In this document: piece after piece, positions 1-64,000 of the stretch
How the letters are laid out: each line of letters starts with the position of its first letter
How positions within the stretch are numbered: the stretch's first letter is position 1
DNA from: Octopus sinensis
Lineage: Eukaryota
DNA length: 64,000 nucleotides
NCBI RefSeq assembly: GCF_006345805.1
Contig: NC_043024.1
Coordinates: forward strand, 12,152,001 to 12,216,000
Direction: 5' to 3'
Position numbers and translations under genes: made by a program
The notes under the pieces: model-generated
Told to the model about the DNA's origin: nothing
The model's input: only the letters and a program-made list of their open reading frames with translations
The model's database searches: none

Positions 1-44
1 ACCCACCCAGGTGAAGAACGTACCCCCCCCCCCAGCATAAGCTA

Positions 45-2250
45 GTCATTAGTGACTTTCGAAGCCAGAAGGATACCTAGAAGCAGATCAATACCAAAAA
101 GAAAGACATGAAAGCTAAAGAACCCTTCAGAGATTTAGGGACATCCTCATCAAGAAATTTGAAGAGAGTGAGGAGGAGCTACAGACATCGGACATAGAGG
201 GTAGCTGGAAATTCCAACGGAACAGCTTGCTGAGTGCCACAGATCAAGTCTGTGGATGGTGCAAAGTCCCTTCTGGACCTAGAGTTACGTGGTGGTGGAA
301 TAGTATGGTAGACAAAACCATTAAAGCAAAGAAATAGACCTGGAAAGCATTGAAGGGTGGGGGTAACAGGGAACTGTACCAGGTACCCAAAAGGAATGCT
401 AGGCAGCAGGTATACATAGCCAAGGGTGAAGCAGAAAAGAAGTTTACCAATGTCCAACGATGTGAGGACCAAAGAACTGAGGTATTTCAGATTGCAAGAC
501 AGTGTATGAGAGAAAATTTGGATGTCACAGGATAGAAATGTGTCTGCATGGTTTATGGTGCACTTGCTTTTAATGATTCGGAAAAGGAAGAGTCTTGGAG
601 AAGCCATTATGAGAGACTGCTGAATGTGGAGAATGAATGGGAGGAGAAGAGATTGCCAAATGTTGACACAGTAGAGGGACCAGCTAGCCGAAGAGACAGC
701 TCCTTGGTATTTAAAGTGATTAAGGATATGAAGCCAAGAAAAGCCCCCAGCCCATCAGGAATCACCACTGAGATGCTTAAAAAATCTGTTGGTGTGGGCT
801 ATGGCCTAGTAACCCACATTGTAAACCAGGTGGTTCATGATGGAGTCAGAACCAATGACTGGAGTAACAGCACCATAGTCAACTGCTCTAGATAGAAATA
901 ACTACAGAGGTATCAAAATGCTGGATCAGGTGCTGAAGGTCACGGAGAGGGTCATAGCCCTTCTCATTAGAGAGAGAGTTTGCTTAGATGAGATGCAGTC
1001 AAGTTTTGTGCCAGGTAGAAGAACCAATGATGCCATATTCCTGGTTCGACAACAGCAGGAGAATTACCTAGCTAAAGATAAACCCCTCTACTTAGCTTTT
1101 GTGGACCGGGAGAAAGCCTTTCACTGGGTCCCCTGATCCCTTATCTGGTGGGTGATGCCGGAAGGAGATCGAGGAACGGTTAATAAGGGCTGTACAGGCC
1201 CTTCACAGAGAGGCCATTAGTAGGATTAGGATTTGCAATGAGTATAGTGAAGAATTCTGGGTAAAAGTAGGGGTCTACCAAGCTTCATCCTGCAGTCCCT
1301 TTTTATTCATCATAGTCCTCCAGACAATAACAGAGGAATTCAAGATGGGTTTCCCCTGGGAGCTCGGGTGTGGAAGCAAGGTTTAGAAACAAAAGGTCTT
1401 AGAGTCAATGTAACAAAGACCAAAGTTCTAGTAAGTAGGAAGGCGAACTCATCACACACAGCCTCAGGTAGGTATCCCTGCTCAATCTTTAGAAAAGGTG
1501 TAGGTAGAAACTCCATAAGGTGTACCCAGTGTAACCTATGGACATAGAAGAAGTGCAGCAACATCAAAGGAAAAATAACCGGAAGATAGCTTTCATGTGC
1601 AGTAGATGCTCAGGGGCAATAAACATCACAGATGCTCAGAAAACAGATCCACTCCCACTCCAGGGGAAAAAAATTGAAGTAGTTGATAGCTTCCACTACC
1701 TAGGTGACCAAGTTAGTAGTGGGGGTGGATGCTCAGAGAGTATTACCACTAGAATAAGAATAGCTTGGACAAAGTTTATAAAGCTTCGACCCCTACTGGT
1801 GACAAAGGGCCTCTTGCTCAGAGTGAAAGATATATTGTACGACGCATGTGTGTGAACTGCCATGCTTCACAGCAGTGAAATATGGGCTGTGACTGTGAAG
1901 GATATGCGTATGCTCGAAAGGAATAAAGCTAGCATGATCCGTTAGATGTGTAATGTCAGTGTGCACACAAGACAGAGTGTAAGCGCCCTGAGAGAAATGT
2001 TGGACATAAGAAGCATCGGATGTGATGCGAGAGAGATGTTTGTGCTGGTATGGCCATGTAATACGGAGGGATGAAGGAATCCAGAGTAGAGGTAGACCCA
2101 GGAAAATATGGGATGAGGTGGTCAAACATGACCTTCAAACGTTGGGCCTCACAGAGGCAATGACAAAAGACCAAGACCTCTAGATATATGCTATGACTGC
2201 AAAAAGTCGGCAAATAAAGTGATTTCATGGCTGCATCCTACACTAGTTTC
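45..2250 (+). mobile_element. Degenerate RTE-clade non-LTR retrotransposon (end of APE region through RT and C-terminus), many stops/frameshifts
   Basis: ORF fragments MLDQVLKVTERVIALLIRERVCLDEMQSSFVPGRRTNDAIFLVRQQQENYLAKDKPLYLAFVD and EVVDSFHYLGDQVSSGGGC are collinear with the younger copy at 33488-37230. Confidence 0.9.
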
Positions 2251-2277
2251 GCATAACCAGCCCCAGCCCATTCAAAA

Positions 2278-2405
2278 GTACCTTGGATCATAGGGCTACC
2301 TGCTGTGCTTAGCTTGGATCGTAGCGTGACATGCTGTGCTTACCTTGGATTGTAGGGCAACCTGCTTTAATTACCTTGGATCATAGGGCAACATGCTATG
2401 CTTGA
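2278..2405 (+). repeat. About four diverged ~30-bp tandem units (ccttggatc...) in RTE 3' region
   Basis: taccttggatcatagggc motif recurs at ~2279, 2312, 2341, 2372. Confidence 0.7.
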
Positions 2406-2780
2406 GGGGACCTATTCAATCATGTACATCAACATGAAAATTGTAGTTGTGATACCCGTGCCAGTGGCATGTAAAAAGCACCATCCAAACATGGCCAATG
2501 CCAGTGCCACCTTGACTGGCTTATGTGCCAGTGGTACATAAAAAGCACCAATGGATCATGGCCATTGCCAGCTTCCACTGGCCCCTGTGCCGGTTGCACG
2601 TGAAAAGTACCCACTACACTCATGGAGTGGTTGCCATTAGGAAGAGTATCCAGCTGTAAAATCATTGCCAGATCATAATGGAGCCTGGTGCAGCCTCCTG
2701 GCTTGCAAGACACAGGTTGAACTGTCCAACCCATACCAGCATGGAAAACGGACGTTAAACGATGATGATGCTGATGATGA

Positions 2781-2820
<40 letters not shown>

Positions 2821-2845
2821 TATATATATAAAGAACATATTGTGT

Positions 2846-3560
2846 ATACAATCTACCTTTCAGTCAGAGAAAGAAACCTTCCCTAGCCAACAGAGGCAAA
2901 AGCTCTCTGGATTTCATCCATCCTATTCTTATTCTAGCTAATACACTCTCTATACACCCTCCTCCACTGCTTATTTGGTCCCCTAAGTAGCAGAAATTAT
3001 CTACTACCTCTAATGTGCCACTAGGGCATTTGAGAGAATCAATTTCCTGAGTTTTTGTATTTTTATGGATCCTATACACCTTCCCTGAACAAACTCTACT
3101 TTATCTGATAACCTTCCTATTATTTCACTGCACCTCTTTTGTGTCCATAGCTTACAATGATGCATATATACAGACAGCATTTCTACATGGTGGTGAGACA
3201 TGGGCCCTGAATGCAGAGGACATGTGAATGTTAGAGAGCATTGATGTTAATATGCTCTTTTGGTTGTGCAATGTAAGTGTACATGTTCAACAGAGTGCTT
3301 GTAATTTGAGAGAGATGTCAGGCATAAGACGAATTAGATGCAGTGTGCAAGAGAGAAGACTGCACTGGTTTGGGCATGTGATGCAAATGGATGCCGACAG
3401 CTCCATAAAGAAGTGCTGATCTCTCAAAATAGATGGAACACACGAAAGTGGGAAATACAGGAAGACATAAGATGAAGTCCTGAAGGAGGTCAAACCTTTC
3501 AGATGAGAGGACAAAGAACCAAAACACCTGGCATAACGCTGTACTCAAGAGGAACCATAC
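2846..3560. mobile_element. 5'-truncated RTE copy with inverted 5' segment (2846-3156 minus, 3158-~3560 plus)
   Basis: Minus part ends ...LKGRLY; plus part starts DAYIQTAFLHGGETW, contiguous in the RTE ORF (KGRLY|DACVRTAMLHGSETW). Confidence 0.8.
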
Positions 3561-4233
3561 TCCACGTCAGAAATGTTAGGGCTGCTATCCTTGGCGAAGA
3601 GAATTGGTTAGCAAGAGTCCTGTGTCAGTGCCATGTAAGAAGCACTTGTGCCACTGCTATGTAAAAATGCTCATGTAGTGCCATGCAAGAGCACCCAGTA
3701 CACTTTGTAAAGTGGTTGGCACTAGGAAGTGTGTCCAGCCATAGATAACATGCCAAATCAGACTAATGTCTGATCAAACCAGCCAAGCCAAATCAGCGAG
3801 AAAAATGGACATTAAATGGTGATGAAGTTGATGAGGATTATATGATGCACATACATGGATACATACAAATGTGTATATATATTAACATACACACATAAAT
3901 ATGCATATGCAGAAATTGAAGGTTTTCTTTAATCACATCCAGCCATCTGATCTGGGGCATACCAGGGGCCTTTTCCAGCCTGTGCCTGCTGTGTTGTATA
4001 TTTTCATAATTACTCACACATAATATAGTATTTGAAGTGTCAATGATTACATAAACAACAGACATTACAGGCTAAAAGATATGGTCACCAGAGATCTGTG
4101 TGTTTGAAACCCCTACACTACCACCAAAAAAAAAAACAATGATGTTATTGTGAACAAAATGAACAATATTAGAAGTAAATGAATAGAGTGTTAAATATTT
4201 CTCTATAAAATAAATTTAAAACATTATGATTAC

Positions 4234-4341
4234 CTTTCTTTGAAATGTTCTTCTATACAATTCAAATCAGTGATGGAATTACCAAAAGGATTCCTGGGTT
4301 TGCCTTCAATCATATATTCGGTATATTCTGGAGACCATTCA
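4234..4341 (-). CDS. GCLC: GCLC-like gene B, coding exon 3 (EWSPEYTEYMIEGKPRNPFGNSITDLNCIEEHFKER)
   Basis: Matches GCLC WxPEYxxYMIEGxP motif; AG/GT boundaries; 108 nt, phase 2-2, same size as gene A exon 3. Confidence 0.9.
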
Positions 4342-5338
4342 CTTTAATATTTTTTTTTTAATGAGGAATTACATTTATTAAACTAGATAGCAGAAAATTT
4401 TCAAAAAATTAATTACAATGTTTTAATTGTTTTGGTTGGGGAGAAAGGTTATTCAAATTACAATTTTAAATAATTTGACTAAAAATTTAATTAATTATAA
4501 AACTTCTGATAATCTCACTCACACTATGCTTCTCAATCGCATACATACATACAGATAGATATACATTATCCAATGTGTTCTTTTTTCTCTCAAATAGATT
4601 AAAGAGTAATGTGAAGGTGAATTGGTAGTCAAAATGCTTAAGCCAACTTGCAGCAAGAATTTATCCCACTCAACTTCCGCTATGGAACGTGATGGCAATA
4701 ACAATGGCTGCAGGAAATTACACCACTCACAGCTCCTGTCCTTGCAGACACAAACATCTCATGCATCTCACACATGATTCAACTGCTAATATCACATCAC
4801 TTTTCTATCATCAGAGCTGCCATAATTCTATAATTACAGCTATGTGATTGCATCAGTCATTAAGCTAACAGTTGACGGGGTTTGAACTCACAATGTAACT
4901 TTTATTACCCCTGTCAGTTACGACGATGAGGGTTCCAATCAATCCGATCAACAGAACAGCATGCTCATGAAATTAATGTGTAAGTGGCTGAGCACTCCAC
5001 AGACATGCATAGCCTTAGTGTAGTTTGCAGGGAGATTCAGCGTGACACAGAATTTTAAAAGGCAGTCTTTTGAAATACACATACAATACATTTTTGCCAG
5101 CTGAGTGGACTGGAGCAATGTAAAATAAAGTGTCTTGCTCAAGGACACAACATACCACTGGGAATGGAACTCATGAGACAGAAAAGAGAAACAAGTTCTA
5201 CTAATGGAAACTAAAGCACACATCTATCTCTTACTTCCTTTCACTTTTTCTCTTCTTTCTCTCCCCAAATTCTTGTTTATTAATGACTTTAATTATCACC
5301 CAAAATTATGTAAAATTTGTTCACTTAATTACACTCAC

Positions 5339-5445
5339 CTTGATTCAATTGCTTTTACTTCAGAAGATTCAAGTAAAGTTGTAGAAGTCAAAAGTAACTG
5401 GACAATTCGTTTTTCATGGTCAAATTGTAACATTGTATATTCGAT
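5339..5445 (-). CDS. GCLC: GCLC-like gene B, coding exon 2 (IEYTMLQFDHEKRIVQLLLTSTTLLESSEVKAIES)
   Basis: Matches GCLC VEYMLVxFDHExKxVxL; ttttttag acceptor, gtgagt donor; 107 nt, phase 0-2. Confidence 0.9.
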
Positions 5446-6628
5446 CTAAAAAAAAGTCAGAATAGTTATTTATGAGAATCATATAAATAACAGAAACAGA
5501 TGTTAACAAAATAATAAACAGCACATTGTCATCTTTGTATTCTGATATGAGCTATTTTCCTTTGATTCTATTATTTCAGTTTAAAAAAATTTTGTACTCC
5601 CATCAAGATGGTAAGGAACCAGAAATAAAAGAGGCCCCAAGAAACTCCTTAGTTTGTAGTGAATTTCAAAAGTAAAGGGGACAAAATATTTAATGAGAAA
5701 CTGCTCTAAAAATTATGAATGATTAATACAAGATTTAAAAGAATTTCCTTAGATTTTATTCTTTAAGTTTTAATAATTTTCTTTAGAATTTACTCTCAAC
5801 AAAATGACAAAGGAACCAAAATTAAAACAAGCCCCAAGCAACACCTTAGTTTGTTGTGAATTCCAAAAGAAAATGGGATAAAATGAGAAACTGTTCTAAA
5901 ATTCATAATTCTTAATCAATACAAGATTTAAAAGAATTGAGATTAAATCCAGGGTCATTTTAGTGGCATTATTAACATCTAAGCAAATCAATACCCTGGA
6001 CCCTATAGGATTTATTTATTGACAGAAAACAACGGCATTCATAGATCAGAAATGGGGCATGAGACCCATAAGTAACTCAGGGGCAAATATCTAGTATGCT
6101 CATACCTGCATATGACATTAGTTATATCTGTCAGGGAATGAAGAAGATAGGGTGTTCCATATAAAATATGTTTGAGGAAAGAAATTATTAGAGTAGAAAT
6201 TCCAATGAGAATGCGGGACAACAGTGAAAGAATGAGAATGAATAGAAAAATGAGTCCCTTGATTAGGGATCTTAACAATGTGAGAAATTCACTGTAGGAC
6301 ATCATGAAGGAGAGAAAGAACATTAGCAGAGGCACCAACCCAGATGCGGTAACAGTATTACATAAGAAACTTATAAAGATGAAAAATATCCATCTATTCA
6401 TCCATCTATTTCTGACAAGCTTCTTTCAGTTTCCATTTCCCAAATCCAACTGTTGAACAACCCGAGGCTTTTGTAAAAGACACAGTGCTGCACTGTAGGA
6501 GTAGAAAGAAATCTTCTTAACCACACAGCTACACATATGCTTATTGATGTTGATTAAAAACAATCATGTGCATTTGCTTCATTGATTTAAACTCTCCTTT
6601 CAATCTTTGCCTGTTTCTTCTATCACAC

Positions 6629-7725
6629 GTGACACACGGGATGTATTTCCCTGGGGCTCTTGCATCATATATTATAAACATTCCTATTTTTCTTTTCAAC
6701 CATGAAAGTAACTTGGGACCTATGAAACAAAAGCATTATACTAGCTCTGGTTGTATAAAACAAGGGTTAACTAAATAGCTGAAAACAAGCATGGACTTTT
6801 AGGGCTAACATATGAAAATGCTTTGGAGTGGTAAAAAGTTAAGGGGTGCAACAGTGACCAGATGGTGTGGATTTCGATTTTACTGGTCAGCCCCAAATCC
6901 AACCACAATTGTTTTTAATCCTTGTGTGATACACAGGACATATTTCTCTGGTCTTTGTACATCACATATGATGCACAAGATAAATGCTTCTCAACCACCA
7001 AAGTAACTTAGGACTTATGAAAACTTTACATTACTCAACATATGAAACAGGGGTTAACTAAAAGCTTGAAAAAAAATGGACGTTTCAGACAAACTTATGA
7101 AAATGCTTTGGATAGGAAAAGGGTTAGGAGGTACAACAGTGATCTGAGGGCATGGTTTCCATTCTTACTGGTTGATCCAGAATCCAACCATGATCATTTT
7201 TAACCCTTTTCCTATGCTGTATATCACATGTTATACACAAGATATATTTCCCTGGTATCTATGCATCACATCTGATACACCTTCCAAATTTTTTCAACAA
7301 CCAGAGTAACTTGGGACTTAAGAAATAAAAGCTTTTTATTACTCAGAATGTATGAAACAAAAAGTTAACTAAAAATCTGAAAACAAGGATGGGCGTTTAG
7401 GATAAAGTTATGAAGATGGTTTGGACAGGCAAAATGTTAAGACACACACAAAACACGTTTACATATGCTCAAGAATTTAGTAAAATATCTCTAGTTATTT
7501 GGTTATCTATTGGGGTTATCTAGTTATTTGCCTGTCCTGTGTATCAACGTGTGATACACAGGAAATATTTCCTTGGTGTCTATATATCATATATGATACA
7601 CATTCTCAGGTTTTTTTTTTCAACCATCAAAATAACTTGGTATCTATGAAAGGAAAGCTTTATGTTACTTAAAACGTACGAACCAAGGATTAATGAAAAT
7701 GCTTTAGACAATTAAAGGGTTAAGC
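6629..7725. repeat. Four diverged ~200-300-bp related units, possibly piggyBac-like MITE remnants
   Basis: tgtgatacacaggatatatttccctgg...gtaacttgggac...atgaaaatgctttgga...gggttaa recurs at ~6629, 6924, 7230, 7550. Confidence 0.55.
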
Positions 7726-7859
7726 ATTGTTGTAACGAAAGTTCTGTCCATTTTTTAAAGTAAATGTCTTAGATTTATAGGTTTTTAATTTCTTGGTTCT
7801 ATTTGAAATGTAATGAAATCATTAACATATCATTTTCTTTCATTGTCTTCTATCTGATA

Positions 7860-8500
7860 ACAGAATTGAAGTTGTTGTCTTGGCCCCCATGTTTGCTCCA
7901 CGCAAAGAACATATTTGTTACGTTAATCTTAATGGATTTCAAAAAATGAATAATATAAGTGTAGCAGCAAAATCAATCCAAAACTCTGATGCTAATGGCA
8001 TTGTGACTGAAATAGCATGCAGAAGATGGTTGTCAGTATTCAGAAATAGGGACTGCAGCCTGCAAGATGAATTAAGAGAAGGGCTCCCAAGTCGGTTGGA
8101 TCTTGATGCATTGTTGCAGTAAACCCAACTTTTACAGTTTTGAGAACTAAGCACAGCTTCAACATGAGCCATACCTCCACCATTTATCATGAATTGGAAA
8201 GGCTGGGTAAAGTGACAAATGTTGGAAAATGGATCCTACATGATCTCTCCGCAAACAATTGCAAACAACGTGTTGACTGTTGTGCATCATTGTGATCTCA
8301 TGAGCTGCAGATGCATTTTTTTAATAGAGTCATCACTGGAGATGAAAAATGGATGTTTTACCATAATATTAAGCATAAATGTTAATGATTCAGTTGTTGT
8401 GATGAGCTACCTCAGAAACCCAGAAGTGGCCTGCAACCAAGGAAGATTCTTCTGAGTGTATGGTGCAATACATGTGAAATAATTCATAATCAAACAATAA
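7860..8500 (+). mobile_element. Degenerate mariner transposase fragment
   Basis: VTEIACRRWLSVFRNRDCSLQDELREGLPS resembles the mariner HTH (W..RF..GD..L.D..R.GRP); a later segment resembles IVTGDEKW. Confidence 0.7.
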
Positions 8501-8519
8501 CAGCTGATGCATACTGCCA

Positions 8520-9150
8520 ACAGTTACAGTTACAGTTACAGTTCCAGTGGCTTCTCTTCTGCCTGTTCATCGAGGTTGCTCCCTGCATACAACTGTTCAG
8601 TGTACTCTTTCCATCTTTTCCTGATCCCTTCTTGGTCATGCAGTTCTTCACCATTTCTCCCTCAGATGGTTGCTTGTCTGGCCATGAAAGCTGTACGGGT
8701 CTTCTTTACATGTTGGTAAAGTTCTCTCATGTTCCCTTTCCTGTATGCCTCCTCTGCCCTTGCACATTCCTCATTTCAGTATTTCTCTTTGTCCTTCCCG
8801 GTGGCCTGTTGGAACATTGCATTCAGGCGCCGCACTTCATCCCTGCTTCTCGTCATCTTTGCTCTCCTTCTTTCTTCTGCTATTGCAATAGTCTTCTCCG
8901 AAATCCACTTTGCTGATCGTATGGGTTTCTTGTGCAGTACATGTTTCTCTGCTGTTTCAATGACAATTTCCTTCACCTTTTCCCATATTTCTTCTGCTTC
9001 TTGATTCTCTTCGATGGCGAGCAGTTCAAAGTGGTTTCTGATCTCAGTGGCATATGATGGACCGATATTGCTGGTATCAAATTTCTGGCAAGCAGGTGGT
9101 CGCTTGACACTGCAGAGTCGCATCTTGATCTTGGCAACCAGAAGTTCATG
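8520..9150 (-). mobile_element. RTE (BovB-like) LINE fragment, region between APE and RT
   Basis: IRNHFELLAIEENQEAEEIWEKVKEIVIETAEKH...KWISEKTIAIAEERRRAK...RLNAMFQQ. Confidence 0.7.
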
Positions 9151-9681
9151 ATTGTAAGGTCCTGAGCTCAATTCCCAGCAATGCGTTGTGTCCTTGAGCA
9201 AGACATTTTGTTTCACGTTGCTCCAGTCCACTCAGCTGGCATAAATAAGTAATACCTGTATTTCAAAGGGCCAGCTTTGTCACATTCTGTGTCGTGTTGA
9301 ATCTCCCTGAGATCCACATTAAGGGTACACATGGCTGTGGAGTGCTCAGCCCCTTGCACGTTAATTTCATGAGCAGGCTGTTCCTTTGGTTGGATCAAGT
9401 GGAACCCTCATCAACATAACTGACAGGGTGCCAGTTAGTTACACATGAATGACGTTACAGTTATAATGGCGGACAGAGGTGGCTAATATTGCTCTAAGAG
9501 AATATGAGGTGGTGAATTTATGTAAAATCGACAAGTTCTCTTCACTTTCTCTGTCACTGTCACTCTGTCTGTTTATCTGCCACACACTCTCTCTCTCCCT
9601 CTCTCACTCCCTCTCTCTCTCCCTCTCTCACTCCCTCTCATCCCTTCTCATGTGTAACTTATTATAGTAACTTAATATTAC

Positions 9682-9831
9682 CTCATCGCCCCAGTAAAAT
9701 GGACAGTTCTTCAGGTCCTTATATTTCTTATACTGATGAACAAACTGCATTCTTGCTTGATTCTTGACATGTGGAATATAGTGTTTAATCTCCTCCCATG
9801 TCATTAGGGTACCATCAGTAAGGAAAACCAT
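9682..9831 (-). CDS. GCLC: GCLC-like gene B, first coding exon (MVFLTDGTLMTWEEIKHYIPHVKNQARMQFVHQYKKYKDLKNCPFYWGDE)
   Basis: Matches GCLC N-terminus (G..LSWEE...HV...G..QF.......WGDE); 150 nt; GT donor at 9681-9680; upstream acceptor ttctatttgcag at 9904 implies a 5' UTR exon. Confidence 0.92.
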
Positions 9832-10599
9832 TTTAAATCTGATTGTTAAACTATGTTTTAAACCAGTTTTTCTTTGATAGACTCTCTTTCTGTTAAGTAA
9901 GAACTGCAAATAGAAATAAAACACAAAGTGAAGGTTTCACGTGCAAGACATTTTGATACAATGTAAATATATAAGCAGACATTGCTTAAATTATTCAATA
10001 TGTCACAAAAATACAAAATACAAAATATTGGTCTTCTTCCAGCTTATTTAAAGCAGGCAAATGTCTTCTACACTAGCTCTGGACCAACCAAAGCTTTTTG
10101 AATGGATTTGGTTGAATGAAACTGAAAGAAACTTGTTGTACACACACACACACACATACATACATGCATATAGATAGATGGATATAGATATACATACATA
10201 GAGAGAGAAGTTATGAGAGGTAATGGTGTAAAACCCAAAGGTGTCAGGTAATGGGCTGACTAAGTGCTATGGATAGACCATAGTTAAGCTCCACATTCGA
10301 TGATTATGCAAATAAGGAGTCCAATGGAGTCATATATCAGCATGTGCATATATAAATATTGTTTTTTCTAGAATGAGATAAAAAAAAACAAGGCTGTGCA
10401 GATTTTAGAACATCTATAAATAGAAGGTCTTGCAGCTGTTTCCAGGATATTTATTAAATCCCTTCATCACAGACAGTGTGAGTAAATTGTTAAGCAATTG
10501 TTAATTTAGATAAGATATGAAATACAGAGTGAAGTGGGGGAATGAAAATAGATATGAAATATGCAGGGATATTGTGTTTGAAGACCCATTATTTAAGCC

Positions 10600-11670
10600 G
10601 AATGATATACATATAAAATTCCAATACCTTGTGAGTAAAATACAATAATATCTAAAATTGGCCATTCCAATGCAAAGTGAAAATATTTGCTGATGACACT
10701 AAACTCCAGCAAATCGTCAATGAAGAAGCAGACCGAACTCAACTCCAGTCTCATCTATATGCTGTGAGTCAATGGGCAGACAGAAACAAAATGCAACTGA
10801 AGGAGGGAAAATTTGAGCTGATGCATTTTGGAAGAAATTCCTCACTAAAACAGCCATACTCTCTTCCTTCAGGGGAACCGCTCACAGCCTCTAACAATAT
10901 TAGAGACCTGGGTGTAATTGTTGATGACAATCTCAGTTGGAGTGCACACATCAACAAGAAGGTCGATATAGCTCATAGGATGAGTTCCTGGATCTTAAGA
11001 ACTTTCCGGTCCAGAGAACAAGGTGTCATCATACCACTTTTCTCCTTCTTTGTACGGCCACACCTCGAATACTGCTGCCCACTCTGGTCTCCCCATACAT
11101 GACAAAACATCTCGAGGATTAAATCACCCCGGAGGGCACTCACTAAACGAATTGAAGGCATGGCTGCTCTCGATTATTGGGATTGCCTTAAAGCCTTGAA
11201 ACTCTACTCTCTCCAGCGTCGCCATGAGCGGTACATCATTTGTACGATGTGGAGAATATACCGCCAACCTTGCCCAAACAACCTGAACATTAGCTTCAAG
11301 GTTCATCCAAGACTGGGACCACGGGCCATACGTCCCCTGCCCAATTCAAGATCACAGTATACATGTACACTGCAACATAATTTCTTTTCCTCAACAGGCC
11401 CTGCCCTATTTAACATTGTCCCGAAAGAGATCAAAGAGGAAAAGGATCCCATAAACTTTAAACGGGGTCTGGATAGATTCCTTCAAGGAATACCAGATAA
11501 GCTACCCATAATTGGATACAACTCACCCAACAAAAACTCACTACTTGAATGGACCATAAACAAAACTTGACTTAAACAGGATTCAAACAATTCTATCGGG
11601 TGGTGCTATTAAGTTAGACATGGCCTGGACCAATCATTGGTCGAACATATCTAAGTTTATCTAAGTTTAT
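10600..11670 (+). mobile_element. 5'-truncated CR1/L2-like LINE, RT C-terminus and 3' tail
   Basis: KIFADDTKL, ELMHFG, IRDLGVIVDDNLSWSAHI, VRPHLEYCCPLWSP, LKLYSLQRR; one TGA at 11100-11102; tandem ctaagtttat tail. Confidence 0.88.
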
Positions 11671-11691
11671 ATGTATATATATATATAATAT

Positions 11692-11723
<32 letters not shown>

Positions 11724-11729
11724 GATATG

Positions 11730-11764
<35 letters not shown>

Positions 11765-11784
11765 ATGTATATATATACATATAG

Positions 11785-11881
<97 letters not shown>

Positions 11882-11892
11882 GTATATATATC

Positions 11893-11950
<58 letters not shown>

Positions 11951-12199
11951 TATATATGTATTATATATATATATATATATATGTATAATATATATGTATA
12001 TATATATATATATATAGTCTATATATATATATATATGTATATATATGATATTATATATGTATGTATATATATATAATGTATATATATATATATGTATGTA
12101 TATATATAATATGTATATATATATATTATATGTATTATATATGTATAATATATATATATATGTATGTATACTATATATGTATGTATAATATATATATGT

Positions 12200-12247
<48 letters not shown>

Positions 12248-12280
12248 TATGTATTATATATATATAATATATATATATAT
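11670..12280. repeat. Long compound (TA)n microsatellite
   Basis: Directly visible; produces spurious YIYI ORFs. Confidence 0.95.
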
Positions 12281-12341
12281 AAAACATTATTGGTGAATTG
12301 AAGAAATGGAGCTGAACGCAGATTGAACAGAAATCGTTTTA

Positions 12342-12431
12342 TTTCATTCTACACGTGTTTCGAAAGGCACAAATTACCAAAATCCGATTGAATAATGGGA
12401 CCATATTGTGTCTTTCTCTTCAGGAAGAAAA
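12342..12431 (-). ncRNA. Type I hammerhead ribozyme in inverted pLTR
   Basis: Minus strand TTTTCTTC-CTGAAGA-GAAAGACACAA...TTGTGCCTTTC-GAAAC-ACGT-GTA-GAATGAAA: core intact, stems I-III, GUA cleavage triplet. Confidence 0.8.
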
Positions 12432-14046
12432 AAGGAAATCCGTTGGAAAAACAAAAACAGAACAGAGGCGGAGCAAAAAACAATATGCTTGTTTAGACAA
12501 GCCATCGCCAATAACTTCCCCAGAAATTCCAAATATTACTCCACGGTTAACTCACATAAAGTTAGGATAGCTTTCTCCAACACTAAAAACCTCGCCCAGA
12601 TAATCGCCTCCCATAATAATAGGCTACTTACTAAGACCCTATCACCTTTTTCCGGAGGCACAGCCTCTTCCGCTCCCGGTTTAATGCCCAGTAGGAATAA
12701 TTATAGTAGTAATAATGATATGAGAGCCAGTACAGTGACACATAATCTCAGCTCCAGCCAGGGAGTACCCACTAGGGGTTTAGTTATAAAAAGGGGTGTT
12801 GTGGTTGACGGTAACAATGGGAGTAGGGTAGAGAGCCCCATTAGCATCCCCAGCATCATTTCCCGCAATAGCAGTACCACGGGCAGTAGCAATGACAGCA
12901 CTCTGATAGATAGTGGAGAATCAGGGGTTATTCCTATAGTTAATAGTGACGTAGTGGAAAATAGAGTAGTAAGCGGCTGCAGGTCTCGGAACGAATATAG
13001 TGACAGGAACGCAGTTCTAATTTCAGAAACCAATCCTAGCAGATTAAGATTCACGTCGGCGAACTCCAAGATCAAAAACGCCGTCTACCAATGCAAGGTT
13101 TACACGGACTCAGATGCCTTCACTTATGTAGGGGCATCATCCTCAAGATTGTCTTTGCGTGTCTCCAACCATTACGCAACTTTTCGGGACGTGAACAAGC
13201 GCCAGACCACGGGACTCAGTAAGCTAATATGGCGACTGAAGGATGCGAACTTAAGCTATAGGCTGGAATGGTCAATTTTGTCGGTGGCCCTCCCATTTGA
13301 TAGGGGCAGAAGACAGTGCAACCTTTGTGTCTCCGAACTCTTCCATATTTTGTTTGCCAGAGGCCGGATGGTAAACGGGCTCTTACAGTCGGCTTTTCGA
13401 TGCCCCCATTGGCGGCGTTACACTTATCTGGCCTTTAAATAGCGTTTATAAATAATACCGGCACCCATAGCCCTGGTGTAACAAATTCTGAAATAGCCTT
13501 TAAGATATCTACGATTGACCACTGCAAGGGGAATTACTCCTGTAAGACAAACGGGGCTTGGTTTTTTCACAGCGGGGGGTTTCCTTGACAAGGTAGGCTT
13601 AGATGAACACACACACACATAAAACATAATATATATATATAATTTTTTATTTTTTTCTTTCTGCCACCCAACGGTTATCACGGCAGTAGCCACTGACAGC
13701 CGAACGATCAAACGCACACACGTACACAAAAAATGTTTTCTACCCCTACGCCAACACACACATATATAGAACAGTATACACACACACACGTCTCTAAGTA
13801 GATTTTTTCTCGCCTCTTATAAAACATCCAATATTCTTTAAATAGTCAGATCTTTATTCTCGGTCACAAAGAACATCTATACACCCTCACCCACATGATT
13901 GACCGATGCCTGACCCGTTGAATTCTTCAGCCACCGGTTCTCAACATACACTGATAAACAGTTTCGCCATGGGCTCTTAGGAGCACAGTTCGATTTGTTT
14001 TTTGCTCCGCCTCTGTTCTGTTTTTGTTTTTCCAACGGATTTCCTT

Positions 14047-14135
14047 TTTTCTTCCTGAAGAGAAAGACACAATATGGTCCCATTATTCAATCGGATTTTG
14101 GTAATTTGTGCCTTTCGAACACGTGTAGAATGAAA
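14047..14135 (+). ncRNA. Type I hammerhead ribozyme in sense pLTR (GAAA core reads GAA here)
   Basis: Same sequence as 12342-12431 but cgaac instead of cgaaac; followed by aataaa. Confidence 0.65.
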
Positions 14136-14337
14136 TAAAACGATTTCTGTTCAATCTGCGTTCAGCTCCATTTCTTCAATCACCAATAATGTTTTAATTT
14201 CAATTATCCGCACCAACGCACGGTTGCAACGCCAGATGGTTGTACCTCCAACTGTGCTGTTTACTGCTGTGATTTTTGCTACTAAGGTATCGGTTAAACT
14301 GTTGATTAATCTACTACAAGATTATTCATCTCTATTT

Positions 14338-14386
<49 letters not shown>

Positions 14387-14423
14387 GTATGTATATATAT
14401 ATATATATATTGTATTATATATA

Positions 14424-14669
14424 TATATAATATTAATTAGAGACAAAACCACTATTTTGCAAAACAAACAAGGAAAGACTTAATCAATACATAAAATTTT
14501 AATAAAAAATAAAAAAACCGCCACTACAATTGTTTCATGTCCTGATCAGGACATGAAACAATTGTAGTGGCGGTTTTTTTTACTTTTTATTAAAATTTTA
14601 TGTATTGATTAAGTCTTTCCTTGTTTGTTTTTGCAAAATAGTGGTTTTGTCTCTAATTAATATTATATA
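14424..14669. repeat. Near-perfect spacerless palindrome, arms ~122 bp
   Basis: Centre cctga|tcagg at 14545/14546; arms match apart from A/T-run length differences and about one substitution. Confidence 0.95.
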
Positions 14670-14746
14670 ATATTTTACTATAAAATTGGATTTAATCCTA
14701 AATCTGATTTTTTTTCCCTGTAAATTTGGATTTATTCCCTAATATT

Positions 14747-14781
<35 letters not shown>

Positions 14782-14921
14782 TATACATATATATGCATAT
14801 ACATATATATATATATACATTATATATATACATTATATATGTATATGTATATATGAGGAAAAATGAAAACCAAGGCAGAACAAGTATCTCAAGTCATTTA
14901 GAATAATTCAATTAGGTTCTA

Positions 14922-15226
14922 TATTTAAGAGATGAGGAATTGTGTACATTATTTACATTTGACGGATATTTGTCCTCATCCCATGGCATATGGCATAGCG
15001 GTTAGGAGAGCGAGCTTCTAACTTCAAGATCCCGAGTTTAATTCCAAGCATGACCTGAACAATAATAATAATAATAATACTATTGGAAAATACCTTACGA
15101 CTGAGAACCCAGGTTCGAAATTTTCCCAAGAAACCTGATAAAGGTTGGAGGGTATATCAGCCGAAATGTTGTGTTAACAACGAACAAGATGAGGACAAAT
15201 ATCCGTCTGTTGTAAACAATGTAAAT
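14922..15226 (+). mobile_element. tRNA-headed SINE-like element ending in a hammerhead motif, preceded by an inverted copy of its tail (14922-14980)
   Basis: A/B-box-like head 14981-15055, (AAT)n, CTGATAA-AGGTTG..CAGCC-GAAA-TGTTGTGTT at 15130-15175; homologous to 49918-50187. Confidence 0.7.
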
Positions 15227-15289
15227 TCATTTGGGTGAGTTTTAAGTCTTACAGCAGTTTCTGGAAAAACCCAAATGGTTGGTTAACAT

Positions 15290-15720
15290 ATCCATGCAGT
15301 GGGTATTCCGTCATCAGAGACAAGGTATAAATATGTTAGAAAGGGAAAATTTGTGACCGAATGCCCGTTGCAAGCCCACTGCAGAGGATTTAATGTAGTG
15401 TACAAATTCATGGTCCACAATATATGGCATAATTCTATTAACTACTATATCATATCTACTATTAATTTTAAACAGATATATTCTGCACATGTTAACTCAT
15501 TTAAATATGAGGAGCATAGCAAATCTACCTCCCTAGCCAACCATATGCACCATCTAATAAATAGGATACCATACAGGATATCCTGAGCCGTAATAGATAC
15601 TGGGGTCCCATACCAAGGCCAGCAATCCACTTGTGGATTATGCCTAAAAGAAGCCTTCCAAATATTAATACATAATTCACTGCAATTACTAAACTAACAA
15701 AACAATCCTTTTTCTACATG
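15290..15720 (+). mobile_element. Degenerate Naiad-like PLE GIY-YIG fragment
   Basis: CPLQAHC..VVYK...FKQIYSAH..SF....STSLANH, TGA in place of conserved Trp, then PYQGQQSTCGLCLKE. Confidence 0.75.
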
Positions 15721-15924
15721 TTGTCGTAAGTTCTATCACACATTTAAATTCTTCCATAGATCCAAATGCAGACAAAATCAACACGCATGACACATCCATC
15801 CACTGTCGTTACAATATATGTATATATATATAATGCATGTATGTAGGTATATCTAGATGTGCGCATCTTATATCTACCCTTATATGCATATATGTGCGTA
15901 TCTATGAAGGGATTTGTGGTTTGT

Positions 15925-16230
15925 TTGCCTTCCTACTTATTAGGACTTTGGTTTTAGCTAAGTTGACTCTAAGTCCCTTCAATTCTAATTCATGCTTCCA
16001 CACTTGAAACTTCTCCTTTAGTTCTGATAGAGAATCAGCAATTACAGCAAGGGCATCAGCATAGAGGAGCTCCCATGGGCATCCTGTCTTGAATTACTCT
16101 GTTATTGCCTAGAGGACTATGATGAAAAATAGGGGGTTGAGGACTGATCCTTACTGGATGCCTACCTCTACCCGGAATTCTTCACTATACTTGTTGCTAA
16201 CCCTCACCTTACTGACAGCATTCCTGGATA
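15925..16230 (-). mobile_element. RTE RT-core fragment
   Basis: Collinear with 35220-35545 (GCPWELL.ADD region). Confidence 0.8.
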
Positions 16231-16239
16231 TGGCTTGCA

Positions 16240-17235
16240 CACACACACATATAGACATACATATTTATACACATGCATACATATATATATATATATACAC
16301 ATACATGCGTACATATATATACATATATAAATGCATATATATACATAAATATATACATATATGCATACATACATATATATACATATTTACATACATACAC
16401 ATATATATACATATCTACATACATATATATATATATACATATATACATATATATATGTATATACATATATATATATGTATATACATACATATACATGCAT
16501 ATATACATACATACATACATACATATACTCTTTTACCCTTTTACTTGTTTCAGCCATTTGACTGCAGCCATGCTGGAGCACCACCTTTAATCAAGCAAAT
16601 CAACCCCGGACTTATTCTTTGTAAGCCTGGTGCTTATTATGTCAGTCTCTTTTTGCCGAACTATTAAGTTACGGGGACTTAAACACACCAGCATCGGTTG
16701 TCAAGTGATGTTGTGGGGACAAACATAGACACACAAACATATACACACACATTCATATATATATAATATATATATATATACACATACATGCGTACATATA
16801 TATACATATATAAATGCATATATAACATAAATATATACATATATGCATACATACATATATATACATATTTACATACATACACATATATATACATATCTAC
16901 ATACATATATATATATATACATATATACATATATATATGTATATACATATATATATATGTATATACATACATATACATGCATATATACATACATACATAC
17001 ATACATATACTCTTTTACCCTTTTACTTGTTTCAGCCATTTGACTGCAGCCATGCTGGAGCACCACCTTTAATCAAGCAAATCAACCCCGGACTTATTCT
17101 TTGTAAGCCTGGTGCTTATTATGTCAGTCTCTTTTTGCCGAACTATTAAGTTACGGGGACTTAAACACACCAGCATCGGTTGTCAAGTGATGTTGTGGGG
17201 ACAAACATAGACACACAAACATATACACACACATT
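16240..17235. repeat. Two near-identical tandem ~482-bp units (microsatellite plus SINE)
   Basis: atactcttttacccttttacttg... SINE segment at 16523-16740 is repeated at 17005-17222. Confidence 0.9.
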
Positions 17236-17506
17236 CATATATATATATATATATATATATCACAATCAAGGAACGGCCATAATAGGCCATTCACCCACTA
17301 GAAATAACAGCCAAAATAGGCCATTCACCCACTAGAAATAACAGCCAAAATTAAATAGTCATAGACCATTTTTAAGTTCAACATCACAATCAAGGAACGG
17401 CCATAATAGGCCATTCACCCACTAGAAATAACAGCCAAAAGCTTTAACCGTAAAATAACATCAATTCCGTAAACCAGGAGAAAATTAAAAAACATTTACC
17501 CTGTAA

Positions 17507-17611
17507 TTTCTTATACGATACACCGTTTCGTCTACTGTTTAATGGTAAACTAACCTGATTAAATTAAATCAAGCCAATCTACCATAGGCCCTTAGATTCA
17601 TCAGTAAGAAA
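17507..17611 (-). ncRNA. Type I hammerhead ribozyme, array unit 1
   Basis: Minus strand TTTCTTA-CTGATGA-ATCTA...TAGAC-GAA-ACG-GTGTAT-CGT-A-TAAGAAA; 7-bp stem I; predicted cut 17514/17513. Confidence 0.8.
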
Positions 17612-17996
17612 TAGTCAAGTCGGAACAGATATTTTTCACGAGGCATTCCCGTCCCTGCCTCGGCAATATCTGACCTAAAATTTTCAAATCATCGCACTCG
17701 CGCCAAATTTATCGGCAGCAAATAAATATAAGCCGCCGATTCCATTACGGAATTAACCAGAAAATTCATAATTAATCAATATAGGGTGGCAAAAAAATTT
17801 TGTAGAATTTTTTTGCCACCAGCGGCCTAGTGGGAAAAAATTAAATAGTCATAGACCATTTTTAAGTTCAACATCACAATCAAGGAACGGCCATAATAGG
17901 CCATTCACCCACTAGAAATAACAGCCAAAAGCTTTAACCGCAAAATAACATCAATTCCGTAAACCAGGAGAAAATTAAAAAACATTTACCCTGTAA

Positions 17997-18100
17997 TTTC
18001 TTATACGATGCACCGTTTCGTCTACTGTTTAATGGTAAACTAACCTGATTAAATAAATCAAGCCAATCTACCATAGGCCCTTAGATTCATCAGTAAGAAA
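17997..18100 (-). ncRNA. Type I hammerhead ribozyme, array unit 2
   Basis: Same core; stem III loop GTGCAT; predicted cut 18004/18003. Confidence 0.8.
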
Positions 18101-18483
18101 TAGCCAAGTCGGAACAGATATTTTTCACGAGGCATTCCCGTCCCTGCCTCGGCAATATCTGACCTAAAATTTTCAAATCATCGCACTCGCGCCAAATTTA
18201 TCGGCAGCAAATAAATATAAACCGCCGATTCCATTACGGAATTAACCAGAAAATTCATAATTAATCAATATAGGGTGGCAAAAAAATTTTGTAGAATTTT
18301 TTTGCCACCAGCGCCTAGTGGGAAAAAATTAAATAGTCATAGACCATTTTTAAGTTCAACATCACAATCAAGGAACGGCCATAATAGGCCATTCACCCAC
18401 TAGAATAACAGCCAAAAGCTTTAACCGTAAAATAACATCAATTCCGTAAACCAGGAGAAAATTAAAAAACATTTACCCTGTAA

Positions 18484-18587
18484 TTTCTTATACGATGCAC
18501 CGTTTCGTCTACTGTTTAATGGTAAACTAACCTGATTAAATTAATCAAGCCAATCTACCATAGGCCCTTAGATTCATCAGTAAGAAA
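18484..18587 (-). ncRNA. Type I hammerhead ribozyme, array unit 3
   Basis: Same core; predicted cut 18491/18490. Confidence 0.8.
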
Positions 18588-18868
18588 TAGCCAAGTCGGA
18601 ACAGATATTTTTCACGAGGCATTCCCGTCCCTGCCTCGGCAATATCTGACCTAAAATTTTCAAATCATCGCACTCGCGCCAAATTTATCGGCAGCAAATA
18701 AATATAAACCGCCGATTCCATTACGGAATTAACCAGAAAATTCATAATTAATCAATATAGGGTGGCAAAAAAATTTTGTAGAATTTTTTTGCCACCAGCG
18801 GCCTAGTGGGAAAAAATTAAATAGTCATAGACCATTTTTAAGTTCAACATCACAATCAAGGAACGGCC

Positions 18869-18907
<39 letters not shown>

Positions 18908-21624
18908 GACAAGCTTCTTTTAGTTTCTGTCTACCAAATCCACTCACAAGGCTTTGGTCGGCCTGAGGCTATAGTGGAAGGCATTTCCCCAATGTGCTAC
19001 GCAGTGAGACTGAAACCGGAACCATGTGGTTGGTAAGCAAGCTACTTACCACACAGTCATACATACATACATATATACATACATATACATATATACATAC
19101 ATACATACGTATATATACATATATACATACATATGTATATATACATATATACATACGTATATATACATATATACATATATACATAAATATATATATATAC
19201 ATATATACATACATACATACATACATCTATATACATATATATACATACATACGTACATATATATACATGCATACATATATATACATGCATACATATATAT
19301 AAATACATACATATACGTACATACATACATATATACATACATACATATATTTACATGTATACACATACATACATACATATATATATACATATATATACAT
19401 ACATATGTACATACATACATATATCTACATACATACATGCACGTGCATACATACATACATACATATATATGCATGCATGTATGTGTGTGTGAATATGTTT
19501 CTGTTTGTCCCTCATCACTGCTAAACAACTGGTGTTAGTGTGTTTGCGTCCCCTAAACTTAGCAATTTGGCAAAAGAGAACAGTACCAGGCTTTAAAAAT
19601 AAGTTCTGTGGTTGATACATTCAAGTAAGAAATTCTTTAGGCTGGTGCGCGCAGCACGTCTGCAGTCTAATGACTGAAACAAGTAAAGGATAAATGACAT
19701 AAAATATCTGAGTCTAACCCCTAAACAAACAAAGATGTCAATCCTCTTGTTACTAACCTACCTGATATAGACCCATGTTTTAGCATACATAAACCACTTG
19801 TTTTAAAGATTTTGGATCTAAATTCAAAAATTTTCGTTATTATTTCATCAAAGATTTATTCTTTTTTTTAATGCAAATTATGTTTTAAAAAAAGGGCTTC
19901 CTGCCTTGTGTCCTAGAGATTTTTAGGGCCAGTTGTTTGGTTTTCTTGGTGTGTAGGTGATCAAGATCTTAACATTGCCTTCTGAATAACGCCAATCCAT
20001 CACAGTATTATTTATTTACAGCTAAATGGACTAGAGTAGTACAAACCAATGTGTTTTTGCTATGAAAGAAAGTGTTTGGCTTAAGAACACAATTCACCAC
20101 TTAGCCTGAGAATTGAAATTAGGGTCTCATGATGAAGTGTAAAACATCAAAACCCCTAAGCCACGTGCTTTCATCTTAGACATTTCCTTAATAAAGGCAA
20201 CTTATTTGACAAAACTTCCCTCCAAATTTTTCACAAAGTTGCATGGCTCAGTGGTTTGTGAGTTTCATTCCTGGACCGGGCTCTGTGATGTGTTCTTGAT
20301 CAAGACACTTTATTTCACATTACTCCAGTTCAGAGGAATGAGTTGCAATGTCTCTGGTGCCAAGCTATATCAGTCTTTGCCTTTCCCTTAGATAATATCA
20401 GTGGCATGGAGAGAGGAGCCTGGTATGCATGGGTAACTACTGGTCTTCCATAAGCAACCTTGCCAAGACTTGTGCCTTGGAGGGGAACTTTCTAGGTGCA
20501 ATCTCATGGTCATTCATGGGATTGCACCTTGAAAAGGGGTCTTTACTTTTTTATTCTCATTTAGGGTGTATTATAAGATCCAACATCAAGTACTTGACTT
20601 GCAATTTATTTTTATCAATCTCAGGATAAAAGGCTAAACTAACCTCACCAAGATTTGAGCTCAGAATGTAAAGAAATACTACAGGTGTTCTGTGACTGTA
20701 ATAATTTTGTAAGTTTACTGTGTTAATTATTCTACAAATTAATTAAAACACATGGGCAATGTACTTCATTTAGAATTTACTAATATCTCTAAAAGAAATA
20801 AGCCTCAAAAAACAGCCACCAGCGCCTGAAATATTACAGTAATGCCAAACATAATAGTAAGAAGAGCGACACTATAACAGAGGAAGAAAAAGACATCAAC
20901 CAATCAATTCTAATTCATGTCAATCCAAAAATCTGAATTACTATATAATTGAATTAATTATTGTTTAAGACATTAAATCATTTGAAATAAATGTAAATAA
21001 ATAATTCATGAATTTAAATATGCTCACCTCAGATATTCACAGCTTCTTATTTCAGTCACAAGTCTCTGACTGTCACCAATTAAACATTGAAATGTTAGTG
21101 GGTCAGAAGAGAAACAATTCTATCATAGATTCTAAATGTTACTTCAGCCCTGCAGTATCAAATTACTACAAAGAATGAGGTCAGATTTTGAAAAGCAATT
21201 TCTGTTAGTTTTTCCCATGAAAGCCACCCATTAACTAATTTTGGTCTGCAGATAACCAAATCGACACCTGTAATCCGCATATCGTATCAGATTGCTCCAG
21301 TAGAGATGGAAGGAGAGGGAAGTAGTTTTATGCTACAAGATAAGGAGTCAAAGTATGAGAGAAGGGAATAGAGCAGGACTGGTTTCTTGCTGTAAAGAAG
21401 CTACATGGCTAAATTAAATGCATTAGCTAACACAGAGTGGATGAAATGGGGTTATTGATAGAACACACACACACACACACACACAAGTTACGGTTATAGG
21501 ATAGAATATTTAAATATAATCATTATAGGTGGTTTAGTGTGTGTGAAAGAGAGAGAGAGAGATTCTTTTCACATACATTTAGGTTTTACATTGAGTTTAC
21601 CATTCTTCTCCTCCTCCTCCTCAT

Positions 21625-21760
21625 CATCATCATCATTGCTGCTGTCAGTCATCATCATCTTCATTATCATCATTGTCATCATCATCTTCATTATCATCAT
21701 TGTCATCATCATCATATTTATAATTGTTGTTGCTGTTGTCATCATCAACATCATCATACT
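21625..21760. repeat. (CAT)n/(CTC)n imperfect trinucleotide tract
   Basis: Directly visible; yields poly-H/I/M ORFs. Confidence 0.9.
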
Positions 21761-24694
21761 TTGTTGTCAGTCTGCTATGCTGGCATGGATGGGACAATTT
21801 AACAGGATTTGACAGTTCCAAGGACTATATTATACTCCACTTTGCAGCAAATACCGGGTATTTGTTTTTTTTTTTTTGTGTTTTGGTTTTTTAATGGCAC
21901 CAGCACTAGTGAGGTCATCCTGCAGCTTGCAAGACTAAAACCCTTTCTGACTGAGTAGTGGTACAGTAGAGATTGAAAGAGAGGGAGGTAGTTTTATGCT
22001 ACAAGATGAGGGGTCAAAGTATGAGAGAAGGGAATAGAGCAGGACTGGTTTCTTGCTGTAGAGAAGCTACATGGCTAAATTAAATATATTTTGTTAAAAT
22101 TAGAACAGTGTTTTTAAATTGGCATATTTTTTACAAAAATGTAGTTGTTGCATTATCTAGCCACAAAGCCCCAGTCAAATACAGCCAGCATCCCTGAAAT
22201 GATACTATATCGGTCTTGAATTTTGGTGCAAGGCCAGCAGTTTCAGGGAAGGAGCTAAGTCAATTATATTGACCTTAGTGTTCAACTGGTAATTATTTTA
22301 TCAAGGCTAAAGGGCAAAGTTGACCGCCGTGGCATTAGACTTTGTGGCGCTAATTTGTTGATAAAAGTTAGACATTTGAGTCTGTTTAATGTTAATTCAA
22401 TGACTGAAGATATGGAACAAACAGAAAAGCAAGGTTGGCTCAGCAAATTTACTGCTTAAATAACTAGCTTTCTCTTGGATTATTCTTAGTAACAGTGATA
22501 AAACACGTTTAATCATTTTCAGGGGATGGATTTGAAAAAAATTTTTTTTTTCATCATGGCACAGTTTGTCTCACAAATAAAGAATGTTCAATACGATTGT
22601 ATTATTTCTTAGAGTATATTACACATATTTAACAAATTCCTTTTTTTTTTTTTTTGGAGTTGTTTTTATGTGGGCGTGTGCATACATTTTACTCTTGTAT
22701 ATACTGATTTCCAAATAAGGTAAAATCTTCTCATGCAAAATATTGGAAATTAAGGACACTGCTTGTATGACAGTGACAATCATTTACAACTGCAATATGG
22801 CGTCAAGACAAGGAGATACAAACACACACACACACACACACACATATATAATATATATGTGAAGATGCGTGGCCTAGTAGCTAGGCTTTTGTACTCACAA
22901 TCTCTAGATTGTAGGTTCAATTCCCAGACAGGATGCTGTGTTGTGTTCTTGAGCTGAGCATTTCATTTCGCATTACTCCAGTCCTCCTCTTGGTGGTGGG
23001 CAATGTTGGCCTGGCTGCCTGGCCAGCAGAATGGTGTCATTTGAAGGCTAAAATGAGGCAAAGCACATTGTGATCAGCAATGTGTAATAACATCTGATTG
23101 TCTGGATGGTCACATGATTAATATATATGATAAAATAATTTTGTCCTCATCATCAATTTCTGAAACATAACTGGTGATGGTGTGTTTATGTGCCTAGAAC
23201 TTAGCAATTTGGCAAAAGAGATCAACAGAATAACTGCCAGGCTTAAAAAAATAAGTCCTAGTGTTGGTTCAATTAACTAAAAAATTCTTCATGGTCACAC
23301 TCCAGCAGAGCCACACTCTAATGACTGAAACAAGTAAAATATATGGTGCTGAGCAAATAAACTTGATGTTTGCCAAAAAGTGATGCTTGGAACCAGACGA
23401 TACCCTCACCCCAAATTAGTCTGAAATTGTTGTAAACTTTAAGTACAGAAATAGTTACAGGTCAATGTTTGTGACATCAATGACATAATTTGAACCTTCA
23501 CCCCAAATACATGTATGTATGTATATATATTTATGTATGTATATATTTATGTATGTATAGATATTTATGTGTGCGTGTCTGTGTTTTCCCCACCACCACA
23601 CCACCATTGCTTAACAAATGCTTGTGTGTTTATTTCCCCATAACTTAGCAGTTTAGCAAAAGAGTTCGATAAAATAATTACTAGGCTTACAAAGAGTAAG
23701 TCCTGGGGGGCAATTTCTTCAAATAAAGCTTTTTAAGGCAGTGCTCCAGCATGGCCACAGCCTAATGTTTGAAACATCAAAAATAAAAGAATATATTTTC
23801 AAACTTAAAATTTATTAGTAATTGTATATAAAAAAAATAGTTAAAACGTTTTGTGTTTTGCTAGTATTTCAAGCACATCCGCTTCCTGCCTCAGTTGCCT
23901 TCTGCTTCCGCTGTCATCATAGTGATACCTGCACCAAATAATTTGGTTCTCATGAGCTGGTGTACTACATATGTTCTAGTTCCTATATTCCTATGAATTC
24001 ACCCACCCACCCCAAATCTCTTCTATCAGAACTAAATGGAAGCTTGAGCTTGTTACTGCTCCCATTGAACACAATGCTGCTCAAGTTGGAAAGCCAACCA
24101 GAGATGGTTGCTCTCCTTGTGTTTATAGCCTTCCACTACAAACCTAGGGTTTTCCTAGATGAATAGGAGCCAGAGGATTTGTGGAGATGATGAAGAACTG
24201 AGATGATTTGCTATCTTCTGTGTTCTAGGAGACCCACCCAACACAGCAGAAACGATATCCTAAAACCAATTTGGTTATGCTTGTACGTATGGGGCCCTGC
24301 CCCTTATCTCTCTCTCTCTCTCTGCCCCATCAAGCTTTTTCCCCACATCTCGTCCCCAAATACCTGTCATTTCTCTGTCACTTCTCTACTATTCAGCTGT
24401 TGTAATCCCCTGTGAGCAGAATAGTCACATATTACATCCTCAACTGCCTGCAACCACTTCTTTTTCTCATTATCATCTCTGCCCACACTATTTCCACCAA
24501 TCACCTCATTTTTCTGCCTTCAGCCATTGCTCAGCTCTCCTATTCTCCATTCTTAACAGCTTCCTTCCCTGCCATCACTCTCAGAGCTCCCTCATATCTA
24601 TCATCACATCTCACAGTAATCACTGCCACCAAGCCACCCCCAACTCTCTCGCCCTTAGTCACTACATGTACCTCTACCTCCATCTTTTCCCCTC

Positions 24695-24917
24695 TATTGG
24701 GGGTGCTCAAAACTTCCTGGTTTTGGGTGGTGAAAAAAAACAGGATGAATCAGTTAATTATGATTCTATTCAACATATTCCTCTTCTCAGATTCACACAC
24801 TTATTGCTGCGGTCCTTCTGTTATTCTAAGCCCTGTAAAAGTACTCAGAAGGATAGGCTTTCAGCCAGGCCTTTCACAGTACCCTTAAAGCTAGGAACTT
24901 TTCAGCACCCCTTTGTA
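24695..24917. mobile_element. ~210-bp mariner-type MITE; further copies at ~30610-30820, 42670-42880, 56858-57067, 58580-58790, 61920-62105
   Basis: TIR-like ends (ta)cgagggggtgctgaaaagttcctgg / ccaggaacttttcagcacccctcg(ta) with shared internal gatcagttaattatgatt..ttcaacatattc. Confidence 0.8.
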
Positions 24918-25068
24918 TCCTAATAAACCTCCTGTGATGCACTGCATCTTGAGATGTATCAGCACCCCACAACCACCTTTGTCTTCATTCAAGTTTTCCA
25001 TCTACTCAGCCTCATGTGGTTCTGGGTTCATATATATATATACATACATACATATATATATATATATC

Positions 25069-25099
<31 letters not shown>

Positions 25100-25233
25100 G
25101 AAAGAATGGAGTTGAACGAAGATGTTAACAAAATTCATTTACTCTCGACATATGACGTGAATTTGCTACCCAGGTTTCGGTTAAACAAATTTTCCATTCA
25201 ATCGATAAACATAGGATAATTCATTCACCTATT

Positions 25234-25277
<44 letters not shown>

Positions 25278-25508
25278 GTGCATCCAACAAATTTCCCAAG
25301 TTCACAACATTTCCACAATACAAATTCAAAGACAATTCTAGCCAAAATGACTGCATTAGCAAGGAAATACATTTCATGAGAAAATATCGACTGAGTCTAA
25401 ATTCTCTAAACTAGCAACATTGAGACTTTTTTTTTATATGTGTATGTGAATACATATGTATGTGTGTATATATGTGTATTTATGTATGTATATATATATA
25501 CATGTGTG

Positions 25509-25576
<68 letters not shown>

Positions 25577-25674
25577 TATATGGGTATTATGTGCATGTAT
25601 ATATAGTTTGTGTATGTACATGTATGTGTGTATATATATATATATATGAGTGTGCGTATGTATCTGTATCATCA

Positions 25675-26880
25675 TCATCATCATTTAACATCCGCTTTCC
25701 ATGCTGACATGGGTTGGACGATTTGATTGGGGATTGGTCAAATGACCTCGCCCAAATGTTGTTTTCCATGTGCCACCAGCATAAGTACCAGTAAAGCAAC
25801 ACTGGTAATGATCACGCTCAGATGGTACTTTTTACATGCCAATGGCACAGGAGCCAGTCAGTGGCCCTGGCAATGATCACACTCTGCTGCTGCTCTTAGA
25901 GCTCAAGTGACATGGATGTCAGTCATGCAGTGATGTCATCGAATTTAATTTTTATTTCACTTGCCTCAACAGGTCTTTGCAAGTAGAGTTTAGTGTCCAA
26001 TGAAGGAAAGGTACTCATAAGTGGGCTGGTTACACAACTGGTATAGGCCATGTGTTATGGTCTCACTTGGCTTGCTGTCTTCTCAAGCACAGCATATTTC
26101 CAAAAGTCTCAGTGAGGCCTAATATTCGAAAGTCGTGCTTCACTACCTCATCCCAGGTCTCCCTGGGTCAATCTCTCCTAGAATTTTCCTCAACCATTAT
26201 GGTGTAACACTTTTTCACACAGCTATCCTCATACATTCTCATCACATGACCATACCAGCCCAGTCATCTCTCTTGCACACCACATCTGATGCTTCTTAGG
26301 TCCAACTTTTCTCTCAAGGCACTTACACTCTGTCGAGTATGCACACTGACATTACACATCGATTGGATCATACTGGCTTCATTCATTGCGAGAATACACA
26401 TGTCCTCAGAAGTCACAGCCCATGTTTCACTGCCATGTAGAATGGCTGTTCGTTCACATGTGTCATACTGTCTACCTTTTACTCTGAGTGAGAGGCCCTT
26501 TGTTACCAGCAGAGGTAGGAGCTCTCTGAACTTTGCCCAAGCTATTCTTATTCTAGCAGCTACACTTTCAGAGCACCCACCACCTCTACTGACTTGGTCA
26601 CCTAGGTAATGGAGGCTATCAACTACTTGTAGGTTTTCTCCCTGGAATGTGTCAGAAGTTGTTCTCTGCACATTTTCAGTGTTTATAGTTCTTGAGCATT
26701 TGCCACATACAAAAACTATCTTCCCAATTAGCCTTCCTTTGATTTTGCTGCACCTCTTATGTGTCCATAGCTTAAACTGGGGACATCTTATAGAGTTTCT
26801 ACCTACACCTTTTCTACAGATCGAGCAGGGACAACTACCTGAAGGGATTTGTGGTTTGTCTGCCTTCCTACTTATTTTGT
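25675..26880 (-). mobile_element. 5'-truncated RTE 3' fragment with (ATG)n tail
   Basis: QVVDSLHYLGDQVSRGGGCSESVAARIRIAWAKFRELLPLL...LHGSETW; collinear with 33540-35240. Confidence 0.88.
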
Positions 26881-27857
26881 ATATATATATGTATATGTGT
26901 ATATGGGTGAGTCTATATAAGTGTGTATATCGATATATGGATATGCAAGTTATTCATAAGAAAGAAAGACAAGGAGTTGAAGAACCTGATTTCGATTAAA
27001 ACCCCATTGGGAACAACTTCACAATGATTATTATTATTACTGCTGCTAGTTATTCGACGACTACAGCCACTCCTAAGAAAACAAGTCTTGACCACATTAT
27101 TTAATTTACAAAAACAGATAGTAATAATTTGCAGTCACGGTCAGTTCAACTTGTTACACCACCAAAACTAACGGATATTACCACGTGCTCTTGCAGGAAA
27201 AAGGAAATTAAACTGTGAAGGTTAATTTTAATTTAATTTTATTTAATTTTATTTTATTTTATTAATAGCTCTTTCCTCTTTACATATTCCATTTTAGTAC
27301 ATCTTTTGATAAGGCTTTTCAAAAACTGAAACATCAAAATGCATTCTTATAAAAGGAAAATTAAAATGTACCCATGTTGTATATCTCATTTCACTGTTTC
27401 TTTTTTCATTGTTCAGAAAAAGTTTGTTTTCTATGTTTTTGTGTTTTCTTTTCTCATTGTGTTCAACGTTTTTTTGTTGTCCTGTACCCATATATGCATG
27501 TATATATACATATATAAGTAGGTATGTACATATATGTATGTGTATATGCATATATTTATATATTATTTATATATATATATATATTATATATATAATATAT
27601 ATATATATATTTTTGTATGTATATATATATGGGTATGCATAGACATAGGTGTGGCTGTGTGGTAAGAGAATTGCTTCCCTACCACATGGTTTGGGAGTCA
27701 ATCTCACTGCATGGCACCTTGATTAAAAGGTTTTTTTCTGTACTCTTGGTCCAACTACAGCTTTGGGAGTTGATGTAGTAGATGGAAACTGAAAGAAGTC
27801 TGTTGTGTGTGTGTGTGTGTGTGAGTGTGCATGTGTTTATGTATTTCTTGATTATGA

Positions 27858-27863
27858 TTTATT
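27858..27863 (-). other. Candidate polyadenylation signal AATAAA for gene A
   Basis: About 80 nt after the stop codon; position only. Confidence 0.35.
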
Positions 27864-27940
27864 GATTGTAGATATTTGATTATATTTTGTGTGGAAGCCA
27901 AAATTGAACAAAGTTAAGATAAAATCGTTGGAATGCTTCC

Positions 27941-28107
27941 TTAATAATTGACAAATGCTTGTGGAATCCTTTCTTCATTGTTGACAATCCTTTCACATTC
28001 CATAAAAAAATCATAAGTGATTCTGTCGCTGACAACAGAATCATTCTTGTAATCTTCATGATTTCTAACAAACTGCCTTGTCCATTGGGCTAATGTCATT
28101 ATCTTTC
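27941..28107 (-). CDS. GCLC: GCLC-like gene A, last exon 16 (KIMTLAQWTRQFVRNHEDYKNDSVVSDRITYDFFMECERIVNNEERIPQAFVNY*)
   Basis: Matches GCLC G.LMT.A.W.R.F...HPDYK.DSV; ttttatag acceptor; TAA at 27943-27941. Confidence 0.92.
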
Positions 28108-28548
28108 CTATAAAATAAATTGAAATAATAAATGGTTTATTATTTATTTTCTATGGAAATTCTTTGCTGCATTCGGTAACAATATCCTATCCCCATGATC
28201 TAAGGCACAAATAGGTAAAGCCTGATCTGTTTCTTTGCTTTATTTGTTTTAGTGGTAATAATTGTTTCAAAAGTCTTATTTAAAACTGAACTGTGGCAGA
28301 ATAGTTTAATGACAGGACAGGATCTGGAACGAATACTTCACACACATGCATATACACACATTATCCTTCATATTAGTCTGTAGTATATGGAGTGTGAAGA
28401 TTTACTAACAATAAGTGTTACTCGGTTAAAATACAGTTTAGCATTATATTTGATAATTGAAAAAGAAACTAGCATTATTGGAGGGTAAATGTTATATATT
28501 TAAGATAAAATTTGTTTAATATTGATGAAAACAAATGAATCGTCTCAC

Positions 28549-28666
28549 CTGCCGCTTTGTCTGAGATATATTTCAGGTATTGCATTATTTGTGGCCTTTT
28601 ACTGGCGTCATAGTCAAATTGATCAAGGTATTTGTGTATGAGAGGAATTAAACCAGGGAAATCATC
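28549..28666 (-). CDS. GCLC: GCLC-like gene A, exon 15 copy b (DDFPGLIPLIHKYLDQFDYDASKRPQIMQYLKYISDKAA)
   Basis: FPGLIP motif; intact AG/GT; 118 nt, phase 0-1; duplicate of 31062-31179. Confidence 0.65.
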
Positions 28667-28827
28667 CTGTTGATAATAGAATCAAAATAATTGCAAATAG
28701 TTTGAGTTTTCTGTCCCGTAGTTGTTTGAGATTGCCCGACTGGTTATAAAAGTTATTAATATTTTTGGTTGAAAGGACAATTACAAAAATACACAGAGAA
28801 ATGGAAAGAATATTAACATAGGTGCAA

Positions 28828-29245
28828 ACATGGCTGTGTGGTAAGAAACTTGCTTCCCAACCACACTGTTCTGGGTTCAGCTTCACTGTGTGGCACCTTG
28901 AGCAAGTGTCTTCTACTACAGCCTCAGGACAATCATAGCCTTTGAGTGGATTTGGTTGATGGAAACATAAAGAAGCCCATCATGTGTGTGTGTGTGTTTG
29001 TATGTACGTATGTATGTATGTATGTATTTACATGTGTGTCTGTATTTTTCCCCACCACCACTGCTTGACAACTGATGGTGGTTTGTTTATGTCCCCATGA
29101 CTTAGCAGTTCAGCAAAACAGACCTATAGAATAAGTACTAGGCTTACAAAGAATAAGTCCTGAGGTCGACTTCCTCAACTAAAAATCCCTTTAAGGCTGT
29201 GCTCCAGCATGGCTCCAGTCAAATGACTGAAATGTGTAAAAGAAT
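28828..29245 (+). mobile_element. tRNA-derived SINE-like composite (head, (TG)n, second module); similar at 31435-31850, 43440-43820 and many partial copies
   Basis: Head tggctgtgtggtaag..ggttcag..ggcaccttgagcaagtgtctt; tail ..ctccagcatggc..agtcaaatgactgaaac. Confidence 0.75.
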
Positions 29246-31061
29246 AGAATATTCCCTTTTACATTAAAAATACTTCATCTGTATGTTCATATGGTGTAAT
29301 GCTGCATTCATGTACAAACATATGGACCATGCACAGTGGACCATCTACAAACAAAACTACACATAATTACTCAAATTATGCAGAACATATGCAGAACACT
29401 ACAGAACACTATGCAGCCAATAAGGCAGTCAAATTTCCCCCTGCACCATCATCAATACTCATCAAAACAATCAGTAATCTCCTCTTCATGTTTTTAAAAA
29501 ATAGTTGCTTCATCTAGATCAGTGGTTCTCAACCAGAATCCAAATAGCATTTAGGGGTCTACATGGCCCTTGTGGGTCCATGTAAGATTCCGTTGTACAA
29601 GAAATGAAATTGATTATTATTCTATAATACACAAAATATTTTAGCAATTTCCGTTATGCAATTCCTAATAATATTTAATTATAAAAATATAATAGGATAT
29701 TTTTAAACATCAAATGGTTACGAGGGTCCAGTTGAGCAAAATAAAGGATCAAAAGGGGATCCATGGGCAGAAAATGGTTGGGAACCATTGATCTAGATTA
29801 TACTTGTTTACTGATTTCACCTTTTTTCTGCTCACTCACACATACATCTCATCACATACACATTTCATGCGCATCGACATGCATGCATTCACAAACATTT
29901 AGCAGAAAGATGGTACCAAGCAAACACACAATTGTTACAATGCACATGTATCTTTGATCTTTTACCTGTTTCAGTCATTAGACTGCAGCCATGCTGGGGC
30001 ACTACCTTGAAGAATGTTTAGTCAAATGAATGGAATGGATCGACCCCAGTACATTTAAAAAAAAAGTTTTGTACTTATTCTATCAATCTCTTTTGTCAAA
30101 CTGTTAAGTTATGATGATGTAAACACACCAACACCATATATATATGACGGGGTTCTTTCAGTTTCCATCTACCAAATCCATGCACAAGGACATGGTTGGC
30201 CCAAGGCTATAGTAGAAGACATTCGCTACTCAGTGAAACTGAGCCTGGAAACATGTGGTTGAAAAACAAGCTTTTTACCATTCAAATTTACTGTGATATA
30301 GAAGACACCAGCCAACTTCAGCTGCTTTTGTCCAGAAGCTCAGAAATAATTGAATTGGTTCACCGTACCAACTCATAGGAAGAGACAACACTGACCCACA
30401 GACTACACTGCATTGACTCACAGACATAAAAGCACTGCACTATGTACAAGTCACTCAGACATTTGGCAGCACATAACTGACTTACATACATAAGTGTGTT
30501 CTCCAGTCTACAGATTGTTTTTTTCCTAATACTTTTGAATTGTACTTTGACCTGTATTCAACCGTTATTCTAGTTTCTCCTGTGTATACATACACACACA
30601 CACACACACATGCTAGTGCTGAAAAGTTCTTCGCTTAAAGAATATTGCAAAAGGCTTGGTTGATGGCCCAACCTTTCGAGCTCTTTAACAGGGCTTAGAC
30701 TATATGAAGGACCGCTGCCAATAAGTGTGTGAATCTGAGAGGGGAATATTTCGAATAAAATAATTTACTGATCCACCTGTATTTTCTTTTACCAAAAACC
30801 AGAAAGTCTTCAGCATTATCTCATATACATACATCATACATGGATGCATGAGTATGTATGTATATACATACTTTATTACTCGTGACTACTGTACTTTACA
30901 GAAAATCTCTAGAAACATTCACGTTGACAAATTATTGGATTCAAACTTTGGCACAATTATATTTGATAATTAGAAAAGAAACTAGCATTATTGGAGGGTA
31001 AATGTTGTATATTTAAGATAAAATTTGTTTAATATTGATGAAAACAAATGAATCGTCTCAC

Positions 31062-31179
31062 CTGCTGCTTTGTCTGAGATATATTTCAGGTATTGCATTA
31101 TTTGTAGCCTTTTACTGGCGTCATAATCAAATTGATTAAGGTATTTGTGTATGAGAGGAATTAAACCAGGGAAATCATC
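31062..31179 (-). CDS. GCLC: GCLC-like gene A, exon 15 copy a (DDFPGLIPLIHKYLNQFDYDASKRLQIMQYLKYISDKAA)
   Basis: FPGLIP motif; caacag acceptor, gtgaga donor; 118 nt, phase 0-1. Confidence 0.8.
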
Positions 31180-31591
31180 CTGTTGATAATAGAATCAAAA
31201 TAATTGCAAATAGCAAGAATTGGCAAGAAAAACCCTTACCAATTCCTATTTGATATCTATCCCTTTCAACAAAGCATGAGTTTTAGAAGTGATATCAACA
31301 CTTTCTGTCATTTATATTCTTTTAGAATCTAAAATGTGTTAGTGGGCCATTTTGCTTAATGGTAGATTACTCAGTCGGTATCTGAGGGGGTACAGGTTCA
31401 ACTTCTATAGCTGTCTGCTGGCAACTTTTATAGGTGCAGGCATGGCTGTGAGGTAAGAATCTTGCTTCTCAACCACATGGTTCCAGGTTCAGTCCCACTG
31501 AATAGCACTTTGGGCAATCTTCTTCTATTATAACCTCGGCCAACCAAAGATTTGTGAGGGGATTTGGTTGATGGAAACTGAAAGAAGCCCG

Positions 31592-31641
<50 letters not shown>

Positions 31642-32095
31642 TCATGTGCTCATGAGTCTGTGTTTGTCCCCCACCATCGCTTGACAACTGGTACTGGTAT
31701 GTTTATGTCCCGTAACATAGTGGTTTGGCAAAAGAGACTGATAGAATAAGTAATAGGCTTACAAAGAATAAGTCCTGGGGTCAATTTCTTCCATTAAAAC
31801 CCTTTAAAACGGTGCTCCAGCATGGCCACAGTCAAATGACTGAAACAAGAATTCACGAACTTTCGAGGGAACATAAAATAATCTCTTTTTTGGGCTACAG
31901 AAGATCTCAAACCACGCATAAAGCTAAAAAAAAAAAAATGCCTGTAAATATTAGGTTTAAAGAAAAAATATTTGGATTGAAAATGTCAAATGCAGCCTTT
32001 GACTTTTCTGTTCAAAAGGTTTTTCTGCCTGATATTTGCAGGCCATTATTTAAGGTTTTCTGTGTGATTTAGAATTTATTAAAAATATTTTTTAC

Positions 32096-32166
32096 CTTTC
32101 CATTCATGATTTCATCTAAAGTCATCAAAGTGTAAATATCATCTGTTAGTTCACAATTAGCAAATT
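32096..32166 (-). CDS. GCLC: GCLC-like gene A, exon 14 (EFANCELTDDIYTLMTLDEIMNGK)
   Basis: YTLM..D.I.NGK motif; 71 nt, phase 1-0. Confidence 0.9.
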
Positions 32167-33087
32167 CTAATTGACAGAAAATAAAACAATTATAGATTTA
32201 GTACAATAAATACTGTAAACACATCAGCTTATATAGGGTAACAGGCAAATAACTGTTTCTGTTTACAATGCAAAACCCTAATCTTAGAATGTTTAAACAA
32301 GGTGTGAGAGAAAAACTTCCCATGTTTTATGGTCAATGTTGTGCTTCTTGTAATTAGTTTGGTAGGTTGTAATGAGGTTTTCATGTAGCTAATGTGTTAT
32401 TACTCTTCTTTAGTTATTATCATGCATTTGCTGTTCAAACGTTGATCAAAAACTAAATCACCCGTGACCCATTGGATCACCTATAGTTCAAGGTACCTAG
32501 AAAATCACATATCTTAGTAACCTATGGTCCGATTTACATGAAACTTGTTTTATTTCATATTCACGTGAGCATCCTCAATATCTGATTCCTGATCCCTCTT
32601 GCTTCTCTCTCTTTCTCTTTGTTCCACAAGATGCTCAGCCCTTGCTTTATCAGTCTCATTGATCTTTCTATTCACATACCAGTCTTGACCTTGGGTAAAT
32701 ATTTTGTAAATGACCCGTTTGTACTTTCATTTGAAAAACGTATAATCGGCAAATTTATCATAAACATTTTTCAATGAGAAGGGGAGGTTGGCTGAATTTG
32801 AAATGAAATACATATGGCCTTGGCAAACATGATATAGAAAGAACTGGGGAAATCCTAGATTCATCTACTAAGTCGCATTTGAATAATAATAACTAAGCTG
32901 TTGATTCAAGAGAGAGAGCAAGTAAACTGTTGATTCATGCACAGCAAAATGAAGAAAGGAATAATATTTGGGGAAACTATTTAAAATATACAACAGATTC
33001 TGTGCACAGACCACAAACTAAGTTTAGTCCCCACATAGCTTGATGGGCTTAGAAGAAAAGTTGTATATTTAGCTATCATTATTATTA

Positions 33088-33131
<44 letters not shown>

Positions 33132-33487
33132 ACTAAATTAATCTGTGTGTGTGTGTTCCCACCAGTGCTTGACAACCGATGCTGGTGTGTTTACACCCCT
33201 GTAACTTAGTGGATCAACAAAAGAGACCGACAGAATAAGTACTGAGGTCAATACATTCGACTAAAAATTCTTCAAGGTGGCACCAAAGTATAATTAATGA
33301 ATGAAGCAGGTAAATATATCTTTATAGCCAGGAGTAGCTGTGTTAAGAAGCTTGCTTCCCTACCACATGGTTTCAGGTTCAGCCCCACGTGGTGGTACCT
33401 TGAGCAAGTGTCTTCTAATATGGCCTTGGGCCAACCAAAGCTTTGTGAGTGGATTTGGTAGACGGAAACTGAAAGAAGCCCATTGTA

Positions 33488-36400
33488 TCATCATCATTGT
33501 TTAACGTCAGTTCTCCATGCTAGCATGGGTTATATGCATCATCATCATCATCATCATCATCATCATTTAGCGTCCGTTCTCCATGCTAGCATGGGTTGGA
33601 CGGTTCAACTGGGGTCTGTGAAGCTGGAAGGCTTCATCAGGCCCAGTCAGATCTGGCAGTGTTTCTACGGCTGGATGCCCTTCCTAACGCCAACCACTCC
33701 GTGAGTGTAGTGGGTGCTTTTTACGTGCCACCCGCACAGGTGCCAGACAGAGCTGGCAAACGGCCACAAACGGATGGTGCATTTTATGTGCCACCGGCAC
33801 GAGGGCCAGGCGAGGCTGGCAACGGACACAAACGGATGGTGCTTTTACGTGCCACCAACACGGGGGCCAGACAGAGCTGGCAAACGGCCACGAAACGGAT
33901 GGTGCTTTTACGTGTCACCGGCACGGGGGCCAGGCGAGGCTGGCAACGGGCACGAACGGATGGTGCTTTTACATGTCACCGACATGGGGGCCAGACAGGG
34001 CTGGCAAACGGCCACGAACGGATGGTGCTTTTACGTGTCACCGGCACAGGGGCCAGGCGAGGCTGGCAACGGACACGAACGGATGGTGCTTTTACATGTC
34101 ACCGACATGGGGGCCAGACAGGGCTGGCAAACGGCCACGAACGGATGGTGCTTTTACGTGTCACCGGCACGGGGGCCAGACAGAGCTGGCAAACGGCCAC
34201 AAACGGATGGTACTTTTACGTGTCACCGGCATGGGGGCCAGGCCAGGCTGGCAACGAACACGAACGGATGGTGCTTTTACGTGCCACCTACACGGGGGCC
34301 AGACAGGGCTGGCGAACGGCTACGAACGGATGGTACTTTTACGTGTCACCTGCACGGGGGCCCTGATGTTGATCGACCTCAATTTGGTTTGATCTTGATT
34401 TTGACTGTTCTCACTGGTCTTGCCGGGTTTTCTCACGCACAGCATACCTCCAAAGGTCTCGGTCACTGGTCATTTCCTTGGTGAGACCTAAAGTTCGAAG
34501 GTCGTGCTTCACCGCCTCGGCCCAGGTTTTCCTGGGTCTACCTCTTCCACAGGTCCCCTCAACTGCCAGGGTGTGGCACTTTCGCACACAACTATCTTCA
34601 GCCATTCTCATCACATGACCATACCAGCGCATACGTCTCTCTTGCACACAACAACTGATACTTCTTAGGTTCAACTTTTCTCTCAAGGTACTTACACTCT
34701 GTCGATTATGAACACTATGTTACACATCCATCGGAGCATACTAGCTTCATTTCTTGCGAGCTTACGCAAATCCTCAGCAGTCACAGCCCAAGTTTCACTA
34801 CCATGTAGCATGGCTGTACGTACACATGCATCATACAGTCTGCCTTTTACTTTGAGCGAGAGGCCTTTTGTCACCAGCAGAGGTAAGAGCTCTCTAAACT
34901 TTGCCCAGGCTATTCTTACTCTAGCAGTTATACTCTCAGCGCACCCGCCCCCGCTACTGACTTGGTCACCTAGGTAACGGAAACTATCAACTACTTCTAG
35001 CTTTTCTCCCTGGAAAGTGACGGAAGTTGGTCTCAGAGCATCTTCAGTGTTAATTGTTCCTGAGCATCTGCCACATACAAAAACCATCTTCCTAGTTAGC
35101 CTTCCTTTGACATTGCTGCACCTCTTATGTGTCCATAGCTTACACTTGGTGCATCTTATAGAGTTTCTACCTACACCTTTTCTACAGATCGAGCAGGGCC
35201 ATCTACCTGAAGGCGTTTGTGATTGGTCTACCTTCCTACTTATTAGGACTTTGGTTTTGGCTAGGTTGATTCTAAGGCCCTTCGATTCTAAACCTTGTTT
35301 CCATACCTGAAACTTCTCCTCTAGTTCTGATAGAGACTCAGCAATTAGAGCAAGGTCATCAGCATAGAGGAGCTCCCAGGGGCATCCTGTCTTGAATTCC
35401 TCCGTTATTGCCTGGAGGACTATGATAAATAGGAGGGGGCTGAGGACTGAACCTTGGTGGACCCCAATCTCTACCCTGAATTCTTCACTGTACTCGGTGC
35501 CAACCCTCACCTTACTAGCAGCGTCTCTGTACATGGCTTGTACAGCTTTCACTAACCATTCATCTATCCCTAGTTTCCTCATTGACCACCAGATGAGGGA
35601 TCGGGGGACCCTGTCGAAGGCTTTCTCCATATCAACAAAAGCCAGGTATAGGGGCTTGTCTTTGGCTAGGTATTTCTCTTGCAGCTGTCTTACCATGAAA
35701 ATAGCATCAGTAGTACTTTTCCCTGGCACGAACCCAAACTGCATCTGATCTAGGCTAACTCTCTCTCTAATTGGTTGGGCTATAACCCTCTCCGTAACCT
35801 TCATTACCTGATCCAGCAGCTTGATACCCCTGTAGCTATTTGTATCTAGGGCGTCACCTTTACCTTTGTAGCAGCTGACTATTATGCTGCTACACCAGTC
35901 ATTGGGAATGACTCCTTCGTGTATCACCTGGTTAACTATACGGGTGACTAGGCTATAGCCGACACTACCAGATATTTTGAGCATCTCTGCAGTAATTCCT
36001 GATGGGCCTGGGGCTTTCCCTGTTTTCATGCTTTTAATTGCCTTATCTACTAAGGAACTGTCAACTCGGATTGCTGGTCCCTCTGTTGGGTCAACATTCG
36101 GCAGAGACTCTCTTTATCCCATTCATTTTCCTCATTCAGCAACCTTTCATAGTGGCTTCTCCAAACCTCTCTCTTTGCATCCTCATTTAGCGCAAGTGAG
36201 CCGTCATCCGTGCGAACACATTTTTCTCCTACCACGTCACGATTCTCTCTCACACACTGTCTTGCTATACGAAATACCTCAAGTCTTTCATCCTCACGGC
36301 GCAGGACATTGGCAAATTTTTTTCCTATCTGCTTCCCCTCTGGCTAAATAAACCTGCCTCCTAGCTTCCCTTCTTGCAGTCTGATACACTTCCCTGCTAC

Positions 36401-37230
36401 CACCGTTCTTCCAGTCCTTCCAAGCCTGTTTCTTTTGTCTAATAGCTCTGTCAACAGTATTGTTCCACCACCACGTTATTTTGGGTCTTGTGGGGACTTT
36501 GCACCAGCCACAGATCTGGTCAGTGGCTTTCAGCAGGTTGTCCCTTAGAAGCGCCCAGTTATCTTCTACCCCATGTGTAGCTATGCCCCCTTCTATTTCG
36601 TCGAAGGCTTCAAGTAACATGTCTCTAAATCTCTGTCCATTAGCAGGATCTTTAAGCTTCCAGACCCTTCTTCTCCATGTTGGTCGTCTTCTAGTCGTCC
36701 TCTTAGTCCTGATCCTAAAGTCACTGACTACCATTCTATGTTGTGGGGTACATTCTTCGCCTGGGAAGGTTTTGGCATTCATAAGCAGCCATCTTTCCCT
36801 TTTTCTGGCAAGGATGTAGTCGATTTGGCTAGTATGCTGGCCCGAACGGTAGGTGACCAGGTGGCTTGTTGGTTTCCTGAAGTTAGTGTTGCAAACCATA
36901 AGACTATTCGCATCACAGAACTCCAGCAGCCTGGTTCCCTCCTCATTGCGAGAACCATAACCATAGCCTCCATGAACGCCATAGAAGCCCTCAGCATATA
37001 GTCCAACATGCCCATTGAAGTCACCAGCCACAAAGAGAAGGTCCCTGTTGTTCGTCAATGAGGTGGTCTGCAGTAGGGTGTCATAGAAACGGTCTTTCTG
37101 TCCATCGGGTAACCCTGGCTGAGGGGCATAGGCCGATATAATAGTTGCTAAACTATGATGGAGCACTAATCTAATCTTCAATATTCTGTCACATACTCTG
37201 ACTACCTCGATAACTTTATCTACCCATATA
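33488..37230 (-). mobile_element. Young 5'-truncated RTE-clade LINE (partial APE, full RT), few frameshifts, inserted into a SINE composite in intron 13
   Basis: ORFs 36294-37283 (AYAPQ, GDFNGHVG, QIDYIL), 34692-36029 (RT with LLYADDL), 34411-34686; (ATG)n tail at 33488-33566. Confidence 0.95.
33700..34365 (-). repeat. About 11 tandem ~61-bp units in the RTE 3' UTR, alternating subtypes
   Basis: ggatggtgcttttacgtg recurs about every 61 bp; alternates ccagacagagctggc / ccaggcgaggctggc. Confidence 0.92.
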
Positions 37231-37445
37231 TGTATTTGTGTATCTGTCCCCCCCCCCCGCCACCATCGTTTGACAACCAACATTGGTGTGTTTACATCTC
37301 CATAAATTAGCAGTTCAGCAAAATAGACAAATAGATTAAGTACTAGGCTTACAAAGAATAAGTCCTGCGGTCAATTTGTTTGACTAAAGGCAGTGCTCCA
37401 GCATGGTTGCAGTCAAATGACTGAAACAAGTAAAAGAATAAATGA

Positions 37446-37477
<32 letters not shown>

Positions 37478-38262
37478 GTGCAGGCATTGATGCGTGGTAA
37501 AAAGTTTTCTTCCCAACCACATGGTTCCATGTTTAGTCTCACTGTGTGACACCTGGGGAAAATGTCTACTAGAGGCAGACGGAAGCTGAAAGAATACTTG
37601 TGTGTATAAATTATATATATTTAGTTTGTGGCATATTTATATATATGTCAAAGGGGACATAACTAATTCTTTCCCTCCTCCTTTTTCCATTTAGGCTTGC
37701 CATTCCATGCTTTGAACCCACTTTCATCTTACCTTTTCTCATGGTTTCTCTTGTTCTGTTTCCCAATTTGTAACCTGTAAAGGCTGTGTGTTCACAGCCT
37801 GACGATTACTTGAAGACACTTGCCATGTTTTAAACTTGCCTAGCTAAGATCTTCAATGTATAAAACTATTAGTATAGCTATATACTGTGTATTCTTTTAC
37901 TTTTTCAGTCATTTTGACTGCAGCCATGCTGGAGCACTGCATTTAGTCAAGCAAATCAACCCCAGGACTTACTATTTTGTAAGCCTAGTACTTATTCTTT
38001 CGGTCTCTTTTGCCATTCCACTAAGTTATGGGGACGCAAACGCACCAGCATCAGTTATTAAGTGATGTTGAGGGGATCAATCACAGACATACAAACACAC
38101 ACACACACCCATACACACACATATGGCATTTTAGTTAAGTTTGCTTCTTTCCAGTCATGTACATAAACAACAATATATATTTCCTAAACAATCACAATCT
38201 TTAATAAAAGTTAAAATTACATTTTCATTATCCTCAAAATTTCCAATAAATTTAGTTCTTAC

Positions 38263-38344
38263 CTTTTTGGACATCTTTTCTGAAGTGAAACTTTTCTTTA
38301 TTAATGGCATCCCGCTTTTGTGCTGATGTGAAGTTTTCATCAAC
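38263..38344 (-). CDS. GCLC: GCLC-like gene A, exon 13 (VDENFTSAQKRDAINKEKFHFRKDVQK)
   Basis: VDENM..AQKRDA....F.FRKD motif; 82 nt, phase 0-1. Confidence 0.93.
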
Positions 38345-39599
38345 CTATGGGGTGAAATTGTAAGAAATAGGAATTTGTATATAAAAGTTAGGAGAGGTGA
38401 GAATATTTAATATGGTTTATATACTCCTCATGAAATAATTCTATCAATTGGATATGAATTTCAGCTGCATGAACACTCTACATTATACTCCTCTGTATTG
38501 AATTATTATGTAGACTGTTAGCCAAGTCCATAAGAGGAACTTATTGTGATAGCCACACAATTCTTTGAATCCGTATCTTCTATTAGAAATTTATACATAC
38601 ATATGTATGTATGTATGTGTATGTGTGTATATGTATGTATGTGTATGTGTGTGTGTATGTATGTATGTATGTATGTATGTATGTATGTATGTATGTTGTT
38701 TAGTTTTATTTCAAGATTTCTTGCCAAAAGAGAAAGAGCCAATTTCTAACCTAGATCCAAGGTTCCTTCATTGGAATTTCAACATCAACAGGGTATTTTT
38801 GTATGTAATATTTATGTATATGTGCAAATTTGTATGTTTTATGTATGTATTCTCATGAATATAGTTGTATATATGTATATATATATTTAAATATTCTGTT
38901 GTGTCTGGGGAGAGTCATTTTCTTTTTGTGCCTTATAATATAACACACTCACCAGCAAAATTTCAACTTTTTCTTATTTTTATTTTTCTAAAATTTTCAT
39001 TGTGTCTTGCAACTTTTTCAATAGTCTTGACTCTGTCCATTATTTACGCTGTGTTCCCTTTTGTTTGTTTGTGTGCATGTGTGTGGGTCAGTGTGTGTGT
39101 GCCTATACATGCATGCATGCATGTACATATGTATGTATGTGTGTGTTTGCATGTGTATGTATGTATATATCTGTGTGTGTATGCATATGTATGTGTGTGC
39201 ATCTGTATGTACGTATCCTGCATATTTATGTGCTTGCATGTCCGTGTTTATGTATTTTCTATGCATGTGTGTGTGAGCATGTGTTTGTATATGTATGCAC
39301 CTCTGTCTCCTAGTGTGTGCGTGTGTGTGTTATGCAACTATGTACCATGTTTGTATGTATGGATGTGCATCTTTATATGTGTGGATCTGTGTCTGTTCTT
39401 ATGGCCTATGTACCTATCCGTCTGCATATTGATCTGTTTATTTTCATATTTATATGCTTACATACAGAAAAAAAGTGGGGGACATACACACACACTCACA
39501 CACACACATACATACATTATCTATGTAACAGTCCACTAACTATTCTACTCTACCTGTGTAAACTGTGGGTATGATATTTACTATATATATTTCCTATTT

Positions 39600-40110
39600 A
39601 GTCTTGGGGAGATTTCATTTATAAGGACGTACTCCCGTATTTGTCTTTTGGGTGCTTGGATAAGATATGGATGTCAAGTTGACCCAAGTTACCTCCATGG
39701 TGATCTTTGGCATGTTGATAGAGTATAGAGGACTGTTTTCTGTCGTCGTATTGTCTTAGATGTTCATTTATTCATTTCGCAATGCTCCTAGACATCTCCC
39801 CTATGTACGTCATGTCCATGTCCTTACAAGCACCTTCTATGCATCTTATGCTGTAAACTACATTTTGAGTTCTACAGTTAATACCAGGGCTAATCCTACA
39901 TAACATGCAGTTATCATTGGTGCATGTGGTATTCTTACAGGGGTACATCCTACATAGTTGTGATCTGATGGAGTTCCCTGCCTTTTCAACAATTTTAATG
40001 TTCACAGCTTTTCTAAATCTACAGGCTAGCTTTCCATGGGCTGTGGCCTCTACAAACATCACTCCTTGATATTTGTCGGTTTTGTAACATTTATTTGCCC
40101 TCTTATATAC
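39600..40110 (-). mobile_element. Penelope-like (Neptune-type) GIY-YIG fragment
   Basis: C....C.LC......C....VVYSIRC....C....YIGE.SRS, followed after a stop by NEHL. Confidence 0.75.
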
Positions 40111-40318
40111 ATAAATAGATGTGTGTATTTTCCCTTTGTTAATAATTAACATGGTAAAAATATATAAATAGTTAGCCGGGTAACAAAAACTCACACAAGT
40201 AAAAAGGTAGTAACTCCTTGTTTTTAAAGGTAGAAACTTCAGGTTTACGTGAAGTTTTTTGTATAATATATATAAATAAATAAATGGAGTTAAACACAGG
40301 TGTTATTCAAATTCTTTT

Positions 40319-40407
40319 ACTTCCAACACATGTTTCGGAGATATCACTGGTATTATTCCAAAGGAATAAAATGGTGTAAAACAATGTAATCTTTTCTTCA
40401 GGGAAGT
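40319..40407 (-). ncRNA. Type I hammerhead motif of a PLE pLTR
   Basis: Minus strand ACTTCC-CTGAAGA-...-CGAAAC-ATGT-GTT-GGAAGT; stem I 6 bp; stem II base partly mismatched. Confidence 0.65.
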
Positions 40408-41597
40408 GAAGAAATGAAACTCGTCCGTAAGACATTTTAACAGAAAACATGTGTTGGAAGCAAAAGAATTTGAATAACACCTGTGTTTAACTCCATTTAA
40501 AATCAAAATAAGCAACAAGGATATGCATTACCGCTGGATATCCTTGTTGCTTATTTTGATTTCAATCATCTTATTTTGAAATTGTATGGATAATACCATA
40601 CTAAATTCTGGTGCCTCAACCTAAGTACCATATTCGTCTGTATCTGTCTTTGTCCCTCCACCAACGCTTGACAACTGGTGTTGCTGTGTTTACATCCCTG
40701 TAACTTAGTGGTTTGCTAAAAGAGACAATTAGATAAGTACCAGGCTTACAAAGAGTAAGTCCTGGGGTTGATTTGTTCGACTAAAGGCAGTGCTCCAGCA
40801 TAGCCACAGTCAAATGACTGAAACAAAAGAAGAAGTGAGTGTGTGTTGTGGCGAGAGTCATTGAAACCCCTTTGGGATTGGAAGAATGGACAAAGGGAGA
40901 TCAAATAGATCTTGGTCAATTAAGTAAGAAGCACTCTCATGTATACGTGTGCGTATCTTTATGTTTGTGTTTGTTCTTGCCCCCACAAATGATTTGAACC
41001 ATTGTTGGTTTGTTTTCATCCCAATAAATTTACAGTTTGATAAAAGAGTCAGACAGTAAAAGTATCAGACATAAAAACTAAGTTCTAGAGTTGATTCGTT
41101 CCACTATAACTCTTTGAAGTGGTCTCTCAGTATGGCTGTAGTCCAATGATTGAAACAAGTAAAAGATAAGTATAAAAAGATAGAGTTTACATTAAAAGTG
41201 CTATATTTTGTAAAACCTATCGGTTTAGATATGCTTAACCATTTGCCATACCTTATATATCTATGGTTAGGTCTCTAGCAGGAATATTTGCAGAGATCTT
41301 AGCATCAACTCTTTCCCTAGGAATCCAACCCAAATCACTGTGTAGAAAGGTAAAGAGGGGAACAAGATTTTGTAAAAGGCTGATGACATTGGCAAACAAC
41401 TGACCAGTCAAGTTTGTGGTAGAAATCACAGTATCTAAATATAAAGGCAACTAATATGAATGGGGTTCAACAAATGATTGACGACACGAGCAAAGAACTG
41501 ACCACTCAAATCTCAGCTTATATTTATCTTACAGATAAAAAAGTCCAATGCTTATTATATAGAAATAAACATTTTAATATAAGAAATCAATATTTAC

Positions 41598-41702
41598 CTT
41601 TGTTATTGGGATCAAAAGGTTTAGCTTGAGAGTAATTATAGCTCGGTTAAGAAGAATAAGGAATACAACAAGAGCAGCATTTTCAAAGTCAGTCAACTGA
41701 TC
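41598..41702 (-). CDS. GCLC: GCLC-like gene A, exon 12 (DQLTDFENAALVVFLILLNRAIITLKLNLLIPITK)
   Basis: QLTDFEN.A.VVF..LL.R motif; 105 nt, phase 0-0. Confidence 0.95.
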
Positions 41703-41759
41703 CTGGAAATACATTAAAAAAATAGTGTCAAAATTTATTTAGTGTTCAGGCTAACCATG

Positions 41760-42600
41760 ACAGTTTGCATAAAAGGAAAAGAAGCCACAATATCTCATTC
41801 AAAAATAAAAGCATTTTCAGAAATAAGAAAATTTCAACCAGATTATGGCTGGGAGATAACAATTTACTCAAGGCAGTTGACCTCAGTTTCCAACATGGCC
41901 TCAAAATGGCTCTGGAACGTGGCACATGCATTCTTTGGCCATCTTCCTCATGTTAGCTTCCAGTTCAGCCTTGTCTTACAAGCAGAATGGTTAGTGTCTT
42001 CTTCAATCATGCCCTACGCATGGGATTACAATTGGGGGAAATAAGGGGCCAAAAATTGGAGCTGGTGAAGTTTAAGAAATTCTCCAACAACCACTTCTGA
42101 CTCTGGAATCGAATCCTGCAGACACACATATGGGCTTCTAGTAATAACCATCTTCAGCCAAGGTTTGACCAGTCTCCAGCAGCTTTACATAGCCATCTGA
42201 ATTCAACTTAAGGCACTGTTTATCGTTATTGGAGGAATTTCAATGTACAGTTAGTTGCTCCAGCTTGACCATAGTCCAATGACTGATACCATTGAAAGTG
42301 TACACCAAATTCTGCCTCAAAAATATCGGACAACCACAAACTATTGGAAGACAATTTCTCCATCTATCTTTAAGGAGGATTGAACTCAAAGCCATATGGT
42401 TGAAGAGCAAACTCACCATCCACATGATTATTCCTAAACTATGTCCGTCCATTGGAGTGACAAGGACTGTGTAGCCATCCTTATGGATGATCAATGACTT
42501 GTGTAGTGATTTTGTTGAAAGAGAAGAATTGTGCATCGTCAGCCTCATTTTATCGTCTATGACCATCTTCAACTTCAATCCTGTAGCAAGACCAGCTCAA
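41760..42600 (-). mobile_element. Degenerate Tc1/mariner-superfamily transposase remnant
   Basis: Broken frames give CNP....AWGMIEEDTNHSACKTR and AELEANMRK, resembling the post-SPDLNP region. Confidence 0.45.
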
Positions 42601-42962
42601 GACGACCGGGGATGAAGAGATGCAGTGGAGGCCCAAGATGTATTATTAGCCCAATTTTGTTGAAACTGTGAGGGGTGGGTGCTGAAAGTTCTTGGTTTTA
42701 AGGGTATTGCAAAATGCTTTGTTGGAGGCCCAAACTTGCAAGTTCTTTTACAGGGCTTAGAAAAACTAAAGGACCACTGAAATTAGTGTTTGAATCTGAG
42801 AGGGGAATATGATGATTAAAATCATAATTAATTGATCCTCATGTATCTTCTTTTACCCAAAGTCAGGAACTTTTCGGCAACATTTCTTATAAAGGAACTG
42901 AATATCTATGTGATGAAACAAAGAAATATCTAATACAAAAGCAGTTTCTAATAAAATGTTAC

Positions 42963-43049
42963 CTCCATTGTTCTGAATTCCACTTTCCATCCAGATTTCT
43001 CATCAGGGAGCTTCAATTTTAAGCTGTGTCCATTACTATTAAAGATAGC
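42963..43049 (-). CDS. GCLC: GCLC-like gene A, exon 11 (AIFNSNGHSLKLKLPDEKSGWKVEFRTME)
   Basis: GW.VEFR.ME catalytic motif; ccttttag acceptor; 87 nt, phase 0-0. Confidence 0.93.
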
Positions 43050-43389
43050 CTAAAAGGAAATGTATAACGACCCTGGTCATGAATGACAATTTAATAAAAT
43101 AAAGTAAATTTACTGAAACAACAATATTCTAAGCAACACATCCCAAACTGAGGAGACCTTTGAAGACTGTAATATACATTTGTTATCTAATGTCACTAGC
43201 TTTAATGTTTATATTTAGCCACAGGCGTGGCTGTGTGTTAAGAAGTTTGCATCCCAAACACATTGTTCCAGGTTTAGACCCACTGAATGGCACCTTGAGC
43301 AAGTGTCTTCTGCTATAGCCTTGGGCCAATCAAAGCCTTGTGAGTGGATATTGTAGATGGAAACTGAAAGTAGCCCATTGTATGTATGC

Positions 43390-43440
<51 letters not shown>

Positions 43441-43572
43441 CGCAGGAGTGGCTGTGTGGTAAGTAGCTTGCTTACCAACCACATGGTTCTGTGTTCAGTC
43501 CCACTGCATGGCACCCTGGGTAAGTGTCTTCTACTATAGCCTTGGGCAGACCAAAGCCTTGTGAGTGGAATC

Positions 43573-43619
<47 letters not shown>

Positions 43620-44489
43620 TGTGTGTTGGTGTTTATCCCCCCCCCCCGTCACTTGACAATCGATGTTGCTGTGTTTACATCCCCGTAACTAAGTGGTTCG
43701 GCAAAAGTGACCAACAGAATAAGTACTAGGCTTACAAAGAATAAGTCCTGGGTTTGATTTGTTGGACTAAAGGTGGTGCTCCAGCATGGCTGCAGTCAAA
43801 TTACAAACAAATAAAAGAATATATATATATAATATATATAATATATATATGTACGTATACACATATATGTATATAAATGGATGTGTGTGTCTGTCTTCCT
43901 CCACCACTGCTTGACAACCAGTGTTGGTGTATTTACATCCCCGTAACTTAGCATTACTTGACAATAGAGCCCAAAATTATAAGTACCAGGCTTTAAAAGA
44001 AATAATAAATACTAGAGTTGATTTGTTCTACTAAAAATTGTTCAAGGTGATACCCCAGCATGGTCGGAGTCAAATGACTGAAACAAGTAAAAGATATATT
44101 GTTTTGCATTGTAATAATGCGTTTCCTCTTAATCTAACACACCTTCTTTCTACTGTTTCCCAGCCTATTCTTACTCACTGTACACTAAAAAGCTTATAAA
44201 GTGGAATATATTGTAATCTGTCTTTATTTCTTATTTAATGTAACCTCATTTCATTTCTGTAACAGAGGATGTAACAAAATTACTTCTTAGGCAATGAAAA
44301 ATTCAAAAGTTCTTCATTGTTCACTATTTTTTGCTTAGTCTTTCAAATATCAGGAAATAAGATTTTTTTCCTCTTTTCTAATATTGTATCAAAATAGTGT
44401 GACGATTAACCCTTTAATCTTATCTCTATTAATAAGTATTCATGTTTGAAAAAATACACTCTTATGATAAGATTTACCCCTAACATAGA

Positions 44490-45660
44490 CTAGTTATTAG
44501 TGACTTTAGACTCAAAGCCAGAAAGATGCCAAAAAGCAGACCAATCTGGAAAAGAAGGACTTGGAAGCTGAAGAACCCTTCACGTGGTCAAAGATTTAGG
44601 GATATTCTTTCTGAAAATTTTGATGAGTGGGAGGAGGGGGGAGCTACAGTCCTGTGACATAGAAGGCAGCTGGGAATTCCTGTGAGACAGCTTGCTGAGC
44701 ACCACAGACCAAATCTGTGGCTGGTTCAAAGTCCCTTCCAGGCCTGGGATAACATTGTGGTGGGACAATACTGTAGACAGAGCCATTAGAGCAAAGAAAC
44801 AGGCCTGGAAGAGCTGGGGTAGCAAAGGTAGCAAGGGACTGTAGCAGGTATCCAGAAGGGAAGCTAGGAGACAGCTATATATATATAGCTAAGGGAGTAG
44901 CAGAAAACAAGAAGTTTGCTGAGTAGCAGAAAACAAGAAGTTTGCCAATGTTCAGTGATATAAGGACCAAAGAACTGAAGTATGTGTGAGAGAAAACCAT
45001 GATGTCATATGAGAGAAAAGTGTCCACATGGATGATGGTGCCCTTGCATTTAATGATTCTGCAAAGAAAGATGCTTGGAGATGCCATTATGAAAGACTGC
45101 TGAATGTGTAGAATGAATTGGAGGAGGAGAGTCTGCCAAAGGTTGACCCAATTGAGGGACCAGCTACCCGAATTGACAGTATCCTGGTGGATAAAGCAAT
45201 TAAGGATATTAAGACAGGGAAAGCACCTGGTCTATCAGAAATCATTGCTGAGATGCTTAAAATATCAGGTGGTATGGGTTATAGTCATGTCACCCACATC
45301 GTAAATCAGGTAGTTCATGAAGGAGTTGTACCCAATAACTGCTGTAACAGCACCATAGTCAACTGCTGCAAAGGTAAAGGTGATGATTTAAATAGAAATG
45401 ACTATAGGGGTATTAATTATTGGATCAGGTGATAAAAGTTACAGAGAGAGTCATAGCCCAACTAGTTACGGAGAGTGTTAGCCTAGATGAGATGCAGTTT
45501 GGTTTTGTGCCAGGCAGAAGCACCACTGATGCTATATTCCTGGCAGGAGAAATATCTAGCCAAAAATAAACCTCTGTATTTGGCTTTTGTTGACTTGGAG
45601 AAAGCCTGCTCAATATGTAGAACAGGTGTCAGTAGAAACTCCATATGATGTACCTGTTGT
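44490..45660 (+). mobile_element. Degenerate RTE fragment with internal deletion
   Basis: EEESLPKVDPIEGP...KTGKAPG...HIVNQVVHEGVVP; collinear with 45-1130. Confidence 0.85.
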
Positions 45661-46804
45661 ACATTGAAGCAATGAAAATAGTTTCAAATTTTGGCACAAG
45701 GTCAGAAATTTTAGGAGTGGGTGTAAGTCAATTACACTGACCTCAATGTACAACTGGTGCTTATTTCATAGACACTGAAAGAACAAAAGGCAAAGTTAAC
45801 GTTGATGATATTTTAACTCAGAACTGAGAGAGAGTCAGAACAAATGTCACTAAATATATTGTCTGACATTCTAACAATTCTACAATTTCTTTTTACCATA
45901 TATACTCATGGATAGATTGCACTAGTGATAGGTTATGCCCTTAGTTTGGGTTGCTGAAGTAGGTATTTGTGGTGAACTCACAGATAGGTCACACTATAAT
46001 CTGGGAGTAACATGACCCTTTTTAATGTAAATATAACAAATATTTGTTAAATATTATCAAATATTCACCATATTTCAAAACTTTGCTTACTAATATTAAA
46101 ACATTTTTGCAGAAGTGACTTCATGAAAATAATTTAATTGATAAATCAACTCAACAAAAATATCAATAAGTATCAGCTTGACAAGAAATGCATCTAAAAT
46201 TACAAACAGAAAAAATGTTACATAAGAAAAGTGTTTATTCATTAGAAATAGTAACTAAAATTCCTCAGGATTGAAACTCAAACACTCTTCTGGAAAGCTG
46301 ATAAACCAATGTCTACTTCAGATCCTTGTGGTGCCTAGTGGATAGGTCACACCCCTGATTTTTATTGACATTTTTGGTAAAATATGTGCTTCCTGTCCGT
46401 GAGTATATATAGTAATTATGGCATATTTTTTTTTATTTCTTTATTGCCCATAGGGGGCTATACAAGGATTAAGTCGATTATATCGGCCCCAATGCATAAC
46501 TGGTACTTATTTAATTGACTCCGAAAGGATGAAAGGCAAAGACAGCCTCAGCAGAATTTGAACTCAGGACATAATTGCAGATGAAATATTGCGAAGCATT
46601 TCGCCCAGCGTGCTAACAATTCTGGCAGCTCACCACCCTTACGGGCATATTGGTAAGAAATGAAAGTAGGTGCTAAGCTGGCCGTGTCATTAAAGCAGAT
46701 AAACAAAATCACTTGCGTTTTTTGTTGTGGTTCTCTAAGATTAAATCTTACCAAGGTCAACTGTTCCTTTTTATGAATTTTGATTTGATAGATAAAAAAC
46801 CAGT

Positions 46805-47040
46805 TCGATATTAGGGAATGTTCTAAGGCTGCGAGCAGGCAGAATTGTTAGCATGCTGGGCAAAATGCTTACTGGCATTTCATCTGTCTTCACATTTTAA
46901 ATTCAAATTCTACCGAGGTTGACTTTGCCTTTCATCCTTTTGGGATCAATTAAATAAGTACCAGTTGAACACTGGGGTTGATGTAATCGAATATCCTCCT
47001 ACCTAAAATTGTTGGCTTTGTGCCAAAGTTTGAAACCAAT
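46805..47040 (+). mobile_element. Second tRNA-derived SINE family; related copies at ~46440-46650 (minus), 53735-53895, 55605-55805, 63720-63940
   Basis: gcagaattgttagcatgctgggcaaaatgctta..aaattctaccgaggttgactttgcctttcatcctttt..aagtaccagtt. Confidence 0.7.
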
Positions 47041-47293
47041 ATTAGGGAAGATTCTTCTCTGTTAGCAAAACTGTCTGTGTGTCAGGAAGAAATCCATTGT
47101 ATTTACAGCTAGAAAGGGTGGGTTCTGCCAAATCTAAAATTCTGTAAACACATTGTATATTATGACTTGTTCTCCTATGTCTCCAGCCCATTTCAAGAAG
47201 CCAAGGAAGGAATTAGTGCATTATTATGTTAATTTTTTTTATAAATCTCACCAATTTATTTTTAAATAACAATATTGAACCAAAATATTTTAC

Positions 47294-47406
47294 CTGAATA
47301 TGACCAGAATCTTTGAAAATGTCTTGATCAATTTTCTCTTTGCGTAAAATGAGTGGGTCTTTAAGAAGGAGGTGTGCGACATATTTGGCGATTATTTCAT
47401 CAATAC
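47294..47406 (-). CDS. GCLC: GCLC-like gene A, exon 10 (GIDEIIAKYVAHLLLKDPLILRKEKIDQDIFKDSGHIQ)
   Basis: GID...A..VAHL...DP motif; 113 nt, phase 1-0. Confidence 0.93.
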
Positions 47407-47592
47407 CTGATTAATCAACAAATATTTGAATAAATTTCAGCAATTTAAATTTATTAAATTGTAACATTGTTGCATACTTACAACAGAGAATTTGTATATA
47501 AACATAAATATATATGTGTGTGTGTGTATGTATATATGTATATATGTATATCAGTGGTGTGCAGTGACTTTTGAGGTTAATCAAACAATAAA

Positions 47593-48812
47593 TATGAGGA
47601 GTGGCTGTAAAGTTTATGGGCTGACCAAAATACTCTCAGAGAATGTAACCAAATGAGGTTTATTTTTCAATGTAGTCCCCACTTACAATTATTCCATTGG
47701 TGTTGCAATGCTTGGATCCTATTGGTGCAGATACTTTCATCCCATGGTCAAAAAAGTCATCAACAGCAGATATGACCTCATTATCACTATGATACTGGTT
47801 CCCAACCAAGTGTTTTTCATGTTGAACAGATGATAGTCAGATGGGACCAAAATAGGAGAATAGGAAGGGTGATCAGCCAATCCAGAGCTATAGTCATGCA
47901 CAGCAGCCATTGAAACCAAGGATGTGTGTGCTAGAGCATTGCTCTGATGAAAGAAGAACCATTTCATTAGTTTTTCTGGGTGTTTGTTAACTGCCTCGGC
48001 AAGTTGGTGTAGTACGCTTCATTGATGATGTGGCCCTTATGAAAATAGTTGAGAAACACAAAGTGTTTTGATATCAAATAACTGAGACCATCAAATGCAG
48101 ATGAAATGACCTTGGTTTTATTTCAAGCAGGTGAGGAAGAATGTTTTCACTGCATAGATTGTCTCTATGTCTTAGATGAATCTTACACCTCATCATGGGT
48201 TACAAAACATTCAAGGAGACTAGGTGGATCAGCATCAAACAATGTCAGATTTTCCCACCATGTGATTAGCACTTTTGATCAGGTGTCAGATGTGGCACCC
48301 ATTGAGCATAAACCTTCATTGTGCCAAGTTGTTCAAATTATTCTCAACTCTCTGAAGGGATATGCTAATAACATGGGCTATTTGATTTATATCCAATTGC
48401 CTGTTATCCATCAACATGTAGGGAACACGATCAATGCTTTCCTCAATGGTGGCAGTTGTAGGATGTCCAGACATTCGGTCATCTTCGAGACTCTCCCTTC
48501 CCCTCCTAAATTCGGCTGCCCACTTTTGCATTGTTGATAAAGCTGGAACATCATCCTGTAATGTAGCAATTATGTCAGCATGTCCATGTGGCCGAAAGCC
48601 TTTTTCTGAAGGTACGTGATAATAGCACGATGCACATTTTATCTATTTTTGAGAAAAATTGTTACTAGTTTCGTTTGAAGTCTTCTTTGAACAGTCAGAT
48701 GTCAGTTTACCTGAAAGGAAACAAATTAAGTAATTAATATGCAGGGTTGAAACAAGACATCTAGCAATACTCTTTCAAATTCAGCCTTTGAACTTTTCAG
48801 CCCACCCTTGTC
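47593..48812 (-). mobile_element. Near full-length degenerate mariner with both TIRs
   Basis: QKWAAEFRRGRESLEDD..SG.P and HPSYSPILVPSDYHLF; ends tatgaggagtggctgtaaagtt / aacttttcagcccaccc. Confidence 0.85.
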
Positions 48813-49399
48813 CTTAGTTGTTGAGCTGATTCATTTTTTAAATTGTTTAATTAAGAGAACCAAAATAGTTTTGTATTATGGTCATGAGGTTCATTGTTTG
48901 AATGCATTGGCATTAATAGTTGTGCTATTCCATCACTTGTTGAGGTTATTTCTATAGATTTTCAAAAGAAATTATAGCCAACACTGATTTTGTTAGAACG
49001 TTTTGTATTGGAGATGCCTGATGTAAACAAGAATGAGGTCAAAGGTAAAAAATTGCTAATGGGCATATATAATATATTTTAAAAGTTTTGGATCCCTCAT
49101 CAGCACCTGACCAATCCATTAATCATCCACAATCACATTGCTTAAACAGCCACTAAATATAGCAGTGTAATGTTATTGGATTGACCAATTTTACATGGAT
49201 GATCAATGGGTTGGATGGGTGCAGATGAAAGAAGAAAAACTCCTGAAATATGCTCATTACCCAATTTTCATCTTTGATCTCAATGTTGTTCATGAGAAAC
49301 TTTGTAACAAAAATCGGTACTGGTTACAATCTGTAGAGATAATCTTAACAAGTAAAATCAAACAATATTTTTATATGATTTTTTAAAATTTCTAAATAC

Positions 49400-49538
49400 C
49401 TTCAGCCTTCAGTAATTCATACTGCCTATGGTCATAACGGTAATCATAGTCATTATAGAATTGGTTGTCCACAGAAATGTATCTTCCTATTGAATCAAAA
49501 CCAGTTTTGTCCACCAAAACTTTGCCTTCTGTCAAAGG
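49400..49538 (-). CDS. GCLC: GCLC-like gene A, exon 9 (PLTEGKVLVDKTGFDSIGRYISVDNQFYNDYDYRYDHRQYELLKAE)
   Basis: Aligns to PL......KSRYDSI..Y.S....YND; strong polypyrimidine acceptor; 139 nt, phase 0-1. Confidence 0.92.
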
Positions 49539-49917
49539 CTAAAAGGAAGAGAAGGCAGTATAAAAAAAAGCAGTTCATTTTATGAACTGTATTCTTTTAT
49601 AAAACTGATTTAATACCAACCCACCTGAGTCCACCTATAATAAAGGGTTTTCAATTAGAAAACAATTAAAACTTTCATCATATGAATGTGAAGGACAATG
49701 ACAAAGATAATGATGAAGGGACTGATGACGACCAAGATTATAATGACAGCGATGATGATGGTGACGACGACGACAGTGATGATGTTTATCTCCAACTCAA
49801 CCCTCAAAAGTAAGGGTTATGTTCAAAGACAAAAGATGGTCCATTTGTGACCATTTTTTTACAGTTATCTAGGATTACATTATAGAACGTATACCTTCCT
49901 TATTTATATTTGACACA

Positions 49918-50187
49918 TATTTGGTATTTGTCCTCATCTTGTTTGTTGTTAACACAACATTTCGGCTGATATACCTTCCAGCCTTCATCAGGTGTCTTGG
50001 GGAAATTTCAAACTTGGGTCCTCATTCGTAAAGTATTTTTCGATGGTGTTGTTGTTGTTGTTGTTGTTGTTGCTGCTGCTGCTGTTATTGTTATTATTAT
50101 TATAACTCAGGTCACTGCCTGGAATCGAACTCAGAATCTTGGGGTTAGTAGCCTGCGCTCTTAACCACTACGCCATATGCCTGTGGG
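49918..50187 (-). mobile_element. tRNA-headed SINE-like element ending in a hammerhead motif (second copy)
   Basis: Head TGGCGTAGTGGTTAAGAGCGC..GAGTTCGATTCC (50110-50187); GACAC-CTGATGA-AGGCTG..CAGCC-GAAA-TGTT-GTGTT at 49950-49996. Confidence 0.78.
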
Positions 50188-50610
50188 CAATTATGTAGTG
50201 AACTGTCAGGGCTTATAAATCTAATAATTTCCTATCCTTCCTTAATACCAGTTCCCATTTACTATTCATATCTGCACTCGGTCTGCTTAGGAGGTTGTTG
50301 TGTCCTAGCATATGTGCTGTATACCTTCCTTCTATTGAACAATAGGTTTTGCTTTGAGGGAAATTTGCCTGTTATTTCTAGCATGCCAAGTTTCACAGGA
50401 AACAACATGTGTAGGGTGATACAATATCTTGTTTTTGTCTTTACTGGCATCACCTGACATATTTTTACCTAGCTTTTCATCTCCATTGTTTAAATGTTTT
50501 AAAATATTGTTAACTTTCAGAATGATTTTTACTTTGAAATTAGGGAAGAATTTTTAAGCATTTCCTTCAGAAATTCTTTTACAGGGTGAGATAAATATAT
50601 TAGAACTCAC

Positions 50611-50727
50611 TTCTATTCCCCGTTCTTGTCTGGTACGATCATCACAAGACCAAGACATGGGTCTCCAAGCGGAATCAAATTCAGATAAAAGTCCTCGATA
50701 AATCGGTGATCCAGCTGTCAGTGCTGT
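50611..50727 (-). CDS. GCLC: GCLC-like gene A, exon 8 (TALTAGSPIYRGLLSEFDSAWRPMSWSCDDRTRQERGIE)
   Basis: ALTA.SP.YRG and DDRT..ERG motifs; 117 nt, phase 0-0. Confidence 0.95.
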
Positions 50728-51376
50728 CTGCAAAAAAAAAAGGTTAGCATTATATGCAATAAGACAAAGCTCCCTACTTGATCCCTACCTTTTACACACA
50801 AAGATCTAGATTAAATCAACTATGCATTTAATTTTTTTTACTTGTTTCAGTCATTGGACTGCAGCCATGCTTCAGGACTGCCTTGAAGGTCTTTTAATCG
50901 ACCCCAGTACATATTTTTTTTAATCCGGTATATAACATTCCTCGATAAGTGATGGGAAGATAAGCAAACCAACACTGGTTGTCAAGTGGTGATGAGGATA
51001 AACATAAAAGCAAAGATACCCTCGTAGATATATATACATACATAGATACATACACATACATGTGTGTATTGATAGTATAGCTTATAGTGACAGTATAGTC
51101 TACATGGATAGCTTAATACATGCTAACTATGTAGAATAATGTTTGCTTAGTTTATATTGACAATGTGTGAATGTCTGTGGCTTAGTGGTGAGGCTATTTG
51201 GCTGACAATTGTAATGTTGTCAGTTCAATTCCCAGCAGCATGTTGTGTCCTTGAACAAGATGCTTTCTAAAAACAAAATTGAGATATGAAGAGAACATTC
51301 CACTCGTATTAATTGACTGCTTACCTACTTTTGCCCACCTCTCTATCTTAACACGAATAAATGAAGCAATGCTTAC

Positions 51377-51594
51377 CATAATCGGAGTAAGAGGCACAAA
51401 ATTGTCAAAGAGATAAGCAGCTTCTTTCAGACCAGCAGCTTGAAATGTAACTTGTATAACACAGCAACTGACTCCGAATGATTTAGTATCCATGTAAATG
51501 TGGCCTGGTTTCAATGCTTTCATCATCTCTTCATTGTCTTCATACTCAGACAAATCCTCTCCGTATGGCATCATCGTATTTTTGTCTATATAAA
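51377..51594 (-). CDS. GCLC: GCLC-like gene A, exon 7 (YIDKNT...KPGHIYMDTKSFGVSCCVIQVTFQA...PLTPIM)
   Basis: KP.HIYMD and QVTFQA motifs; 218 nt, phase 1-0. Confidence 0.95.
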
Positions 51595-52437
51595 CTGAAA
51601 CAAGAATTTTATAATCATGCAAACTTGGCTCAAATTCGGTTATTAATCAGTAAAAGGCAGAGTCAAATTGATTGATAATCAGTCAAAAACCAAATGCAAT
51701 TAAACAGTACTGGATGAAGAACTCTCGTGTATTTTGACAACACTTACAAAGAAAGGATAATGCACAGGAAATTACAAGTTTCTACATAAGTTAGCTTCCC
51801 TTCTTTGTGTATCCTTTACCTCATTCGATACTACAAAACAACATTTAAAACCTTGTAGTATCTTGTATATTATCATGTAATCTTATCCACCATGGAAATG
51901 GATTACCAGCATTTTCATGTGGGATGATCGAAAATGTGAGTTGGGGGGGGGGCATACAATCAAGACTAGACTGTGTAAGGGATGAAATATATCAAGGTTG
52001 ATGACCCAAATAAGTCTCTTCATTAGTTCAACATAAGTTAGGCTCTTCTTAAAACAGTCACTGACAGGGTTATGACGTCAGAAGCCAATAAGTATTTCCA
52101 ACTAACAAAAAAATTCCAATTTATATCACAAAATATTTGAATGACGTCCTAATCACGTTGACATATCTCTACAACTGCTTTTATATTAGGAAGCTCAACA
52201 GAGCACACTCAGCCAAATCATGTAAGCATTGATAATCTACAAATAAACTATATATATATATACATATATACAATACATATAATGGAGAAATTGTACAAAA
52301 TGTATAAATGGATGATGAGTAAAGCACTGGCACAGTTTTGATTCCCTGTTGTTATCCGTAGATTTACTGCAGGAACTTCGAAGTGGCAGTTGGGGTAACA
52401 GTATTAATAAAATAAGAGCTGGAATAGACTTTATTGG

Positions 52438-52480
52438 GTACAACACATGTTTCAACCCGTTCCGGGTCTCTTCATGTATT
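52438..52480 (-). ncRNA. Degenerate hammerhead motif (core ATGAAGA)
   Basis: TAC-ATGAAGA-GACCCG-GAA-CGGGTT-GAAAC-ATGT-GTT-GTA; first core C mutated. Confidence 0.5.
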
Positions 52481-53044
52481 CAGTAAAAAGTCTCACCAGA
52501 GATTTTTTGAGTCGGCTAATGTAACGCTCTATGCCCATCAAATTCGAGAATATGTATATATAAGATGAATTGGGATTAAAAAATCCTGGCAGATATCAAG
52601 TAAGCACTCAGTAAAAAGGAATAAGTATAAATTTCCAAAAAGTAGTTAAAGTAAATGTATGTAGAATACAAATCTCAGGTAAATCCTCATTTATGACAGG
52701 TAAATCCAATAATCCTTTTGCAGAATTTTAAAAAATTCAGATATTAACAACAATCAATGATTTGTACGAAGAAAATCCTGTCTTTAATTTATATATATGG
52801 TGGTTGTTTACTCCTTATACAGAGTCTGACCCCCCTCGTGTACTTACACCTTAGATCCATCATGGCATCTGATATGGTTTCTTAAAACAGACAATGTATT
52901 GAAAAGACATCCACACAGATTGCACATCTGATTTGGACCACCAAGAGCTGCAGCTAAGTTCTGGTCTTTGTGGATCTTAGAATGTTTTTTTGCAACACGC
53001 ATCTGTTAGATTTCCAGACCTTATGGCACACATGGCATTGAAAG

Positions 53045-53077
<33 letters not shown>

Positions 53078-53559
53078 ATATACATACACACGCACACAAC
53101 AGGCTTCTTTCATAAGGCTTTGGTCAACCCAAGGCTGTAGTAGAAGACATTTGCCCAAGGTGCCACACAGTGGGATTGAACCCAGAACCATGTAGTTGGG
53201 AAGCAAGCTTCTTACAACACAAACACACATGCACTTATGTGATATAGCTTTTATCTTCAATCTTTTGTTTCACTTGATAGACAGCAACCATGCTGGGCAC
53301 CTGGAAGTATTTTTAGTCAAAAGGATTGACCCTAGTACTGAATTTTTTTTTATATGGACCCAGAATCTTGTGGTTGGAAACAAGCTGTCTACCACACACC
53401 CACGCCTGTGCCTTGAAGCCAATATTAAAGTTGAGTTGAAGGCAGCAAGTATGAAGAATTGTTAGCACAGCAGGCAAAATACTTAGCAGCAGTTTGTCCA
53501 TCTTTACTTACCACTTTGTTTATTAGAAAGATAATGTATTTTATGCTTAGTATACTTAC

Positions 53560-53618
53560 GCGGTACATTGATTACCATTCTTTCTTGTCTTCTTTTAGCT
53601 AAATTTTTATACGAGGTT
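53560..53618 (-). CDS. GCLC: GCLC-like gene A, exon 6 (TSYKNLAKRRQERMVINVP)
   Basis: RR...V.INVP motif; 59 nt, phase 2-1. Confidence 0.92.
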
Positions 53619-54943
53619 CTTGATAAAACAAAAAAAAAAAGGAAAGAAGAAAGGAAGTAAATAAAAAAATAAATAAAACATTGAATATATCAAACATTAA
53701 CAATTATGAAAATTGGTCTTAATTAAGTCAGCAAGCTGGGGGAATCGTTAGCATGCTGGGTGAAATGCTTAGTGGCATTTTGTCCTTTCATCCTTTTGGG
53801 ATCAATGACATAAGTACCAGTTACGTACTGGGGTTGATGTAATTGATTAGCCCATCCCACCTCTCCCACAGTTTCAGGCCTTGTGCCTATAATAGGATGG
53901 ATTATTTTATTAGAAAGGATGATGAAGATAGTTGTTTCTTTTTAATCTCATTCGAATATCAAATCCTATTTGAAACTGACCCAGATTCTGTCATACAAAA
54001 TCTTCATCCTTAAGTATCCGGACCTATTAATCAAATATTTCTTCCAATTTGTGGCACTCAAGATGTTTGGAAGGTTCTTGTCATCGTTGGCAGCTTGTCT
54101 CACTGCAGTGTCAGGTGATGCCTGAGGGTGCTTCACTTTTCCAATGTCCAAGCCTCACCACCACCTGTTGTAATGCTGTGAGTGTGTCAGCTTGGTTTAA
54201 TAGGTTCCGTTTAACCTTGAAGTGTTTCAACAATTGAGACACTTGGTATTGAATTGATGTGGGGTTTTTTCCCCTCTTCTTCCATTTTTCTACCAGTTTG
54301 GAATTTATGTTTTCAAATGTGGTCTTGTATTATGTATGTATCATATGTGAAGGTGCATGATTTAGTGGTTAGAACATTCAGCTTACAATTATAGGGTTAT
54401 GAGGATTTTAATTCATAAACCAATAAATAATTTACCGTTTTGTTGCTAGTGCATTTGAGTCCAATATATTACTGGTATTTTATTTTATCAGTGACAGAAG
54501 GATCGGCAGCAAAGTTAATCATTGTCATTTATTATAAGTTCATTCACATCTACAATGCTTTGGGGTCAAATTGATTGGTACTTTATTATAACAACACAAA
54601 TATGTGATTGGTCTTTTGTAATACTGATCCCAGTACTTGAATGGTACTTTATTACCTTGACCTCAAAAAGATGACAAAGTTGATCCCAATGAGATTTGAA
54701 CTCGGAACATAAAAGGACATAGTGCAACAATCGATATCTTACAGAGGCACAATGCCACACATTTTAAGTGGGTAATAAAGTATAATGGATTATATTGAAA
54801 CCCACCCCCTAATTGACTGGTACTTTATTTAATTGACCCTCAAAAGATGACAAAGTCAACGTCTTCAAGATTTGGATTATCAAGCAACATAGGAATAACA
54901 CAGAATAACACAAGAAGATGTGCAAAAATGTTTTATGACTCAC

Positions 54944-55060
54944 ATATAGTATGGAGTCTGGGAGCACAGTGCTGCATCTCCTATGAAAACTGATTGGTGA
55001 AGTTCGACTGGATGCTTGTTTGCTTTGTAAGATGGAAAAGTGAAATTAGGACAGCCGAAT
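54944..55060 (-). CDS. GCLC: GCLC-like gene A, exon 5 (FGCPNFTFPSYKANKHPVELHQSVFIGDAALCSQTPYY)
   Basis: GCP.FT.P motif; ttttttcag acceptor, gtgagt donor; 117 nt, phase 2-2. Confidence 0.92.
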
Positions 55061-55558
55061 CTGAAAAAAGAAAATTTTTAATTAATTATCATTATTATTT
55101 GTATTGAGTGAGAAAGCAATGCATGCCATCAAAGTGACACTGGGACACAAATATGCAAAGCCTAATATACCCATCTGATAAGGGTACACCAGGCACATGC
55201 CTCACAGCCATACGTGCGTGACACAGTGATTTCATATCAAGTTAAACAGTGCAGGTTTAACTTGATATGGAGGTGGGTTCCAGTTAGAATTTTCTTCAGG
55301 TTAAGTAGTCAATCCTGCATCGAGACATCGTGCATTTAAGAAAGAAACTACACCTTATATAACAAAAGTCTTTCTGATTTGTTGTGTTCCTTTGTGTTAA
55401 CAGAACTTTTCCCATTGTTGTATTACAACATTTTCCTTCCATCGCACTGATGTTATTGAATTAAGTTTGTTTTGTGAAAAGAGCTTCTCAGGGTACATCC
55501 ATGTTGTCATTTAGCCTGAAGCTATTTTTATTATTATTATTATTATCATTATGATTAT

Positions 55559-55595
<37 letters not shown>

Positions 55596-55805
55596 TGTTG
55601 TTGGCATTGAGCTGGCAGAATCGTTAGTGCCCTGGATGAAATGCTTAGTGGTATTTCACCTGTCAATACATTCTGAGTTCAAATTCCGTCAACGTCAATT
55701 TTGTCTTTCATCTTTTCAGGGTCGATAAGATAAATACCAGTTGAACACTGTAATTGATTTATCCCCTTTCCCAAGATTACTGCCCTTGTGGCAAAATTTG
55801 AAACT

Positions 55806-56761
55806 GTGATGGCCAGATAAGATGTTCAAGTTCACTAGAATGTTCCTCGTACCATTCAGTAAAGCTTTAGCGGTGTGAATTGGTACATTATCATCCTGAA
55901 AGATTGTGTTTCCATCTAGAAACAGTTCTGTGAACATAGGATGAATTTGATCTGATAAAATACTTAAATAGTCTTGACTATTAATTCTGCCATGAAGGGA
56001 AACCATTGGGCCGGCAGATTTCCAAGATATAGCCTCCCACCCCCGATCATCACAGATCCTGCTCTATGTTTAACAGTGGGAAGAAGGCAGTCTGGGTCAA
56101 AAGCTTCTTTTGGCTGTCTCCACGCGCATACTTCGCTGGAGGTCGGAAATAAGGTAAAGGATGACTCATCCGAGAAAATAACATTCTTCCACTGCTCTAA
56201 GGACCAATTCTGTAGGGGTTTTTTTTCCACTCTAAATGCTTTGCGACTTTTATTTTTGAAAGTATTGATTTTCTGATTGCAGCTCCTAGCGAACAGTTTT
56301 TATGGAAACTGTGTTCTCTAGATGGTCATTAAGCTCTGCAATAATTTTGAGAGCTGTACTTTTGTGATCCTTTCTAACAATTCATGTAAAAGCCCGATGG
56401 TCCCTATCGAAAAGTTTTGGTTTTCTTCTGGAGTTTTGTTTCGACAAGGAAGTTTTTCCCTCTTTCTCAAAGGCTGTCATTACTTTTGAGACAGTACTTC
56501 TTGAAACACCAACCATTTTGTCTGTTTTCGTTACGCTAGCACCTGCCAATTTCATCTCCTTGAAAGTCCGATAGAGGTGTCATTTTAATGAATTTTAATT
56601 ACCTATTTCTGAGGATATCTGAAAAGAAACAGCAATTTTAGCAAAACATATTAAGCGACGCTATTAATAAATCAAAAAAAAAAAACTAACAAACTTTTGA
56701 CAGTTTTATAGATATTTCAGAATTATGATGCTAGGTGTTTCCATTATTTTGTCCAACCCTG
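55806..56761 (-). mobile_element. Tc1-like transposon, 5' TIR present, 3' end lost next to a SINE
   Basis: WKNVIFSDESSF, PTVKH..GSVM, IFQDDN.PIHT; TIR (ta)cagggttggacaaaataatggaaacacc. Confidence 0.85.
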
Positions 56762-57115
56762 TATATTCATTCACAAAAATGTTTTATAAAAATACATACA
56801 TTTATTTTCCCATAAAAATATAAAGCTGTATTTACTCAGAAACAAACTCTACGTAAATACGAGTGGTAATAAAACGTTTCTGGCTTTACAAAAGGCCTAG
56901 CTGGAGACCCAATATTCCGAGTTCTTTTAAAGGGCTTGGAAAAACTGAAGGGCTGCTGCAATAAGCATGTGAATCTGAGAGGGGAATATGTTGAATAACA
57001 TCATAATTAACTGATCCTCCTCTATTTTCTTTTACCCAAAACCAGGAACTTTCAGCACCCCCTCGTATCTACATAAAATAACATACATAAATATTAGCTT
57101 CAAGATTTCACTTAC

Positions 57116-57181
57116 CTTGGAAAATATGGCACACTAACTAGAGTTTGGTTTGGGCTGAGAAGTTGTTTAATTGCTTTACGT
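57116..57181 (-). CDS. GCLC: GCLC-like gene A, exon 4 (RKAIKQLLSPNQTLVSVPYFPR)
   Basis: Aligns to RR......L..N......FPR; 66 nt, phase 2-2. Confidence 0.9.
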
Positions 57182-58542
57182 CTAAAATATTAACAAGATA
57201 GATTCTTGATGAGTCATGGAACAAAACAGATTTCATACATATTGTACTTAAAAAGTAACAACAACAAAAACAACGATGTTTGGAAAATATTTAATATTTT
57301 GAGGTTGGTTTTGTGAAGGCAGAAGGCTTAATGGTTAGGGTATTCAGCTCATTATTGTAAGGTTGTGCATTGTGTCTTTGAGCAAGGCACTTTGCTTTAT
57401 TGCATTGTTTCAGTATACTCAGCTGGCAAAAATGAGTTGCACATGTACTTTAAAAGGCCAGCAATGTCGTATTTTGTGTTAAGCTGAATTTCTCTGAGAA
57501 CTATATTAAGGGTACATGTGTCTGTGGAGTAGTTCAGCTATTTGCATGGTATTTTCGTGAGCAGGCTGTTGTTCTGCTGATCGGATCAACTGGAATAACT
57601 GCCAGTTTTGTGTGGTTGTTTTGCTTTGTCTCTTTCTTTTTCTATCCTGTGATGTCCATTTAAAAGCGGTTTTAGAACAGCAGTGGTCTGTTAGCCAGAA
57701 TATGTGATCTGCTAGTTTTAACCTTTGTTCTTTGATAATCTATAATGATTTTGTAGTCTTGTGGTGGCTCTCTTGAGGCCAATATCACATGACCATACAT
57801 ATGACAGCCCATAAATGGTGATGGCTTGGTCAATCGATCCAAAACAGTTATCCTCTTCTGCCTCCAACACATTGTTTCTCATGGAAGTAGATGTGGCTGA
57901 CAAAACCGATATAAGATAGACTGATCCTGTGGCACTGAGGGCCCTGAAATTGACCCTGAACAACAACTGCAGGGGGTTGATTGCAATATCTCCTCTCTTT
58001 ATGCAGTTTCACACGTCCAGATTCAAAGCACTCTACTTCAGCGTCACACATGTATCTCAATGCCTTCTGGTTATCACCCATAACAATTTTTCTTGAAACA
58101 AATTTTTAACAGCTTGATGGCCATCCTGTCACCAACCCTCACCTGTATCGAAGCAGGATAATACTTACCCATAGCCAAACATGTTTTTCATGGAAGATTT
58201 CAAATGGGAAGTGTCGCTTGTATGACAATGATGCTTGTTTACAACCGTCCCATGATGTTGAGACAAGGACACATACACACACATAAATAAGTCATCACCA
58301 GAAATACAGAGAAAGTGATTTGTCTCTTAGGAACCAATAACCAACAACGATGTTATTGCTTATGCAATATACAATGTGAAAAATAGTTCTGCAAGCCTGG
58401 CTGTGTAGCAAGAAGTTCATTTCACAATCCTATGATCTTCAGATCAATCCCACTGCATGGCACCTTGGTCTTCTCTTAAAGCCAGAGGTGAACCATTATC
58501 TTTTGAGTGGATTTGGTAGACAGAAACTGAAAGAAGCCCATT

Positions 58543-58577
<35 letters not shown>

Positions 58578-59117
58578 ACTTGGGGTTGCTGAAAAATGAC
58601 TGTCTTTAAGAATATCACAAAAGCCTGGTTGGAGGCCCAACCTTCTGAGTTCTTTTGTGGGGCTAGGAAAACTGAAAGACCTCTGCAATAAGCATCTGAA
58701 TCCCAGAGAGGAAGATGTTGAATAAAATCATAATTCACTGATCCACCTGTATTTTCTTTCATCCCAAACCAGGAACTTTCCAACGCTCCTCATACGTGTG
58801 TGTGTGTATATGTGTACACACGTGGTATTGTCTTCTTGCCTTGACTTCATGCGACAATTGTAAACAAATATCACTGACATACAGGAGGTGTCCTTTGTTT
58901 CCAGTCCTTCATGAAAACACGTCTGTTCATGAGGAATATTGCCTTGCTTGGAAGTTGATGTCAACAAGTGAAGTTGATGACAAGAAGGGCATCAGATCAT
59001 AGAAAATCCACCTCGGTGTTTCCGTCCAACCCATGCAAGCATGGAAAAGTGGATGTTAAATCAATGTCAATGATGATGATGAAATGTAAATAAAGTACAT
59101 GAAAATATTTTGCTTAC

Positions 59118-59225
59118 CTTTCTTTAAAATGTTCTTCGGTAAGGTTCAAATCTGTGATGGAACTGCCAAATGGGTTTTTTGGTATGCCTTCCAGAATATA
59201 TTCGAGACATTCTGGAACCCATTCG
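59118..59225 (-). CDS. GCLC: GCLC-like gene A, exon 3 (EWVPECLEYILEGIPKNPFGSSITDLNLTEEHFKER)
   Basis: W.PE...Y..EG.P motif; 26/36 identical to gene B exon 3; 108 nt. Confidence 0.92.
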
Positions 59226-61024
59226 CTTTTAATGTATTGTTTTTAAAAAGATAAATTATATTTATCAAGTTAGAAAGCATATAATTTTAAGAATTAATTA
59301 TAGATTTTTTCCAGTTGTTTTTGTTTTGAGTATGATGAAAGAATGTTTAAATTGCAATTTTATATAATTACTAGTAGAGATACTCAGCATTGCTCGGGAT
59401 TAAAATGGCATAGTTTGTATATATATCAGTTATTATATATAGTTTGTATATATATATATGAGTTATGTTGAAACTGGTGATACGGGAAAGTGCAACATTG
59501 ACAACAAAATATTTTGGGAGTAAATGATGGTCTAATTTGACTAAGCGACAAGCAGTAAGTCCCTTTGGAGGATTTCAGGCCTTAACCTATCATGGAAAAC
59601 TGGGAGTAGTGCGGTATGTAATTTTTGAACCCACCAAAAAGTTGTCAGTAGATATACTTGCAAATTTCTTTATAATCATAATCTATGCCGTTTGAAAGGG
59701 ATTTGTATAAATTGTCATTAAAAGACACCCATTTTCCTGAAAGTTATGAGGGGAGAAAGGTTACATCATGTAAATTTTCCGAAACACTTCTCTCCACCCC
59801 CTCGTAAAAATTATTTCCCATCAATCCCTGTATACTCTGAAACCACAACATCTAAGCGGTATTTGTAGAAAATTTTGTTAAAAAGTATCCATTTTTCTGT
59901 ATGAGACAACAAAGTTGGGAGCGTATACATCTGTAGTAAGGCCCTTTTATTTATAAAATTTTTCATTTCATGTTCATTTCATTCATTGTTTGCAATGTTC
60001 TCTCTTCTCGTCTGTCTGTCTGCCTGTCTCTCTCTCTCTCTATCTCTCTCTCTCTCTCACTCACACACACACTCTGCAAAGCTTACAGATGGACTGCTGA
60101 ATTGAAATCTCTATGCTGCTTTGAGGGGAAGGTAAAACTTGATAAACTGCCTCTCCTTCTGTTGTTAGACTACCGTGATGTTTGTTTAAAAAAAAAATTA
60201 TGACTGTGATAAAATAATGAAAGCAGTATTTACTAAGCAAGTGAACACTATTTTACAAAGAAATGATTAGACATAAAATATAAAAATTATTAGAATTGAG
60301 AATCAAATGTGAAAATATTATCAAGGGGATAGCAGAAAACCACCCAGAGGCTGTCTTTCTGCCAGTATAGATAATGAAAATTAATTCTAAAATATATGAT
60401 AATTTCATTCTTGCTGTGTTTCTTTATCACACACACACACACACACACATACACACACAGAATTCTGTCAGTTATGGCAATGAGGGTTCCAGTTGAGCCA
60501 ATCAATTCAAGAGCCAGCTCATGAAATTAACATGCAAGTGGCTGAGTCGATCACAGAAAGTGACAAAGCTGGTCCCTTAAAATATGAATACTACTCAAGC
60601 TTCTATATCACTGGAAGAAAGGGATCCAAACCAAAGAGATTAAACCGAAAATGGTGTAATTGTTCAACCCATGCTCTTGCTTTGATAAATTACAGAAACT
60701 GTCGCATATAAAACAGAGGCTTTCCGTTGGTGCACAAGGCCAGCAATGTTGAGGGAGTGGATTAGTTGATATTGTTGAATCCAGGAATTGACTAGATAAA
60801 TATTTTATTGATCCAAGAGGGACAAAAGGCAAATTTACCATGGAGAGATTTGAACTCACAATGTAACGCTTAGTATAGTATATATAACTATGTGACTAAA
60901 TCAACCACTAAGATGGCATTCAATGTTGAAATCCCTCTAAACATTAAAATCAATGAGTTGAGACAGAAAAGAGAAACAGGTTCCAGTGATGTGAACCAAA
61001 CTACGCATCTGTCTCTTGCCTTCT

Positions 61025-61072
<48 letters not shown>

Positions 61073-61152
61073 AATTATTGTTTATAATAACTTCCATTCA
61101 TCATCAAGGATTAAAGGATTATTGAAAATCAAGTGCACATAATTATACTCAC

Positions 61153-61259
61153 CTTGATTCTAATCCCTTTACTTCAGGAGATTCAAGTAAGGACATGGAA
61201 TTCAACAATAACTGGACAACTTTTTGATCATGGTCAAATTGTATTAATGAAAACTCAAT
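61153..61259 (-). CDS. GCLC: GCLC-like gene A, exon 2 (IEFSLIQFDHDQKVVQLLLNSMSLLESPEVKGLES); exon 1 not found in window
   Basis: 21/35 identical to gene B exon 2; same 107-nt size and phase. Confidence 0.9.
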
Positions 61260-62329
61260 CTAAAAAAAAGATCAAATCAGTTGTTTCTGAAAATCATATA
61301 AATGGGAGAAACAGATGTTTGAAAAAGTTCACAGAATAGTAAATAGCACTTTGTAAACATCATGTCCTTACTATTGGTCAACTGAATCTACTTTTTTATC
61401 CAAAGGTTCTTTAAGCAAATATTTAAACGGTATCATTTATGGTTTTATCTCCTTTGAGATCCATCAATAAAACCTGATTACTTTTCTTGAATTCTGTTGT
61501 TCCAGCTTCTATAATTTTTAGAGAAATATACTTCCAAAACTCGGTGTCAAAGGAACCAGAAATAGAACAGCCTGCCTCAGAGCCCTTTAATTTGTTGCGA
61601 GTTTTAAAAGAAAAGAGGACAAAGCTGTAATGAAAAACTGTTCTATGAGTAGAACCTGAAGGTAGTTATAAACAGGTAGTTGTTTGTGAAGCATACAGAT
61701 TTAAGCACTCACCAGTGAGAAAAAAGGTAAAAAAAAAGGAATGCTGTTATTGGGTAGGAGATGCTCTGAAGACAAGTTGGATGCTGAAGCAAAACCAAGG
61801 TCATAAATACATTCGCCATACAAGTAATCACATACAGCTTCAATGTTATTAACTATCGCTGATATCAACAAAGCTGATGTAAAAATCTGAAAGCTGATAT
61901 CAGTGCATCATATACAGGATGAGGTGTTGAAAAGGATATCGTGAAAGGCCCAAACTTCTGAGTTCTTTCAAAGGGCTTAGAAAATCTGAAGGGCCTCTGC
62001 AAGAAGTGTGTGAATCTGAGTGGAGAATATGTTAAATAAAATCACAATTGACTGATCCCCTTGTATTGCCTTTTACCCAAAGCTAGGAACTTTTCAGCAC
62101 CCATCACATCACCTAAAAGAAGACATAGATCAAATATATCTTCAGAAAAAAAGTTGTTGTAGTGGGCTGTTAATGCAATCCCAACTCTCATTGAACATTG
62201 CAACCATGTCCACATGAAACATGGTTCTCAATCTTGAAAATACCAAAAAGTTGCACTCAGTGATGGAAAAAGGCTATAATATACCTGAGGGAAATGCAAC
62301 TAGATACTATTTGAACCAGAACCTGAAGA

Positions 62330-63300
62330 CAATATGTCTCCAAATGAAATGGCATAACAAATAAAAATACAACCAAATAAACCAGCCACCAAATATACTA
62401 AAAGGAAAGGAGAGCAAAAGCTACTGCATGGCAAATACCTGATTAGAATTATTAATCATGTTGTAGACCAAATTCTTAACTGCCAATTCAGAAACTATTG
62501 TTATTACTAATAAGGATGAGTGCCTTTCAGTTAAGAATTGCCAGTGGAATGTTCTAAAAAGATGAAAGCAGTCCATCATGTTGCATATGCAGAGAACATT
62601 CAGAGACAATTGATCCACATCATCTCTGGATGAGAACAACTGATACGAACATATTACTTGCAAAGACGTGGCAGTACAGTTCAGTATATAGACTGATCAA
62701 GATGCCTCTCATACAACTTCCCTCACAAAGATGTAGGAACACAAGCCACATGTTGCTCAGAAGGATGGTGCTTCCATCCTTTGGAATTTCAGTGTTCAGA
62801 CTGATCGGCAAACTCAGGCTAACCAGCCAGATATCATGTTCATTAAGAAAATCTCTTTTAATTAATTAATTTGTTAGTTGCAAAACCATTGACTGTGTGA
62901 CACTGTTTTTCTATATATTGCAAGCTGGAGTAAACTACCACTATGTCTAGCAAACGAGTATCCACTACAAAGGATGATCAAAATAAGATTGAAATCACAT
63001 GATATAGTGGTCTCCAAGCTAGGATACTAGAAAGGTCTCCCCCCACATGCAATATATATCCTGGCGTTAAAATAGCAGTATTGTCTGTTCTTGTACAGTT
63101 GGCAATAAACATTACAACTAGATATATTTTTAAAAATTCATATTGAAAAGACATCTTTTGATGGATGCCGACGAAGCACATCTGTGAAAACGTCGAAGAA
63201 TGTGACATCTCAAATCAACATTACCTACAGCTATTGGGGAATTTGGGATGATATCAAAAGGAGCAAACAAAAATGCAAGCCATAATTTATAGCAACCTCA
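62330..63300 (+). mobile_element. Degenerate R4/Dong-like (RLE-type) non-LTR element C-terminus
   Basis: Broken frames give LHGKY, C..CREHSETI..IISG and ILWNFSVQTDRQTQANQPDI. Confidence 0.6.
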
Positions 63301-64000
63301 AAATAAGGTCCATTAAGGGTTCTTTACAAATCTTATGTAAATTCCTTTCCATGTAAATACAATCTTATTCATTAAGTCTTTTTTGTGGAGGCACATGGCT
63401 CAGTGGTTAAAGTATTGCACTCTTGATTGTAAAATTATGGTTTTAATTGCTGGACTGGGCAATGTGTTGTGTTCTTGGGCAAAACACTTCATTTCATTGC
63501 TCCAATTGATTAACTTGCAAAAAATGAATAATCCTTAATGGACCACCATCACATCTGACAGCAAAAGAAAATCTTGGTAAACACAAGCATGACCACAAAA
63601 GAAAACCTTTTTTTTCTTTGTTACTATTGTGTATATCAGATGATGAAGAAGAGGATGAGATGTTGTTTGGGAACAAATCCATCCAAACCATGCCAGCTGA
63701 TTGTTGTTGTTGTTTATAAAGGTGGCAAACTGGCAGAATGGTTAGCATGCTGGATGAAATGCTTGGCAGTATTTTGCCTGTCACTACGTTCTGGGTACAA
63801 ATTCTGCTGAGAATCGACTTTGCCTTTCATCCTTTGGGTTGATAAATTAAGTACCAGTGAATCACTGGCATTTTATTTATTTATAATTAATTGACTAGTC
63901 CCCTCCCCTCAAATTTTGAGCATTGTGCCTATAGAAGAAAGTATTATTATCATCATCATCATCATTAAGGCTTTGAGGGTGGTCAACTGCCAAAATTGTT

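Follow-up and report, generated by a model that had tools for sequence, protein, structure and literature searches.

The rate-limiting step of glutathione synthesis is catalyzed by GCLC, whose gene is present as a single copy in almost all animals. The window analyzed here, a stretch of 64,000 nucleotides from Octopus sinensis (CM016886.1:12,152,001-12,216,000), contains exons 2-16 of one GCLC-like gene (gene A) and exons 1-3 of another (gene B), all on the minus strand. The locus raises the question whether the two genes are genuine, how they are related to canonical GCLC, and what their products may do.

Two GCLC-like genes in the window

Gene A corresponds to RefSeq XP_029652703/4. A 557-codon ORF runs through its exons 2-16, with GT-AG at each intron, and is identical to XP_029652703.1. 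Exon 2 (61153..61259, minus strand, 107 nt) has AG/GT boundaries, belongs to this ORF and likewise matches XP_029652703.1 exactly. Further exons on the same strand are exon 4 (57116..57181, 66 nt), exon 5 (54944..55060, 117 nt), exon 6 (53560..53618, 59 nt), exon 10 (47294..47406, 113 nt), exon 12 (41598..41702, 105 nt), exon 13 (38263..38344, 82 nt), exon 14 (32096..32166, 71 nt) and exon 16 (27941..28107, 167 nt), which contains the TAA stop (27943-27941); the remaining exons are described below with the residues that they encode. A search for exon 1 inside the window was negative, and this exon was located about 0.8 kb past base 64000, outside the window.

Gene A matched the Pfam GCS profile PF03074 with 414 bits (gathering cutoff 25) over profile positions 1-372, and yeast GCL (3IG5) with a phmmer E-value of 1.3e-77 over residues 10-596. 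With scores of this size (414 bits; E=1e-77), its homology to GCLC is far above chance. An AlphaFold model of the protein (pLDDT 80, pTM 0.87) was matched to 3IG5 by Foldseek with E=1.9e-34 and a TM score (TMq) of 0.82.

Gene B corresponds to XP_036370466.1, a RefSeq model of only 183 aa. Exon 1 (9682..9831, minus strand, 150 nt) starts with the ATG at 9831 and encodes the metal-ligand motif WGDEIEY; it is followed by exon 2 (5339..5445, minus strand, 107 nt) and exon 3 (4234..4341, minus strand, 108 nt), and exons 4-16 lie below window base 1. The three exons have AG/GT boundaries and phases that match gene A. They are N-terminal of the PF03074 region, and no Pfam match was found in them. The apparent truncation of gene B in O. 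sinensis is due to a 100-N scaffold gap in intron 5, i.e. after exon 5. The orthologue in O. vulgaris is gap-free and complete, with 16 exons and a 605-codon ORF that carries PF03074.

The earlier note, written from the sequence alone, had placed the start of gene B about 18 kb downstream of the gene A stop on the same strand, and the distance is 18,110 bp. Its equal sizes (107 and 108 nt) and phases of exons 2 and 3 in both genes were borne out by the boundaries, and a direct count of identical amino acids gave 21/35 (60%) for exon 2 and 27/37 (73%) for exon 3, in line with its estimates. The motifs that it took to be shared and derived, ES.EVK..ES and P.NPFG.SITDLN..EEHFKER, occur in A as well as B and set both apart from canonical GCLCs. 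In the spacer between the genes (9832..27940, 18.1 kb) there are transposon debris, (TA)n and tandem repeats whose period is about 485 bp. A tblastn search with four family proteins found no GCLC-like fragments besides genes A and B in the window, spacer included, and scans of this stretch for Rfam families and tRNAs gave no matches.

A GCLC-like family of octopods

The suggestion of a tandem array that might extend beyond both window ends held only in part. Two genes are indeed adjacent, and they themselves cross the window ends, but the local group consists of these two only: no further copy was found within 10 kb outside either end. Five further paralogues are located elsewhere on the chromosome that carries A and B. 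In both O. sinensis and O. vulgaris, the seven intron-containing GCLC-like loci share a single chromosome; two of the seven in O. sinensis are truncated or split at assembly gaps. The canonical O. sinensis GCLC (XP_029635280.1) is encoded on a different chromosome record (164.8 Mb) by a gene that spans more than 100 kb.

In neighbour-joining trees, the only type of tree built, the GCLC-like proteins form a clade of their own with 100% bootstrap, apart from the canonical octopus GCLC and on a stem of 0.36-0.39 substitutions per site. Neither gene A nor gene B is the canonical GCLC orthologue. The clade groups with cephalopod canonical GCLC (96% bootstrap), and its placement relative to a probable decapodiform sequence is split 64% versus 36%. 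Members were seen only in O. sinensis, O. vulgaris, O. bimaculoides and Argonauta hians, the Argonauta copy being sister to all Octopus copies. Searches of clustered protein libraries agreed with this distribution. In the 90% clusters the family matches were solely octopod, and in an exhaustive search of the 50% clusters the family formed one cluster (1050 bits), followed by the canonical cluster (647 bits). Absence from squid, cuttlefish and nautilus applies to these protein collections, in which a single unlabelled canonical sequence, probably decapodiform, was the only one found.

Introns sit at matching positions in the family and in canonical octopus GCLC, and the 16-exon layout is shared. 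Taken together, the comparisons point to an octopod-restricted set of GCLC duplicates that appear to have arisen at the DNA level and have retained their introns, so the lineage-specific subfamily proposed from the window was upheld. Genes A and B share 71% protein identity at a dS of about 0.54 and are not each other's closest relatives in the tree; they are therefore not a recent tandem duplicate. In the literature we found no description of a GCLC-like family, and the genes are auto-annotated only.

Purifying selection on both genes

Rates of substitution (NG86) were calculated on matches filtered by local identity, together with a sensitivity series, as unfiltered tblastn matches entered introns and inflated both rates. 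Between O. sinensis and O. bimaculoides, dN/dS was 0.21-0.27 for gene A. Between-species values were 0.14-0.16 for gene B (exons 1-5) and 0.19-0.21 for a third paralogue, and each of the three deviated from neutrality with P<=1e-5. The comparison between paralogues A and B that the earlier note had called for gave a dN/dS of 0.31 at a dS of 0.54. Both genes are under purifying selection.

These data bear on whether either gene, or both, might be a pseudogene, a haplotype duplicate or an assembly artefact. The 183-aa RefSeq model of gene B and the scaffold gap after its exon 5 would be in keeping with such an origin, as would the presence of two copies of exon 15 in gene A, since splicing in both copies leads to an immediate stop codon. 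However, three species show intact ORFs and splice sites, dN/dS is 0.14-0.27, gene B is complete without a gap in O. vulgaris, and A and B are too divergent (71% identity, dS 0.54) to be haplotypes of one gene. A misassembled haplotype is excluded by the order and orientation of the genes, A then B, in the O. sinensis, O. vulgaris and O. bimaculoides assemblies. Processed (retro)pseudogenes were ruled out by the 15 introns at ancestral positions together with the intact ORFs and the low dN/dS. An artefactual or pseudogenic origin is thus extremely improbable, and both genes are real and protein-coding.

Catalytic residues are kept and substrate contacts are changed

Residue roles are given in yeast numbering according to Table 3 of PMC5613772; there, Y362 binds the glutamate alpha-carboxylate (PMC5613772). 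The role of the glutamate-binding arginine comes from a statement on T. brucei Gcs in PMC5613772 and is assigned to R313 by our own mapping, in which L. donovani R373 equals yeast R313 by offset.

The residues for metal binding and phosphoryl transfer (D49, E50, E52, E96, E103, Q268, K451, E470 and R472) are kept in all full-length paralogues. In gene A, the equivalents of E96 and E103 are encoded by exon 3 (59118..59225, minus strand, 108 nt). For gene B, the nine residues were read from the O. vulgaris orthologue, and window exons 1-3 show D49, E50, E52, E96 and E103.

Elsewhere, 39-49 of the 158-159 columns that are invariant among 21 canonical GCLCs are altered in the family (25-31%). Most members carry C266S/A/V, R468K and Y362F. 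The loop that covers the cysteine site, STNWQTMRFKPPPP, is invariant in canonical GCLCs and holds the cysteine-carboxylate contact W445; in all paralogues it is rebuilt to (I/F)(G/N)SN(W/G)HSLKLKLPDE. The family is also about 42 residues shorter than canonical GCLC: the C-terminal tail is gone, and 13 residues are deleted internally.

Gene A is the most derived member. On the minus strand, exon 7 (51377..51594, 218 nt) encodes CCVIQVTFQ with V in place of C266, exon 8 (50611..50727, 117 nt) has A in place of R313 (FDSAW), and exon 9 (49400..49538, 139 nt) has F in place of Y362 (KTGFDS). Exon 11 (42963..43049, minus strand, 87 nt) encodes the remodelled loop AIFNSNGHSLKLKLPDE, in which W445 is replaced by G and Q446 by H, and also GWKVEFR, in which R468 is replaced by K and E470 and R472 are retained. 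R313A and W445G are shared with the O. bimaculoides orthologue. Gene B has F at Y362 and keeps both R313 and W445. At least one paralogue, XP_036370436, retains Y362, W445, Q446 and R313 and could be an ordinary GCL; moreover, exchanges of Y for F and of R for K can be tolerated.

Once the founding duplication had taken place, the family thus passed through a burst of change in which about a quarter to a third of the invariant residues were replaced, the loop rebuilt, the tail removed and substrate contacts changed, with the residues for Mg2+, ATP and phosphoryl transfer spared.

In fold (TM 0.82 to yeast Gsh1, 3IG5), full-length Pfam domain (PF03074), 16-exon layout with matching intron positions and identical Mg2+/ATP/catalytic residues, the family resembles canonical animal GCLC. 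It differs in being known from octopods only, in having seven copies instead of one, in the loop over the cysteine site, in the Y362, C266 and R468 contacts (most members) and in the loss of R313 and W445 in gene A. Family proteins are 50-53% identical to octopus canonical GCLC; the latter and a primate GCLC share 62% identity.

Predicted function of the family

A retained metal cluster with changed substrate contacts suggests that the family probably has a different job. We somewhat favour the view, drawn from the residues, that the paralogues are active ligases with altered substrate specificity and/or regulation. They would be carboxylate-amine ligases that depend on ATP and form an acyl-phosphate at the retained metal cluster, and with altered specificity or regulation they would not be redundant gamma-glutamylcysteine synthetases. 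Gene A, which has lost three residues that hold substrate carboxylates, has most likely ceased to join glutamate to cysteine.

Alternatively, the paralogues may be ordinary GCL isozymes that continue to produce gamma-glutamylcysteine but are used in different tissues or regulated differently, as would be the case if they did not depend on the modifier subunit or on feedback by glutathione. This would fit the conservation of all metal, ATP and phosphoryl-transfer residues, the purifying selection, and the one paralogue that keeps every listed substrate contact but C266. It would also fit the missing C-terminal tail and the missing cysteine near human position 553, both of which we take to be linked to GCLC regulation. 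On the other hand, the replaced 25-31% of residues are invariant from cnidarians to vertebrates and cluster in the HFENIQSTNWQTMRFKPPPP loop above the cysteine site, most members have F in place of the glutamate alpha-carboxylate contact Y362, R313 and W445 are missing as well from gene A, and seven copies are hard to account for by regulation alone. We consider ordinary isozymes unlikely.

A precedent from cephalopods suggests a further alternative. S-crystallins, lens proteins that exist in multiple copies, descend from sigma-class glutathione S-transferase. By analogy, they resemble the GCLC-like family in that a glutathione-pathway enzyme gene of the cephalopod lineage has expanded, partly in tandem, to several copies with altered active-site residues, and the paralogues might likewise be catalytically dead derivatives with a structural, binding or regulatory role. 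The long stem branch and the three substrate-contact residues missing from gene A, as well as this precedent for the conversion of a glutathione-pathway enzyme into a multi-copy non-enzymatic family, would agree with such a fate. However, S-crystallins do not have the GCL fold, and in most of them catalytic residues and activity are gone, whereas the GCLC-like family keeps the catalytic core. Pseudoenzymes usually lose metal, ATP or catalytic residues; here, nine such residues are unchanged in all full-length members while about 30% of other invariant positions are altered. Dead derivatives are accordingly still less probable than isozymes.

Returning to active ligases with altered specificity, a bolder and rather doubtful version is that these GCL-fold enzymes of octopods may no longer make gamma-glutamylcysteine and may join glutamate or a related acid to another acceptor. 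Gene A, without R313, Y362 and W445 to hold substrate carboxylates, may take an amine that lacks a carboxylate. If so, octopus would have an undescribed pathway to gamma-glutamyl-amide or peptide metabolites. ATP-dependent gamma-glutamyl-amine synthetase activities are reported in gastropod nervous tissue (works cited by PMC6454038 and PMC4472778), with no gene named in the relevant parts of these sources. As amine catabolism of cephalopods differs from that of gastropods according to the review (PMC6454038), a gamma-glutamyl-amine synthetase role is a low-probability proposal that serves only as an example of a possible acceptor.

A seven-member, selectively maintained offshoot of GCLC would be a natural experiment in specificity change of the GCL fold, and the family may point to an octopod-specific small-molecule or redox chemistry that has not yet been looked for. 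In practical terms, the loci of the family now carry the labels 'GCLC' or 'GCLC-like', which, together with the two gap-affected loci of O. sinensis, can mislead octopus expression and antioxidant-marker studies that assume a single GCLC.

Duplicated exon 15 of gene A

The two copies of exon 15 in gene A, the upstream 15a (31062..31179, minus strand) and the downstream 15b (28549..28666, minus strand), have equal length (118 nt), equal phase and identical splice-site flanks. They are 97.3% identical, and the duplication is not present in O. bimaculoides; it is very young. A candidate conserved intron element downstream of exon 15 was dropped, because the intron flanks of most exons align at 72-88% between paralogues, as expected from a paralogue dS of about 0.5. 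RefSeq isoform X1 uses exon 15b; isoform X2 uses 15a, followed by intron read-through without splicing to exon 16. With equal length and phase, and isoforms that take one copy or the other, 15a and 15b resemble tandem mutually exclusive exons. They differ from established pairs of this kind in their very young age and in that the sole 15a isoform is not spliced to exon 16.

Gene structure and assembly

The GCLC-like coding exons of the window, mapped by tblastn with splice sites then resolved by hand, lie on the minus strand only. Gene A is represented by exons 2 (61259-61153), 3 (59225-59118), 4 (57181-57116), 5 (55060-54944), 6 (53618-53560), 7 (51594-51377), 8 (50727-50611), 9 (49538-49400), 10 (47406-47294), 11 (43049-42963), 12 (41702-41598), 13 (38344-38263), 14 (32166-32096), 15a (31179-31062), 15b (28666-28549) and 16 (28107-27941, with TAA at its end); exon 1 lies outside, about 0.8 kb past base 64000. 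All introns are GT-AG, and the exons in the window form a single 557-codon ORF with either 15a or 15b. The window corresponds to CM016886.1:12,152,001-12,216,000, and the O. sinensis proteins XP_029652703.1 (isoform X1, 607 aa) and XP_029652704.1 (isoform X2) are identical to gene A.

Exon 15 of gene A occurs twice together with its splice-site flanks, as a 258-nt block at 30956-31213 and 28443-28700, 2.5 kb apart. The copies are 97.3% identical, and two of the seven differences change an amino acid; the block is single-copy in O. bimaculoides. Splicing in both copies leads to an immediate stop. Isoform X1 carries 15b, and X2 carries 15a and then runs into the intron.

For gene B, exon 1 (from the ATG at 9831 to 9682), exon 2 (5445-5339) and exon 3 (4341-4234) were located on the minus strand by tblastn and AG/GT boundaries. 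An earlier note had given exons 2 and 3 of both genes equal sizes (107 and 108 nt) and phases, which the exon map bears out; its identities between the genes, 60% for exon 2 and about 72% for exon 3, and its distance from the gene A stop to gene B exon 1 (18.1 kb) were likewise confirmed. Exon 4 is 0.8 kb and exon 5 is 3.4 kb below window base 1. The 183-aa model XP_036370466.1 is gene B, comprising exons 1-5 and a read-through stop. A 100-N scaffold gap follows in intron 5, 1.5 kb after exon 5 (positions 24790-24889 of L005, another octopus DNA stretch). It lies some 5 kb below window base 1, near 12,147,000 of CM016886.1, and colinearity with the O. vulgaris locus ends there. In O. vulgaris, the gap-free locus holds all 16 exons, all introns being GT-AG, with a 605-codon ORF and exon sizes equal to those of gene A except for exon 14 (65 versus 71 nt). 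The assembly gap is thus the best explanation for gene B being truncated in O. sinensis.

In O. bimaculoides, too, the gene B model has 183 aa, and a 3' fragment is modelled separately (XP_014784038.1). The O. vulgaris protein QHX41528.1 combines a body of the CAI9742054 type with 55 final residues identical to gene B exon 16 (60678-60844 of the octopus stretch L006). A chimera created in transcript assembly is the probable explanation; should the protein derive from RNA, it would imply that the 3' exon of gene B is transcribed.

The A-then-B order is also found in O. bimaculoides. No GCLC-like fragment besides the exons of genes A and B was detected in the window, and no additional copy within 10 kb upstream of gene A or downstream of gene B. 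The spacer between the genes contains two tandem arrays (16277-17264 and 17347-18874), whose units of about 485 bp are 98-99% identical, as well as 600 bp of (TA)n (11668-12281). In O. vulgaris CAI9742280.1, gene A exons are joined to a short ORF ending in SSYLTERESIKEKLV and a stop, which matches window positions 9861-9905 (-), 30 nt upstream of the gene B start. The model results either from transcription that reads through from A to B or from an artefact of annotation.

Distribution and origin of the family

The O. sinensis RefSeq contains seven GCLC-like loci, every one on CM016886.1: gene A, gene B, XP_029652730, XP_036370512, XP_036370436, XP_029652761, and one gene split as XP_029652334 and XP_029652562. 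Canonical GCLC (XP_029635280.1) is located on a different, 164.8-Mb record. O. vulgaris has seven matching loci, four of them consecutive (CAI9741796-99), with genes B and A adjacent (CAI9742279 and CAI9742280). In a 90%-cluster search, the family had octopod members only. In an exhaustive search of 1.84 billion representatives, it formed one cluster (1050 bits), directly followed by the canonical cluster (647 bits). The collections also held an unlabelled canonical GCLC, 79% identical to that of octopus and probably decapodiform, so they are not blind to other cephalopods, though these are thinly covered. The loci are already machine-annotated as 'GCLC-like'; a full-text literature search found no paper that describes the expansion or the changes in the active site.

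Gene A introns occupy the positions of those in canonical octopus GCLC, indicating that the GCLC-like copies arose by DNA duplication rather than retroposition. Neighbour-joining placed the GCLC-like proteins in a clade with 100% bootstrap support, whose long stem measures 0.36-0.39 substitutions per site; the clade joined cephalopod canonical GCLC (96%). The sole Argonauta hians member was sister to all Octopus members (92-97%). Genes A and B were not sisters, and A, XP_029652730 and the CAI9742054 type, the three for which O. bimaculoides sequences were included, each paired with their own orthologue from that species. The dS between A and B was 0.54; for orthologues of O. sinensis/vulgaris and O. 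bimaculoides it was 0.11-0.15. We regard these genealogical conclusions as secure. Over the position of the family relative to the probable decapodiform sequence, neighbour-joining support was divided (64% and 36%); the founding duplication may predate or postdate the octopod-decapodiform split.

Synonymous divergence between A and B, measured on the window and the octopus stretches L004 and L006, fell from 0.73 over the first 200 codons to 0.34 over the last 96. The lower value at the 3' end may stem from old gene conversion between paralogues or from constraint that is stronger in that part. In addition, exon 16 is nearly identical to the sequence of canonical octopus GCLC (TMAQWTRQFV.NHEDYKNDSVVS).

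Selection and active site

Between-species dN/dS (NG86, stable over filter settings) was 0.21-0.27 for gene A (O. sinensis versus O. bimaculoides, 465-496 codons), 0.14-0.16 for gene B exons 1-5 (O. vulgaris versus O. bimaculoides, 172-183 codons) and 0.19-0.21 for the XP_036370436-type paralogue (478-505 codons), all below neutrality (P<=1e-5); A versus B gave 0.31. The genes compared are constrained coding genes, and their being pseudogenes or artefacts is effectively excluded.

The GCLC-like proteins, which keep the GCL fold, have about 42 residues fewer than canonical GCLC. Residue roles were taken from the yeast GCL contact table (PMC5613772), and yeast numbering is used. D49, E50, E52, E96, E103, Q268, K451, E470 and R472 are retained in every full-length paralogue; ordinary isozymes are one possible reading. 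All family members differ from canonical GCLC at C266 (S/A/V) and R468 (K), and most at Y362 (F), a glutamate alpha-carboxylate contact in yeast (PMC5613772), and Q446 (H). The paralogues carry changes at 39-49 of the 159 columns that are invariant among 21 canonical GCLCs ranging from cnidarians to vertebrates, and these changes cluster in the HFENIQSTNWQTMRFKPPPP loop. Catalytically dead recruits are another possible reading. An intact catalytic core under purifying selection, a systematically rebuilt pocket and the keeping of seven copies together suggest instead that the GCLC-like proteins are probably active ligases whose specificity or regulation has changed.

Two further changes, R313A and W445G, occur only in gene A and its orthologue in O. 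bimaculoides. W445 contacts the cysteine carboxylate in yeast GCL, and the equivalent of R313 in T. brucei Gcs, by our residue mapping, is said to influence glutamate binding (PMC5613772). These changes point to gene A as the member furthest from glutamate-cysteine ligase.

Repeats and transposons

Intron 13 of gene A harbors a fairly intact LINE in the orientation of the gene (34692-37283, -), with two ORFs, one of 445 aa for a reverse transcriptase (RVT_1, E=8e-32) and one of 329 aa for an endonuclease. This element and an adjoining G+C-rich tandem repeat (33596-34484, unit about 124 bp) explain why G+C content peaks at 32-36 kb. Decayed transposon fragments at 879-1133 (+), 10656-11099 (+), 7826-8119 (+) and 56385-56579 (-) comprise two weak reverse-transcriptase matches, a Mos1-type HTH and a second transposase-like HTH, all below Pfam gathering thresholds.

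What the first reader, a model, noticed from the sequence alone, without database searches (positions are those of the whole stretch)
27941..61259. GCLC paralogue with intact Mg/ATP machinery but a rebuilt substrate pocket: candidate new amide-bond ligase
Seen: 15 exons splice into one uninterrupted frame (1674 nt). Retained: IE(F), PE..EY..E, Q of IQVTFQ, DDRT, K of L.K.P, VEFR, with conservative R>K at two nucleotide-site positions. Replaced: DxRW>DSAW (exon 8), KSRY>KTGF (exon 9), STNWQ>NSNGH (exon 11), GMGxCCLQ>GVSCCVIQ (exon 7), HPRF>TPYY (exon 5), PEY>PEC (exon 3). Known (yeast Gsh1 numbering from memory, to be verified): E52/E96/E103/Q268/E470 bind Mg, R472 is catalytic, R313 and Y362 hold the glutamate alpha-carboxylate, and Y97/F197/M262/C266/W445 line the substrate pockets. 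Inference: losing both alpha-carboxylate ligands while keeping metal ligands suggests an acyl donor lacking that group (e.g. GABA- or beta-alanine-like) or a bulkier one, joined to a non-cysteine amine, i.e. a non-glutathione small-peptide pathway. A pseudo-enzyme or structural role is the alternative.
Basis: partly seen in the sequence, partly recalled or inferred. Interest (0 to 1): 0.92.

Follow-up and report, generated by a model that had tools for sequence, protein, structure and literature searches.

The report
Divergent octopus glutamate-cysteine ligase paralogue
This is an intact, selectively maintained, octopus-only extra copy of the glutathione-pathway enzyme GCLC that keeps all its magnesium/ATP chemistry but has lost the residues that hold glutamate and cysteine, so it probably joins other, still unknown molecules; it is one member of an undescribed octopod gene family.

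Summary
On the minus strand, 15 GT-AG exons (61259..27941) splice into 1674 nt. They are exons 2-16 of Octopus sinensis XP_029652703.1 ("GCLC-like", 607 aa). Exon 1 lies about 800 nt beyond the window.

The gene belongs to an octopod-only family of at least 6 GCLC-derived paralogues on one chromosome. The true GCLC sits on another chromosome.

Most of the "rebuilt" positions (R196, M262, C266, Y362F, R449K, R468K) are shared by the whole family, or vary in genuine GCLs. Only R313A, R361G and W445G are special to this gene. Those three residues are near-universal elsewhere.

All Mg, ATP and catalytic residues are kept. The gene is intact in three Octopus species and under purifying selection (dN/dS 0.21). 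It evolved about twice as fast as its sisters after duplication. The predicted fold matches yeast Gsh1 (TM 0.86).

Best reading: an active ATP-dependent carboxylate-amine ligase that no longer makes gamma-glutamylcysteine, with unknown substrates. A non-catalytic role is the main rival. Nothing was found in the literature. Expression and activity are untested.

The parts
61153..61259 (-). Coding exon 2 (first exon inside the window). Starts IEFSLIQFDH and holds Mg/alpha-amine ligand E52 (codon 61256-61254).
   Evidence: AG acceptor, GTGAGT donor
59118..59225 (-). Exon 3: WVPECLEYILEG. Holds Mg ligands E96 (59212-59210) and E103 (59191-59189), and Y97C (59209-59207).
57116..57181 (-). Exon 4
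54944..55060 (-). Exon 5: HPRF>TPYY, i.e. R196Y (54951-54949) and F197Y. R196 is lost in every paralogue of the family.
53560..53618 (-). Exon 6
51377..51594 (-). Exon 7: GVSCCVIQVTFQ. Holds M262V (51472-51470) and C266V (51460-51458); Q268 is retained (51454-51452).
50611..50727 (-). Exon 8: DSAW = R313A (50670-50668), specific to the gene A lineage. DDRT is retained.
49400..49538 (-). Exon 9: KTGF = R361G (49502-49500, lineage-specific) and Y362F (49499-49497). A new Arg appears in 'IGRY' a few residues downstream.
47294..47406 (-). Exon 10
42963..43049 (-). Exon 11: NSNGH...LKLKLP...GWKVEFR. Holds W445G (43031-43029), Q446H, R449K and R468K. K451, E470 and R472 are retained (43013-42972).
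41598..41702 (-). Exon 12
38263..38344 (-). Exon 13
32096..32166 (-). Exon 14
31062..31179 (-). Duplicate copy (15') of exon 15, differing by 2 aa. It lies in a 258-bp block (30956-31213) that is 97% identical to 28443-28700. RefSeq isoform X2 uses it and then reads into the intron to a stop. Including both copies would shift the frame (118 nt each).
   Evidence: also present in O. vulgaris but single-copy in O. bimaculoides
28549..28666 (-). Exon 15 (the copy used by isoform X1)
27941..28107 (-). Exon 16, ending ...PQAFVNY plus TAA stop
4233..9831 (-). First three coding exons of a second family member, 'gene B', 18 kb downstream of gene A: 9831-9679, 5445-~5339 and 4343-4233. It runs off the left edge of the window and keeps E50, E52, PEY and E103.

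Best explanation
The gene encodes a full-length, correctly folded protein derived from GCLC. It arose by DNA-level duplication in the octopod lineage and belongs to a family of at least six paralogues on one chromosome.

Most likely it is still an ATP- and Mg-dependent carboxylate-amine ligase. It would work by the family's usual chemistry: a carboxylate is activated as an acyl-phosphate, which an amine then attacks. It no longer recognises L-glutamate through its alpha-carboxylate, nor L-cysteine, so it is not a gamma-glutamylcysteine synthetase.

The family as a whole first changed the acceptor (cysteine) pocket. This gene then went through a second burst of change that removed the donor's alpha-carboxylate clamp (R313A, R361G, Y362F) and opened the acceptor site further (W445G). 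After that it came under purifying selection.

Shown: gene structure, intactness, family membership, residue pattern, conservation across species, selection, and predicted fold.

Inferred: that it is catalytically active, that its substrates lack the alpha-carboxylates or are bulkier, and that it is expressed.
For: - Gene and fold: the 16-exon gene is intact and equals RefSeq XP_029652703.1. It matches Pfam GCS at E = 6.7e-124. The AF2 model has pLDDT 88 and pTM 0.91, and its best PDB match is yeast Gsh1 3ig5 (TM 0.86, E = 1e-47).
- Catalytic residues: D49, E50, E52, E96, E103, Q268, K451, E470 and R472 are all retained in gene A, and in every correctly modelled paralogue. Yet 59 of 184 canonical-invariant positions are changed. 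The chance of keeping 9 of 9 at that rate is 0.03.
- Substrate residues: 8 of 9 substrate-specific positions are changed against 0 of 9 catalytic ones (Fisher p = 4e-4; the residue sets were chosen post hoc).
- The three key losses: R313, R361 and W445 are invariant in 107 canonical GCLCs, and present in 143/147, 146/147 and 140/146 diverse representatives.
- Conservation: the same DSAW/KTGF/NSNGH motifs occur in O. vulgaris and O. bimaculoides. All 13 exons observable in O. bimaculoides are intact.
- Selection: omega = 0.21 (bootstrap 0.12-0.35), p = 5e-8 against neutrality. This is similar to sister paralogue p4.
- Rate: relative-rate tests show gene A accumulated about 1.5-2.2 times more unique changes than its sisters, and it has the longest stem branch in the tree. 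That is a burst followed by constraint.
- Redundancy: a canonical GCLC with a normal pocket exists elsewhere in the genome.
Against: - There is no biochemical data and no direct expression evidence. No transcript-derived entry for this gene is in the protein collection. The RefSeq isoforms are predictions.
- Retention of catalytic residues in this one gene is only modestly improbable by chance (p about 0.03), and the paralogues are not independent samples.
- R449K and R468K affect residues that are invariant in canonical enzymes. They could weaken nucleotide binding.
- Losing three arginines and a tryptophan might simply leave a non-functional cavity.
- Purifying selection is also expected for a structural or regulatory protein.
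Confidence: 0.5

Rival explanations
1. Non-catalytic derivative (pseudoenzyme). The protein keeps the fold, and perhaps nucleotide/Mg binding, but no longer ligates anything. It would act as a regulatory or scaffolding partner, for example of its sister paralogues or of GCLM, or as an abundant structural protein, in the way cephalopod S- and Omega-crystallins derive from enzymes.
For: - The substrate clamps are removed rather than swapped for obviously new polar ligands (R>A, R>G, W>G).
- R449K and R468K occur at otherwise invariant sites.
- Multi-copy, lineage-specific expansion resembles enzyme-to-crystallin recruitment (established knowledge; PMC4976375, listed).
- Purifying selection fits any folded, useful protein.
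Against: - Every Mg, ATP and catalytic residue is retained in all paralogue lineages, despite 28 family-wide changes at otherwise invariant sites and a long stem branch.
- The changes are concentrated on substrate-specific residues, not on catalytic ones.
Confidence: 0.28
2. It is still a glutamate-cysteine ligase: a tissue-specific or stress-specific isozyme that makes gamma-glutamylcysteine with altered kinetics or regulation.
For: - Same family, same fold, complete catalytic core.
- Databases name it GCLC-like.
- Y362, M262, C266 and Y97 do vary among family members presumed to be functional.
Against: - R313, R361 and W445 are invariant in all 107 canonical animal GCLCs and near-universal in 149 diverse representatives, and all three are lost here.
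- R196 is lost as well.
- Y362 contacts the Glu alpha-carboxylate and W445 the cysteine moiety in the yeast structure (PMC5613772 table 3).
- From memory, unverified here: the T. brucei equivalent of R313 (R366) was reported to determine alpha-carboxylate recognition (Abbott et al. 2002).
- A canonical GCLC is present.
Confidence: 0.07
3. A decaying or unexpressed duplicate (young pseudogene) whose open frame survives by chance.
For: - No expression data were obtainable.
- The O. bimaculoides gene models are incomplete.
- An internal exon duplication could disturb splicing.
Against: - The 1824-nt CDS is open in O. sinensis. All 15 of exons 2-16 are found at 99-100% identity in O. vulgaris, and 13 of 13 observable exons are intact in O. 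bimaculoides, with conserved splice sites and no indels.
- The 'missing' O. bimaculoides exons coincide with N-gaps.
- omega = 0.21, p = 5e-8.
- The lineage predates the O. sinensis/O. bimaculoides split.
Confidence: 0.03
4. Family-level idea: the paralogues are ATP-dependent gamma-glutamyl-amine synthetases, conjugating biogenic amines or polyamines. Gene A would be a derived member using a different acyl donor.
For: - The sister paralogues keep R313 (and some keep Y362) but have lost the residues around the acceptor's carboxylate and side chain (R196, M262, C266).
- gamma-Glutamyl conjugation of monoamines and a 'gamma-glutamylhistamine synthetase' activity are described in gastropod molluscs (references cited in PMC4472778 and PMC6454038).
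Against: - PMC6454038 states that gastropod monoamine catabolism differs from that of cephalopods.
- The clade is octopod-only, so it cannot be the gastropod enzyme.
- Gene A itself lacks the glutamate alpha-carboxylate ligands.
Confidence: 0.08

Closest known systems
Canonical animal GCLC / yeast Gsh1 (group-2 glutamate-cysteine ligase, EC 6.3.2.2, Pfam PF03074; PDB 3IG5/3IG8/3LVV/3LVW)
   Same: - Homologous over the full length (43-50% identity to animal GCLCs, 29% to yeast).
- Same predicted fold (TM 0.86).
- Same 16-exon structure, with intron positions shared with octopus GCLC.
- Identical Mg ligands (E50, E52, E96, E103, E470), plus Q268, K451 and R472.
   Different: - Not the orthologue; it sits in an octopod-specific clade on a long branch.
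- Lacks R196, M262, C266, R313, R361, Y362, W445 and Q446.
- Carries R449K and R468K.
- About 40 residues shorter at the C-terminus, and lacks an internal Cys-rich insert present in octopus GCLC.
Sister octopod GCLC-like paralogues (O. sinensis XP_029652730.2 and XP_036370512.1; O. vulgaris QHX41528.1; Argonauta hians GAB1605628.1, and others)
   Same: - 56-73% identical, on the same chromosome, of the same length (~606 aa).
- Share 28 family-defining substitutions, including R196, M262, C266, T443 and R468K.
- Share the intact catalytic core.
   Different: - The sisters keep R313, R361 and (except one) W445.
- Gene A alone has R313A, R361G and W445G, plus G263S, T157P, L286F and R416K.
- Gene A evolved about twice as fast after the radiation.
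Independent, uncharacterised GCLC-like paralogues in other taxa (Mytilus XP_076117635.1; the mites Oppiella nova and Halotydeus destructor; Apostichopus japonicus PIK50773.1; Amanita thiersii PFH51144.1)
   Same: Extra GCLC-family copies with non-canonical residues at M262, C266 or Y362 (or R313 in Amanita) and an intact E470/R472.
   Different: - They have separate origins: about 35-42% identity to gene A, no closer to it than canonical GCLC is.
- None combines loss of R313, R361 and W445.
Other carboxylate-amine ligases of the GS/GCL fold (YbdK, plant and E. coli GCL, PafA/Dop, glutamine synthetase)
   Same: Shared fold, detected by Foldseek (ranks 2-20). From established knowledge, a shared acyl-phosphate mechanism. 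They show that this fold can accept very different donors and acceptors; PafA uses a protein's C-terminal glutamate and a protein lysine.
   Different: Only remote structural similarity (TM 0.35-0.44, about 10% identity). No specific relationship.

Membership tests
Group-2 glutamate-cysteine ligase catalytic subunit (GCLC/Gsh1) as a protein family | Full-length sequence homology / Pfam PF03074 GCS domain | tested here: met
   PF03074 E = 6.7e-124. E = 1.3e-77 to 3IG5. 43-50% identity to animal GCLCs.
Group-2 glutamate-cysteine ligase catalytic subunit (GCLC/Gsh1) as a protein family | Gsh1-type three-dimensional fold | tested here: met
   AF2 pLDDT 88.1, pTM 0.91. Foldseek top hit 3ig5, TM 0.86, E = 1e-47. 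This is a predicted structure only.
Group-2 glutamate-cysteine ligase catalytic subunit (GCLC/Gsh1) as a protein family | Three-Mg site and nucleotide/catalytic residues (E50, E52, E96, E103, E470, Q268, K451, R472) | tested here: met
   All are identical in gene A. Roles are taken from PMC5613772 table 3.
Functional gamma-glutamylcysteine synthetase (EC 6.3.2.2) | Ligands of the L-glutamate alpha-carboxylate (R313 of DxRW; Y362 of KSRY) | tested here: not met
   R313A and Y362F, plus neighbouring R361G. R313 and R361 are invariant in 107 canonical sequences, and present in 143/147 and 146/147 diverse representatives.
Functional gamma-glutamylcysteine synthetase (EC 6.3.2.2) | Cysteine-site residues (W445 H-bond to the Cys moiety; R196, M262 and C266 around the pocket) | tested here: not met
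W445G, R196Y, M262V, C266V. The W445 contact is from PMC5613772.
Functional gamma-glutamylcysteine synthetase (EC 6.3.2.2) | Orthology to the single-copy animal GCLC | tested here: not met
   The canonical orthologue is XP_029635280.1, on a different chromosome. Gene A lies in a 100%-supported octopod-only clade.
Functional gamma-glutamylcysteine synthetase (EC 6.3.2.2) | Makes gamma-Glu-Cys; complements gsh1 deletion; is inhibited by BSO/GSH; binds GCLM | not testable with these tools
   Requires biochemistry or genetics.
Pseudogene | Disrupted frame or splice sites; dN/dS near 1 | tested here: not met
   Intact in three species. omega = 0.21, p = 5e-8. The apparent exon losses in O. bimaculoides are N-gaps.
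Pseudoenzyme | Loss of one or more residues essential for catalysis or cofactor binding | tested here: inconclusive
   The core catalytic and metal residues are all present. However, R449K and R468K have unknown consequences, and the substrate ligands are gone. Activity cannot be judged in silico.
Octopod GCLC-like paralogue family (defined here) | Falls in the clade and carries its 28 shared substitutions (e.g. R196 lost, M262 lost, C266 lost, T443S, R468K); located on the same chromosome | tested here: met

The most novel reading that the evidence does not exclude
Gene A is an active ligase whose enlarged, less cationic pocket accepts a carboxylate that is not a free alpha-amino acid, such as GABA, a beta-alanine-like acid, or a Glu/Asp side chain embedded in a peptide or protein. 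It would join this to an amine lacking a carboxylate. The octopod family as a whole would then be a set of new ATP-dependent amide-forming enzymes, founding octopus-specific small-molecule or protein-modification chemistry. More generally, GCLC would have been recruited repeatedly for new ligase functions in invertebrates (mussels, mites, sea cucumber).
Probability: 0.15. Interest if true: 0.85.

Novelty: new variant of a known kind. Interest (0 to 1): 0.6.

Why it matters
GCLC is the rate-limiting enzyme of glutathione synthesis. In most animals studied it is regarded as a single-copy gene (my own knowledge).

Here, an animal lineage has expanded it into a family of at least six genes. These keep the ATP/Mg chemistry but have systematically rewritten the substrate pockets. 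One member has lost both substrates' recognition residues yet remains under purifying selection.

If these proteins are active, they point to unknown amide-linked metabolites or modifications in octopuses. They would also give a natural experiment on how specificity evolves in the glutamine-synthetase/GCL fold. If they are inactive, they would be a new case of enzyme recruitment in cephalopods, alongside the GST-derived and ALDH-derived crystallins.

Practically, automated names such as "glutamate--cysteine ligase catalytic subunit(-like)" on these genes are likely to mislead studies that use them as redox or glutathione expression markers in octopus.

Tried and rejected
1. Exon 1 inside the window. 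Three-frame translation of 61260-64000 found nothing. The exon lies about 800 nt beyond the edge.

2. Apparent loss of exons 3 and 13 in O. bimaculoides, which would have removed E96 and E103. Rejected: the relevant introns contain N-runs of 1.7-5.6 kb.

3. Primary yeast Gsh1 structure papers (DOI 10.1074/jbc.M109.025114, PMC2781686, PMC2863196) are not held. A search for residue names found nothing. Roles were taken from the secondary table in PMC5613772.

4. Literature on octopus or cephalopod GCLC paralogues. Four searches, including by accession number, found nothing relevant.

5. Expression evidence via exact-protein look-ups. Isoform X2 is not on record. The clusters contain no transcript-derived or Logan members for gene A. 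So expression remains untested.

6. omega for canonical GCLC. The O. sinensis locus is over 100 kb and its DNA was not returned. Amino-acid identity (96.3%) was used instead.

7. An HSP-based shortcut for codon alignments inflated dN (0.34 against 0.21). It was used only after end-trimming, and only for a like-for-like comparison with paralogue p4.

8. The pairwise HMMER alignment to yeast mis-registers KSRY against the downstream 'GRY'. Multiple alignment, and the equal 41-residue spacing from DDRT to YND in animal sequences, place KTGF opposite KSRY.

9. The gamma-glutamyl-amine synthetase idea was considered for the family. It was kept only as a weak lead, because the literature ties that chemistry to gastropods and contrasts cephalopods with them.

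Full report
**1. What is in the window**

A protein-guided scan of the minus strand found GCLC-like coding segments from 61259 down to 27941. It also found the first exons of a second GCLC-like gene at 9831-4233. Enumerating in-frame donor/acceptor pairs gave a unique model of 15 exons, all AG...GT. Together they are 1674 nt with no internal stop, ending in TAA at 27943-27941.

The frame begins IEFSLIQ with no start codon. The database search supplied the reason. The window is Octopus sinensis, and the RefSeq protein XP_029652703.1 ([quoted passage not shown], 607 aa) equals my 557 residues preceded by a 50-residue exon 1. Fetching the locus showed that the window is identical to CM016886.1. 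Exon 1 sits at window-equivalent 64946-64797, about 800 nt past the right edge. The gene therefore has 16 coding exons. Their intron positions coincide with those of canonical octopus GCLC, so it arose by DNA-level duplication and is not a retrocopy.

**2. The residue claims**

Contact roles could be checked only through a secondary source, because the primary structure papers are not held. PMC5613772 table 3 lists the following for the yeast enzyme:
- Mg1: E52, E96, E103.
- Mg2: E50, E470.
- Mg3: E50, E103.
- Y362-OH to the glutamate alpha-carboxylate.
- E52 to its amine.
- R472 to the gamma-carboxylate.
- E96 and W445 to the cysteine moiety.
- K451 to the ADP beta-phosphate.

The same paper says the Arg equivalent to R313 influences glutamate binding in the T. 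brucei enzyme.

I aligned gene A with 107 canonical GCLCs and the yeast sequence.
- Retained in gene A: D49, E50, E52, E96, E103, Q268, D311, W314, R324, T325, N444, K451, E470, R472.
- Changed in gene A: Y97C, R196Y, F197Y, M262V, C266V, R313A, S360T, R361G, Y362F, S442N, T443S, W445G, Q446H, R449K, R468K.

**3.

Gene A is not a lone paralogue. The search returned a set of Octopus and Argonauta proteins 56-73% identical to it. The canonical octopus GCLC (XP_029635280.1, 649 aa, about 50% identical) lies on a different chromosome, in a gene longer than 100 kb.

A neighbour-joining tree (601 columns, 200 bootstraps) shows the following:
- All these proteins form one clade with 100% support.
- The clade sits on a long stem (0.37) and is sister to octopus GCLC.
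- Argonauta is basal within it.
- At least six Octopus lineages (A, p2, p3, p4, p5, p8) predate the O. sinensis/O. bimaculoides split.

In O. sinensis the members all lie on CM016886.1:
- p4 at 2.1 Mb.
- Gene A and gene B (18 kb apart, both in this window) at 12.2 Mb.
- p3 and p2 at 15.9-16.0 Mb.

An exhaustive HMMER scan of 1.84 billion cluster representatives found a single representative for the whole clade. The next hit falls to 42% identity. So the family is octopod-restricted as far as public data show.

**4. Which changes are special to this gene**

I scored 190 columns that are at least 98% invariant in canonical GCLCs.
- 28 are changed in every paralogue. These include R196, R205, M262, C266, T443, R468, P452/P454 and the F437/N439/Q441 stretch.
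- Only six are changed solely in the gene A lineage: T157P, G263S, L286F, R313A, R361G, R416K.
- W445G comes on top of these. One sister paralogue has T at that site.

Gene A is not more diverged overall than its sisters. It has 59 of 184 invariant columns changed, against 49-60 for the sisters.

I then looked at 149 diverse representatives of the wider family.
- R313 is present in 143/147, R361 in 146/147 and W445 in 140/146 (otherwise Y, never G).
- Y362 is replaced by W, F or H in about a quarter of them.
- M262, C266, Y97 and F197 also vary.
- C266 is Ala in the bona fide Leishmania enzyme (PMC5613772).

The other replacements are inherited from the family ancestor or tolerated elsewhere.

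**5. Is it a live gene?**

- O. vulgaris carries all 15 window exons at 99-100% identity.
- O. bimaculoides carries 13 of them with no indel, no stop and conserved AG/GT.
- The two exons not found in O. bimaculoides fall in introns interrupted by N-runs of 1.7-5.6 kb. They are assembly gaps, not losses. The same gaps explain the defective O. bimaculoides gene models.

Nei-Gojobori analysis over 492 codons gives dS 0.112, dN 0.024 and omega 0.21 (bootstrap 0.12-0.35). The deficit of non-synonymous changes is significant (p = 5e-8). None of the 27 amino-acid differences touches a catalytic or pocket-defining residue, apart from S245C next to the pocket.

A like-for-like, cruder estimate gives 0.28 for gene A and 0.19 for sister paralogue p4, with overlapping intervals. 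Protein identity between the species is:
- 94.5% for gene A.
- 91-93% for the sisters.
- 96% for canonical GCLC.

Tajima relative-rate tests show gene A accumulated 51-78 unique changes against 32-46 in its sisters. This is significant in six of eight comparisons, and agrees with its long stem in the tree. The pattern is an early burst followed by constraint.

**6. Fold**

AlphaFold2, run with a 50-sequence alignment, gives pLDDT 88 and pTM 0.91. Foldseek places yeast Gsh1 first (TM 0.86, E = 1e-47). The other GCL, YbdK, PafA and glutamine-synthetase folds follow far behind. Pfam GCS matches at E = 6.7e-124.

**7. Interpretation**

The asymmetry is the key fact. All nine metal, nucleotide and catalytic residues survive. 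Eight of nine substrate-specific residues are replaced (Fisher p = 4e-4, with the caveat that the sets were chosen after seeing the data). Keeping 9 of 9 by chance at the gene's background rate has p of about 0.03. The same core is also kept in every correctly modelled sister, and in gene B.

Together with purifying selection, this favours a protein that still performs Mg/ATP-dependent carboxylate activation, but on different substrates.

Three arginines (R196, R313, R361) and a tryptophan are replaced by Tyr, Ala, Gly and Gly. That predicts a larger, less cationic pocket. Such a pocket is consistent with a donor and an acceptor that lack alpha-carboxylates, or with bulkier substrates. This step is inference.

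A non-catalytic role cannot be excluded in silico, and it is the main rival. Continued gamma-glutamylcysteine synthesis, or pseudogene status, are both unlikely.

I found no paper that mentions these genes.

**8. Wider pattern**

Several high-scoring representatives with non-canonical pockets turned out to be independent "GCLC-like" extra copies. They occur in:
- Mytilus.
- Two mites.
- A sea cucumber.
- Amanita, where R313 is C.

Divergent GCLC paralogues therefore recur across invertebrates. They appear uncharacterised as far as the sources searched here show. The octopod family is the largest example seen here, and gene A the most extreme member.

**9. Verdict**

The gene is a new variant of a known enzyme kind. 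It is already annotated automatically, but not studied. Interest is moderate to high. It depends on biochemical and expression tests that could not be run here.

Noticed in passing
window 4233-9831 (-): A second family member, 'gene B', lies 18 kb downstream of gene A. Its exons 1-3 (9831-9679, 5445-~5339, 4343-4233) encode MVFLTDGTLMTWEE..., IEYTMLQFDHEKRIVQ... and WSPEYTEYMIEGKPRNPFG.... The rest runs off the left edge. None of the retrieved proteins is a close match (best 86% over exon 1, to p3), so it may be unannotated in O. sinensis.
   Followed up: partly
window 30956-31213 vs 28443-28700 (-): A 258-bp duplication (97% identical) contains the penultimate coding exon and its splice sites, next to SINE-like repeats. 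RefSeq isoform X2 uses the upstream copy and terminates in the intron, which would remove the last 55 residues. The duplication is shared with O. vulgaris but absent from O. bimaculoides. Using both copies would shift the frame.
   Followed up: partly
window 34692-37283 (-), inside intron 13: A non-LTR retrotransposon lies in the same orientation as the gene. It has two long open frames: an endonuclease (PF14529, 329 aa) and a reverse transcriptase (PF00078, 445 aa, with a weak PHD-like hit). A degenerate copy lies at about 44.5-45.7 kb on the + strand.
   Followed up: partly
window 33713-34362: A G+C-rich tandem array (62-nt unit, about 10.5 copies; higher-order periods of 123 and 185) lies directly 3' of the retrotransposon on the minus strand. 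It produces spurious 256-aa ORFs.
   Followed up: no
window 16277-18874; 11668-12281: In the spacer between gene A and gene B there are two near-perfect long-period tandem repeats: 482 nt x 2.1 copies (99% matches) and 487 nt x 3.1 copies (98% matches). There is also a 614-nt (TA)n tract.
   Followed up: no
window 49487-49479 (-), residues 332-334 of the protein: Gene A and its O. bimaculoides orthologue have 'IGRY' where canonical GCLCs have 'IDSY' and the sisters have 'SSY' or 'CSY'. A new arginine thus appears five to six residues after the lost R361/Y362. It might partly replace the lost positive charge. It also caused HMMER to mis-register the pairwise yeast alignment.
   Followed up: no
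L001 (O. bimaculoides CM046630.1), locus coordinates 11991-17239 and 49934-55508: N-gaps in the O. bimaculoides assembly hide exons 3 and 13 of the orthologue. The deposited models (XP_052834018.1, XP_014788601.1) therefore skip E96/E103 and read through an intron. They should not be taken as evidence of decay.
   Followed up: yes
proteins P0138, P0140, P0142, P0145, P0201 (not in the window): Independent GCLC-like extra copies with altered pocket residues exist in Mytilus, the mites Oppiella and Halotydeus, the sea cucumber Apostichopus, and the fungus Amanita thiersii (R313C). This suggests recurrent divergence of GCLC duplicates.
   Followed up: partly
L007 (O. bimaculoides canonical GCLC locus), 53944-58512 (-): A collagen/C1q-domain gene (435 aa) is nested on the opposite strand inside an intron of canonical GCLC, in both O. 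bimaculoides and O. sinensis.
   Followed up: no
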